Made by a program: the position numbers and the translations under genes. 64,000 nt of DNA, taken from assembly GCF_009834535.1 (NCBI RefSeq), contig NC_045696.1:24492001-24556000 (forward strand), written 5' to 3'. Positions 1 through 64,000 of this stretch are shown in pieces. The notes under the pieces were generated by a model. That model worked only from the letters and a program-made list of their open reading frames with translations, was not told where the DNA came from and did not search any database. The stretch is from Camelus ferus. Its lineage: Eukaryota. How positions within the stretch are numbered: the first letter of the stretch is position 1; each line of letters begins with the position of its first letter.

Positions 1-1129
1 TTTGTGTTTCTTTTAGATTTCTGCCCTTGCGGCATCTAAGGAATGGGTTCTTTCCTTCCTACCTTCCTTCCTTCCCTCCTTCCTGTTTTCTCTTTGCTTT
101 ACAGAAAAGTAACCTACAGATTAGGTAAAAAAAACTTATCTCTGTCATTGCATAAAATAGTGGACGGACAATTTAATTGACTTAAAAAGTTTTAATAACT
201 ACTTTACACCCAGTGTTACTAATTCTAAATATCCAGGCCCTCCAGTATTATATAGTTAATATATTATTTTCTTGCCATGTGTTTTTTCCTTCCCTACTTG
301 ATCCATATTCCATAGGTTTCTACTTTTAAGGTAAAATCAAGGAACCAAAGATGTTTATGTTGGTTTTCCACACAAAATTGTTATAGAACTTTTATTCTGA
401 ACTTCCCTTCTTAATTCTATGATGCGGGTACATCTTACACTTTTTAAAGTATCTGTTCAGTGTGACCATTGATTCAACAGTATCTGGATAATTGCTTTTA
501 GGTACAGACACATTAGGTAACACTAAGTGATTGAGATTGTAGAACAAAATCCTTCTTTAGCTCTTTTGTTTATAATATGACTTTTTTTTTAATAGAAGAT
601 ATTTGGCCTGGTTTTAAAGACTTGGTAAAAAGTAGACTTGGAGATACATGATCAGATTTTTGTCTAGCAATCTGTAATTTCCTGTGTCACCACACAGACT
701 TCTGTCTTAGGGCTAGCACAGCTGTGAAAAAGATGTTAAAAATCATAGAACCCCACCTGTATCTATGACAAAATAATTAAAAGCATGCAAGTTTATAAAG
801 GCTATCTCCTCCTATACACTCTGCAAAAAATAGAGCTTGCCATATGCCACAAAATAGGCACCTTACTTGCCTATACCAACGTGGAGAGTTTTCAGAAAGG
901 ATGGATGAAGAATTGCTCCTGTGAAAATATGAGCAGAGAATCACAACTCGTCAAACTCAAGCCAGATAACATTACACAAGAGTGTTCTTTGCGGGAGAAT
1001 CAGCCAGACTTATCATCTGAATAAGGGTTCAATGATTACCCCAACCATCTCACATTCTTAGACCATTCCCTAGTTTACTACTGAATAAGAAATTATTTTA
1101 ATAAGAAACCTTTTCTAAAAATGTATTAA

Positions 1130-1330
1130 ATTATCTTTATTTTCCCTTGATTTAAAAAGTAGCATATCCTGGTTCATTAAAAAATTGGAAAATACAGCAA
1201 TTACAAAGCAGAAAATTTTCTCCCACCATTCAGAGGGAGAAAAAGGTAAATGTGTATATCTTCAAATTCATACACACATATAGACAAGCAATAATATACT
1301 CAGAGCTGTACATACTGTTCATAAAACAAT
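1130..1330 (-). mobile_element. Old L1ME-type 3' end fragment
   Basis: ttcattaaaaaattggaaaatacagcaattacaaagcagaaaatt resembles the antisense L1ME 3' terminus. Confidence 0.45.
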
Positions 1331-1401
1331 AATGGATATTTTTAAGGAAGAAGCATAAAAAGACCGATTTGTTGGTACATCTTGCTCATCACTGTTAAAT
1401 T

Positions 1402-1626
1402 TAAGGGTTGGTAGAAACATTTTTTTAAACGCAGGATTTGGTACTATTCCTCACGCAGAGATACCATTGAAAGATAGTTTTCCAGAAACAAAATTTCTCC
1501 CAAAAGGAATAAAAATAGAAGCATACAATGTGCATTTTAATACATTTTACCAGGATGCCCCTAATGTATCTTTCATGTGACAAATATGAATGCTGCCACC
1601 ATCTAACTAAACATTGCCAGCCCCTG
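1402..1626. mobile_element. hAT-type non-autonomous DNA transposon remnant
   Basis: Ends in ttgccagcccctg, a hAT-Charlie-like TIR, with a degenerate partner aagggttggtag at the start. Confidence 0.35.
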
Positions 1627-1752
1627 ACAGGTGAGGCTGCCGCAGGGGCGAGTCCCTGATGGGCGGCGCTACCATTTTGGTCTCTGTGTGTGGGTATGTG
1701 GGGGTGGGGGTGGCGACTGGACGGGTATTTCAACTATTTCTGTTGTTCCAGT

Positions 1753-1820
1753 TTATTATTATTATTATTACTGTTACTGTTATTGTTGTTGTTGTTATTA
1801 TTATTATTATTATTATTATT
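1753..1820. repeat. (TTA/TTG/CTG)n compound trinucleotide microsatellite
   Basis: Directly visible. It produces the spurious poly-Leu and poly-Tyr/Cys ORFs. Confidence 0.95.
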
Positions 1821-2279
1821 TCCTAAAAATGAGAGCTTCCAAAAGGCAAGGGAGAGTGAAAACTTTTATAAAATTTTTAAATTCTTGGAATGGAAGTCTT
1901 CTCATTATGTCCAAGACAATTGCTTTGAACATACCTTTGTTTTGGACATACAGTTGCTTCTCATTATGTCCACTACTTTGCTTTCATACCTTTGAATTTT
2001 ACTCATATATTCAAGAATTTACTTCGTTCAAGATAAATCTGTAGAGTAGGCAACTTAGTTGCAGATAAATATGGAAGAAATTACTCACCTAAAATAAGGG
2101 ATCATTTTTTATAGCTGTAGTTTTGCGAACTGAATTCATTGCACTGGCTCAAACAGCATATTTAGTAGCATAGACAAACATGTAGCCAGCAGGGAAGCAT
2201 GCAGTGTTGTCAGATTGATATGTGTCCAGTTCACTGAGGGGACTCGAGGGAAGCACTGGCTAGTACCTGTGGGACTGTC

Positions 2280-3780
2280 AAGATGGGCTTTGTGACACAG
2301 GTAACCACTGAGGTGGTGGTTAAACTATCAGGTGTCAATCAGTCAGCAAAGAAGAGAAAGGCATTCTAGAGGAGCATAGACTAGAGCAGCTCAATACATC
2401 ACACAAGGTCAAAGCTTTTCCTGATGGTGTAAGCACAGTGTGCCAAGAAAAAGGTGAGGCAGGGTGCCCCACGAGAGACGGTAAGAAGATGTGCTATAAA
2501 GAAAGCCAAATACTTTTGTAAGCCATCTGTAGCCGATGCTGTCAGAGCCCCACCCATGTCCCTTATAACTAAACCAGGTCACTGTGCTCCAGTGCAGGAT
2601 TCAAGCTGTGACTGACAGCTTGGATCTGTAGGAGGTCATTCTGTCCACTTGTAGCAGGCTAGAAGGGCCGAGGGAAGTGAGACCCCCTCCCAGGAGCAGA
2701 CTGATTGGAATAGATGTGTACACCCCCCAACCAACCTCCCGCTCCAGCGGGATAACTCTGAGAAGTGAGATTGGCGGCACTTCCCTGAGTATTCCAGCAG
2801 GATTAAGCTTCAGTCATCCTGCTTTCCTGCCTCTGTATCAGCTCCCCACTCCCTTCCTGGTATTCCTTGTGCTCCCAAATACACTATCATTGTGCGAACC
2901 CTTATGTCATGGTCTGCTTCTGGGGAAATGTAAGCTAAGGCACCATGATAAGACGTGCTAAAAAGGAGTTCAAAGGTTTCAGGTTAAAAAATAATAATTT
3001 TGAGAGGTCATATTGGCAGCAAGGGGATAGTGGAGGTGGAGATGGAGGAGAGTAGAGGCAAGAACACTGGTGAGGAGGACACTGCTAGAGTCTAAGGGAA
3101 GATTGTAAATACTGAACTAGGGCACTAGGGCGTTGGAGGGTGGAGATAGATGTGGAGGCACCGGGAGATATAGTGGCCATAGATGGGGAGGCCGTATAAT
3201 CAAGACCTTAGGGAAGACTGAGAAGGAATGGTCAAAGGGATAGCAGCAGCCCAAGAGAGGATGTTATGCGTTCTAGGAGGGAAGGAGCAACCAACTGTGC
3301 AAGAGCTACAGAGAGATGACGTTGCAGTGGCTCCACTGGATTGGAAATTTGAATCATTAATGATCTTTCACAAATCACTTTCCATAGGATGGTAGGGACA
3401 GAATTCTTATTGTAGGGGACTGAAGAACCAATGAGCTGACCAAGTGATGATAAACCAGCCTCTGGAAGCATCTCTTGGCTATGAAAGGAAGGAGAAAGAA
3501 AATGATGGTTAATGGAAGGAGGCTTAAGGTCAGAAAGGGTGTTTTTAGAGGCAGAGATGGCTTGAGCTGATGTGTGGACTGATAGTGATAGAACAAGTCA
3601 GGTGAAAAGGCTGAAAATCTATCAGTTCGTAGTATAAGGTCTTTGTTCTGGAAGAGATGGTGAGGGTGGGGATGAAATCACGAACATAGAAAGAAGTTTA
3701 ACCTCTCATTGGCAAGTTGAAGGGAAACTGTTTCTATGCCAGACACGTGAGGGGAGGTAGGAAGTCAAGAAGCTGGTCTG
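2280..3780 (-). mobile_element. L2 LINE remnant interrupted by LTR16
   Basis: Purine-rich antisense L2 motifs (aaggcattctagaggagcat, ccactggattggaaatttgaatcatt) lie on both sides of the LTR. Confidence 0.65.
2528..2942 (+). mobile_element. LTR16-family (ERVL) solo LTR
   Basis: TGTAGCCGATGCTGTC...GGTCTGCTTCTGGGGAAATGTAAGCTAAGGCA with TG..CA termini and a 5-bp TSD ccatc/ccatg. Confidence 0.8.
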
Positions 3781-5504
3781 AGAAGGGTGGCACCTTTGAA
3801 ATTCCTTCTTCAAATTGTTTCGATGGGGATTCCTGAAATCTCACATTCATAAAGAAAGCCAGAGTGCTTGTTGCAGCTGCAGTCCTGTGTCTTCAGCTGT
3901 GTACTGCAGAGACAGAAGGTGGATGTAACCAAGGATTGGGAGCGGGGAAAGAAAGGAGTCCATTTGGGAAATGGGACCATAAAGTTTATGGTGCTCATGA
4001 TTTTCAAATGTTTTTGGAAGCAATGGAAAAAAGAATGCAAAGAAAGTGAGTTTATTTCCTAAAATGCATTTTTGTTTTGTTTTGTAGTTTTCCCTTGCTA
4101 ATGTCATCTCAAGTTCTATATTTTGCAAATATAAAGACTGCACCATGTGTGTGGATTAGTACAAATCATCACTCCAGGAGTAAGCAAGTTGATGCACACT
4201 CTAGGTTTTAATGGAGCAGGTTGTTATTCTTTACACCAACTTACTAAGGTCTCTAAATTCTACCTAAGAGGTGTACACTGAGTACTCTAATATCTACCCC
4301 TTCAAAAAAAAAAAGAGCTCTCCACATTAATCCTAAATATAGATCTGTCTGTCTGTCACTAGGTACAGACTTAGCAGGTTTTAGTTTTTCAGATCTTCTT
4401 TTTGGTGTCTAATTTCCTAAAGTCCACGAGACAGACAGCTGTCTGGGGGCCTGAGAGCTAAGACAATGAACATGCAGATATCAAGGAAATGGTCTTTTTA
4501 CATCAACAGCTCCAATTACATCTGAGCATTTCCTCATTCTTGCCTGACTGTAGAGTTTCATAAATTGTAATCTGTGTTAAATTAAGGCACATTCTTTCTT
4601 ACTAATGGAGGTGGTTAGGGTTAACTTCTTTAGCCTGCCTTAATTTTAGCAAGGCAAGACCTAATTAAAGTTATCTCCAGATTCCCATAGTTTGACATTT
4701 TTACTCTGTATCCTGTAGAAAAACAAAGCATACAGATATTTGCATATTAAACCAATGGAAAATATTAAAAACTTTTTTTAGCATTCAAAGAAGATCTGTT
4801 TTTATTTCTAGGCAATAATACTTTTTATTTTAGCCATTGTTTCCTCATCAGTCTGATAAATGAAAATATTTTGTCTTCTCTTGAAGTTGAAGTTTCTAGA
4901 AGAGGGTGCTACTTTTCTTCATTTAAAACAGGAAGTTTTTCTCACTGGTTGACTGACTTCTTTCTTTTTATATGTTCTTGGCTAAAGTTTGGGCTTCCTA
5001 AACTTGGTTGATTCTTTTTGGTCCAAGTGACATAGAAGATGCAGCAATTAACCACTTAATTTAAACAACGTTAACAGTCAATTTAAGTAATTCTAACATC
5101 TAGCACGTTCACACCCTGAACTATTGATGAAGAGAAATCTATAAAGAAGAATATTGGTAACGAGCCAGTGTGGAGCTGAGTCATTTAGGAAATGAAGTAA
5201 ACAGTTCAATTTCTAACGTGGAACATTTAGAATCCCTCTGGATGACTTATATTAGTGCTGTCAAATGGCTAAACTAGCAATTTTTCAATCATGTCCAACT
5301 TGCAATATTGTAATATTGTTTGATTTTATGACATCCTCTTTCACCTTTTTGCACTTTTCTGCATTTTTGCACTTAACTAAGCAACTATGTCCACTTTGCT
5401 TGTAGATTATTTTTTCTTTAAGTTACCTAGAAACCCTCTAGTTTGCCTTAAAGTCAGTTTTGGAAATCATTGCATTAGAAATAGAGAATGGTAAAGAATC
5501 CTGG

Positions 5505-5590
5505 GAAGCATCTGGTCCTAACCCTTAGAAATAGACTCTGAGGCCCAGAGAGGCAAAGTGAATTGCCTAAAGTCAGACAGCTAATTACTA
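5505..5590 (-). mobile_element. MIR fragment
   Basis: ctgaggcccagagaggcaaagtgaattgcctaaagtcagacagcta is the antisense MIR core. Confidence 0.7.
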
Positions 5591-5594
5591 GTAG

Positions 5595-5782
5595 TTATGG
5601 GTGTAATTGTTCTTGCCACTTGTGTCCACATCCATTGCGATGTGATGTTGCCGCTCTTTCTATTAAAAGGAGGCATCTACTTCCCCACACTTTAAATCTG
5701 GACTTGCATTGTGACTTCCTTTGGCTGATAGAATGCAGGAGAAATAAGGATGCCAGTTCTGCAGCAATAGATAACTAATACA
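5595..5782 (+). mobile_element. MLT1 (MaLR) LTR with internal deletion
   Basis: MLT1 5' motifs (tgtgacttcctttggctgatagaatg) are joined directly to the 3' terminus gcagcaatagataactaataca. Confidence 0.7.
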
Positions 5783-6391
5783 TAATTTATTTTTTTATTT
5801 TATTTTATTTTATTATTTTACTTTATGTTTTAACTGCCAGAGTATTCTAGAAAATCAGCAGTATTCAGATTATTTTTTTTCCCTCCACTCCTGCTTCCAA
5901 CTACCTGGTAAATTTTCAAGTATTTGATTTCTTTGCTTGTATAATGTGTAATTTCTTTAACATCTTCTACCTTATGAAGCTTTTTAAATGGGTTCTTTTC
6001 TGTTTTTGAGTTTTTAGGAATATCTTCGGCAGAGGTGGATTTTTTTTTTTTATTGTGCTATTGGGCATTACTTTGTGGCACAAAGTTTTAATCCACTTAA
6101 CAGCTTCCAGCACATTTATTTTTTTGGCAGGCAGGTGATGCTGTCAGCTGTGTTCATACTAGCAGGCAAATTGCAGCAAGCCAGTAGTTCTTGGAATGAA
6201 TTAAAAAAAGAGGATCTTTAACTAAAAGGGAGGTCAACTTGCTGTATTTGATAAATTTCAGTTCCTTGTCACCTGAAGCCATGTATATTAGCATATACTA
6301 TTTGTGGCCTGAATAGAATCATGTTATCTGAAAGCCTCTGTTTATTTTGGATGATTTACTCATTCTTACGTGAGTGGGAAGGAAGGAAGGA

Positions 6392-6610
6392 TGATGTAGT
6401 AAAATCAGCACTGAACCTCGTGATTGGAAACCTGAGTTCAAATTCTAGATCATTCACCCATTAGTTGTGTCACTTTGAGCAAGTCACTTAGCTTCTCTTA
6501 ATTCAATTTCTTTCATTTTAAATTTCCAATATACTTAGAGTTTTTTGTTTGTTTGCTTGCTTGATTTGAGACTAAGGTGAAGCATGTAAAGCCTTTTGTA
6601 AATTGCAAAT
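6392..6610 (+). mobile_element. MIR SINE
   Basis: Core sequence acctgagttcaaattctag...tgtgtcactttgagcaagtcacttagcttctc. Confidence 0.75.
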
Positions 6611-6614
6611 TCTA

Positions 6615-6850
6615 ATCTCTACTTCTCTTCTGAGCTCTACACGTTTTCAGTTGCCTTTTGGACATTATCCACTGCATGTCCCACATCTAAAACCCGTCTC
6701 GACATGCAGTACTCAAGCTTTCATTTTCTCTCAACTTCCCTAGTTCTATTACACGATACTGACATTTTGTCAGTTACCCAGATTTTAAATCTCCAAATCA
6801 GTTTTTGATGCCCCTCTTTCAGTTATTCTTTATAAGGCATTCACTTATTT
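6615..6850 (+). mobile_element. L2 fragment
   Basis: ctcttctgagctc...tgccttttggacattatccactgcatgtcc matches an L2 ORF2 motif. Confidence 0.55.
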
Positions 6851-8224
6851 ATTAATTTAAACATACAGCCAATGCTTATTTATCACCTGCTGTTTTCTGT
6901 TGCTGTACACCCTCCTTCTTTCAGTCCGAGCCCTATGTTTCAAACCAGATTTTGCTCCATATTATCTCCCTATTACAAATTCTGCTTCTCTGAATTTGGC
7001 ATCCATCTTAGGTCTCTCAGCCCAGACCTTAGCCAGATTTTATCATTCTCTCTTTGTCTTCTCACCAGCCCCAGTCTCTCTTGTCTCTGGTCTACACCCT
7101 TTAGGACCTGCCCCTTTACCTTCCAGTAACCAGTTGTGCCACTAACCCAATTTGTTTTCATTCCTATATTCCTGATGAAAGAAGAAAATCAGACTCTTTA
7201 AGTGACACTGAAGGTGTTGTCCAGGTGTAATAATAAACATTTCCTTATTTGTGAAATAAAAAGGTTCTGGGCTACAGACTACCTCACTAGGTCATTGTGA
7301 AATGTACACTGACAGGCACAGGGGAAACACTCACAGCCTAAGACCAGGATGTGGGATTGTCTAACACTGAGTGCAATACTCCAACAATTCAAGTCAAAGC
7401 ATCTTAGAATCTAATTAGGGAGATGAGATCGATACATTTCATATAATTCATGTATATAAAGTATGAAATCCAGTGCAGGTGAATGAGTACAAAGTGAAAA
7501 GGTGGGAAGTATGAAGTAAGGTTACTCAAGGAAGACAAGCAGGTGGTGACTTGTAAAGAAACTAATAGATATGAATTGGCGAAAAGAGAGCAAGAGAGTA
7601 TTTTAGTATTTAGCATTTTGTGAATAATTACATAGGAAAATGCTCCAGAATAAAGCAAAGTGTGGCATGTGGCACTGACCTGATAAAATGAGATGTGTTT
7701 TTAGGCTAAAGATTGTGGTGCCAGTTACTGCAGACTTACATTCTTAACCTAGTAACAGAGAAAGATATGTGATGTAATGTTTCCAGTATTATCCACATTT
7801 CATTTTCAAAAAAACCCTATGGCTTTCGTTGTGTTGTTCTTAAAGAATCAAGTTAGGAACTTAATGGATTTGTAAATCCTTTGATAATATATTAAACATT
7901 ATCTCTAAGCCCACTTTTAAAGGCACTGTTTGAAACATAAAATAATACTTGCGGAGGAAAGAAATTTGGCTGCATTTAAACAACTATCCTTCCAAGGGAG
8001 GTTTCCTGTGTTTTATTTATGAACATCAATTGCTTTTCCTTTCTGTGTGAATTGGGCCAGAAAATCACAAATGCAAAAGTCTTTGGGTTTGTCTAATTCA
8101 AGCCTTGCATATTTTACAAATGAGGAACAGAGAGAGGGGGGTTAAATGTCTTTTACCAGGTCATAGCTATGCCATGGCCAAAATGAAACCTAAACTGCTA
8201 TCTAGGTTTTCAGTCTTGTGCTTT

Positions 8225-9060
8225 AAAAAATACACCGAAGAACATAGGATAGTCAAGACAATGTGAAAGACACAGAGCAAATCTGGAGTATGTACCAGAG
8301 AACAAGACTTGCTCTAAAGCTATAGAAATTAAGAAAATGTAAGACTGACAGAAAGATTGACCAGTGGAATATGATAGAGATTCCAGAAACCTATCCACTT
8401 AGAAACAGTACCTTGATAAGATGATAAGGATGCCACTTCACGTCAGTAGAAAACTGATGATCTTCTCAATAAACAGCACTGGGTCAAAACTGGATGTATC
8501 AATGCAGAACAAAACAAAGGAACCTCGACTCCCACCTCACACCAAACACTGAAATCAATTTGAAATGGATCACAGACATTACATATGAAAGCTAAATCAA
8601 TCAACCTTCTAGAATAGAACATGGAGAATTTCCTCATGACTTTGAAATAGGTAAAGATTTCTTAACTAAGACACAATAGCCACTAAGGAAAAGATTAATA
8701 AATAATTAAAGGAAAAGAAACTATTAATAAATAATTAAAGTTGTTTAATTAATAAATAATTAAAAGTTCTCATTAAGTGATAGCATTAGGATGAAAATCA
8801 AGCCACAGACTTGGAAAAGATTGGTGTAATATATACATATGTAATGTATGTATTTGTCAAAGTACTCATCAACAAAATATAAAGAGCTCTTACAAATAAG
8901 TAACTCTTACAAAGAAAATAAAAAACAGACAGCTAAATTAAGAATGGGTGAAAGATTTGAACAGACATTTCTGTGTCAAAATGGCTAAGAAACATGAAAA
9001 GGAGCTCAACGTTGTTAAAACCACGATTAAAACACATATGCCAGAAGAGCTAACATTATG
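8225..9060 (+). mobile_element. Old L1M ORF2 3' fragment (degraded)
   Basis: L1 ORF2 hallmarks (gaccagtggaatatgatagag, cacctcacaccaaacactgaaatcaatttgaaatggatcacagac, aggtaaagatttcttaac), with many stops. Confidence 0.85.
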
Positions 9061-9157
9061 AAGGTGAATTATAGCTCAGTTTTTAAAAATTGGCAATGGT
9101 ATTATTTCTTGAAAAAAAAAATATACCATTAAGAAATCTTAGAGAAAAATTTGCCTC

Positions 9158-9246
9158 ATTTTTTTTTTAATGGAGGTACTGGGGATTGAACCCAGGACCT
9201 TGTGCCTGCTAAGCACACACTCTACCACTGAGCTCTACCCACCCGC
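9158..9246 (-). mobile_element. Camelid-type tRNA-derived SINE (vic-1-like)
   Basis: Reverse complement GGGTAGAGCTCAGTGGTAGAGTGTGTGCTTAGCAGGCACAAGGTCCTGGGTTCAATCCCCAGTACCTCCATT(A)n has an A box, B box and poly(A). TSD tgcctc at 9152-9157 and 9247-9252. Confidence 0.85.
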
Positions 9247-10275
9247 TGCCTCTTAGGCTAGTAAGTACTTGAAATATTTGCTTTTGTTCTCCCACTACTA
9301 TGGCTTCCCATCCTTGCATCATGGTGGTGCACACAGACGATGCTGAGATTTATGCACTCTGAAATTTTCCACAGCTGGAGGAGACAAGTTAGGGATCGCT
9401 GATCCCTAGAGGCCATACATGGTGGTCTGTAGGTATAACAGTATTTTGGTTTGGCCAACTCTATGAAAACATTCACTGTTTCAGCATCATTAAACAAAGC
9501 ATTAGCATAAAGGCAGATGCAGTGAGGTTGTTCTAGATAAAAGTACATTAAGTTCACCTAAACAAAAAGAGAAGTTCAACAAGCACATATTTTCCTTGGA
9601 CACTAAATTTGTACTGTACCTAAAGCAAAGAGATTAATAGTAAACAGCCAGTGCACTTCCCAGTGTCATGAAATCTTATCAAGGAAAAGCATTTCAATTT
9701 AGTTGGGGAAAACACAGTATTCCAGAGTCATGAGCATCTTGCGGCTCATATGGAGTGCTCTCTGGAGCTAGTGATCAAGCCATCTCCTGAAATCTGCTGG
9801 ATAGAAGATACTAATTATATTTGCTATTACCTATCTATATCTTTTCTATTAAATTAAAACTTTAAAGGACTATTAATGAAAGAAGGACAATTGTATTTGT
9901 AGTCATAGGGCATCCGTTTAAATTAAATGCATTTTTCCATTTAGTTTTGTCAGGTATTTTAAAAGTCTAATTTATTCCAGTTTGCTTACAAAGTTTAAAG
10001 CTATCTTTCATTCATTGCAGTTTTCAGGAGTTTGGGAAAAGATGCAAGAACCTTGAGATTTTTCAATTCTATGCCATACGTTTTATAAATAAAATTGAGG
10101 CTCAGAGATAACATTTATGGATTCTTCCCCCACTGGAATACCTTTTAAGAAACATTATTCTTCTCTACCATATCTATAAATCACTACTTTCTAAAACAAA
10201 TCTCTTAAACTTCCTAAAAGCTTATTTTATCAAATTCTACTTTTGTTGCAAAAAAACATTGAAAATCTTTACAAG

Positions 10276-10802
10276 TGTCAACTGAAATAAAATGCACAAC
10301 CAATAAGTTGAGAATTATGTTTTATTCAGTGGACTTCCTGAGGACTCAAGCCTGGGACACAACCTCTCATATCACTCTAAGGGACTGTTCCACCCAGGCA
10401 AGGGAGAAGCCAGGATATATAGGAGTTTTGTTTTGTTTTTGTTTTTTGTAATAAAGACCAAGTAGTCAGAACATCAAAAGATTACTGTTAATTAAAGAAA
10501 ATCAGATATCTCAAGTTAAGGAATTTAGCACTTTTCTATGCATAGGAAGGTGCAAAGGTCTGGGTTCTTTGAAATCATTCCTGGCTATCTTGGGCGAGTA
10601 TCCTGTTCTTTTATATCCTGAGTTCCCTCAGGGTGCACCGTTGCGGTTGGCTGCAGAGGCGGGCTGCCTACTTGTCTGCATCCTGAGTTCTCTCTGCTCA
10701 CTGTTGGGGGTGATGGTAAGGGGTGGCAGTAGCAGCTGATGACTTGATGGCCCCAGTATCTTTTGTTTACTGATATGGTTGGCAATATATTTTTCATTTA
10801 TA
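10276..10802 (-). mobile_element. MER41-like ERV1 solo LTR (cetartiodactyl type)
   Basis: tgtcaactgaaataaaatgcacaacc...aagccaggatatataggagtttt...aagttaaggaatttagcacttttctatg matches the recalled antisense MER41_BT-like consensus. 4-bp TSD caag/ccag. Confidence 0.75.
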
Positions 10803-10954
10803 CCAGGTAAAGCTGGAAATTTCAGCATTTTAAAACAAATACATTTCTATAAACATTTATTTAACAAATATGGCTCTCCCTAGTTTTCCTTCAAAAATCA
10901 GTCCATGAAAATTTAAAATACTTGTCCATCATAAAAATGTACAACTGTTAGTTT

Positions 10955-11060
10955 TCTTCCTCTTTCTCTCTTTCTGTCTCTCTCTTTCTCTCTGTCTCTT
11001 CCCCTTCCCCTTCTCTCTTCCCTTCCTCCCTCCCTTTATTTCTCTCTCTCTCCTTTCCTT
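10955..11060. repeat. CT-rich polypyrimidine low-complexity tract
   Basis: (TC)n and (CCCTT)n runs are visible. Confidence 0.85.
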
Positions 11061-11552
11061 TGATATTTGATGCTTAAAAACAGGAAAACAATGTTATGTG
11101 AGTTGAAAAGATGATAGATATGATTATAATTCTTTCTGTGATTTATTTCCAAGATGGTAGGTATTTTATGTTCTGCTATTCTAATTGTGCTTCTTCAAAA
11201 TTCATGACTTGACATCAGTCCTTTGTTTATGAAGTTTGAGAAATGGACCTGAGACAATACATGATTATTTATTAAACTAAGACATTCCTTTGCAATGAAA
11301 AGGACTGTATGATTTCTAAATATTTCAACCTAATTTAAGGAAGTTCCACCTGGGCATATGGCAGGGGAGGTCTCAGAACTGTCTGTACTATAATTTCATG
11401 AAGCAGTCCACAAGATTTGAATATAAAGATTACATTTGCCTCTATCTAACTGGAAATTTTCTTCTCCCTCACTCTAACTTTACCATTTTCTCTGCTCTGA
11501 AATATCCATCATGAATATCAAGAACCAGAGGGACCCTGGATACCTTTCAGAC

Positions 11553-11715
11553 CAGAGTTTCTCAACTGCTATGTGGTGACCTGCTGATACACCCAGAATA
11601 GTTATAGCTGTGTTGAGATATCGTCTCCTTGGTACTTGAAGTGGCCAGTGGGCCTTGAGGAAACCTCCACCTTTTGTGTGTGTGATTTTATGTGAAAAAT
11701 GTTGAGAAAAAAACC
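11553..11715. mobile_element. hAT-Charlie MITE remnant inserted in a MIR3-like fragment
   Basis: Inverted ends cagagtttctcaac ... gttgagaaaa, with MIR-like flanks. Confidence 0.45.
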
Positions 11716-11959
11716 TATTCTATCACTTTTGTTTTGTAGATAAAGAAACTGAAAAACCCTTTGAGTTTGAAAGGCTTTGTCACAGAGTTCTGCAGTTCAA
11801 GGGCTAGATATAGAATCCAAATCTTGTGGCTTCGGCTCTGATGTACTTTGGCCAAGACACACTTCCTTCCTTCTTTTTGAGTGAGACAGTAAAATTTAGT
11901 GGCTGCTTGTGGTATGCACTTTAATTGGAAGACATGACCCAACTAATTCACAATAGCAG

Positions 11960-12170
11960 TTTGTTGAATTCTTCCTCGGATTCACTTTACACACGTTGGT
12001 ATCAATTTATATTAAAAAAAAGACTTTAAGACAGATTCTATCATCCCTTTTTTATAGACGTGGAAATTGGCATTCAGAGAAATTAAGTGACCTGTCAAAG
12101 ATTTCGTAGTAACTTACTGAATTCAAACGCAGGTCTGTCGGGCTCCAAAGGGTGTGTTCGCTGCACCCTA
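11960..12170 (-). mobile_element. MIR SINE
   Basis: ttttatagacgtggaaattggcattcagagaaattaagtgacctgtcaaag...attcaaacgcaggtctgtc. Confidence 0.75.
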
Positions 12171-12519
12171 TCATAACTACCTATTGTAATGAAAAGTAAT
12201 TGTCACCTTACAGAGTATAGAAATTTATCTGCAGAGGAAGTAGGTAAAAGATAGTTTAATTTTTAGTATATGAGAGGAGAAAGCTATGATGTGAGTCAAC
12301 AGGGGCATTTGCCGTGTCTCCAAGACCTAGTCTCTCTCTTTGCATTAGCCATGACTTTTGGGCAGTGGGTGTCTTAGTTAAAATACTTCAGAGGACTTTT
12401 GCAGAAAAAAATCCCAAGATATTTTATTGTTATTATTGCTTCAAGCAGATACAGGAGTTAGGAAAAATTCAAGTTATAGTAAAAGTACAGAGGGAAAATT
12501 TTTACAAAGATTTAAAACA

Positions 12520-14935
12520 TTTATAATCACAGAACATCGTCTGGGCTAGAAAACCAGTCTCGATAATTGTAAATGGAGTCAATTCATATAAAGTGTGTTC
12601 TCTGATCACACTGTAATTGAATTCGAAATCACTGACAGAAAGATCCCTTTGGAAATCCGTTTGGCAGTTTCTTAAGAAGGTAAACATTCACCTACCATAT
12701 TATCCAGCTATTCTACCCTGAGGTTCTAGCCAAGTGAAAAGAAAAATTTATCTTTATACAAAGACTTATACTTAAATATTCATAGCAGACTTTTTGTAGT
12801 AAGCCCAAAAACTGCAAACAACTCAAATGTCCTTCAACAATTGAATGAATTGTGATATATCCATATAATACACTACTATTTAGCAATAAATTTTTAAATT
12901 AAAAAAAGTTAGATGCTACAGTGTTATCTTTGGATTCTCCCAATATCCACCTCCTCTCCAATGACAGGAGTCCACGTAACAAAAGGATTATAAGGAGCAA
13001 TCTCTGACTGCAAGTTGAACCATTAATAGGTGGTTTGAAGTAATAAGTTCTCTAGTCATTATATGTGGGAAGCAATTGATATCTTAAAACAAGCAAATGA
13101 GATTCAGAGAGAAAACAAAAAGGAACAGCAAAAATACCACGGCACATAGATTGAGGCTTTCAGAAACTACCGAAGGATTTCAGGCTTTCCTTGGATGTAT
13201 GGCTGACTGGATCTGAGAAAGAAAATGTACCAAATGAGCCCAGAACTTTCTGTTATGCTCTAACTCAAGAAGCTCAAAGAACAGTAAATTGTTCTTTGCT
13301 AGAACACATATACTAAAGGACTCTCAATGACCAAAGATAGGACATAATTGGGCATCAAGAAGAACATGGAAGCATTAACTGAAGCACATTGTCTATATGA
13401 AAATTTCTAAGCTGGTAGTGTCATGAGAAAGAGAGAAGGAAGAGGAGGAGGTGGAAGAGGGAGAGAAAAATAGTAAACAGTTCATTGGATGCCAGGAAAA
13501 AATAACTGGAGCCCTAATTCCTTATTCTGAAATTGCCATGTGTCCTGCTTTGTCCTCTCTGCACCATGTTTTAGGTTAGCCATAGCATTAGATGATCAAA
13601 GAAATGTCTACTTTATAAAATTTTCCAGTTAATGTGCATGATATGACATACAATTAAACATGTCGTTCCTAATAAAAATAATTTATTTAAGTTTGGGTAA
13701 TCAATAGATGAAGCTAAGCATCAGCAAAAGGGGAAAATATTGAGTGCCTCCTGAGATGGTACAACATACAGCACCCAGAGACACCTAGGAGATGTTCTTG
13801 CACAATGTTGATTCAGAATCTAACCAAATTCCATTTGTAGGGAAGAGCTGATTTCCATTTAGAGGAGATACTAGAGATAGAAGAATAAGGTAAATAATTC
13901 AGAAAGAAGCAAACAGAAAATTCTGAATGTGACACATTTTACAGCACCTGATTTCTGCAAAAGCTACTGGCAAGGAAGGGAGACAGAGACAGAGACAGAG
14001 AGAGAGGGGGGAAGGAAGGAAGAAGGAATGAGAGACATGATAATCAAGTGTAACATGTGGTCCTTGTTTGGATCTTGATTCAAATGGAGTGAATGAAAAA
14101 TGTATGTATTTTTAAAGACCATTGGGGAATTTAATTTTGGAAAGTGCTTTGGCTATCTTGTCACATAACAAACCACACCAGAACTTAGTGGCTTAAAACA
14201 ATAAAAATTTATTTTCTCACAAATTCGCAGTTAGGTCAGTCCTCTTAGGGGATGACTCTCTGCTCCATTTGGCATCGCTAGTGGGGCTTGCTTGGGACTT
14301 GAGGATTTACTCCCAAGATGGCTTCACTCACAGGGCTAGCACATCCGTGCTGGCTGTCAACTTGGAGAGCATCTGGGGCTGTCATAGGAGCCTTCAGTGT
14401 CCTTCGTGTAGGTCTCTTTATGCGCTGCTTGGGATTCCTCACAATAGGACAGCTGGGGTCAAAGAAAAAGGAAATGGAAGCCTGCAGTCCTCTTAAAGAC
14501 TAGGCTTAGGTCTACCACAGCACTCCTGTGGCCGTATCCTATCAGTGTAGTTCCAGTCTCAGCCCACATCCAAGGGATTGGAGGAGTATGACCCCATCTC
14601 TCTGTTGGCAAGGGGGTTGGGGGCTTGGGGAGTGGAGGTGGGGGATGGGGGAGGGGTGACACAGGGAAGTATTTGATGTTACCAAGGAATAATTTTTAAG
14701 TGTCACAATGGCATTCTGATTATCTAAGAAAATGTCAAACAATTTTGGAGCTACAAAGTGAAGTATGTAGGAGTGAAATGACATGATATCTGGGGTTTAA
14801 AATACTTTAGCAGAAAAGAAAAATGATAAGGATGAAACAGGATATCTTGATAATTTTTGCATCTAGGTGATGGAAATGCAGAGGGATTACTGAACTCTAC
14901 TTTTGAATGTGTATGAAAATCTCATCATCAATTTT
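12520..14935 (+). mobile_element. Old L1MC-type element (ORF2 fragment plus long 3'UTR), interrupted by MLT1
   Basis: EN-end motif (ttctctgatcacactgtaattgaattcgaaatc), 3' ORF2/UTR motifs (tttggcagtttcttaagaaggtaaacattcacctaccatat) and an L1MC 3' terminus near 14900. Confidence 0.75.
14144..14612 (-). mobile_element. MLT1 (G/H-like) LTR
   Basis: cataacaaaccacaccagaacttagtggcttaaaacaa...cccaagatggcttcactcaca, the antisense MLT1 pattern. Confidence 0.8.
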
Positions 14936-15149
14936 TTAAAATATTGGGGCTTGAAATAATGTTATAGCTCTTAAGAGATCAAAAGGAAGAGATTCAAAGT
15001 CCTAGTTTTATCTGGTTTTAATTAAACTTTAATATTACTTCTTCTCCAAATATACCTTAAATAGTACTCTCCAAAAGTACTAACTTTGAGAAAGGATGCT
15101 GAAACTGAGAAACATACAGAGGTGCTGAGGCTGTTGCAAGGAATCATAG

Positions 15150-15458
15150 AAAGGCAACCAAACACGGAGGGCTGCCTCGTGTTGGTGCTGGTGATGTCTG
15201 TTTCTTCCATCTGAAAGCAGCTGTGTGAGGACCTAATGCTTTGAGCTTCTGCATCCATAATGCAGACCATGAAGAGAAGGGCAAGGGAACTGCAACTGGT
15301 GACCATGACTCTGACCTCACTGATCCTCTGCATCAATGCCAACAATCGTCAACCCACAGACTAACCCTTATATGAGAAGAACTCCCCTTAGCCATGAGTA
15401 AGCATGCTCAGTCATGTAGTCTGTCACGTGGAACTTGAAGCATTCTTAGCTAGCAACA
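15150..15458 (+). mobile_element. Old MLT1 (J/K-like) LTR fragment
   Basis: The 3' end gaacttgaagcattcttagctagcaaca resembles the MLT1J/K terminus. Confidence 0.45.
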
Positions 15459-15619
15459 CCCTACAGCAGAAGTTTACATTGTAACTCTCCTGGTATTCCT
15501 AATTAAAGGACAGGGGACAACTGCAGATGCCCTTTCCAAGGGTCCTAGAAATAAATGGGATTTAAAGAAAAAGTAAGTCCAGGGCCAACTGAAGAAGTGT
15601 ATTTGCAAGATCTAAGTTT

Positions 15620-16166
15620 ACCTTGGCAGCCATTCCACCTTTGAGTATATAGTCAAAAGAACTGAGAGCAGGAACGCACGTAGAGACTCATATTCATAGC
15701 AACGTTATCCACAGTAGACAAAAGGTAAAAGCAACCTAAGTGTCCACCAACAGATGAATGGACAAACAAAATGTGGTGTATGCATACAACGGATATTACT
15801 TAGCCTTAAAAAGAAAAAAATTCTGACGCCTGCTACAACATAAGTGAGACTTGAAGACATTATACTAAGTGAAATAAGCCAATTACCAAAAGGCAAAAGA
15901 CTGCATGATTCCACTTAAAGGAGATGCCAAGAATAGTGAAATTCACAGAAACGGAAAGCAGAATGGTGGTTGCCAGGGGCTGGTGGGGAGGAATGAGGTG
16001 TTTAATTGGTAGGGAGTTTCAGTTTTGTAAGATGAAAAAGTTCTGGAGATGGATAGTGAAGATGTTTGGAAAACAAGGTGAATATACTTAATGCTACAAG
16101 ACTGTGCACTTAAAAATGGTTAAAATGGGAAATTTTCAGTTATGTATACTTTACCACCATAAAAAG
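15620..16166 (+). mobile_element. L1MB 3' end
   Basis: aagcaacctaagtgtccaccaacagatgaatggacaaacaaaatgtgg...tgcacttaaaaatggttaaaatgg...ataaaaa. Confidence 0.9.
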
Positions 16167-16479
16167 TGCTTATCTCAGTACCTTGTCATATAAGAGATCC
16201 AACTTTTTTTAAATTAATGCAAGAGAAAAAAGGGGAGGGAGGTGGGGAAGCACATGGTACGGAGCCTTGAACTAACAGCTTTGAAGGGAAGGTGCTGCTT
16301 TTATATTGGAGGAGGACATTTTCTTCAGGGTTTGCTTCATATTTTCAATTTAGTTTTGTAGGCCTGTGGTTGTTTTTGGTGCATTTTCCTCCAGATTTTA
16401 AGAATATTATTGCCACCTTTGAAATCTGATTACAAAGATCATGCTAAGTCTTATTCTCTCATTTGAATAGTCAGGGTTC

Positions 16480-16657
16480 CTCATTAATTTAGAAAATTGT
16501 TTGTTCAGTAAAGATCTATCTCATTTGATAATGGTCTCTGAATCCCTGGGATTATGGCAGGGATTTTACTTCGTAGTAATCTCCCATGAGAACCGCCCAA
16601 ACAGCTGGGAAGGCAAGAGAGAGCTCGCACAGCGACAAGGGACTGGAGCTGACCAAA
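16480..16657 (+). promoter_or_regulatory. Putative promoter / 5'UTR of exon 1
   Basis: Unique sequence with several retained CpGs directly upstream of the ATG exon. In-frame stops at 16574-16579 bound the reading frame. The TSS cannot be determined. Confidence 0.35.
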
Positions 16658-16681
16658 ATGAATCTTTTCTGCTTTTCGCTG
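16658..16681 (+). CDS. SAMSN1: Coding exon 1 (MNLFCFSL) of a SAMSN1 long-isoform / LOC388813-like gene
   Basis: ATG in CAAAATGA context (A at -3), 8 codons, then a consensus donor CTG|GTAAGT at 16682. Phase 0 joins in frame to exon 2. Gene identity is from recalled homology and is unverified. Confidence 0.8.
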
Positions 16682-18354
16682 GTAAGTTTTTTCACATGTA
16701 CCATTTATATCCTCATTTGTATTTTACTGTATGGAGTTAGGGTATACCCTTAACTTCCTAAGTGGGGAGATTAATACATTCTAGGGTCTTATTAGAAAGT
16801 CCACGTCAGAAAAAGGAGGAAGTATGGTTTCGTTAAAGAACTTAAGCCAACAATACTCATTCGAAGGCAAGTAATTTACAAAAAAAGTACAAATTTATCC
16901 CTAATAATTACTAGTTACTTAACATTTTGAAACTGAATTTCTAAGTGTGAGATGTAAATAGTATTTTTGAGGAACTCTTCTTTTTATTATTGAGTATGAG
17001 TTTTTTGGGGGGTTTTTTTGGGTTTTTTTGCAAAATATGTTGCATTTGGGTTGCTTGTTTTGCTTTGGGACATTCCTAGGAATCACAATTTCTTCTTTAT
17101 TGCTTGAATAATGAATTCCATTCAATGTTGGCTTGGTTAAACTACCATGGAGGCAACTTTCTGAGTTACACAGCACTGTAAGTGCAAGGTACAATAGATT
17201 AATCCAGTCCTACAGATGTGCTCATTCAAGGGTATAAGCGCCTCTCCGATTCTTTTTTACATTATTGCTTTTTCTTTTTTTTTTTTTCCCCTTTAGCCTG
17301 AAGTGGATCAGGGAACGTTAGCCAGTAGTCACAGATCTGGAAATACTTTATAACTCTAACCTGCAATTGTGACCATTTGCCAAAGCTAAAAATGCATTTC
17401 AAAAATAATTTTATTCATTTCTATCTGTGCTTACAGCAGGGTATTATGCCTATTCATTGGCTTTTCAAGATGTCGATGGGAGATCCCTGTCGATTGAGGA
17501 AATAAAATGGTTTGCTTTGATGTTTGTTTTCTTTCCAAATTGCAAATAAGATTAACGTAAGTGCTAGAGATGGTGCTGACATAGGTTGCAGTACCTAAAC
17601 AGGAGGCATTTTAAGCCAAGATAAGGGATTTAATCTTAAAGCATCTTGAAAAATAAAATGCAATTGTGAGATGTGGCAGGCTGAATCATCGAGTGCGGGG
17701 TGCCTGTATAGTCCCAATTTACAGAATAACTACCAGTGCTCAACTTTGCTTTGTGCCATATAAATCTGACCGGAGAAACCCCATTTCAGGTGATTTAAGT
17801 GGTATTGTGCATTCTTTCCTAGTTGCTCTAAAAGAACTATATATGGTTTATGTGAATATACTTCCCGTGGAAATAGGCAGTGTAGCAACAGACACGATTG
17901 CGTTCCAAAATCACTCTGAATGGTCCTATAATCAGTATGCTAATGTTTCTATAACATAGCATAGCTCAGCATAGCGTGGCATATGCTTTGTAATCCTGCA
18001 ACTAAAGACATATAACCATATAATGAGCATGATTGTCTTTCTCTGTACTATAAGGATGGGAGCACATACTCAAAAAGGATCGCTTCAGAGCCATGCCTCA
18101 TGGACTCAGTTTGACTGCAACTCTTTTGTATCTTCTAAAGTTATCCTTAAAAAGTGACTTGCCTAGAAACATACTGCATTAGACTGAACCATCATGATCT
18201 GCTGACTTATTTTGTCTAAGCATTCCAAAACTTATATGTGGCCAAAATTAGTTGCTTTAATAAGAAAACATCCACAAGGTACTTGGAAAAAGATCAAAAC
18301 TGTTTTAGGTATTTTTAAAAATTTCTTCTTGTGGAAGAAATAATGTTATTTAGC

Positions 18355-18535
18355 ATACGGGCTCTCAACCAGGGTGTTGTGACACCCTACCGTGCTGTTA
18401 TGAGCTGTGAAAAAGGGGTGGGGTTACAGTTTTTGCCAGGAATTTGTGCATAATTCAAAACATATTTTATCTGTGTCTGCAGGAATGTGAACATATGGGA
18501 CACAGCATTTTTAAGAAGAGATTAAAAACTACTGA
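18355..18535. mobile_element. hAT-Charlie MITE remnant
   Basis: gggctctcaaccaggg ... attaaaaactactg are degenerate MER5-like termini. Confidence 0.4.
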
Positions 18536-19259
18536 CTTAGTGGAAAGAGAGGTCGAAGAATTAAAAAGTGGAGGTGTATAGAAATATATTGACCTCTAAA
18601 CCTCTAGGAAGGAGGTGATTTTAAGTAGCAAGCATCATATGAAGACTACCACTAAGGAAAGCCAGTGAAAGAGTTAAACATTCTCTTAAGTGTAGGGGGA
18701 AATTGTAAATCTTTTAGTAAATGGGGTTTTTAAGAGAAATATAAAGCCAGACTTAATGAACTACCCATTCTGAACCAAGGATACTATAAATAATCCATTA
18801 AAGGTGATTGCAATTATTTTAGATCTATAAACTCCAAATGGGGTCTGTCTCTCAAAAGAGGGGCAGGAACATCCTTTTATGTGTGCCACTCTGACTCCAG
18901 AATTTTTCTTAGAGTTTTACACAGTGATAAGGCTTTTAGAAAGCTCGCTTATTTGAAGCATGATGATTTTCCTGTTGAGCTCATCAAATAGTTATTGAAT
19001 TTAACTTGGCTTTGTAGCCCAATAAAGTCACTAATCAATTATCCCTGTGCTGTTTCTTCAGTGGCTTGAAATGCTGCATCTCTCTTTATTTGGTTTATGT
19101 ATTTTACCCCATTGTTTTACCTCCATCCCTTCTTAATGACTGTTCTGTGTATCTACTAAGATCATTAAAATGCCAAGGAGACATGTTATTCAAAAGAATA
19201 TCTTCTCCTTGTCCTTCTTCAAAATGTGGGCTTTTTAAGTCTCTGTGCTTCTGTGTGAA

Positions 19260-21260
19260 TACAGAATCATCTTTCAAGTTATATGAAAATCTTTGATGGG
19301 GTTTTGATTAAAATGGATTTGAATTTCACACCATCTTTATGGGAAATTGACTTCATAATGGGGTTGAGTTCTCCCATTCACAAACAAATAAAGCTCTTCA
19401 TTTATTCTAATCTTCTTCATGGCCTTTAATGATGTTTTATAATTTTCTCTATACTATTCTTACACATCTTTTACTAACTTTATTGCTAAGCTCTGGTTGC
19501 TGTTGTGATTTTTTTCCCCTCATTTGTTCTTGCTGATTTATAGATACATTGTTGATTTTCAGATATTGATAATGCAGATGATTAGTTTTGCTGAATTTTT
19601 AAAATTCTTGTAGTCTCTGGTTTATTTTTGATTTTTAACATAGGCAACCCACACATTTCCTCTTCTTTAGCAATTGTACCGTTCTCTGCTTCTCTCTCTT
19701 CCATCGCATTGACAAGTAAAAATGCTATAATGGCAGACATCCTAGTCTTGCTTCCAACATTCATGTAATTACTTCTAATTGAGTCTTCCCAAGGTTTTTG
19801 ATAAATAACCCTAATAAGGTTAAGGAAGTCCTGTCTTTTCCCAGTTTGCTAAGATTTTATCAAAGATGAATAATAAATTTTTCAGATACCTTAGAATATT
19901 TATTGAAAGAATAAGCTGTCTTTTTAAACATGTTAATAGTATATTTAAATGTTGAAACATCCTTATATTCTTATATTAAACACTGATTGGCCGTGGTGTA
20001 TTTTTATATACATTATTCGATTTAATTTTGTTAACATTACACTTAGGATTTTTAAAGCTGTAAGTAAAATTGGTCTATAATTTTCTTAAAATGAAAGAAA
20101 AATCTGTCATTTTATTTTTCTAGAATTCCTATTAATCCTATGCTGTAGTGTCTCAACATGTCCCAATAGACAATTTTATTTCAATATTTCATGCGTTTTC
20201 TATTTATTCTTTCATGCTGCACCCTGGTGAACTCTCTAGCATCTTCCAATTCTTTTGAGAGTTCTAGAGTTCATCCCAAATTTTGATTATTTCATACAAA
20301 TTTATATGATTATATATTTTTCAATATTTTTTTAAATTGTTTATTTTTTGTTGCTATTTAATGGTTCTTGTTTCTTTTCTGTCAGTTTTGGTTTCATTGT
20401 AGGTTATTTAATTTTAATTGTATATTTCTTTTTTATTTAGCTCTGTGAAGTTGACAGTCTTTCTTAAATTATTTCTCCGTCCATTTTATGATTTTAATTT
20501 CATTGGGAATGAAGTGGCTTTATTTTCAGATTGTCAATTTGGTTGACTTTCTTAGCATTTGATCCCTTCATGCATTCTGGCTACTGTTGAATGATAACTC
20601 TTTTTCCCTTTTCTCTGTCTCTGTCTCTCCATCTGTATCTCTGTCTCTGTCTCTCCCTCTCCTCCCCCCATCCACCTCCACCCTTCCCTGCCTCTCTTTT
20701 TCCTCCTTCCTAGCCTCTTCATCTTTCTCCATCTAGTTGTGAGGCATGAATCTCAAGTCTCTCTGAGGCCCGAGGTTAGAACCTAGGCTTACATTGCTGG
20801 TCCAGGGATCCCGTCCCAAGGTGGTATTTGGTGTGTTACTGATCCAGTCACTGAACTAGCTGGCAGCTTGTTTCTGATCCCAGTTTGCTGGCTGTGTGGT
20901 TGAATTGTGCTTTACTGGTCTAGAGCTTTCTTGAAGCAAGAGCCCCAGCAGCTACTGGAAGGAGCTTTCTTCAGCCTCCTTTCATAGCTGCACGTGCTGC
21001 TGTAGCCCCTGGACTTGAGCAGGGATTTGCTTTACATGGAGGATGTCTATTTACATTAAACCACAAAGCCCACAGTCCACGGTGCTGCCTGTTTGTGGGT
21101 GGGCCACTAACAGGTCCAAAGCTTAGCCTTCACTCACCACTCTGTGCTTCTGTTAGGTTTTTGCTTTCCCTACATGTTTATGTATTTCAGACCACACATG
21201 CTTAGGGCTCACTTACATCCTTTAAATTTTCCCAATAAGTTGCCATGTGCAGGGGTTACT
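19260..21260 (-). mobile_element. Old L1M element (ORF2, ORF1 and 5' remnants), degraded
   Basis: T-rich antisense L1 ORF2 motifs (gggaaattgacttcataatg, ggcagacatcctagtcttgcttcc, ggttaaggaagtcc...agtttgctaagattt). The distal boundary is uncertain. Confidence 0.7.
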
Positions 21261-22542
21261 TGAATTATGAAACTGTAGGGTTGAAATTTCTAAAGGTAGA
21301 CAATGTGAATACAATTCAATCTTCACTTTGTTTCCATCTTAATAAAATACTTTTTAAACATGTGAATATTTTTCAGTGAAACACTGTTTTTTCACTCATT
21401 GTTTCAAGCAATTAAACTTTTTCATAATCCAACAGATCTATATTTTGATGACACCATTATCAGTATCACCCATCACTCTGTCTAGAAATTTTCAATATAC
21501 TAAGCGTATACTGCTCTCTCTTAAGACTCTTTCTGGATGATGCCATCACTAGACCAATTCTGTCTCAAAAAGAAAAAATATAACAAGTCAAACACAAAGA
21601 AGATTAACTATGGAGTCCTCAATGTTTTGTTTTTTTTTTTTCCTTCCTACAAAAAGTGTGAAGGTCTTTTTTTCAATTGTGTAAGGTAGGCAAAATAATT
21701 TGTCAGTAAGTTTTTTAAGAATTTCACATATTGTGATTCTTTCTACTGTCCATCCCCTTAATTCCTCCAATTTTGAGTCGTAATCTTCAAGATAGCCTGT
21801 TCAATAAGAATTTTTGCTCAGTCAACAGTTGTCGTGTCCGTCAGCCCATAATTCTTTTAGCTGGGCTTCTTTGATCTCCAGTGGAACACATAATGGTTTT
21901 AAATGTAAACTCATATATTTTAAAATTCATAATTCCATAAAAGGATAAAAACAAACAATATTTTATTAGTATAAATAGTAAACATTAATATCAATGCATT
22001 TACTGTGCTTGTGAAATAGTTTTGCTGTTTCAAAGCATACTTGTATCCATTTTATCCTGAGAGTTCCTTTGTAAGATGATTGTAAAGACAACTCTGCAGA
22101 AGAGGCAGCTGAAGTAGAACAGATTCTGTTTCTTAAAGACATCATTCTAATTAGTGTTAATTAGTACTCTAATTAGAGGGAAACATATAACTAAAACCTG
22201 TGACCTGACACCCAACACAGTTTACTGGTGTCCAAATAGGCCTTTATTTAGTGCCTTGAACTTGATGTCTCCACCATGCTTCTTGAGAAATGGCCTCATT
22301 TTGTGCATGACTCCCCAGCACTTAGAGACTTGTTTGAATTCCTGGCTCTGTAATGAGGGCTGAGAAGGCCTCTCTTCACTGTCTAGCTCACTGCTGAAAA
22401 TTGGTATACCATCAACTCATAATCACTATGCACAGGCTAATTTAGATGGAGTACTGTATAAAGCTGGGTTGGTAGATTAAATGAGTTTCCAATGAAAATG
22501 ATCATTTTGTTATTCCTTGACTCATAAATCTCTTCATTGCAG

Positions 22543-22674
22543 GAGGGCTCTATGGACAGCTTATATGAACCAGTCCCGGAACAACGAGCTCACCAAGAGA
22601 GCGCCTCTGAGGGAACTGACTCTTTTATCTCACCCTCTGGGGAGAGTGGAGGAGCACGCAGCCGCCTCTTCATG
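22543..22674 (+). CDS. SAMSN1: Coding exon 2 (EGSMDSLYEPVPEQRAHQESASEGTDSFISPSGESGGARSRLFM)
   Basis: Acceptor tctcttcattgcag|, donor ATG|GTGAGT, 132 nt, phase 0-0, open. GC/CpG content is raised relative to the flanks, and the SMDSLY motif is typical of the SLy family. Confidence 0.88.
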
Positions 22675-23046
22675 GTGAGTCAACCTTGTGTAGAGTGGAT
22701 CGCCTCTTCTCTATGATATATTTAGAATCACTTGCTGAATGGTACCTGCTAATACAGCAAAAAATACTCTGTTTTCAGAAGGTTCTTCATTTACTTTTAG
22801 TTTCTGATTTTCTCTTCATTGTTGTCTCTTTCATGATTTTGGCTTATCGGTATTAACTACCATTTATAAAACTGGGTGATTATGTAACTTAAATGGATTA
22901 ATCAAAAGCAACCTTATGACAAAGAAATAATTGTATTATTTTCTAGATGAGGAAACTGCAGGAGAGAAATACAAAGTAACTTGTATAAAACAAATAAGTG
23001 TTAAATCTGGCAATAAAATATATACGTGCCTGCATCAACAGTTTAT

Positions 23047-23250
23047 CAGTAGTTTACTGGTAAGCCAGGTCTTCGAGGTTGGGGGGTGGGGAAAACCTGA
23101 GATTTGTAGCATTTGTCGATTTCCTTGGTGGAAATGCTCCTACTATGGTTACCATGGTTGATTTCAAGCGACCAGTGGTTTAATAACAAGCTTACGATAT
23201 CTGAATATTTAATCATTCATTGTTTCCAGTGACAACTCCAGCACAGCCAT
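23047..23250. mobile_element. MER63-like (hAT-Blackjack) DNA transposon
   Basis: gatttgtagcatttgtcgatttccttggtggaaatgctcc...gatttcaagc...ctccagcacagc matches recalled MER63A. Confidence 0.75.
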
Positions 23251-23669
23251 GACTGCTTGAAAGTCTGTGCTAACCAATTTACTAAGCTGCTTCTTCAACT
23301 TATGGACACACAACATCAACTTACAAAACATGAGTATTTCTAGAATGCAAATGCAAATAGTTTTCGTGAATTATCTTTATAATTACTAGAGGCATAGAGT
23401 TCTCCGTGCTCTGCAAAATTGGCCCTGTTTCTATTTTACAGTGTGAGCTGTTTTCTTAGTTGATTGTGTTGTATTTAAATTAATCCCATTCTAATAAACT
23501 TATTTTGCTTCTGTTGTGGCTTAGGACAATATGAAAGATCCTATGTCTGCAGTGAATAAAAACTTCTCTAAATTTAATAGATTTAGATGTTACCATCTAT
23601 CCTTAAAATCACATTTTCCCCATAAGAACATAGAAATTATATCAACTGTCCTTTCCTCAGTGCTCCCTT

Positions 23670-23830
23670 TTTGTAAGGCATTGTACTAGATGACGTTATA
23701 TATGAAATTATCTGTGTTGGTCCTCACAATAACTTCACAGAGGTTTAGAAATGTTGAGAAAGGCTAAATAACTTTTTCATTTGAAAAGAAGATGACCCAG
23801 AATTCAAATCCAGGTCTTCTTTTGCTCTAA
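23670..23830 (-). mobile_element. MIR SINE
   Basis: aggcattgtactag...tcctcacaataac...cccagaattcaaatccaggtct. Confidence 0.65.
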
Positions 23831-25949
23831 AGAAAAGATTAGAGTAAAATGCCTTCAAGTTTTATACTTACCTGCACAGCTATCTGTTTTATTCTTTGGA
23901 GACATTGAAAACTTTTCATTTTCTCAGTTTACGGAATGTTTCTGTTTCCCAGAAACTTAGATCAACTAAAAGGTAATATACTGTTAGTTAGTAAACAAGT
24001 TCAACAACGTATCAGTAACTAAAAAAAAAAAAAAAAGTGTGTGTAAACTCTTCCCTCAACTCTGTGCCCTTTTCAGTGTCTATAAGATGCTGATGGTGAA
24101 AAGAGACGCATAAGAGGAAGCAGGAGTACATTTTACACTTTAATGTGAGAGAGAGAGAGACCATTACATGGAGACTGTCAGTTGACATTGCAAAACGTTT
24201 CTAAGCATTTTTACCCTACGATTAAAAAGAAAAATTGAATAAGCTGAAAAGCCTGAAGATATTTCCTTAAAGGCGTCGGTTTAATAAGTATGCGTGAAAA
24301 ATAAACACGTTCATGGCCAGCCAGTCTACTAGAATTGTAATCAAACTTCATTTATATTGCAAAAGTAGATAAAAAAAGTAAAAACATGATTTAAATTACT
24401 AAACATTCTTTATACATATATATGTCTTAGTATTTAATTGTGAAATATATGCATATACACAAATATAAATGTATGTGTGTGTGTGTATAAATACACTGAA
24501 AATCAACTAGTTCAGTTATTGATCCACTATTCAATTGTCAAATTTTACCACTTGTATCAAATTATCATTGATATTTGTTTTATTCCTAATGAAAATGATT
24601 CCACAGCTTGGAATAAAACAAAGTTAATCTTACAATGATGAAATTTAATGATACAGAACTTTCCTGACTTTCCATCTAAGCCCCTGAAGAATGGATGCTT
24701 TTTTCCTCCTAGTATTCTCTTTCCTTTTGTTTTCCTCCCTAATTCAAGGGGGAAAGATCTGTACCAGTCTTAATAGTATCAGAAAAAGATTCTTCTTTTT
24801 GGATTAGTGTTCTAAAAATACTATAAAAATATCCCTAAAGCTAATAGAGATACTCCTCAAGCTCCTAGTCCTCAGCCCAAATCTATCTGCATTTTCCTGG
24901 AGAGGAGAGGGGCTCCCAAACTCACACCCTTCACACCCAAGATGACAGCATCTCCAGGTGTTACAGTGGAAAATAGAGTCCATACTAAAAATAATGTCAT
25001 TTGCCACATGACTTGAAAAGAAAAAACAAAATGAGAGAAGTTTCTGACTTCCCTTAAAGATGCTCTATTTATGCCTACTTGTTAGGAATTGTGCAATGTG
25101 GAAAACGGTGTGTTAGTCAAGGTGAGGCGTTACGTAGATGAACGTGTTCCAGGTCCCAAAGGAGGTGATCCGGTGTAGACCAACTGCCCAGTTAAGCATA
25201 GAGAAGGTGTTGAAGGGAAAGACATTTGTGTTGGGATTTTAAATGAGGAACATCAGAAAAGTCCAGTTTACATTTTAATAGCAGTTCCAGCAGGGGTTGG
25301 TAATGGAGAGCTGGTCTAAAGAGAAATCATTTTATAATGAGACTTTATTAAATTTTATAAAGAGAAATAATGAGTGATCCACTTGTAGTATGTTTAGCAA
25401 AGCCAGAGAATTTTAGAGGGCTATTGGCCTCCCCAAAAAAGAGGTAAAAAGTTTTACAGAGCGAATAATCATGCAACTAAACAAATACACTAACATGCTA
25501 GCCTGACTGGAGATCGACTACTGTTATTATATTGGTTAAATGTTGGCCATTACTGCTCGACTCTGTAACTGTGTTAGCACCCCTTTATTCTGTCTGAAGC
25601 TACTAAAAGATTTTGAATTAGAAAAAGAATCAGAACATAAAAGTGTTCGTACCTCTGACAATTTGGAGCTAACTGGTTCAAACCTGAATTATCAGGCTTG
25701 CCATCTATATTGATTGAAGTAAGCAAATAATTGTCAATTTTCCACTTCATTTTGTACCTCATAAATTAAATTAATAAGACATTTGAGCCTTTTCAAAGAG
25801 CTTACATGTGGAACGAGGACACTATCCCAATTATTTGTATGTAGCACATATATTTATAGGTTGCATAAATATTCATTCAATACATACTTGTAAGCTAAAT
25901 GAATGGATTCATGAAGGTTCATTCATCAAGCTTAAGAAAGTCTTAATAA

Positions 25950-26105
25950 TGGAGCATGGATGATGCAGCGTCATACGTGAGTTTTGGAGCTGGGTAGACA
26001 GGAATTTTCCCTCTAGCTCTGCCAATTACCAGCTATATGACCGTGGAAAGTTGCTCAAATTCTCTAGACCTCAGTGTCCTCCTCTGTAGAATGAAGAGAA
26101 CAATC
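25950..26105 (+). mobile_element. MIR SINE
   Basis: ctagctctgccaattaccagctatatgaccgtggaaagttgctcaaattctctagacctcagtgtcctcctctgtagaatg. Confidence 0.75.
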
Positions 26106-26199
26106 CTCGGTAGGGGTTCAGCCTAGTTCAGTTCCAGAGAAGAGCGTCTCCTCTTGCTCTGACAGCAGGAAGGACTGAGCACTGGAGCTAAAAGGGCCA

Positions 26200-26602
26200 G
26201 TGCGTCACAATAGAGCTACGGCGGGAACTACCACCCGAGGCGGCCAGTACATGTCCTAAGGACAGCTTTTACATTAAAGCAATTTGCTTTAAAATCAAAA
26301 CAAAAATAAAGAAGCCCATGCCATAGAAACCGTTTGTGGTCCACAGATTCTAAAATATTTCTATCTGGCTTTTCATGGAAAAACTTTGCTGACGCAAGTA
26401 GCCACTAAGTACTTGAGAACTGGCTAGTCCAAATGCAGCTGGTGACAAGTGTAAAATATACCCAGTACTTTAAAGACTTTGTAGTTAAAAAGAAGATAAA
26501 GTAGCTTATTAATAATTGGATGCTGATTTGTCTAAATTAGATTATTTTAGATATGGTAGGGTAAATGGAATTTCACTCATTTCTTTTAACGTGGCTACTA
26601 GG
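26200..26602. mobile_element. Adjacent MER58-like and MER33-like hAT-Charlie fragments
   Basis: A MER58 end (ctaaaatatttctatctggcttttcatggaaaaactttgctgac) is followed by MER33 motifs (tagccactaagtacttgag...gtggctactag). Confidence 0.65.
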
Positions 26603-27101
26603 TGTGGCTTCGACTTCACATCCCAACTTCCAAATTTCCCATGGATGCTTACGTTCTGCCAAACCTTAATCATATCTGTTATCCAGGCTTCAGGGAACTT
26701 GTGAAATGGGGTTTTTAGCCTTTGGACTCTGATAGAGGAACTCAGTCCAGGAAGAAGGTGAGATAGTGTTACTTTGCTGTATCTACCACCCCGCCCTCCT
26801 AGAGTCTTCGTTCTTGTTAAAGTTGGCATCACTATTCTCAAATGAAAACAAAAACAAAAACAAAAGCAGTGCCAGCTCACCTCTAGGATTCCTCTGTTGT
26901 GGACATGGAGAATGGCCAGCTTTCTGAAGGAGGCTCTCCCTTGTCTCTATAGCACATCATTTGTATCATCCTTACCCAGCTCACAGTTTTATGCTAACCT
27001 TTCAAGTGAGTTAGATGTAACATTTCTTCTGCCATATCTGGGTCTTATAAAGTGGTGATAAAGAAGACATTCTTTTCTTCCAGTTAAGATGGAGAGGAAT
27101 G

Positions 27102-27104
<3 letters not shown>

Positions 27105-27143
<39 letters not shown>

Positions 27144-27152
27144 ACACACACA
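27105..27152. repeat. (CA)n microsatellite
   Basis: About 23 near-perfect CA units with one TA interruption. Confidence 0.97.
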
Positions 27153-27337
27153 ACAAAAAGCAAGACTACTTAATACTATTATATTAAAAAGTAAACCACA
27201 GTGCATTTGCTGTAAAAAAGATTTTGCTGTAACTTCTGGCAGTCATTCTCAAAAGCAGCTGGACTTCAAGATCACCTGAAGTCACAGATATTCGGACCCC
27301 ACTCTGGACCGACTGCATCAGTGAGAACAGATTAGAG

Positions 27338-27759
27338 CAGCCCTGTCCAGTAGAAATATAATGCAAGCCACAGATGTAATTTCAGATTTTCTAGTAGTCA
27401 CAATAAAAAATTTTAAAAAGAGAAACAGGTGGAAATTAATTTAATAATGTATTTAAGCAAGTACCCCTAAAATATTATCATTGCAACATGTAATTATTAT
27501 CAAAAGTTAATGAGATATTTTATATTTTTGTTTTTAAACTAAGATTTTGAAGTCTGGTATATATTTTATATATCTCAATTCAGATGCAAAAATTTCAATG
27601 TTTACAGTGAAATCTGCTCCTAATCAAACAATGAAATTTGTGTAGTTTTTACCCTGCTTCAATGTCAAAATTAAATTAAATTAAATTAAATTAAAATTTA
27701 CTTCCTCAGTTGCACCAGCCACATTAGGCCACTAATGGCTACCGTATTGGACAGCATAG
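27338..27759. mobile_element. MER33/Charlie1-family hAT element, complete ends
   Basis: TIRs cagccctgtccagta / tattggacagcatag and a perfect 8-bp TSD GATTAGAG at 27330-27337 and 27760-27767. Confidence 0.9.
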
Positions 27760-28249
27760 GATTAGAGGCTTGAAGTTGCTGGCAATGTTGAGGCATCAAA
27801 GTAACTAGATAATATCACTTTACTTAGGGAAATATGAAGTATAAAAATACTTAATGATCAACATTTAGTTATATACTTTTAGAAAAAGGAAAGATCATAG
27901 GGAACAAGTGTATTAACTAATGAGGAAGCTGAGATTAGTGTCTTGTCTGAAATGACACATGGAGTCAAGACTGCAGTTCTGGCCTCCCAAATACTAATCC
28001 TGTCCTGGCCTCTCTGTCATGAGCATGTGTGTATGTATGTGTGTGTGGACGCTCTGCATGTGCATCTCCACGAGAATTAGAGAGAGTAGGAGAGGGGTGA
28101 GTGGCAGAGTGTGTCTGGGGAGAGGAGAAGTGAGGAGGAGGGGAGGGTAGGAAGACAAAGGCCCTAACCTTATTTTATACGTGCTGAACATGACCTGATG
28201 GTAGAGGGGACACAGCGGAGAGAACTGGAGAAGGGAAATGAAGTGAATA

Positions 28250-28450
28250 AACTTGACGTTTATTCCTGCGCCCCAGGCAGCTGAGAACTGCGTATCCTTG
28301 AGAATGTTATTGAACTTCTCTGACCCTAAGATTTCTGAGCAATAGAATATGGATAAAAATGTCTGTCTCTTGGTTTGTAGTGAGGTTCAAATGTTAGAAC
28401 ACACGTTAAGCACCTGGCATAATGCATGTTAATGTTCATTTTCCTTCCTT
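28250..28450 (+). mobile_element. MIR SINE
   Basis: gttattgaacttctctgaccctaagatttc...gtgaggttcaaatg...aagcacctggcata. Confidence 0.6.
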
Positions 28451-29021
28451 CTACAACCCATCACACCAGGGCAGAGTGATCCTTTAATTTAATATCCTTG
28501 ATTAAATGACTTTAAGTCAAACTCTCACTCGAGCTTGGATGTCATTTTAAAATAACTGCTCGAAATAATTTGTAATCAACATGCCTTACCTAGAAGCATT
28601 GATTTTCCCCTGGCTGGACAAGAAGAAGGAACAGGATTTATGGCTGACATGCGTTAGAAAATCCAAGATTGTAATCTCCACAAATTGCCTCAAATCATGA
28701 ATACCCAGGTTGAGTGCAATGTTTGACATGCATCCTTAGATTTCCCTCCATGTGTAAATAGCAGTAAACAAGAAAATCTATCCCAATGGCTCTTGTTAGC
28801 CTAGTTTATATTTCAGGTGTTTGGGGGGTTAGAGGGGTCCATTTTAATTAAGAATTTTTAAATGTGAGTTTAATTTTTGGTTATGTACCCAGTCATCAAC
28901 ATTCTGCACTGATAAAAAGCACTGGAGAAATCAATTAAATTGTTTCCAGCTACCAGATGTTAATGAGAGCGTAATATAGCAGATTCAAAGGTAGTTTTAA
29001 AGACAAATGATACGATGCATG

Positions 29022-29260
29022 TCTAACAGTTGGTTAGAGCTCAGCACTAATGAGGCCAAGGTCAGGGGTTTCATCCCCTCATGGCCAGTTAGTTTTGCTC
29101 TGTTCCATAGCCACTGGCAGGATCCACGACCCAGCCCGTCGTCTTGGCTGTGTGCGCAACTGATCATTCAGGAATCTGGGTTGGAGGATGAGGTGGCACC
29201 AGCACAAAGCATTATCCACTGCAGGAAGAGCAGCTGAAGGGAAGAACAGCCCAGCTGACC
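29022..29260 (+). mobile_element. MamSINE1-like ancient tRNA-derived SINE
   Basis: cagttggttagagctcagcactaatgaggccaaggtcaggggtttcatcccctcatggccagttagttttgctctgttccatagcc matches the recalled MamSINE1 head and body. Confidence 0.75.
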
Positions 29261-29354
29261 GGTAGTTCATCTGCTCATGAAGATTCTCCTTCACTGTAAT
29301 CCGTCTTCAGGACACTAGTGCAATTCTCAGCTTTCAACTTTGCAGAGTTTATGG

Positions 29355-29515
29355 GGCAATGGTAACAGCGTTAAGAGAGAGAATTGAGTTCTTGCCCTCG
29401 CTTTATCCCTGCGTGGCACTAAGTCATTACACCTTATGGCTCTCAGTTTCTACCTCTGTAAGATAACAGGGTTGGGCCGGATGGTCTCTAAGCCCCCTTG
29501 CTGTTCTAAAATGGT
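29355..29515 (+). mobile_element. MIR3-like SINE
   Basis: aagtcattacaccttatggctctcagtttctacctctgtaagataacagggttgggccggatggtctctaag. Confidence 0.7.
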
Positions 29516-29594
29516 TCCATAGATACATTTTAAAATTTGGGGGAAGAGGAAGTGTTCTCTAACATAAAACACTATTATTTTCTTTTTGAAACTA

Positions 29595-30537
29595 TTGAAG
29601 GCATACGTCTAAGATGGCCTTTAATGAACCCTACCGCATAAGTCAGGGTTCTCTAATGAACCAAGAAGATGTGGATATATACAGTGAGAGAAAATTATTT
29701 TAAGGAATAGGCTTGTGTGAGTATGGAGGCTGGCAAATCTGAAATTTGGAGGGCAGGCCACCAGGCCGGAGACCCAGGGAAGGGGTGGTGTTGTAATAGG
29801 AACCAAAAGGTAGTCTAAAAACATAGTTCCCCCTTCCTTGGGGGACTACAGTCTTTTCATCTTAAAACCTTCAACTGATTAGATGAGACACAGCCACATT
29901 ATATAAAATAATCTGCCTTACTCAAAGCCTACTGATTTGAATGTTAATCTCATTTGGTGTTTGACCAAATATCTAGTGGCCATGTCAAGTTGACACACAA
30001 AATTAATCATCACATCTGCCTACTGCCATTTAAGTTTTTATGTAATAAAGACTCACCTTTCTTTGTGTGTGACTTGATTCCAATAGAATTTGGCAATGGT
30101 GACAGGAAATCATTTCCATGATCAAGTTCAAAGAGGCTATAACATCTGTCTTGCTAACAGACTCTGTCTGTTGCCTTCTTGCTTACACGTTGTGGTGAAG
30201 TAAGGTCCCACTAGGAGAGACCCATGTGTCAAGGAACCCAGAGCAGCATTCAGCCAGCAGCCAGCAAAGAAGTGAGACCTTCATTTCAACCCTTGGAAAA
30301 CTGACTGCTGCCAACAATCACTGCGTGAGCTTGGAAGATGATCCTTTCCCCAGCTAAGCCTTCAGATGAGACCTCAGTCCTTTGGGCCAATAACTTGATT
30401 GCACTCCTGAATCACAGGACTCATCTAAGTCATGTCCATATTCTTGACACACAGAAACTGTGAGATAATACATATTTATTGTTTTAAGACATTACATTTT
30501 GGAGTAATTTATTGAATAGTGACAGATAACTAATACA
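29595..30537 (+). mobile_element. MLT1E-like LTR, interrupted by MLT2
   Basis: Starts ctaagatggcc and ends cagaaactgtgagataata...gacagataactaataca. Confidence 0.8.
29635..30014 (-). mobile_element. MLT2 (ERVL) solo LTR
   Basis: agtcagggttctc...ccttcaactgattagatgag...caagttgacacacaaaattaatcatcaca. Confidence 0.85.
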
Positions 30538-30609
30538 GGAACTAAAAGTAACTTGATTAAGTTATCAATCAGGGTTATTTGCAGATTACCAAATCCATGC
30601 TACCTAATT

Positions 30610-30945
30610 TAAGCCAGAAAGAGAAAGAAAAATGCCTTATGATATTGCTTATATGTGGAATCTTAAAAAAAAAAAGAAGGACACTAATGAACTTATCTAC
30701 AAAAGAGAAATAGACTCACAGACATAGAGAACAAACTTACGGTTACCAGGGGATAAAGGAGGTGGGAAGGATAACTGGGAATTTGAAAATTGCAACTTTT
30801 GGGGAGTGATGGAAATGTTAGCTATCTTGATAGTGGTAGTGGTTTCACTGGTGTATACACCTATCAAAATTCACCAAATTGTACATTTGAAATATGTGTA
30901 GTTTACTGTACAGGATCCACACCACAGTAAAAGTGTTTAAAAAAC
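30610..30945 (+). mobile_element. L1 3'UTR fragment (relatively young, artiodactyl-type)
   Basis: atgaacttatctacaaaagagaaatagactcacagacatagagaacaaacttacggttaccagggg. Confidence 0.85.
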
Positions 30946-31174
30946 AATTAGAACTTTTACATTGTTCCCTTTACTCCTTGAAATGGTATTTCCATTTTAC
31001 TTCCCTCACAGAATTTTATCCTGATGTAATATATTTTTATGCTCAACAGTCTTTTATTGATCACTGTCTCATATATCTCAGCAACAAAACATGTATGCAG
31101 ATTTGTTTACAATTTGTTTCCTGTAACTGTAAATAATAAACAATTATTAACTGTAAAGAAAAATAAAGTCTGTT

Positions 31175-31555
31175 CCTTGGAGAAGGAAAAATAAAATAAT
31201 TTAAGCAGAAAGGAATATATCACAGGTTGAATAGAGTGCAGAGTTGTTGGGAAGCTGATGACAGATACTCTGGCTGAGGCTGTAGAACTTACTCTGAGAA
31301 GCATGCTACAAAACCTGCACCCCCAGGAGAGCTGCTGCTTCTGCCACCATGAGAACATGGCCAGATCTAGAAGCCACCATCACAGAGGCAGACTCCAGAG
31401 CCACACTGTCTCTGCTGAGATTCGCTACATTGAAAATGGATGCCCAATCCTTGTCTTTTCTCCCATGTTAGTTTTAAATCAGTGTCTTAAGTTAGTACCT
31501 GTGATGGATAGGACCTAAACCACACATCTTATTTCTAGTAACAAGGGAAGTCCTT
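31175..31555 (-). mobile_element. Old MLT1 (L/M/N-like) fragment
   Basis: aatttaagcagaaaggaat ... cacatcttatttctagtaacaagggaagtc resembles antisense old MaLR. Confidence 0.4.
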
Positions 31556-31650
31556 TTTTCTCTCTCTTTCTTCCTTTTCTCTCTCTCTTTCCTTCTGTCC
31601 TTCCTTCCTTCTCTTCTTCTCTTTCTCCCTTCTTCTTCCTCCTTCTTCTA
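31552..31650. repeat. Polypyrimidine (CT/CTT/CCTT)n tract
   Basis: Directly visible. Confidence 0.85.
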
Positions 31651-31829
31651 CACATTGATTTTAGGATTAGTAAATGACAGACATCAACTACAGCAAGAAA
31701 AGTGTATATATTCAAAATATCTAGAGAATAACATAAGAAACTATGCAATTAAATGATGTGTTATAAGTATCAAGCCCAACTTCTGTAATACTTCTCAAAA
31801 GGAATTTCAAAAAAATATAATACAGTCAT

Positions 31830-32060
31830 CAGTAGCACAAAATTTGGGGGTCAAACAAATATTACAAAAATCCCAGCTTTGAAATTCACTAGCTGTGTGA
31901 TTTTGGGAAAGTTCTTTAAACTCTTTAAGCCCAGTTTCTCCTCCTATAAAATGAGAAAACTGTTGCTCTTATTCATCATTTGAGAATGAAAAGTGACAAG
32001 TCAACTAACATTATTAGCACAGTGGCAGGCACAAAGTAAATGGTCAATAATAAGTGTTAT
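31830..32060 (+). mobile_element. MIR SINE
   Basis: aatcccagctttgaaattcactagctgtgtgattttgggaaagttctttaaactctttaagcccagtttctcctcctataaaatg. Confidence 0.8.
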
Positions 32061-34254
32061 CACTAAGAACATGACTGTGGTTTGTGGTTTAACGGTGCAA
32101 GTTCAGTGAAGAAGGTGCAACTTAAGCTGGGCTTGCAAAGGAAGAACTCGAGTTAAAAATGGTGAAAGGGAGGTGGGTAAGATATTACCATTGCACACTG
32201 CCCTAGCATCTTTCACAAAATGGCCTTAAAAGGCACTTACACACCAACTGTCTTATAAATGGATAAATGGACCCACTAAAATGTGACAGGTCATCTTAGA
32301 ATAGGTGAGTAATGCAGAAGTCAAGGGAGGTGACTCCCAGGTTGGTATTCTAACCACTCAACTGCGTTCCTTACTTGCCTCCAAACTTAAAATCAGGAGT
32401 TTTGGGATCTGTCTCCACATCAGCACTGACTGTTAATAACATAAACACTGAAGGAGGAAAATGAGATTAACAAGGGCATCCCATCAGCTAGGTCTTCATC
32501 AAACCATGAACAAGAGGAGACAGTGTCAAAACAGTGCATGTAGTCCTTCTCTTGATTTCCAGATTGTGAAATGACTCAACAAGCTGACATATAAAGCATA
32601 GATCACCTTCATTAAAAAGACTGCACTTTTCTTTCACTTTTATTTTTACGCATTATATCTAAATCACATACAGCTATTCTTCTGCCACTGATTCTTATGT
32701 GAACACTTTCTGATGGTTTTAATTAGTTTCCTCCTGTAAATAGAGACTTATATTAAAATAAAACAAAATCAATAGATTAACGTTAATTATGCCCTATTCT
32801 CTTTTTTATTTCCTAAGCTTATGATACAATTACTAATTGAATCTAATGAAAGCCATGGTTATCTCTTTAATCATGTTTTAAAGAAAAAGCTGTAAAGCAA
32901 AAGAGCCTGTTCCCATTTTAATTTTCTCTTAAAAGTTTTTGTCATCCCTACTGACTTTGGGTTGAAATATTGTAGATAAGGAAACATGGATTGCTTCTAC
33001 TGGAAGAGATTTTCAAGTTGTTGTTCACCAAACTTCACTCTATAGATGTAGAGACTGAGGTTCTGAGAGGGTTCTCGGATCTTGCCCAGTTTAGTAGCAG
33101 ACCTGAGAAATCAAGCCAGGTCCTGGAGAGTCAGGTCAGTGTTTTTCCAAAGGATGGATTTTAATATTTTTACCCATCTTATTTCCTATCACATTTCTTG
33201 CAATTTTGTTTGGCTTCCTCTTGTTCCATTGGTAGCTATGATGATTAAATAAGATAATGATACAAGTGGCAGGAAACATGAAATTTAAACACTATGTGCC
33301 TTTTCTTTTTCTAAAGTTTCAGGTAAATATTATTTCATATATCATAGCACATTTGCAGATACTTAAGAAAGTTCTCTATTTTGAGAAATCTGGAAAAGAA
33401 TCTTTTCGAAAATAATCTTTTAAAATGCAAATAACCATCCCCTAAGTAACCTGTTTTGCTATCCTGATATTCATAGTGCTGTGAGGGGAGTTTGTTGGCT
33501 CAGGATTGATGGAAAGCTCACTTAGCACACCTGTAGACAAATGGCAAAAGTTCTACGCACTTTACCAGCCCTGTGCCTGATGGATCGATGTGGTATCTGT
33601 GCGTTCTCCAGGCACTACAAGCTATAAGATCTGCTTGGAGATGATAAACCTCATGGGGATGCCATCTACCACCTGCTTTTCTTGGGGAAATCAGAATTCA
33701 TTAGTGTAAGAGATTGTTACTCTTTGACAGGGGCTGGATGGGCTGGCAAGAGAGTCTACTTTTCCTATCAGAACAAGCTAATGTTACTTCTGTTCTTCTT
33801 CTTCATTGCATTCTCATGGGGGGATGAAATCTGTTTTCCCTGAGAACTGTAGCATTATTACAGTAATATACTGGGGGGCCTCCAGTGTGCTGTCATCCAA
33901 ATTCAGTGATTCCAATGAAGCGCCCATTTTTAATTAAATGTGCCATCATAAATTACCAGGCATTCTTTGATGATGATGAAGACATTCATAAAATGATCAA
34001 AGCCTTTAAAACACAGTTTATACATTTGTCTTTAAATAATACTGAATTATTAGTATTAGTGCTTTGATAAAGGTGTGCTTTCTGAGTTTTTTGTTTAGTG
34101 GTGGCATATAGTATTATGCTGTCTCTACATTTTCCTAGCCACTCCCTTCTGGTGAACAGTGCTCATTCGTGGAATCTCTGATCTAGATGTCAGGTAGACT
34201 TTGTATCCGTGTATCTGTGTAGTCAAGTATAGACATAGTACTTACTGTGTACTC

Positions 34255-34470
34255 ATTAAGGCATCAGGAATAAAATTCCAATTTTACCATTTTCTGGTTA
34301 TGTGACCTCAGGCAAGAATTTAATGCTCTGTGCCTCAGTTTATTCATCTGTAAGTTGGAGATAATTATAATAGTATCAACCTCACAGGATTATTTTGAAG
34401 ATTAAATGAATTACTACACGTAAAGCATTTAGAACTGTGCTTGCTAAATCCATGAGGGTTCTGCCATTAT
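34255..34470 (+). mobile_element. MIR SINE
   Basis: tgtgacctcaggcaagaatttaatgctctgtgcctcagtttattcatctgtaagttggagataat...gattaaatgaatta. Confidence 0.85.
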
Positions 34471-35384
34471 TCTGTAAATGTGTTAAATCAAGAAATTAGA
34501 AAAGCAATAGAATTTAAAGTCTTATCATTCTTAGCAACTTGCTGTAATCAACTGGGCTCAGACTTGCTAGATTTACTAATATTTCTCTTTGCTGTGTGAT
34601 CTATTCGATAACTCAGAAGACTTCATGCGATTTTCCCCCACTTTTGTAATCAGGTGTAGCGGCAAGGTGGAAGAACTCATGGGTGTGACGGGACTCCTTT
34701 ACACGGGTAATGGTTTGTTTTCCAGTCACACAAACCTCCACCTTGTTTTGAGAACAGAGTTGATACCTGGATGTATGTTTTTTCATCTTTCTGGTGGCTT
34801 TCAGTGCACTGCAAAATTGGCCTACTTTATTAAATTTGAAGCATCATAATCATCCTCTTTGCCAGATGTCTATTCAAAAAAATTTTTAAGGGAACTTCTA
34901 CTAATTTCCATGTCTTTTTTTTGAACATCTGTGGTAACTTTATTGAAGCCCAGGAGGCCAAGAGATGTGCAAACTCAGGCTCTATCAGTTTGGTTGTGAC
35001 ATTCTTGGAATCACTGTATTTTAATATTGGAAAAATCATTTCCATTACGCAAGTGAATAATCATTCTCGCAAGAGAGTGAGTTGGTTAAAACAGAAGTTG
35101 GGTTAACTTATTTAAATACAAAGTTAAACATATGTATACAAATATGTATGTGTGTTTATATTTATATTCAAATCTTGCCTTGATATCAGGGTTCTATGTA
35201 ACTGCTAATGTACAATTAACCTAATGAGAAATAACATCTGTAAGTATCTTCAGTGTGTTTGGAATCACATAAGAGTTTATAAAGGCTAACTTGTTTAATC
35301 TTCAAAATTAAGAAAATCAGAGAATCTAACAGGATCCTGAGATCAGCAGTCGTTGATGGCAGATATTTGAAAGAGAGACCACTT

Positions 35385-35480
35385 GTAATTCTTCTTTGCC
35401 TCTAAAACAGTGTCTGGCATATAGCAGATGTTCAATAAATGTTTGTTGAATGAACTGTGAATGTATGAATGAATGAATTA
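35385..35480 (+). mobile_element. L2 3' tail
   Basis: acagtgtctggcatatagcagatgttcaataaatgtttgttgaatgaa. Confidence 0.8.
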
Positions 35481-36314
35481 TACAATTCCAAAGGAATGTA
35501 TTAGGATGAAAAAAAAATGACTAGCATTTAATCAAGGTAAAGCACTGTATGTATGACCCTAGACAAGTCAATTTACCATTTGAGACCTCAATTTATTCAT
35601 TTGCAAATCAAAGGTCAGATCTCATCAGCTCTTCAGTCTTAAAAATTCACCATGGGATTTACACCATCATTTACTGTCAATCAATATTCTCTGTGCAGAA
35701 ACACCTTTCACATTTCCATTAGCTCGGCAACAACAACTCTTGACATATTCACTTCATTTTTCCTTTTGACTTTGTGATTTGAAAGTAAGATTTAAAAACC
35801 AATAATGCAAGAAACAGGCACATATTAGACTCAACCCCAAAGGACAGCTGACTGTAAGTACTGCATGAAAATAGAAATATGGTAGTTAGCGTCCAAACAT
35901 TCTCTTCTTTTAAATAACCTCTTCGCTTTCTTTATTTCCCACTGCTTTAATTTTCCCCATTTTGACCTTGTTTAACAGTTATATGATAATGCTTTGCTCT
36001 TAGAGCCCACTCTCATCTACTTGAAAAATAACACAGGTGGCCTGTCCTTTAGTTTCTACTGGCCTTTTATAATAATTTGTCTATATTTCATTTTTTTATT
36101 TTCCTAAAAATTTCCAGGGGTAAAATTTAAATTAAGCCACTAACTCCCTAGTGAATGAAAGGTAAGGTCAATGATTAGTGCTTGATTTAGGGGATAATGA
36201 AGGCTAAGAGGAGTAAGCTTTACCTGGTATTTATGGCAAGCGTTCAATTAATGGACCAGACAGAATTATTTCATTGACTCTCTGAAGTGATATTTCCTTT
36301 TGTAGTTCTGAGTA

Positions 36315-36372
36315 TCTCTCTCTCACACACACACACACATACACACACACACACACCCATACACATGCACAC
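36315..36372. repeat. (TC)n(CA)n compound microsatellite
   Basis: Directly visible. Confidence 0.92.
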
Positions 36373-38149
36373 AGATATAGGTCTAAGAATAAAGCTGTGT
36401 ATAGTCTTTCTTCAATTTGGACCTCCAGAAATAAAGAACTTAGGGTCTGAACTCCAAAGGATATCATGTAAGCAGAAGTCAGAATTGAAAGCAGCTGCTC
36501 TGAGTCCAGTACAAGCAGTACTAAAAATTGCTTAACCAAGTCAGTAATCACCTACGACTAAGCAACACCCAGGGACCAGACGTGTACTCTATTTAAGTGG
36601 ATGCCGCCCTGTTTGCATAATCCCTTTCCTTCTTATAATCGCACCTCAGACACACATTTAACGTGCTCGACTCTCCCCACCCTCTTGTAGGAAGCAGGTT
36701 TCCTGAGGAGAACTACATTAACTCTTTCATCCTAGTAGGGATTAGAAAGAAGTTTGACCTCAATATCTTTTTCAATGTGTTCATTACAAAGAAACTCTTT
36801 AATAAAAGATCCCCAAGCCTAAGCTGATTCATTATAAGCAGAAATTGGATGACCAGGGGTCCAGTAAAACAGAACAAAGCAGATAGTCCGTAGAGAATGT
36901 TAGGACAATATATGTACTAGAAATAACCAGTTTCTATCCACAGTCATATGAAATTCTTTCAGTCTTGGTCCCGATGTCTCCAAACCTCAGCTCAGAAGCT
37001 AACTGTGTTCCTTTCACCACCATTAGCAGCCAGGCGTATTTAACCAGTGCTGCGTGGTTCCAATCCCTGATTGCACTAACTTAACCAAGGCTTCACCCAG
37101 GTGAAGCAGAAGACGGCGCTTGAGTAATATGCCGTCTGTCCCAAGTCAAATACTTGGGATGCAATTGCACACGAGTTTTGTGTCATCTGGAATTAATCTC
37201 TTTGGTAGCATAGGCAATGAATTATTGATATAATAAGTTGGCTCAAAAAATAGTGTGATTCAAATGATAACAAATACAAAAGATACCTACTGTTTTCTGT
37301 CTTTCTTATTTCAAATTCACCTTTTGTACTGGTTAACTCTAGACCAGACACTTCTTCTCTATATGCTCAAAAGAGGTAGAGTCCTTTTGAAGAGTGCAAG
37401 ATCTATAATCCAAAGAGATTTATTTAAACTCACACAACAATTAATGAGACTCAGGATTATGATTATTCAGAGATGTCTGGCCCAGACAGCATAGATTATT
37501 GCCCCTTCCTAGCTAAACTCCAAATACATGTGACAGGAAAATATGACTACAAAGATGGATGGCCATCCTCTTTCCTGATGACTCTCACAGAGCTGCTGTG
37601 TCTGATGACTGTGATGAAAGGGATACAGTTAGCTTCTAGGCTGAAGTTTGGAGACATCTAGACCGACTGAAAGAATTTCATAAAAAGACTAAAAACAGAG
37701 ATTGATTATTTTTAGGACACATGATGATGAAGCACAGAGACTCGAAGGAGTGGTCAATCTGCCCATTACCTCCTCAGAGTTCCATTGAGATCCCAACTCA
37801 GCTCAGGGCTTGGTTCATTCCTCCTGTATCTTCTCCTCCACCCTCACCTCTCTTCTACAAGACGTTCTTCTCTGGGTGATCCACAGGCATTTCAACTCAA
37901 AAAAGTTGTTCCTCAAGTTTGGGGACTGATTGCTTCAGCATATGTGCTTTCAGTTCTACTCAATTTGAAATAAGTAATTCAAATTGCCCTTGAAGTTAAA
38001 TCTTGATAGAAATACAGTAAGGGTTTGAGAAAGGGCCCTGTCAGTTACTGTGTAGAGGGAAGGTTATCCTGGATTTCACAGTGCACAGACTAATATTATC
38101 AATCACTGGAATAGTAAAACCAACTTTGAGTATAATCTATAATAAAAAA

Positions 38150-38217
38150 AAATCACTATGTTTAACACCTGAAACTAATATAATACTGTAAGTCAACTAT
38201 ACTTCAATTAAAAAAAA
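38150..38217 (+). mobile_element. Severely 5'-truncated L1 3' tail
   Basis: aatcactatgtttaacacctgaaactaatataatactgtaagtcaactatacttcaatt(A)n is an artiodactyl-type L1 terminus. Confidence 0.8.
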
Positions 38218-39020
38218 GCAGCAAGCCAGCTTTCTTTCTCCTTATTTTTGTCCACCAGTCCTTCCAGTCTTTGCATTTGCGCTTTTCTCTGTGTGGGGAA
38301 TATTGGTCCCAATGTTCTTTACTACACAAATTCCTACCACGCCAAGCAAAACTCTTCAGAATGTTGTCTGTTGCCTATCCTACAGTAGGTGTTCAAAACA
38401 CACTTTGAACATCCAAAGCGTAAATGATTTTTAGATGAAAGAGTGGGGGAATGATAAGGAGAGAATCTGAAGAGAGTTCTTAAGGGCGCCTGGGAGCAGT
38501 TCAAGCTCGTTCAAGGATGGTGAAAGATGTGGTGACGTGTTCTTCTGTAAAAAGTGTAAGGGATTTTACATAATATCAGCTTCTCTGAAGAGAAAGGCCA
38601 GATGAATCAGAGGTGTGTTTCAGCACACTCGGGGGATTGTGATAGGCTACTTTCCGTCTTTCTCAGAGTAAGGTACCTGTGATGCAATTAACGTACTCTG
38701 ACTTGTGTCTCTCCCCTCAGTGTTGGGGGGCTCATGGGGGGTCAAAAGTGGAGGTTATTAGGATTTCATTACATGTTTTTACTTAAAAGACTTGCTTTAT
38801 TAACTGTCAAGGGCTTAGAATAAGATATACATTTCTCAAAGTTACAAAGACAAAGGGAGAAAAAAGTGAAAACTAGAACCAAGATTCTACTAAATATGAC
38901 TACTAAATTACTAGGAAAAGCAAAATGAACTACATTTGGATTACACTCAAAGATAAACTATACTTGAATTCTCTTTCTGATTTCTATTCATTTTCTTTTA
39001 CTTTTTATTTTATTTTACAG

Positions 39021-39058
39021 GAAGTTTCTAATTTTGAGAATGCAAAACCAAAAAGGAA
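39021..39058 (+). CDS. SAMSN1: Coding exon 3 (EVSNFENAKPKR+)
   Basis: Long polypyrimidine tract ending ttttacag|, donor GAA|GTAAGT, 38 nt, phase 0-2. Confidence 0.82.
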
Positions 39059-40549
39059 GTAAGTCAAATTTACTTTGAAAACTCTGTATTCTCTTAAGTT
39101 TGGTAATGTTGAATGAGTATTCAGGTGGGTTTCCTGCCAAAGTGCTTTTTAAAAAATTGTCATGTACAAATCCAGGTATGTTTTACTCTGCTACCACTTA
39201 TGTTTATGCTGATGCATAGAAAACCTATGTTGTGACATTCCTGTAGACAGGGATGTGAAAATTACATTTTCAGAAGAAGAAACACGTGTCTAAACTAGGC
39301 TCTGATTAAAGTGGGAGCCTACTCGAAAACATGTTTCTATCGGTGACCTACTAATCTTCTGAGAGTTCTTCTAATCCAAATAAAAATGTGTTTGCAAAGA
39401 GATTTGGGTTATTTAGGTCAGGCTTGGCTTTATATTCAGCACATCAAGCTGCCAGAGGACGTGACACACACATGTTGCATAAGGTAATGGGATTTTTAAC
39501 TAATAAGCAGGAAATGCATAGGGGCAGGAAGTTGGTTTATGGGGAAATTTCCAGATTGGTTGCCAATGCTACAGGAGAATTGGCTTCCTTGCACTCCAGC
39601 ATGGTCTGAGACCGAATTGTTAATATGTGCACTTCTTTCTGCATGTAGGCTTTTTCGACAGTTTTTGCTTCCCCTGCCCCAACACCTCCTCTCCCAAAGC
39701 ACTTTGTGCTTTCATGTTCCTTCCTCCCTTTCCTGCTCAAAGCTTTCTCCCAGTAAGGATATAAAATGCATCCACTGTAAGTAGGTAATTGCATGATTAA
39801 CAGCTTAGAGCACCTGCCAGGCAAGGCGAGTTGTATTTCAGCCCAGTTAGCAACTTAAACTGCAGCAGTGGCATTAAGCATGTGCAGGAGTAAAGAAGGA
39901 ATTTTTTAGCAGGGCTCTTAGTCTTAAAAATCGCCCCACCTGTGTAGCTGTTTACTGTATCCCTGGATAAGGAACTGACTAATCCCAAATCAAATACTTA
40001 AACAAAATCACAGCTCTTGGCTTATGATTGGTGCTTCTACAGATGAGATGATACCCAAACATGGAAGGGCAGAGGAGGATGAATGAGAGGGAAAGTACCT
40101 GGTGCTTACTGAATGTGGATTTTTCAAATCAGTAAAATAAATCAAACTTAAACCAAATCAATGAATGCGTTCTTCAGACCCCAACGAGCTAAAATCAAAT
40201 TGAAAGCTCTCTTGAGTTCCTCAGTTCATTGGTCTACCACTCCCCTCATGGTATGCACCTACTTCACTTTATCATATTACAAATAGGTTTTAGGGAACAT
40301 TTGCTGTTTTGCCAAGTAATGTTCTGTATAAGCATTTTTGAATTTAAAAAAAATTTAAAACAAACCAAAGTGGTTAGGAAAAAAAGAAACATTACCTTTG
40401 CAGGTTTTTGAAAAGAATGTGAATAGTGACAAACATTCAAGCTGCAGCAAAGTTAGTTAGTTCTATGTACATGTGTGAGTTCACCTAATGTGAAAATTGG
40501 TTAACGTGGGTGAGTCAGTATAGCCCTATCCTCTGTTTCTGTCTTAGAC

Positions 40550-41570
40550 ATTTTACTATGGCAATTTTCAATTATACACAGAGGAAGAAATAATGATGAG
40601 CTCACGTCACCAAACTTAAACAAATATCAATTTATAGTCCATCTTATTTCATCTCGACCCATTTGACTCCACTCTCCCACCACCACTAAGGTTTTTATTT
40701 TTTTAAAGCAGATCCCATACATCTGATTTCATGTTTCAATATATATCCTTAAAAACAAGAACTGTTTTTTTTTAAACATAACCAGATTACCACTACTGCA
40801 CTAGAACAAAATAAAGAAAAACAACATAATATCACCAAATATAGTCAATGTTAAAATGTCTCTGATAGCCTCAAGTGCTTTTCTATAGTGGTGAGTTTAT
40901 TTGAATCATAATCCAAACAAGATCCATGCAATGCATTTCATTCATGTCTCTTCATTTATAGGCTTCTCTCCTCATTTATTTGTTAAGGAAACTAGATTGT
41001 TTAGAGGAATTTTTCATATTTTGAATTTTACTGATTGCATCCTTGGGTTTTTTGGGGTTTTTTTGTTTTTTTTTAAAACACGTGTTCTCTCCTCTGTTTC
41101 CCGTAAGTTTTCAGTTAGATCTTGAGGGCTGATAAGATTCAAGTTTGCTATCTATCTCTCTATATTTTAAAAGTAGGTCATCAGTGACTGTACTTGCTGT
41201 TGCATTACCCCAGAAGCCCATATAGCTGGTTGTCTCTATCTTTATGACTGTGAAATTGCTTCGTGGATTCAGATGGTATCAGACTGATCATCCAGCACAA
41301 AGTTGCCCATTGGCCTTTCAGTTAAAAGCTTGGACAGCAATTGGTGATTGGAAATAATAACTGCCCAGAGTTACTGTTTTATTAGGGATTATACAATGGT
41401 TATATTCAATTTGTAACATTATTTCTGTATTTATTGAACAGAATTATTTTTATTTTATTTTTTTTATTTATTTTGTTTGTTTGTTTGTTTTGAACAGAAT
41501 TATTTTTAAAAGAACTTTTCCACATTAACTATTTAGTTACCTTGAGAAAAATTTATGTAAAAATGGCCTA
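40550..41570 (-). mobile_element. L1MC-type 3'UTR
   Basis: Antisense motifs aaagcagatcccatacatc, ttgaatcataatccaaacaagatccatgcaatgcattt, ttgaattttactgattgcatcc. Confidence 0.75.
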
Positions 41571-41823
41571 TTCTTTTTTGGGGGGGGTGGTTATAAGTGT
41601 TAGTTTCTCCCTATCACATGGAAATTTGCAAGCCAAGATTATACTTGTATAAATTGTACTTTGCTATCTAGGGTCAGGAAAATTCAGGACCATATGTAGA
41701 ACTTAAGAGGTAGAATTTATTTCTGCTCTTCAAGGCATTGCACACATGTTTGGGTGATCTATGTTTCATTTAAAATATAATTTATTAAATCATGACTTAA
41801 ATATGTTTCTTTTGTTCTTCTAG

Positions 41824-41861
41824 GTCAATCCAGAGATCTATGTCTGAAAGCAAAGTATTTG
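41824..41861 (+). CDS. SAMSN1: Coding exon 4 (K-SIQRSMSESKVF+)
   Basis: Acceptor ttctttttgttcttctag|, donor TTG|GTTAGT, 38 nt, phase 2-1. It continues the frame from exon 3. Confidence 0.78.
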
Positions 41862-43591
41862 GTTAGTAATTCAGAATACTATTCATGCAAATGTTATGTT
41901 CTATTTGTCTAAAAGTGACTTTCTTCTGATAATCCCATAAAGCAATAATAAGTGATTAATGAAAGTCAAATGATTTGTCTTTGAATTCATTAGAAGAAAT
42001 TTTTTTAAAAAAAGAAATGTGGTCCCATTCTAATTTTAAATGGCTATGACAAATAAACCATTGATTTATTCAGAATAATTTCCTTTCATATTAAAAAATA
42101 ATTCTTTACAGTGGTGTATCGGCTGATTATCTCCCAGCTTCCCAACTTTAGCTTGGTGACCTCTTAGATATCTTTTCAGATCTATGAATCTAGGAATGAA
42201 TAAAAGAAGCCAAAAATAGTTGAATTATAAAAGACTTTTTCAAGCATTTCAAGCTCCAGAGCTTTTCTTTAGTTTCTGTGATTATAGCAATTTACAATAA
42301 AAATAAAGATGGGTTGACTTACATTTTAATTCTAAAGTAAATATCTAATTATTTTTAGAAAGTTAATGGATGGTGTCTCTCCCTTACAGATACAGGGAGT
42401 CACTAATTACAAAACATTCACAGTGACAAAACAATTGGATTATTCAATCAATAATTCATTTTTGTGCAGTTTGTCACACTTGTGGGTACCTCTTTTTCTT
42501 TCTCCCCAGTAGAGCCTAGGAGTTGAATCTTCAAATGCCCTTCTCCCTCTTTTCAAAACCAGTTTCCTGGATAGAATATGAAAAGCTCGCTCAGGCAGAG
42601 TGATGATCACCACGGATGCATCTACCATGGGCATCTGAGTTTTAATTGGGTCTGATCCTCTTCCCGTGGCAGCATCTGTGGGGGCTGAGTCCCATCTCAC
42701 TAGTCAAGGCCCTGTGGCACTAGTTGCTAAATATTTTGAATATCAGCCTTGATTTGAAGATTGTATGTTCTTAAATAAAAGGAAGTAAGGCAAACTCTTA
42801 TTTTCCATTTATATATGCCACTCTCATAGCAAATTCAGTCTGTGCACACAAAACTCTAGATATTTCCATGCTGACATAATTCTTGATGATCACCTGCCTT
42901 CTCTGTAGTCAAATATGAGAGCAAATAGCGCCTTTAAAACCAGCACAGCATGTCGAGTTTGTTTCCGTGTGATGCTTTGGTTGCATTATTTAAAATTTGT
43001 TTCATCAGTGGTATGATACAACATGTAGGAGGATTAGTCATCTGTAAGCAGATTCAGAAGGATTCCAGCTCTTCATTTTGGGGCAGTTCAGTTCTTTACA
43101 ATGTGCCCAGACCTGCTCCAGCTGTTGGAAGGACGAGGCTGAGAAAATCATGGTTCTCCCAGTAAAGGATCTTAGAGTTTCTTGAAACTACCCCAGCTCA
43201 GTGTTCTCTCTACATACTTAATTATTTTATTAAAAACAATGAGGAATGTGGAGAGTGGGGCTACTTCAATTGATGTATAAAAAATAAATGGTTATTAATT
43301 CAGGAAAAATACATCAAAATAATGTAATCATAAGCTATCAAGAGGAATTTCAGCAGCAACCTTCTATTATATATGCTTGGGTCCTTATGTAGTTCATGGA
43401 AATAAATGGGAGCCCACAGGACATCTAGGGGTGTCCATCAGGGACCAGAACTCCCCAAAATGGACCACAACACTTAATATATCACTTACCAAGTTACAAC
43501 TTATGCTGAACTTGTCTGATACCAAATTTCTTACATTTACCTGGCAGATGTTACTGTAAATTCTGCTAACCTACCCTTTGCTTTATTTTAG

Positions 43592-43678
43592 AGGGAAAAA
43601 CTGTGAATGACACAATTTGGCAGGAACCCAGGACGCATGAGAATGATTCCCATATCAGAAGACTCTGTCAGCTAAAAG
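43592..43678 (+). CDS. SAMSN1: Coding exon 5 (E-GKTVNDTIWQEPRTHENDSHIRRLCQLK+)
   Basis: Branch-point-like CTGCTAAC at 43563, acceptor ctttattttag|, donor AAG|GTAATT, 87 nt, phase 1-1, open. Confidence 0.82.
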
Positions 43679-45149
43679 GTAATTGCTAAATTTAGTTTAG
43701 CTGACTTTGCATTTTCCTATAGTTTAAAGGGCAGGTAAGAAAAATTTACTTCTTTCTTCATTAAAATAAGCAGAGCATTGTGGTCTACTTAACAAGAAAA
43801 AACTAATAGAATAGAATGTATATATTATTAATAGAATATATGTGTGTGTGTAGATACACAGACATGCAGAAAGGAAGTGAAATCTAATTAAGTTACCTGT
43901 TGAAGCAAAGAATCAATTGCAAAATATTTGAAAGTCTTTAATGTCTACAAGGATGCAAAAATATATTAAAATTAGCACACACAAAAACCTTCTAAAATAA
44001 CGCTAATATATTAATGGTTGTTATTTTTAGGTTTTCTTAAAAATTAAAGAGAAAAAGCTTGATTATTAATGCAAGATTAAATACATTTTATCATTAAAAA
44101 AAGTCCCAAGAAGAGCAAATTAGCGGCCAGGTATAGGAAAATTTATTAATAATAAATGACTTCATAATTAAAATTACTTAACTTTGAGAAGGTAATGAAT
44201 AAAACAGTAAGTCTTAATAGTTTGCAAAGATAAACAAAAACATAAAAAGTTGATCTGCTTGGTATTCTCTCTACAATGTTACTGTAACAAGAAATAATTG
44301 CTCATATTAGTTATTGATTATTTATGAGTTTCTGATTTTTTTAATTAAAAAATATTTTTTAGTATTTTTGGACAAAGGGAATTGTAATGTACTTTTATAC
44401 TCAAGAGTTTAATGATTGGATTATACATTCTGCCCAGATTTTGCCTTTTGTTTTTTCACAGAGTTCATAGATTTACAAAGTAATTGTTTATGAAAATAAT
44501 AATTTTCCTTTGAAATATTTCAGTTTTATTCAGGATTGTATAATGTTTTAGTGATTAGTTTTAAGTTAATTTTAAAATATTTACAGTTTTCTCCATTATA
44601 AATAAATAAGTAGGTGAAACATTTGGGGATTATTTTAGATATTTTCTTTTAATTATAACATAGGAAATGTTTTACTAATATATTTTGATTGGATTCTGTC
44701 CTCACCTCATGGATGCCAGCTGTATTCATTCCCTAAGACAGACATTCATCCCCCTATCCATTCATCCCTCCACCTCTTCAATAAGCACATGTTACTTCTA
44801 GATTATTGTATATTTATCTATAAAGAATAAAGAAGGTATAACTATATTACAGATTATTTTTAGTTATGAATTTTTCCATAAACCTCTTCAAGTATTCTAT
44901 TTTCTTAAACTTTCTTTCTACAAAATATGGTGGTTTTTGTTCTTGTTTTTGTTTTTGCTTTAAATTTAGGAACAATTGGCAAATAGTTCTACTATAGCCA
45001 CACTGACAAAGCAGCAAAAAATCTTGGTCTGAAGAAAAGTGCTTCCGATTAGTGATCTGTTCTTTGTCCAAGAACAAAAATGACAGCCTTTATGGAAGAC
45101 TTTTCAGCTTTGACATGTCTCAGATCCTTAAGTGATTATGTGTTCGTGC

Positions 45150-45184
45150 TGTGTGTGTGTGTGTGCGCATGCATGTGCATGCAC
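45150..45184. repeat. (TG)n / alternating purine-pyrimidine tract
   Basis: tgtgtgtgtgtgtgtgcgcatgcatgtgcatgcac. Confidence 0.85.
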
Positions 45185-47383
45185 CTAAGAAGTTCAGCAG
45201 ACATTTCAGCAGGAGCAGCTGAGTCACAGGACATTTCCTAGGGATTAATGCTGTGCTAGAGAGAGTTGATGGCCTGAGACCAAGGCTGTCGTTGCCATTG
45301 TAAATTGAAGGGAGAAATTTAGTCGAAGAGAGAGGGCCACAGTTTGTGGACTTGAATTTTATGGGTGTAGTAGCTTCCTTTGAAGTCTCAGAGTATTTCT
45401 AAGCAATTAGTGCCCTACATATCAACCTACAATATTTCTTTCTCATTTTAAACACTATGTTTTAGCTGTTAGTTGCATAACGACTTAAGAGTGGTCTACT
45501 GTGCCTGAGGATAGGCTGTCCGTAAAGCTGATTGAAATAACGAAAGCAAGGTGCTTCGTCGCCCATGATTTTAGTGAATACTAGTGATGAAATGGTAAAG
45601 ACCGTCTTTCAATTAAACAGAAGAGACTATATAGGGAAATACAAGGTGGGAGTGATAGTGACTTCTAAAGAATCTATTACAAACTCTAAAACCACAAAAA
45701 ATGGCCCTTTCTCTCAATTTTCATTTCAAAATGGTATTTCCACGTGACATGTTATATTAACAGCATTTCAGTCCTAAAGAGTATTGGGCCTGATGAAGGA
45801 AACTTCCACAGGGTATATTTAGCCAAGGATTTGTGCCTGGAATTTTAATCCCTAAAGATAGTCACATACCCTGATAACATGACTGTGTTATGTTGGTTAA
45901 GACAAAATTTATCAGATTAAGTTGAGTGCTGGAAGCATTTTTAGTTTATCTACTCCATTTCCTTCTTCTAAGAATAATTTTATTTAAACCTACATCTCTG
46001 GTACTGAGACTACACCTGTTAAATAAGTGGAGGATAAATTGAGTCAGGACTTTACAATTGAAAGACTGGCATAGCTTTGATATCAAGGGAAATTAATCTA
46101 TAATTCATGTTAATTGTTTTCTTTCAGCATCATAAACAGGCAGAATATTCATAATATTCATTTCAGTAAATTAAAATCAATTTTAAAAAATCTTTAAATT
46201 TATTTTGGCCTTAGTTTTCTGAGGGGAAAAAAAGCCTGAAAAGAACAAACTTTGAAATCTATGAATTGGAATTTACCCAAGATCAAATTAAAATTTAAGT
46301 AAAGATATTTCCGAGAACAGAGTTTTCATTATTTTATAACAGAAAGTACAAAGAACAGAAACAAAGTAAAATTATTTAAAAAGTAATAAAAAGAAAACAA
46401 AACTTATTTGGAGATTTAGAGATTATTTTTTCAAACAGTATGACTGCGATACACTATTTTATGAAAACAGAAAATATGCAAAAGAAAAACTGGCATGTAA
46501 TAGTAAAGGATATAAGGGGCTGGAGAAATTCAGGAAGCATAGTTAGTAATGAAAAGAGAATTAATTCCACCCATACTGCTGCAAAATTATTCTTAAAATA
46601 AACCCTCTTTACATATGGTTTTGATGAGTCCATCATCAAAAAGAAAAAAGCCATTGGTAGAAGAGGATGTTAAGACCCTCCAGTTTAACAGTGGAAATTG
46701 CCATTAATTTGAAATATTCTTTCCTGGATCTAGTCAATATCATTACTGGGCCAGCCTCTTCAGAGTAAGCATAAGCATATAAATATTTCAGCTTAGTTTT
46801 TCTAGATCTTATTAATTCTTTTTCTTTATTGGCTCGATACCCTCATTTTCAAGATGTTAAATATATATAGCCACAAGTGTACTTACCATTCTGTTTAATT
46901 CTCAGGGACCAAAATTTGATTGAAAAATCATTTCTGAAGAGCATGTAATTTAACTCTGGTTAGACGGGACTACATGAGGAATGACAGAGAGAAGTCTGAT
47001 TTTACACCTGAATGTCTTGCTTACGATGCGGGAATAAACCTCCTGTGCAGAGGTTGCCCGCCCCTGTGGGCCTCTCTCACCTCCAAGGAAGCCTCTCCGA
47101 ATTGAATAATGATAACACTCTGAGTTCTAGTGTTTTGTACAAATGAGTCTTGGAATCCTTTCAATTCTTTAGGAGCGTTCTTACCTGAGTGTGGTCAGAA
47201 GTCTAATCTCCATTAGACTCACCTAAAAGCTGATTAGAAATATTGCCTTTTTTTTTTTTCTACTTCATCCCACTTTTTTTTCCTGCATCTGCATTTGAGA
47301 GGCAGTTGGAGTCTGAATGTGCACGTTGGATAGCGCATTCTTACATACATTGTCATTTGTGACCCACTTATGTAGTTCATGCA

Positions 47384-48000
47384 TGTACTAACAATCTACT
47401 GCTACAAACAAACCACCCCAAAACTTGATGACATAAAGCAGCATTTTATTCGGCCCATGGATTTTGAGGTCAGGGATTCAGTCAGGACAGTGCTTCACAA
47501 TGTCTGAGGCGTCCTCTGGGAAGACCTAAATGCTAAGGACTTAAATGTCTGGTGACTAGGATCACTTAGAGTTTTCTTCACTTACATGTCTGGGACCTGT
47601 CTGGGATAACCTGAGGCTGGGCTCAGCTGGGACTGCCAGCTGGAGAACCATTATGTGGCTTCTCTATGTAACCTGAGCTTCTCCCAGGCTAGAGGCTGGG
47701 TTGTGAGAGGGAGAGACGTGAGCGGGAGCGTCACACATCACACTGGGAAGTGTCTGGAGAGTGAGCATCCCAAGGGACCCCAGTAGAAGCTGCCAGGCTT
47801 CTTCTAACCTAGACTTAGAGGTCACAGAACATCACTTCCACTGCATGTTACTGTGACAAGCCAATCACTAAGGCCAGTCCAATTCAATAGCGGAGAATTA
47901 AACTCCATTTCTTGATGGAGGACAGCCAAGGTCACACTGTGGAAGAACGTGGGATGAGGGAGATATTGTTGTGGCCATCTTTGGAAGATATAATGTGCAT
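47384..48000 (-). mobile_element. MLT1 (F/G-like) LTR
   Basis: aacaaaccaccccaaaacttgatg...gaggtcacagaacatcacttccactgcat...gtggccatctttggaagatataat. Confidence 0.85.
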
Positions 48001-48209
48001 AGTACCCAATTCAATGACTGCCTTTATTGCTGCTGAGGATCAAATTGCTTCTCTCTTTATAAATGTTTTCTTGGAAGGGTAATATTGAGGAGATGACAGA
48101 TAAATAAAATGTGTAAGACTACAAAACAAAGGGCTAATCTTCATGAAATGCCATGTTTCTGGTGTCCCTTTCTTGGTCCAAAACCCTCAAAAGTCTCCCA
48201 TCTTCTAAG

Positions 48210-48530
48210 CAAAGGCCACAAATGGGTAGCTTTATAAATGTATTTATTTTGAGAAAAAGCTGGTTTGGGGCATACAGTATATTAAAATTCAGGAAATTTT
48301 ACGTTAAAATTCAAATAGTTATACTCCCTTGAGAAACATGAGGAGAATTGACAATCCTGGGTCCGGAGTCTGAGGTGATTTCAGTTGAGTGAGCTGAGAT
48401 CCATGGCTGCCCTTTAGCCATGGTGGACCTGCCCCTCGCCACACGCCTCCCAGTGCCTCCCTGACAAAATTCGCTTCGCTTAGTTAAGTTACTTATATGA
48501 CTTCCTTAGATATTTATATTTGCAACATTG
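48210..48530. mobile_element. hAT-Charlie (MER102/MER58C-like) remnant
   Basis: Degenerate TIRs caaaggccacaaa ... tttgcaacattg. Confidence 0.5.
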
Positions 48531-48534
48531 GTCT

Positions 48535-48965
48535 CATGGGTTATGTCCAAATTCCTCCACCTGGTACTCAGGGCTCATTAAAATTCCTCCTCACTCACCT
48601 ACCCAGCCTTGCCTCCTCTGGTGCAATGTCTAGAATTGCCCTCTGACCTGATCAATCTCAATCTCTACATTTAATTAGACATGTTTCACTTCCTGCACAC
48701 TACAGGCCAGTGTTCATGGCATTGCATTTGTATTTGTAACTTTTCCTTTTCTTCTACTTTTCCAAACTGTCAGCCTTCTTCAAGCTTCCACGGAGGCCCT
48801 GCCTCTTGCACGAGTGCTCTGGGTCACGGGGCTGTCTCCCCACCGTGTGTCCCCATCACTCATTTTGCTGCCTTGCATTGTTGCGTAAGTGATGGCCCTG
48901 ACTCAGCTGCTCCCAGATTTGAGAGTACAGGAGTCTACTTCACTGTTCTTTTCCTGTACTCAGAA
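48535..48965 (+). mobile_element. L2 3' region fragment
   Basis: Pyrimidine-rich sense L2 motifs (atgtccaaattcctcc, cacctacccagcct, ccagatttgagag). Confidence 0.45.
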
Positions 48966-49809
48966 GAATAATTATAGAGGGAGCGCTCCAAAATTCAGGG
49001 TAAAGGGATCAAAAAAAGGGAAGCGATGAAAAGGAATAAAGGAACAGAAGAATTTTTTCTAAATACAGAGACTAAAACATTTTTAAAAAGGCAGTAAAAA
49101 CTCTGCTTCTAGCCTTCTAACCTTGTGACGGATGGCAGCTCTTGCTTCAAAGAGCCACATCACAAAACCAGCTCATTTTAAAATTTAAGTATTTTCTGGA
49201 ATCTTGGAGTGTGGTTACTCTGATTTGAAATATTAAGTCATTGGTGGCAATAACTCTGAGCTGTGAATTTAGCATATCTTTTAACCAGAGCTATATTGGG
49301 AGTTTGGAGAAAAGCCTGCTCCGCTTTTTCATTGTGCATGGAAGGTGGGCCTTGCCTGCTCCTTCCTCCCCCATAGAATATAAGAAAGAGGAAGAGTGGA
49401 AAATTGAAGTAGTGACTAGAAGTAAAAAGGAGTGAAGGTGAAAGAAAAAGTCATCGGCCTGGTGGCCAGGAGATTTCTGTGGTTCTCAGTATCCTCATCC
49501 ATAAGCGAAGGGGCTTCGGTTAAGTGATCCATAAAAAGTCCTGTCTCGGTCCAGCACAGGGTATAGTCCAGATTTAAATAAATGGAGCCTCTTTTACAGG
49601 GCCTGACAGGGAAATGCTACTATCTTTTGAAAAGGTTTCATTTAGCTGCAAGCAAATGGATGACACATTCCAAAGCTTTTGCCAAAGCATGCAGAGAACA
49701 ATTTCAACATAAATAATTCATGCTGAGAAGACATAAACTAATGAAGCTCAAAATGCCAGGGGTGGGAAACTCGGTTTAACAGAAACAAGTGAGGTGATAC
49801 CTTCATGGA

Positions 49810-49930
49810 ATCGCAGCATTTTGGAGGTAGAAGTGGTTCACTGGCTAAGATGCTACTCTTTTATTAGTGGGAAGGAAACTGAGTCCCAGAGAAGTTCCAT
49901 GATTTGCCCAAGAACACAGCTGGTCAGTAG
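49810..49930 (-). mobile_element. MIR fragment
   Basis: aaggaaactgagtcccagagaagttccatgatttgcccaagaacacagctggtcagt. Confidence 0.7.
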
Positions 49931-50138
49931 TATTCTTCGTTTTTATTGTGTTACATTTCTATTTTATTTGCACCTATTTCTGGTAAGAAGAGCGTATCTT
50001 CAAGAAAGTAAACACTTATGGTCTAGTCAATATAATGCATTAATAGACTAAGGAAAAATTTTATGAGTATTCAGTTGCACTTAAACTTCTTAAACCTCGT
50101 AATTCCTGGTAATGTCTATGTGACACCTCTTTTCATAG

Positions 50139-50218
50139 CTCTAAATGAAGACGGTTTTCTTTGGAGTAATAACGTACATTCTGTGCAAGGAAGAAAACTA
50201 CAAGGCGTTTCTTATCAG
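50139..50218 (+). CDS. SAMSN1: Coding exon 6 (A-LNEDGFLWSNNVHSVQGRKLQGVSYQ)
   Basis: Acceptor cctcttttcatag|, donor CAG|GTAACA, 80 nt, phase 1-0, open. Confidence 0.8.
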
Positions 50219-51149
50219 GTAACATGAATCATCAACATGTACGTGGTGTTTTGTGAAAACCGTCTTGCCCCTGAGCTCCGTCATATCTAGACGTAGTGTA
50301 CAATGCTTAGCCTTGTCGTTATTTTGTATTTAGTTCCTGCAGGTTGTTTTGTAATTGATATGCTTATGTCTCTGTGAATTGGAATGTAAATGAAAAAAAT
50401 CAAATGACAACTTGAATTAATAAACCATCTTGATTATGCAAAACATCACGCTCTACAGACTTTTGATAAGTAACTGTGAAATTAATACACTGGGATTTTC
50501 TCTGACAAGACCTGTGCTAAGTGCTTAGAATGATCTAGCAACCTCCAGTGAGGGGCATGTCCCTCATGTTCCATGTTTGGTAAAAAATCATATACTGTGA
50601 TTCCTGACATATCCCTTTAAAAATTGTATTAATTAGCCTAGGAGTTCAAGCAATTAAGAATTTCTGAACCTGGGGCCTCCCTAATAATAATAACATAGCA
50701 TTAATTAACAGCCAAATAATTGCTATTCACCCTGTAACAAAAAATCGTACGTAGGTCAACAGGGCTAACTCAGGCACCATACTGATTTTTGATATTTTTC
50801 TGACAGCCATGGTATTCTCTTTAATCATTCTGATGGTTTTATTAGAAAATTTAGAACTGAGCTTCCTCGGTACAGTAGATTGATCAATAGGCAGAGGGTA
50901 TGTAGCATGTGAATTGCAAGGGGCTGACTTGGTGAGGAAAGGGAGCTGGAATTCCTAAATCCAGCCTTATTTCTGAGGCTGTCGGAGGCCCTCCGACGCA
51001 TTAGACAGTGGATCATAACCTTTGACCAACCGCAGTATCTGCGGGCTGCTCTGATGCTGCGGGAGTGATACAGCTATGCTCCCGGTGGGGCGCCTGCCCA
51101 TGGCTGCCTGTTGCCAGAAAGTCATCCACCAGCCGGCTCTCGTGCAGGG

Positions 51150-51370
51150 CATGGTTGAGAGATCTGGAAACAGAGAGACTCTGCTTGGATCTTAGTTTGG
51201 CCCTAGTAGCTATAGACTTTGTGCAGTTAATCTCTCTCTGCCTCAGTTTTCATCATCTGTAAAATCAGAACCTATACCTCATATCTGTCATGAGGATTAA
51301 GCGAGATACTTCATTAAAGCACTTAGCTTCATGGCTGGCACTCAGGAGATGCTTAAAAAATTCAGTTATT
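51150..51370 (+). mobile_element. MIR SINE
   Basis: ctctctgcctcagttttcatcatctgtaaaat...catgaggattaagcgagata...aaagcacttagc. Confidence 0.85.
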
Positions 51371-52197
51371 GTCATTGAACCTCTTCTTTTCCCTTCCCCT
51401 TTTCTCCTCCCCTTACTTTTTGCAAGAACTTAATGACACTTTCATAAACACAGCTCGCAGATTAGCTCTGAAATATGCAGTCTCATCCTCCCAGATTTAG
51501 GTGAGGTCTCACATATAGTATCTAAGTGAAACATTATCTAGTAACCAGGAAAAAATAACAGTCAGTTTATAGTAAGAGCTCCCCGACATGCTTTGTGCCC
51601 AGAGAAACCCTTCTTTAAATCTGTAGTAGAAAAACAGAACCATCTCAGAAATAAGAAAATGATGTAGAACATTCTTGGAAGAAAGGGTTAAAGATAAATC
51701 TTTAACACCAAACTTTCTATATGTTTTCACTGGCCAAGAAATGATCCTTCTAGAATGGTAACCATTCATTTGTACTATGTAGTTTATCACAAAAGATTAG
51801 CTGTGGGAATTCATAGCCAGTGACGGACAGGTGGGAGCTATTGAATCTAGAAATCTTGGTGTGAGAATTGGGGCTGGTCTTATCTATCTTTAATATGTCT
51901 CTTCTTATTCATAGTAGGCATTTGATTGAGCTTAACTAATTAAGAAACACTTTTTCCTGAATGACAGAATATTTCAGTGCAACAGAGTATTACTAAATAT
52001 TAAGCAGTACTATGCAAATTGTTAATCTATTAACTCTTTGTGACCAAGGAAAAGTAGAAGCAGCTTACTCTTCGAACGATGTGGGAGAGAGGGAACCGTT
52101 CTCTGCTCCAAGGGGAGACTGGCCTGTCGGTGGAGTTCATAAAAACGGACTCTGGCACAGACTGTGGCCTCTAATAACATGAGAAGTGACATCAGGG

Positions 52198-52340
52198 CAG
52201 CGTTTCTCCAAGTGTGGCGTGGGAACCATCTGTATCAGAATCGCTTAGGGTATCTGTTAAAAATGCAGATTTCTGAGCCATACCCTGGTCCAAATGAATT
52301 ATATCAGGGGTCCAGGAATCAGTATTTTTACATGAGTCTT
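52198..52340. mobile_element. MER5B-like hAT element
   Basis: cagcgtttctccaagtgtgg...atcagaatcgcttaggg...tgttaaaaatgcagatttctg...ccaggaatc. Confidence 0.8.
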
Positions 52341-52779
52341 CAGAGGAGGCTCAGGACCTGACAGGTGAGACTCTGGGATGCAGACAGTTGATGAGCACTT
52401 GTCTGTAGACATGATGTCTCATGCACTTTCACTTTACAAACCCCAACTTGGCTCAGGTCTCGTCTGGGGAGACAACAGCCTCCTGGAAAAACCAAAGCTG
52501 ATACTTGTTCTGCATTATGGGAATGATATGCATTCATTACAGAACTTTTTAAAACTATATAAAAGTAGAAAGGATTAAGATACTGAATAATATCTTAATA
52601 GAGTAAATGTTTACACGGCACTGGCCATTTTACTGAATATCATTAACATGAGGTAAGTTCCCAGGATGCCAAACATATTATAGTTATTATTATCATAGGA
52701 TCATGCTTACAAAATATATTTTGGACAATAAAAATATTCAGAATAAAAGAGTTAAACATCAACTGAATTTTCTGAATAG

Positions 52780-52919
52780 AAAACCCTCAACCAGACATGT
52801 TTCCTTCATGTTCTCAAAATGAGAAGAAGGATCTCAGATGGAAGAAGTTACAAGGAACCAAGTGGCAGGAGTCGGAGAAGATGTCTATGGAACGTCTCCT
52901 CCAATAATGACTGTGCTCG
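52780..52919 (+). CDS. SAMSN1: Probable coding exon 7 (KTLNQTCFLHVLKMRRRISDGRSYKEPSGRSRRRCLWNVSSNNDCA+)
   Basis: Acceptor ttttctgaatag| has a weak tract. Only the phase-0 frame required by exon 6 is open across all 140 nt. Purine-rich exon-like composition; donor TCG|GTGAAT, phase 2. Confidence 0.55.
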
Positions 52920-53419
52920 GTGAATATTTTTGTCTACTTGGCCTGGGATGGGTTTGCGGGCGAACCAGGCTTGCAGGAGAAGTGCTGACGGGAGAGTTTG
53001 AAGCAGAGCAGACTGCCTGGTACTGTGATCGTCATACCAACCCTAAAGAGCATCCTGGGGTGACTGGACTCCCAGCATGTGTTTTGTATCCTTTGTTCTT
53101 GTTTGTTCTTTCCTGGCAGTGTTCAGTTGATGGCTCAAACCTTTTGTAGCATATTGAAAAGGGTATAAAATATGCAGTAATATTTTCAAAAATGTTTCAT
53201 GCCTCATTTCTCACGTAAATTCTTAGGTTGCATTCAGCCTTCAGAGCGTCATTCATATGCATGATGGGCAAGAGGGATAACATTTATTACTTTCAGTGCT
53301 GGTGATATTAAGCACTGTCAAGCTCCCCCACCCAGCACGGCACCAAAACGTTTTCTCCCTGGGCAACTTCAGTGGATAAAGTGTTGCTGAGGGAATTAAC
53401 TGTTAGATATTAAAATAAG

Positions 53420-53552
53420 TGTTTATATTTATATAAAATATATATTCATAAAATATGTAAATACATCTACTTATTTATTATAATCAAAATATAATATTTT
53501 AATATATATGTATATGATAAAATAGATAAGTTTATATTTTTATAAAAATATG
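53420..53552. repeat. AT-rich low-complexity tract
   Basis: Nearly all A/T, with (TA)n-like runs. Confidence 0.75.
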
Positions 53553-53581
53553 TCTGTCCCCCAAAACCTTAGGTTCCCTTC

Positions 53582-54086
53582 TGTGGCAGATATTACTAAA
53601 GGTTAGATCACTCCACACCCTTTCAGTCTATTTCTTTCTTGATGTCCTTTTCTATGGAGACTAAAGATGAGTATTTGAATTGTCAGGCTCCCCTGTAGTT
53701 AGGGGTGGTCATAGAACCCAATTCTGGCCAATGAGATGCGGTAGATATAAATGTCAAAACGCCTGGGGAGGGCTTTCTTTTTTGAAGAAAAAAGCAAAGC
53801 CTCCTGAGGAGAAAGCTTTGTCCTTTGCCCTTCTCTCTCCCTGGAGCTGGGACTTGATACCTGATGAGTTAGCAGTTGTCTTCCAACCACAGGGCAAAAG
53901 GCACACGTTAAAGATGGTGGAGCAGGCAAATGCACAGAGCTTTATTCATCAATGACATTTGAGTAACTGCAGCATTGGACCGACTATCTTTGGACTTACT
54001 GTGTGGACATATAAGCCCCACATTTGTTTAAGCCACTATTGTTGGTTTTCTGTTCCACAAAGCTGAATGGATGTCTAACTCATACA
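53582..54086 (+). mobile_element. MLT1 (I/J-like) solo LTR
   Basis: tgtggcagata...gttaggggtggtcatagaacccaattctggccaatgagatg...tttaagccactattgttggttttctgtt...ctaactcataca. Confidence 0.85.
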
Positions 54087-54735
54087 CTTTATTATTAAAA
54101 CTGTTACTTTTGCTAATGCTGAATCTCTCTATTGATATTAGACCGAACTGTGAACACAGAGTCGGATACTGTCTAGACTCAGCTCTGATTGTACAATCTA
54201 GACAAGCCTCCTTCAATTCTCAAGCAGTGTAATTGACATTTAGAGTTGAGAGTTAGTCATTTAGTCGGTAAGATGAAAATCAGATTAGTAGCAAAAAATC
54301 TATTAACTACATACAGTCTATTGGCTAAACATAGACTTATAACTGAATCCCAGGCAGCACACCATTGTCGGGAAAGGTATGTAAATTAGATCAAAGTAGG
54401 ACTGCTTTTTCATGAGCTTAACTGAGGTCACAACAGCAGGTGACTGGGGAAGAATTTTAAGGTTATGCTGCGATCTGCTTGTTAACAAACAGAAGAGGCA
54501 GGTCTCGCATTAGATTTCATCAGACACGGTTTTCTGTGGTTCTAAACAAAGGTGTGAATAAACTATAAGGCAGGGAAAGATATGGCCAAAATGACAGATT
54601 GTTTAATTGGTACCCACAGTGTCAACCTCCAAATAGTCTTTACGTAAGATGTGATAATCCAAAGATGAACTAATGATGTTGTATATTGTTCATATTTTCA
54701 AGTACTTTCTTCTCCATTATTATAACTTCAGCAAC

Positions 54736-55503
54736 TATATTAGCTATCTGCTGCTACATAACAAATTACTCTCAAATTTAGGGGCTTAAAACAACCAACA
54801 TGAATGACGTCAGAGTTTCTGTGAGTCAGGAGTTTGGGAGTCGTAGAGCTGGGGATTCTACCTCAGGGGCTCTTACGAGGATGCAGTTAAAATGGCGTCG
54901 GAAGGCTGCCCATCGCGGAAGGAACTGCTTCTAAACTCCGTCAGGGCTGCAGCCAGGAGGCCTCAGCTCCTGGCTGGGGGGCTGTTTGGAAGCATCGGTC
55001 TCCCACCATATTGGCCTTTCCATGGGGCTGCTTGAGGGTCCTCATTGCATGGCATTTGGCTTCCCTCAGAGTGAGCTATCCAAGACACAGAGTAAGAAGG
55101 AAAACAAGAAGGAAAACCTTTTAAAATCTGGCCTCAGTTATTGCTTAGTGGGTACAGAGTCTCTATTTGAGATGATGAGAAAGTTCTGGAACTAGATAGT
55201 GGTATTATTGGTTGTACAACATCATGAATGTCCTTAATGCCACTAAGTTGTATACTTGAAAATGATTAAAGTGGTAAATTTATGTTATGTTTATTTCACA
55301 ATAAAAATTTTAATAAATAAATAAATATAAAACTATACTTTGAAAAAGATCTAGTTTCAGAAGTCATACACCATCACTTCCACCTTATTCTATTTGTTAT
55401 AAGCAAGTTATTAAATCCAGCTCATATTAAGGGGGGGCATTCTGATCCATCTTTTGAAGAGTGCAGTATAAAGTAATTTGTGGACATATTTTAAAACCAC
55501 CAG
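54736..55503 (-). mobile_element. MLT1 (E/F-like) LTR interrupted by L1MB
   Basis: tattagctatctgctgctacataacaaattac...cagaagtcatacaccatcacttccacc...atttgtggacatattttaaaaccacc. Confidence 0.8.
55137..55335 (+). mobile_element. L1MB 3' end inserted in MLT1
   Basis: gggtacagagtctctatttgagatgatgagaaagttctggaactagatagtgg...aataaaaa, with imperfect flanking duplication atctggcctcag/atctagtttcag. Confidence 0.85.
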
Positions 55504-55775
55504 AGCTACTTGATAATATTTTAAGGTTATACGTGGAGGAGTTTTCCTGCATCCCAAGGGCAAGATTCTAACTCATTCTGCAAATAGAAAAAATATAGAA
55601 CTCTGTTAGCTAGAAGAGAATGTAACTCCCTTTTTTAATATAAGACTTTAAATAAAGTGGCTTTAGTTGTTATTAAAAGCATATTGAATGTTATGAAATA
55701 CACATCTTTGGTAAAGTGAAATTAAAAACAGACTAGATTTTCTTGCTTTAGTTTCCAAAGTTATACTGTATCTTC

Positions 55776-55788
55776 ATCTATCTATCTG

Positions 55789-55829
<41 letters not shown>
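55776..55829. repeat. (TCTA)n tetranucleotide microsatellite
   Basis: About 13 units with one TCTG interruption. Confidence 0.97.
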
Positions 55830-56349
55830 ATTCCCTTTTAAAGCAAGGAAAAAACCTTAAGCAACCCTTATTTTGACTTTTATTCACAGAAAAAAAAATG
55901 GTTGATGGTAACAAATGAATTTTATGAATGAGCTACTTTATCCATCCAAGTTCTAATTCTAAATACATATGGGTGTTTTCCCCTCTTGATCATCTTAAAT
56001 GGATGATAGGAATTATATGGGTATTCCTTAGCACCATTCTCATTTTTAAAGAATTATATAATTTTAAAAAATGGCTAGTAAACATATTCTAGTAACTTAC
56101 ACTGCACCAAGCACCAAATACTACTTGACATCTTTAAAAACACAACAGGAACCTGAAAATGTGGACTTAATTCTTTAAAAATCTACATACTACACTCAAA
56201 GGCAAAATAAAATCCAGTCATTCAGTATTAGCTTCAGTCCCCTTAGCTATTCTGTCAGTTTCTACTTTTTGCTTCTTGGTCCTGGGCTGCAATTTGTGGG
56301 ATTTCTGCCAAACCTTGGACTTTTGGTTACTACAAAGCTTAAAATTTGC

Positions 56350-56530
56350 TTTACCTTTATATAAGTCGTAACTCTTGACCTAGGACTTCTTGTTTAAAGT
56401 CTCAGTGCCTCAATCTCCTTATGTGTAAAATGATGCTAAGAAAAACTTCTCATGATGGTTATGAACATTAAACAAAACAGCATATGTATACCACCCCCAG
56501 AAGGTGTTCAGTGAACATTTATGTCCTCTC
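56350..56530 (+). mobile_element. MIR fragment
   Basis: tctcagtgcctcaatctccttatgtgtaaaatg...ggttatgaacattaaa. Confidence 0.6.
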
Positions 56531-58299
56531 CCTAAACTTTTCTTAATCCCATTGTAGCCTTCCCCTTGGAATAAAATTGAAATTCTCATCTATTTTCTGT
56601 TATAAACTCCATTCAGTGCCCTTTGCTGAATTCTTGTGGTGTCCTAGGCGGGACCTGTGTTTGTGTTAGGTACTTGGATTTTTCGAGAGTAGAAGCAGAC
56701 AGTAAGGAGCTCACATTGCCAGGTACCAAACATAATAAAACTATCCTGTGCTGCAACCCCAAGTATCACCCAACTCCAAATGTATATTTAGTTTGAGTTT
56801 AAACTCTCTCAGAGTTTCAAAAAGGGAAACCCATTATGTACCCGATAATGAAGAGCATTAAGGGAATAAGGAATAGACTGCTTCATAAACTATTTTTCTG
56901 ACCCTAACTCTCTTTCTACCAAACTTCTTCTGGATTTTGGACCATGTGTTGGGACTGGAGTAAGTGAGGGATTGGGAGTGAATTCACTTTATATAATGTA
57001 TTTATTCTCTATATAGATCCATGGACATACATATTAATCTTTGCATATGTGTATGTAAAGATGAAGCCACTGATGAAACATTAATCAGTGTACTTTGATA
57101 ACATAATAATTAGAATTGAGAAAATGGATCCTTTCTCAATTATTCTGGTACCTTGGTACAGTTTCATTTATTTGTTTTTAAAGAATGTCAACATCACTTT
57201 TTTTTTCCCTAATATTAAAAAGGGTGATTTTGAATGTTGACGTCCACCTCCCATCAAAGACATGTTAAACCTACTGCCAATGAAATGGTAGGAAAGTTCC
57301 CCTTGGATAATCCTATTTAAGTGGTTTTTCCATCTCTTTTCCAATAATTTTAACACCATGAGCATTGTTTTCCATAGTTCTCTATTAACTTTGTTTTCAG
57401 CTGCTACATGAAAGTGTGATTAGAGAAAATAAAAAGACTTGTTCTTACTGAGAAATTTCCCAACTCAAGAGAAGAATAAGCATTTCCTTCAAAAAAGGGT
57501 GAATTTTTGTGTAAAAAAAATTCCCTAAAATTTAGCATTTTTTTCCTGAGATATGGAAAATTTTATACTGTTATAAAGTATATCTTCTTTGTGTTCCAAC
57601 TCTCTCCTATGACATTAAACTCCTCAGATCACATTAACCACCTCAGATCACATTAACCACTTTCCTTTCTTGTTGAGCTATTGCTAAACAGAGGTTCAGG
57701 GAAAGGACATGCTTTTGCAAGTATGGAAAATTTCCAGGACACTCATGTACATCAGCAAATCTTGTAGTATGATGGACTTGAATAGCTTGTAAGTTCTCTT
57801 TGCTGTTCTTTTTTCAGATTGACTTTTGGAAACACTGCAAGTTAAATTATACAATTTTATTTGATTATTATTTCCCAGAGTATAATATAAATTTGCAGAT
57901 TCTGTGGCAAATAACCACTTTCAACAAATCAAGTTTCTTTATGTAGGCATAAATATGATACTTTCCAGATACCGCCATTCACAGCACTCTTTTCCCAAAG
58001 ATAATGTTACCATCTAAGTTTCGGTAGTAGTTTTCTTCTCACCATAGTCTTTTTGCCTAAGGGTTGATAGCTATGCGAGGTAGGAACAGGTGATGGAAAG
58101 ATACCTAAGTGTTACTTCTGTTCCCTGAAAAATTACTGTCCCCTACCTTGTTTGTTTCCCATGCCTTTTAAGTGTTTAATCATTAGTTAAATATCAAAGA
58201 GCTGCGGGGAAAAAAACAACTGAATTCAATGAAAACCAAAAGGACCTTCCAGATGAAAATAAAGCTCTGCATTTGGGAGGACTGAAAAATAACTTAATC

Positions 58300-58850
58300 A
58301 GAATCAAGAGAACTGGATCAGAAGACCTGGAGCTTCCACTGGCTGTGCTCTTAGGCTATTAAATTCACTCCATGTCTTAGTTTTTTTACTTTTTAAAAGT
58401 TAGATATTGGACTAGATGAATACAGAGACTTCTTTAAATGCTAAAAGTCTATAATAAATAGTAGCTCATTCTCATTTATTCCTTGATACTCTTCTGAGTT
58501 CCAAGAGTTTACATAAGGTAACAAAAGGAGATACTTATATAATTTAATGACCCTAAGCTTACTTGAACAATGATGAACTCCTGTGACCCACTCCTCATTT
58601 TATAGAAGCATTGAGAAGGGAAGTGGCTTGTTCAAGTCCACATGGCTGGTCACAATGCAGAGCATCACAACAGTCACTTATCTGCAGACCAAGGCTGATT
58701 CTATTAACCAGGTTTTCCTGATATTTTTCATTTATTTCTTGTGTATGTTAAATTATAACTCCTAGATATAAGGGTTGTATTTTTTCTACGTCATTTCCTA
58801 AACTCATGACTCCTTATAGTGCTAGGAATCCAACAGGTGCTTAATAAAAA
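58300..58850. mobile_element. Cluster of MIR3 (+), MIR (-) and L2 tail (+) fragments
   Basis: tcagaagacctgg...ttggactagatga; ctcattttatagaagcattgagaagggaagtggcttgttcaagtccacatggct; caacaggtgcttaataaa. Confidence 0.6.
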
Positions 58851-60597
58851 TAAATTTATATACTGGTTCTTAAATTTCTCATTGTTCATGTGTTTTGGTC
58901 ATGACAGAATGTACCCAAAAAAGAAATGTTCTTATGAACAGTTTCAGAAACTTCTTCAAAATTGCAAAGCATAATAATATTACAGGGAAGTAAGAAAGAT
59001 GTTGCTTCTGTAGCCTTTGCTCTTAAACCAACCCTAACTCATTTGCATCCCTGACTTGTATAATTCTGGCAGCTTCCAGCTGGCTTGGCAGTGTCTGCAC
59101 GTCAAAAGACTGACCCCAACCTATGGGTCAATGAGCAAAGAGCAGTCTTGGCTCCTCATACAGAAATGGGGGAGAGATGGCATGAACTTGGAACTTCCTT
59201 GTGCCATGGAAAGTAGAGCTAGGTGGCACATTATTCCAATTCCAAGAATTATGCACCTCAAAATCTGCTTGAGAGGAAGGAGAAAGAGCCAGAACTCTGC
59301 ACTAGAACTTGAGTGGGTGATTTGTATTTACCCAGCGGGATAAGACTGTTACATAAAGGGCTTTGTTAGGCATGCTAAATTCCACTGCTTAGCTGTTCAA
59401 ATGCTTGCTAATCTTCCAGGCAAATACATTACCCTTCACACCTTACCTGATGCAAACTTTCTCTCCTATGACTAACCATCGCATCTTACTTGTATTTCTC
59501 ATATGACACACATTAAAATTTTTCTCCAGATGTATTTTTGACCAGCTATTCCGTTCCCATATATTGACTGAGCATGTTAGAGACCAGGATTGAGATGTGC
59601 AAAATAGTTCCGGAACCCCAAAGAGCTCACCTTTCAGTGGAGGGGACAGACCCAAAAACTTACATGACTGTTTTTTTAATCACTCACATTAAACAATGAG
59701 CATTACAAGGTAGACAAAATGTCTTACTCTCTTTTGCATCTCCCACAGATTAGGTGCCCAGTAAATGTGTGTTGAATGAATAAATAAATATCTTATAAGC
59801 CTTCTAGGAGAATATATTCTATTTCATTAATTAATGTATTCAACTGCTTATTCATTCAATGGCTTTTTTATTGTGCCCGACCCTATTTTAAGTGCTGATC
59901 CATCTTCATTTAATTTCAACTTCTATCACTAAAATAATAATACATTTTGTAATTATAATTATAAAAATATATCTAACATCAACATGGCAATTTTTCCACC
60001 AGTTATTTCTTCAATCAATATTTCATTTGTGTAAATGAATTATTTTCAAATTGTTTTTTTAGTTAGTTGTAGTTCCAAGAAAGCAGTAAAATAAACCTCT
60101 GAAATGAAACTTGTTTATTTTCATGTATTTGCATTGATTAATTCTAGCTCATAATCTTCTTGGTTTTATTACTATACATTGAGTTACTAAATGTTAATTG
60201 ATCATTGTGACCTTACAAATTATCTTGTTAGAGTATGTTTTAGGTCATAAATAGAGAGTAATCATTTTCATATAAAAGAGAATGGAGATACAGCTTTGGT
60301 AGAAAAAGATTTGATTAAAAAAACTGGTATTCTAAATACATTTTTAGATTACAGAATTTCTCCCAATTATAGAACTAATATATCTTCATTGTAGAAAACT
60401 TAGAAACTGTAGGGTATATAAAGAAGGAGAAGAAAGAAGCCACCTAGAGTGGTATTTGTGCTTTTTATACAAATTCACATTGTGAGAACACAATTCATAT
60501 AGTTAGACGAATTGAATTTATTTAGTCTCCATAAGCCTAAGTTTCTCCTGTTTAAAGGAAGGGATAAAATTGGAAGGGATTTAAATTTCCTCGAAGT

Positions 60598-60692
60598 GAA
60601 ATATATATATGAAATAGAACATACATATATATAATATTAAATATAAATATATATGTAAAGAAAATATATAGAAAGGATATATATATACACAT
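60598..60692. repeat. (TA)n-rich low-complexity tract
   Basis: Directly visible. Confidence 0.8.
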
Positions 60693-60844
60693 ATGAATAG
60701 GCTTACAAATCTGAGTATCTACCTGATACTTATATTCCATATTGGAGAACTATATTTAACTTATAAATTAAAACCCTGAATTTGGTTGGTCTTAATTCGG
60801 CTGCCAATACTAGAAAACTAGTAATTATGCTGGCTCCTGAAAAT

Positions 60845-61020
60845 CTTGTGAGAAAGAACATTGGATTAAAAGTCAGAATACTTGATTCTCATTCTAGCTC
60901 TGTTATTAATGAATTATCTTTCCCTGGATAAGCCACTTAGCTTCTCTGGGTTTTCTCATTTTTTAAATAGACTGGTAGACTAGATGTCCAATAAGTTCCA
61001 TCCCAGCTCATAAAATATGA
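60845..61020 (+). mobile_element. MIR3-like SINE
   Basis: gaaagaacattggattaaaagtcagaatacttgattctcattctagctctg...ggataagccacttagcttctctgg...gactagatg. Confidence 0.75.
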
Positions 61021-61419
61021 TTGTAGGACTAATTCAGCTCAATAATTCATTGATGCTATTTTCAAAAAATTATTCTATCATCCTAACAGTCAAGCAAAGT
61101 GTCAGAAAATGTGGTGTATTTAATCCAACACTTGTAACAAAATTTTTACATTATTTAAGGAATGTGAGCAAAGTGAATTAAAAGATATGAATATTTATAT
61201 ATGAAAGATACATACATACTAAAGTATATGTATAAAATTTTTAATTCATATTCACTTGTAACTACTTTTGATGGAGAAAAACAATAAATAAACTACAATA
61301 TTTTAATTTCCTCTCATTTCTCAATTCTTAATACTGTTTTTCGCATCATTACATTTTGAAGAAATAGATGAGTACCAGATCAAGTCCTCAACCCTTTATT
61401 CATTTATATATTTCATATT

Positions 61420-62950
61420 ATTATTTCAACTAACTCATATGGAGTACTAACTATTAACAATGTTAAAGGTACTAAAGATACTGCAAGATACCTATATAGA
61501 AGGGTATGGTTCCTGCCTTCTTTCAGTTTAGAGTCTATTGGAAAGAAAGACATTTAACCAATGATGACATGAAAATATAAATCTGAAACTGCAGTGAAAG
61601 CCAAGAAGGTAAAGGAATGAAGACTTAATTTGAACTTGGAAGTCAGGAAAAATGTCTCTGAAAAAGAAAATAACATTTAGATTGAGGCTCCAGAGGTGAG
61701 TAGGAAGGAATTAATCAGGTCAAGAGAATGAGAATAAGCATTCCAGGCAGAGGGAGCAGCATGTACCAAAATCTGAGGAAGGAGAATTATGGAGGTTGGG
61801 AACTAGAGGTCTGCATCTTGTGAGCCAGAGGGGAGCCTAGAGATATGGGTCTTATCGATCCAATTAGGTATTGTGGATTTTATTTAAGGAATACTGTGAA
61901 ATTCTGTAGTAACTTAAGTGGGATAGTATCATCAGATTTACATCTTTCAAAGAGAACTTGGACATTATATTACGAATCAACTAAAGAAGTGCATAAGCTA
62001 AAAGAAAACCAATTCAGGACACGGCAATAGTTTCAATGAGAGAAAATTAAACTAGGGTGGTAACAATGGGAATAGATAAAAAAGAAACAGATTCAAGACA
62101 CATTTTAGAGAATAGCCCAAACTCAGTTAAGGAATAAATATAAGTAAACAAAGGAGAGGTAAATGGCAAAGGTGGACTGTGCAGCAGGGTAAATAAAGAT
62201 GATGTTCTTCATCTTGAGTTTAAGAAGACCAGATGAGAATCGTGTTGGGGCAGGGGTGGTGTTCAGAAGCCAGTCTGATCATGTTTACACATCGTTTTAA
62301 GTAGGTAGTTGGATATGTGAGTCTGAATCTCTGAAGAAAGCCCTAGAGAAATAAATTGGGAATCATCTAAATATAAATGGTATTAAAAGCCGTGTGTGTG
62401 CACGTGTGCATGTGTGTGCGTGCACGTGTGTGTGTGTGTGTGTGTGTGTAGATGAGGAAAAAAATGATGGTAATATTAGATGAGAACTCAGAGTTAGTTC
62501 TAAAGGAATTTAAGCATTTAATTTGAGAGAAAAGGAGGTATCAGCATGTAAGAGAGAAAGAACAACCAAAAAAGGTGAAAAGAAAACCAGGAACATGATG
62601 TCACAGAAGCCAAGAAAAGAGTTTCCTAAAGGTCATCATGGTCAATATTGCTAAATATCAAGTAGTAAAGGAGTCTGAGGATGGTTCACTGGACCACAAA
62701 AGCAATTTAAATGGAAAGGTAGAGACAAAAATTGATTGATGAGTACATGAGGTGGGTTGAAAGGACAAGAAACTTAAAAGATTAAATTAAAAGAAACAAA
62801 CACAGTTAACATTTTGTGAGAATCATGCCTGGGAAAGGAGTAGAAAGAGTGGTTAATAAAAGATAGTGAATTAAAGATAGATGAGATCAGAGCATGTTTG
62901 AAGGCTACTGGGAAAAGTCCTTTAAGGGAAGATGATCAAAATTCAGTAAG
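61420..62950 (-). mobile_element. Long L2 remnant
   Basis: Antisense L2 hallmarks: agcattccaggcagagggagcagcatg, ggtagttggatatgtgagtctgaa, gatgtcacagaagccaagaaaagag. Confidence 0.85.
62392..62450. repeat. (TG)n compound alternating purine-pyrimidine microsatellite
   Basis: cgtgtgtgtgcacgtgtgcatgtgtgtgcgtgcacg(tg)n. Confidence 0.95.
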
Positions 62951-62969
62951 GAGGGAAGATGAATAAACT

Positions 62970-63580
62970 TGTAAATCAAGTTCTGTCACTCCCCTGATTA
63001 GAATAAACTACATATTCCTCAGCCTGCTCTATAAAAGCCTCCTTGAAAACTCCTAGTTAAATCTCTGGCCTAATCTCATGCCACTCTTCCATTCTTTCTC
63101 TTCCCTGGGCATTCACTAAGAATTCTTCCAGGAATTCTAGCTTCAGAACTTTTTACAGGCTGAATCCCCTTCCTTCTGCTATTTTCCTGGCTGACTCATC
63201 TCTGTCATTCAAGTCTTAGTTGAAATGTTCTTTCTGACGATCCAGTGGACCAAAAACCATCTCCAAATTTTCACATGTCTGGTTCTTTCTTGTCATTCAA
63301 GCTTCAGTTTCAGTATCCTCAGTGAAGCCCCTCTTGATCACCAAATGTAAATTAGTAACACTCTCATCCCCACTCCATCACCCTGTTCATTCTTAGTACA
63401 GTACTTCTTATGCCACATTTTCTTGTTTATGTACTTGTTTATATGTTTATGGTATGTCGCTTCTCTCTGGAATGTAGACAATGAAAGCAGGGAGCTCATC
63501 TTACTTGCTCAACACCATATTCCCAGAATGTGGGATAGTGCTTGGCACACAGTAGGTGCTCAATAAAAGTCTGTTGATTG
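62970..63580 (+). mobile_element. L2 3' region with tail
   Basis: tgtcactcccctgatt...gaaagcagggagctcatcttacttgctc...agtgcttggcacacagtaggtgctcaataaa. Confidence 0.85.
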
Positions 63581-64000
63581 GTCAAATGGTAAGTTTAATT
63601 TACATGTCAGTTTTCTTTATTTTATTTTTTTCTCTTTTATTTATATAGGTCAGTTTTCTTAGAAAATGTCTAGAAATTAAAAGGCACATTATTAAAAATT
63701 TTAATCAAATTCAGTACAAGTATACAGGTAACAGATTAGGGGATAGTAGTAAATAACATTATTATTTTAAAATATTATAGAAGATTTCTTTTTAATAGAT
63801 AATCTTAATGATTCTATATCTCTTATAATAATGTTAACTCTAACTTTCATCTGTCAGGTGTATACGACCTAATAGTAAGAAAAGGTTTTTTCAGAAGTTC
63901 TTTGCTATTAGAAAGTAGTCAATCTAATATAAACAATTCACTATGGACAATCCATTTGGTAGATAAAACATACGTTTGAAATCAAAAGTGTATTTACATT

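Follow-up and report, generated by a model that had tools for sequence, protein, structure and literature searches.

The product of SAMSN1 (HACS1, SLy2) that has been studied as a haematopoietic adaptor is a short form of 373 residues (also 441), which has its own promoter further downstream and a first exon that is basic, and whose SH3 domain binds near ITIM3 of PIRB (PMC7666139). A long form of about 570 to 740 residues shares the SPIDER, SH3 and SAM domains with it from about residue 316, and is preceded by a 315-residue extension, opening with a motif around Cys5 and Tyr16, that the short form lacks. This long form is widely annotated in RefSeq and UniRef, including the curated human isoform 6 (NP_001382786.1) and zebrafish samsn1a (NP_001122141.1), and in a survey confined to near-length proteins nearly all of 112 matches carry both SPIDER and SAM. 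A long cDNA (v.2, GenBank MN989985) has been cloned from dog retina by full-length RT-PCR and sequencing (PMC7745631, supplements); it joins exons of 24, 132, 38, 38 and 87 nt to the SH3/SAM exons in one ORF of 1731 nt, and the same tissue also yields the short v.1 transcript (PMC7745631). In the dog the promoter of the long form lies 90 kb above the start of the short form.

We have analysed a stretch of 64,000 nucleotides from Camelus ferus (the window), a preliminary description of which had proposed a hidden reading frame of seven small exons extending a SAMSN1-type adaptor at its N-terminus. All seven segments are present in the window sequence as described, with AG acceptors at exons 2 to 7, GT donors at all seven, phases chaining 0-0-2-1-1-0-2, and a frame of 179 codons without a stop. 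The first six, all on the forward strand, are almost certainly the 5′ coding exons of the long SAMSN1 isoform of this Old World camel, although they can scarcely be called hidden given the widespread annotation and the dog cDNA. The coding part of exon 1 (16658-16681; 24 nt, 8 codons, GT donor, phase 0) encodes the invariant Cys5, and exons 2 to 6 are each bounded by AG and GT: exon 2 (22543-22674, 132 nt), whose first 11 codons encode a Ser/Tyr motif with Tyr16; exon 3 (39021-39058, 38 nt); exon 4 (41824-41861, 38 nt), where profile alignment places the start of the stretch homologous to SASH1-like proteins; exon 5 (43592-43678, 87 nt, exit phase 1); and the alternatively used exon 6 (50139-50218, 80 nt, exit phase 0).

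The peptide encoded by exons 1 to 6 agrees at every position (133/133) with the first 133 residues of Camelus bactrianus SAMSN1 X1 (XP_045376767.1), and matches the alpaca, pig and human proteins at 123/133, 108/133 and 92/134 positions respectively, an identity far beyond chance, such that by sequence comparison these exons are real. Non-mammalian Samsn1 proteins start in the same way, as had been suspected. Among 120 homologues, exon 2 is matched by 98, exon 5 by 55, and exon 3 by 23 at E <= 1; the camelid, pig and human models include exon 6, and the dog retina cDNA and five carnivore and bat models skip it. Camel exons 1 to 5 have exactly the sizes of those in dog v.2, and introns 1 to 4 are collinear and of similar length (6377, 18210, 2893 and 2181 nt in dog; 5861, 16346, 2765 and 1730 nt in camel). 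The window does not, as had been supposed, hold the 5′ half of the isoform: it contains 133 of the approximately 315 residues of the extension, in a protein of 669 residues. In the full-length camel model (P0122) Pfam places SPIDER (PF12485) at 316-460, SH3 at 463-515 and SAM at 538-598, each above cut-off, in exons that lie beyond the window, and the first exon that the dromedary model uses further downstream is likewise not found in it. A transcript from the upstream promoter would run by way of further exons, outside the window, to the common SPIDER-SH3-SAM exons, with some 315 mostly disordered residues replacing the short form's own first exon. Splicing of the long form into the SH3/SAM exons has been demonstrated in dog retina, and for camel we infer it from the gene models and the dog cDNA. 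Three sequencing runs of possible RNA contain 0.56-0.61 of the sampled words, close to the 0.53 to be expected from exon 2 alone and suggestive at most; lower shares of 0.13 and 0.26 were left out of account.

The conserved element of the extension is made up of its first 17-19 residues, MNLFCFSLEGSMDSLYEPV. An alignment of 34 sequences from shark to camel has 11 invariant positions in residues 1-17, and across five vertebrate groups identity is 98-100% in exon 1 and 91-100% in residues 9-19, compared with 84-97% in the SH3 domain and only 10-15%, outside mammals, in residues 20-52. By this measure of sequence identity, residues 1-17 equal the SH3 domain in degree of conservation over the whole range from sharks to mammals. 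Met1, Asn2, Phe4, Cys5, Leu8 and Ser11 occur in all 136 full-start profile matches, a set that includes redundant isoforms, and Tyr16 and Glu17 in 135, missing only from a model in which exon 2 is skipped. When six-residue windows are ranked by hydrophobicity, residues 3-8 come first of 664. AlphaFold2 gives pLDDT below 50 across nearly all of residues 1-374 and Pfam finds no family there, a combination that fits a linear motif in a disordered region. The ESM Atlas returned no usable match for residues 1-40 or 1-315, and a complex prediction of residues 1-35 with SH3-SAM (455-612), for which no alignment was used, scored 0.00 and counts for neither side.

What this element does can be approached from its two ends. 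We tentatively favour S-acylation of the hydrophobic patch around Cys5 as its most likely role, which would tether the adaptor to the membrane, and we see about even chances that Tyr16, adjoining the patch, would dock an SH2 protein once phosphorylated. Short alternative N-termini with a Cys in a hydrophobic run act as palmitoylation switches in neuronal scaffolds (PMC2156213, PMC6365469), and PSD-95 alpha, GRIP1b and GAP-43 likewise have such N-termini; this is an analogy of working, as the long SAMSN1 has no homology to these proteins and its acylation is putative. The PSD-95/GAP-43 rule calls for five consecutive hydrophobic residues and two Cys, whereas SAMSN1 has four (Leu3-Phe6) and one, and the residues following its patch are acidic, not basic. 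At the other end, the ITIM-like consensus has [SIVL] before Tyr and [IVL] at +3 (PMC7666139), and as a match of sequence only it is found here, with Ser14 in 125/136, Leu/Ile/Val15 in 133/136 and Val/Ile19 in 119/136. The S-x-[DE]-S-[LI]-Y motif recurs in the SPIDER region of eight of nine SAMSN1 long forms checked. Docking of PP2A-B56 at residues 12-17, applying what we take to be its consensus, was set aside because position 12 varies (Thr or Asn in 17/136) while Tyr16 is fixed.

The strongest competitor to a lipid anchor, and a possibility we take seriously at somewhat lower confidence, is that residues 1-17 form a protein-docking or N-terminal degradation motif. If docking, the patch would enter a partner's pocket, and phosphorylation of Ser11, Ser14 or Tyr16 would switch binding. 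Near-total invariance over 17 positions, including Asn2, Leu8, Gly10 and Ser11, exceeds the usual need of acylation motifs, which generally accept any hydrophobic swap; the single Cys with its acidic neighbours points the same way, and the second motif in the SPIDER region suggests a common binder or kinase. Against this, Cys5 is invariant in 136/136 while positions 3, 6 and 7 vary among similar residues, and the docking motif has no known binder. In the literature we found no description of the constraint on residues 1-17, the SASH1-like homology of the extension, or the K50 and E-box sites described below; at the level of titles, we found nothing on the long form under LOC388813, isoform, palmitoylation, or SASH1 with SAMD5, nor any report of its palmitoylation or phosphorylation.

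Directly upstream of the start codon lies a conserved non-coding block (16516-16611, forward strand) that is either promoter or 5′ UTR. Xenopus, Anolis and a bird model have translated UTR extensions that match it (59-66%, E 1e-8 to 1e-12), and because in camel these matches do not share the frame of the main ATG we read the conservation as operating at the DNA level. The block contains one strict K50 site (16549, minus strand), K50-like sites at 16540, 16561 and 16577, and an E-box at 16602, and there is no strict Q50 site in 16300-16681. Regulatory regions of bipolar cells have K50 and E-box motifs and are without Q50 motifs (PMC6802965), a pattern that the block fits at face value, with the qualification that strict K50 sites are common (41 of 426 tiles of 150 bp) and that the looser pattern, found in 1 of 426, was chosen after seeing the sequence. 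Within the block an upstream ATG at 16586, in frame with 16658 and in weaker Kozak context, adds 24 codons (16586-16657, forward strand) and may serve as a minor start for a longer protein, the counterpart of human isoform 7; its peptide matches dromedary model P0124 at 24/24 and human NP_001382787.1 at 11/13 positions. Conservation of the protein across vertebrates begins at 16658.

We consider it rather probable that this promoter is active in retinal bipolar neurons by way of OTX2/CRX-type K50 sites and the E-box. Mouse Samsn1 is 27-fold higher in bipolar cells than in rods (log2FC 4.77; PMC6802965, supplement), and the literature reports Samsn1 as a bipolar marker in zebrafish, Anableps and mouse. 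Because these data are at the gene level, and dog retina also has the short v.1, the bipolar signal could stem from the short form. Somewhat unlikely, in our view, is that the long form is real and serves more generally outside the haematopoietic system (neural, gonadal, or broad and low-level), with its retinal link incidental. Here a word search finds exon-2 words in runs that include mammal-metagenome RNA-seq and a library from the reproductive system, a hint either of wider expression or of DNA; on the other side, the sole cloned long cDNA that we found is retinal, SAMSN1 is a bipolar-cell marker in mouse and two fishes, and for zebrafish samsn1a the curated record is a long form. Taken whole, the best explanation is a bipolar-cell promoter driving a membrane-anchored, tyrosine-docking long SAMSN1, a reading to which we give slightly less than even weight.

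The seventh segment (52780-52919, forward strand, 140 nt) is where the preliminary description and the evidence part company; we reject it as an exon and read it as intron. It is very improbable that the gene product follows the seven-exon frame and that camelids alone use 52780-52919 as coding sequence: the segment is bounded by AG and GT and open in the entry frame, but it is used by none of the camelid gene models compared, and against 120 homologues its best E-value is 5.4 in the proposed frame and 0.23 in any. A protein-database search, a weak test, gave zero matches at E <= 10, Pfam gave none in three frames, and a profile of 89 long-form N-termini does not match it. Its exit phase of 2 would shift the frame, the downstream exons requiring 0 or 1; none of seven site pairs nearby is both open and frame-preserving, and its acceptor has the weakest pyrimidine tract of those scored. 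Across 50300-63800 (13.5 kb), 19 acceptor/donor pairs at 10 loci, this one included, pass the same splice-site and open-frame filter, which puts it at chance level.

Further downstream there is instead the broken relic of a cassette exon that ancestrally came after exon 6 (57223-57287, forward strand, 65 nt between AG and GT). Read in the entry frame it meets a TGA at its sixth codon, and its 16 conserved 3′ codons sit in a different frame, whereas the human long isoform keeps the cassette, which has 22 codons in primates and dugong. The dromedary model skips the relic, and the Bactrian and alpaca models patch it with differing upstream pieces; no canonical splice sites rebuild the six residues that precede it in the Bactrian model, which we read as the predictor's patch. 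In the dog retina cDNA, exon 5 joins a 347-nt exon directly, with exon 6, cassette and following exon all left out. This middle module is probably an optional, loosely constrained spacer.

Stand-alone models of the same exons carry the name 'putative uncharacterized protein ENSP00000383407', which we take to be the LOC388813 product, in agreement with a likeness pointed out in the preliminary description. It is extremely improbable that the exons are a separate small gene upstream of SAMSN1 encoding that product, as older models ending after exon 6 or slightly beyond (P0121, P0124, P0137, P0079) would have it, since the dog retina RT-PCR and sequencing link them to SH3/SAM in the single 1731-nt ORF, the human and zebrafish NP_ records are curated, and nearly all of the 112 near-length matches have SPIDER and SAM.

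The comparison with the architecture of SASH1 drawn in the preliminary description holds in part. An alignment of the SAMSN1 extension with the N-terminal region of SASH1-like proteins spans 121 profile columns at a probability of 76 (E 2.3e-5), with a score of 44.9, where 30 column shuffles reach no more than 18.3 and reversal gives 20.0, and as judged from these profiles the extension is a diverged homologue of that region. Representatives such as P0212 (1243 aa), which from sequence and size we presume to be SASH1, have the SPIDER-SH3-SAM core in common with SAMSN1 and differ in having about 600 more residues than its long form; their central block resembles invertebrate relatives by eye, and in SAMSN1 corresponds to gaps or low-confidence columns. 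The N-terminal 25-residue profile matches none of the SASH1-like, SASH3-like or invertebrate proteins among 334 sequences from a whole-protein search, and a search of the window with the SASH1-like profile found nothing. Long SAMSN1 is not SASH1 proper, with its roughly 1240 residues and long C-terminal half, to which its N-terminal region is homologous only in part, and belongs to the SLy/SASH1 adaptor family by the SPIDER, SH3 and SAM domains of the full-length camel model.

As these exons are already annotated, the discovery value is modest, and what counts is how far annotation and biology lie apart: such functional literature as we found covers the 373- and 441-residue immune forms, yet SAMSN1 is a bipolar-cell marker in fish and mouse. 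Interpretation of variants using the short transcript alone would overlook the long-form exons. If the long form is a bipolar-cell protein, SAMSN1 would have a role in vision, and a natural Samsn1-null mouse strain, C57BL/KaLwRij, exists (PMC4198825). The broadest reading, which as a whole is doubtful, is that the bipolar neurons of the jawed-vertebrate retina have kept a long SAMSN1 of ancestral, SASH1-like type, in which a K50/E-box promoter, a lipidated cysteine and phosphotyrosine docking together make a membrane-anchored synaptic scaffold. Were this true, the 17-mer would be an undescribed linear motif held under SH3-level constraint over about 450 million years, and an exon of eight codons would be what brings a soluble immune adaptor to the membrane as a scaffold of the synapse.

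Seven small segments on the forward strand had been proposed in the preliminary description as the 5′ part of a long SAMSN1 isoform, that is, one with an N-terminal extension ahead of the SPIDER, SH3 and SAM domains. Their coordinates, splice sites and reading frame are correct: exon 1 (16658-16681), with a GT donor, and exons 2 (22543-22674), 3 (39021-39058), 4 (41824-41861), 5 (43592-43678), 6 (50139-50218) and 7 (52780-52919), each with an AG acceptor and a GT donor, splice into 179 stop-free codons with phases 0-0-2-1-1-0-2. The assignment to SAMSN1 holds for exons 1-6 but not for exon 7. As the sole query, exon 2 retrieved two proteins, both named SAMSN1, and a query with the first 300 residues of the peccary match brought up 112 proteins, which range from mammals to cartilaginous fishes and almost all carry SPIDER and SAM domains. 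Exons 1-6 encode 133 residues that match long-form models in other vertebrates: all 133 are identical in Camelus bactrianus XP_045376767.1, 123 of 133 in alpaca, 108 of 133 in pig and 92 of 134 in human isoform 6 (NP_001382786.1). These identities mark the DNA as that of an Old World camel, without separating the three Camelus species. The zebrafish samsn1a NP_ record is also a long form. A suggested likeness to the LOC388813 product fits the older stand-alone models of exons 1-6, which carry a name from ENSP00000383407, presumably that same product.

The extension is present in a retinal mRNA of the dog. PMC7745631 reports that SAMSN1 transcript structure in normal dog retina was confirmed by sequenced PCR products, and that variant 2 (GenBank MN989985) has a 1731-nt ORF, with coding exons of 24, 132, 38, 38, 87 and 347 nt followed by seven exons common to the short variant 1. 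The first five sizes are those in the window, and introns 1-4 measure 6377/18210/2893/2181 nt in dog against 5861/16346/2765/1730 nt in the window; the long isoform is therefore a real mRNA that includes the SH3 and SAM exons. For camel, three possible RNA runs contain 0.56-0.61 of the query words, which is suggestive only, as exon 2 alone makes up 0.53 of the query.

Exon 7 is rejected as a coding exon for its lack of homologues, phase 2 exit and poor pyrimidine tract, and for similar loci nearby. Compared in any frame with 120 homologous proteins it has no homologue (best E 5.4, in the frame originally proposed), a protein-database search, a weak test, gave no match, and a profile of 89 long-form N-termini recovers exons 2, 4, 5 and 6 in the window without matching exon 7. 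The dromedary model joins exon 6 directly to an exon beyond the window in phase 0, and a skip from exon 5 requires phase 1, so that exit in phase 2 would shift the frame whichever route is taken; of seven site pairs near exon 7, not one is both open and frame-preserving. Among the seven acceptors scored, that of exon 7 has the weakest pyrimidine tract, and the same splice-site and open-frame filter is passed by 19 site pairs, spread over 10 loci in 50300-63800.

A 22-codon cassette follows exon 6 intact in primates and dugong (12 proteins of the compared set). Here it survives as a 65 nt relic (57223-57287, + strand), in which the entry frame meets a TGA at its sixth codon and the conserved 3′ part lies in a different frame. 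To bridge this relic, the Bactrian and alpaca models use differing upstream pieces (51461-51475 and 52161-52363, respectively), which are probably predictor patches, annotation artefacts worth correcting. The whole middle module (exon 6, the cassette and the next exon) is skipped in the dog cDNA and in five carnivore and bat models, and together with the broken cassette this suggests that the middle of the extension is optional. In a Canis aureus model (P0031) the end of exon 6 differs from that of bear and is followed directly by the 347-nt exon, which at the protein level looks like a frameshift in Canis.

Elsewhere in the window, a tRNA-Ala(AGC)-like sequence at 9171-9242 (- strand; Rfam 52 bits, also found by ARAGORN) is directly followed by an A-rich tail; a tRNA-derived SINE or a retrocopied tRNA is a likelier source than a tRNA gene. 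Interspersed-repeat-like copies form an inverted pair (36910-37020 and 37611-37722, 78%) and a direct pair (15999-16165 and 55142-55307, 71%).

Starting in exon 4 and reaching into the exon that follows the cassette, 121 columns of the SAMSN1 extension profile (89 sequences) align with a profile of the N-terminal regions of six proteins, obtained by profile search, that we take to be SASH1-like (a seventh, lacking an end marker, was omitted). The probability is 76, the pairwise E 2.3e-5 and the score 44.9, against at most 18.3 for 30 column shuffles and 20.0 for the reversed profile. The extension is thus most likely a diverged paralogous segment of the SASH1-like N-terminal region, which suggests that the long form may preserve the original architecture, with the short immune form arising from an internal start. 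The N-terminal motif of SAMSN1 has no match in these SASH1-like proteins. Several fish and invertebrate SASH1-like proteins (P0208, P0210, P0215, P0233, P0244, P0259, P0279) start with an extra SAM-like domain, presumably resembling SAMD5, suggesting that SAMD5 and SASH1 may originally have been a single gene; papers on SAMD5-SASH1 exist in the literature.

The first residues of the extension are its most conserved part. From shark to camel, 11 of residues 1-17 are invariant in a 34-sequence alignment. Sequences from mammals, sauropsids, amphibians, ray-finned fishes and cartilaginous fishes are 98-100% identical to camel over exon 1 and 91-100% over residues 9-19, compared with 84-97% over the SH3 domain; for residues 20-52 the figure outside mammals is just 10-15%. 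An N-terminal profile matched 154 of 334 proteins; among the 136 that include the start (18 without it were omitted; isoforms of one species counted individually; 28 distinct 19-mers), Met1, Asn2, Phe4, Cys5, Leu8 and Ser11 do not vary, and Tyr16 and Glu17 have a single exception, a model with exon 2 skipped. Ahead of residue 361, AlphaFold2 predicts no fold (pLDDT under 50) and a Pfam search found nothing, so the motif lies in a predicted-disordered region. Its Ser-x-Asp/Glu-Ser-Leu-Tyr core appears again within the SPIDER region of 8/9 long forms checked and was not found in the SASH1-like and SASH3-like proteins checked.

What the motif does can be read in several ways, the main rival to a lipid anchor being that it docks a protein or governs stability. 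Tyr16, whose context agrees with the ITIM consensus given in PMC7666139, could with about even chances be an SH2 docking site. S-acylation of Cys5, giving a membrane anchor, is a somewhat weaker proposal, drawn by analogy with the short palmitoylated alternative N-termini of PSD-95 alpha and GRIP1b (PMC2156213, PMC6365469); residues 3-8 rank most hydrophobic among 664 six-residue windows, but the N-terminus departs from the five-hydrophobic, two-cysteine rule.

Just upstream of the start codon, 16516-16626 is matched at 59-66% by the translated 5′ extensions of models from Xenopus, Anolis and birds. The matching frame is not continuous with the camel ATG, so the conservation is read as that of DNA. 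The block contains a single strict K50 site, three K50-like sites and an E-box, with no strict Q50 site; bipolar-cell elements are described as K50 plus E-box without Q50 (PMC6802965). The supplement of that paper gives Samsn1 a log2FC of 4.77 for bipolar cells versus rods and of 1.47 versus blue cones. The gene (samsn1a/Samsn1) serves to mark bipolar cells in zebrafish (PMC10662954), Anableps (10.1101/2025.11.02.686143) and mouse (PMC10399600, PMC12765171), and it is up 3.3-fold in Blimp1 mutants, in which bipolar cells are precocious (PMC5317276). We somewhat favor a bipolar-cell promoter driving the long form. However, these expression data are gene-level, the short form was likewise obtained from dog retina, a strict K50 site occurs in 41/426 tiles, and the looser pattern, in 1/426 tiles, was picked after the fact. 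Within intron 1, 17080-17189 (+ strand) matches the N-terminus of an aardvark model (P0002) at 56-82% in two frames (E 7e-6); it is a conserved intronic stretch, possibly a regulatory element, which served the predictor as an alternative first exon.

The long isoform is already known, being annotated in RefSeq and UniRef and present in a 2020 supplement, and the functional papers considered here deal with the 373/441-aa forms (PMC2211965, PMC4198825). Full-text searches, with most subscription journals and bioRxiv supplements outside their coverage, turned up no work on the motif, SASH1 homology or promoter of the long form. That long SAMSN1 is a lipid-anchored bipolar-cell scaffold is a bold and rather improbable reading. 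In C57BL/KaLwRij mice a deletion (chr16:75,816,191-75,996,161) begins in intron 2 of the upstream Samsn1 transcript (PMC4198825); the first two exons of that transcript may be orthologues of exons 1-2 here, in which case this strain would also be without the long form.
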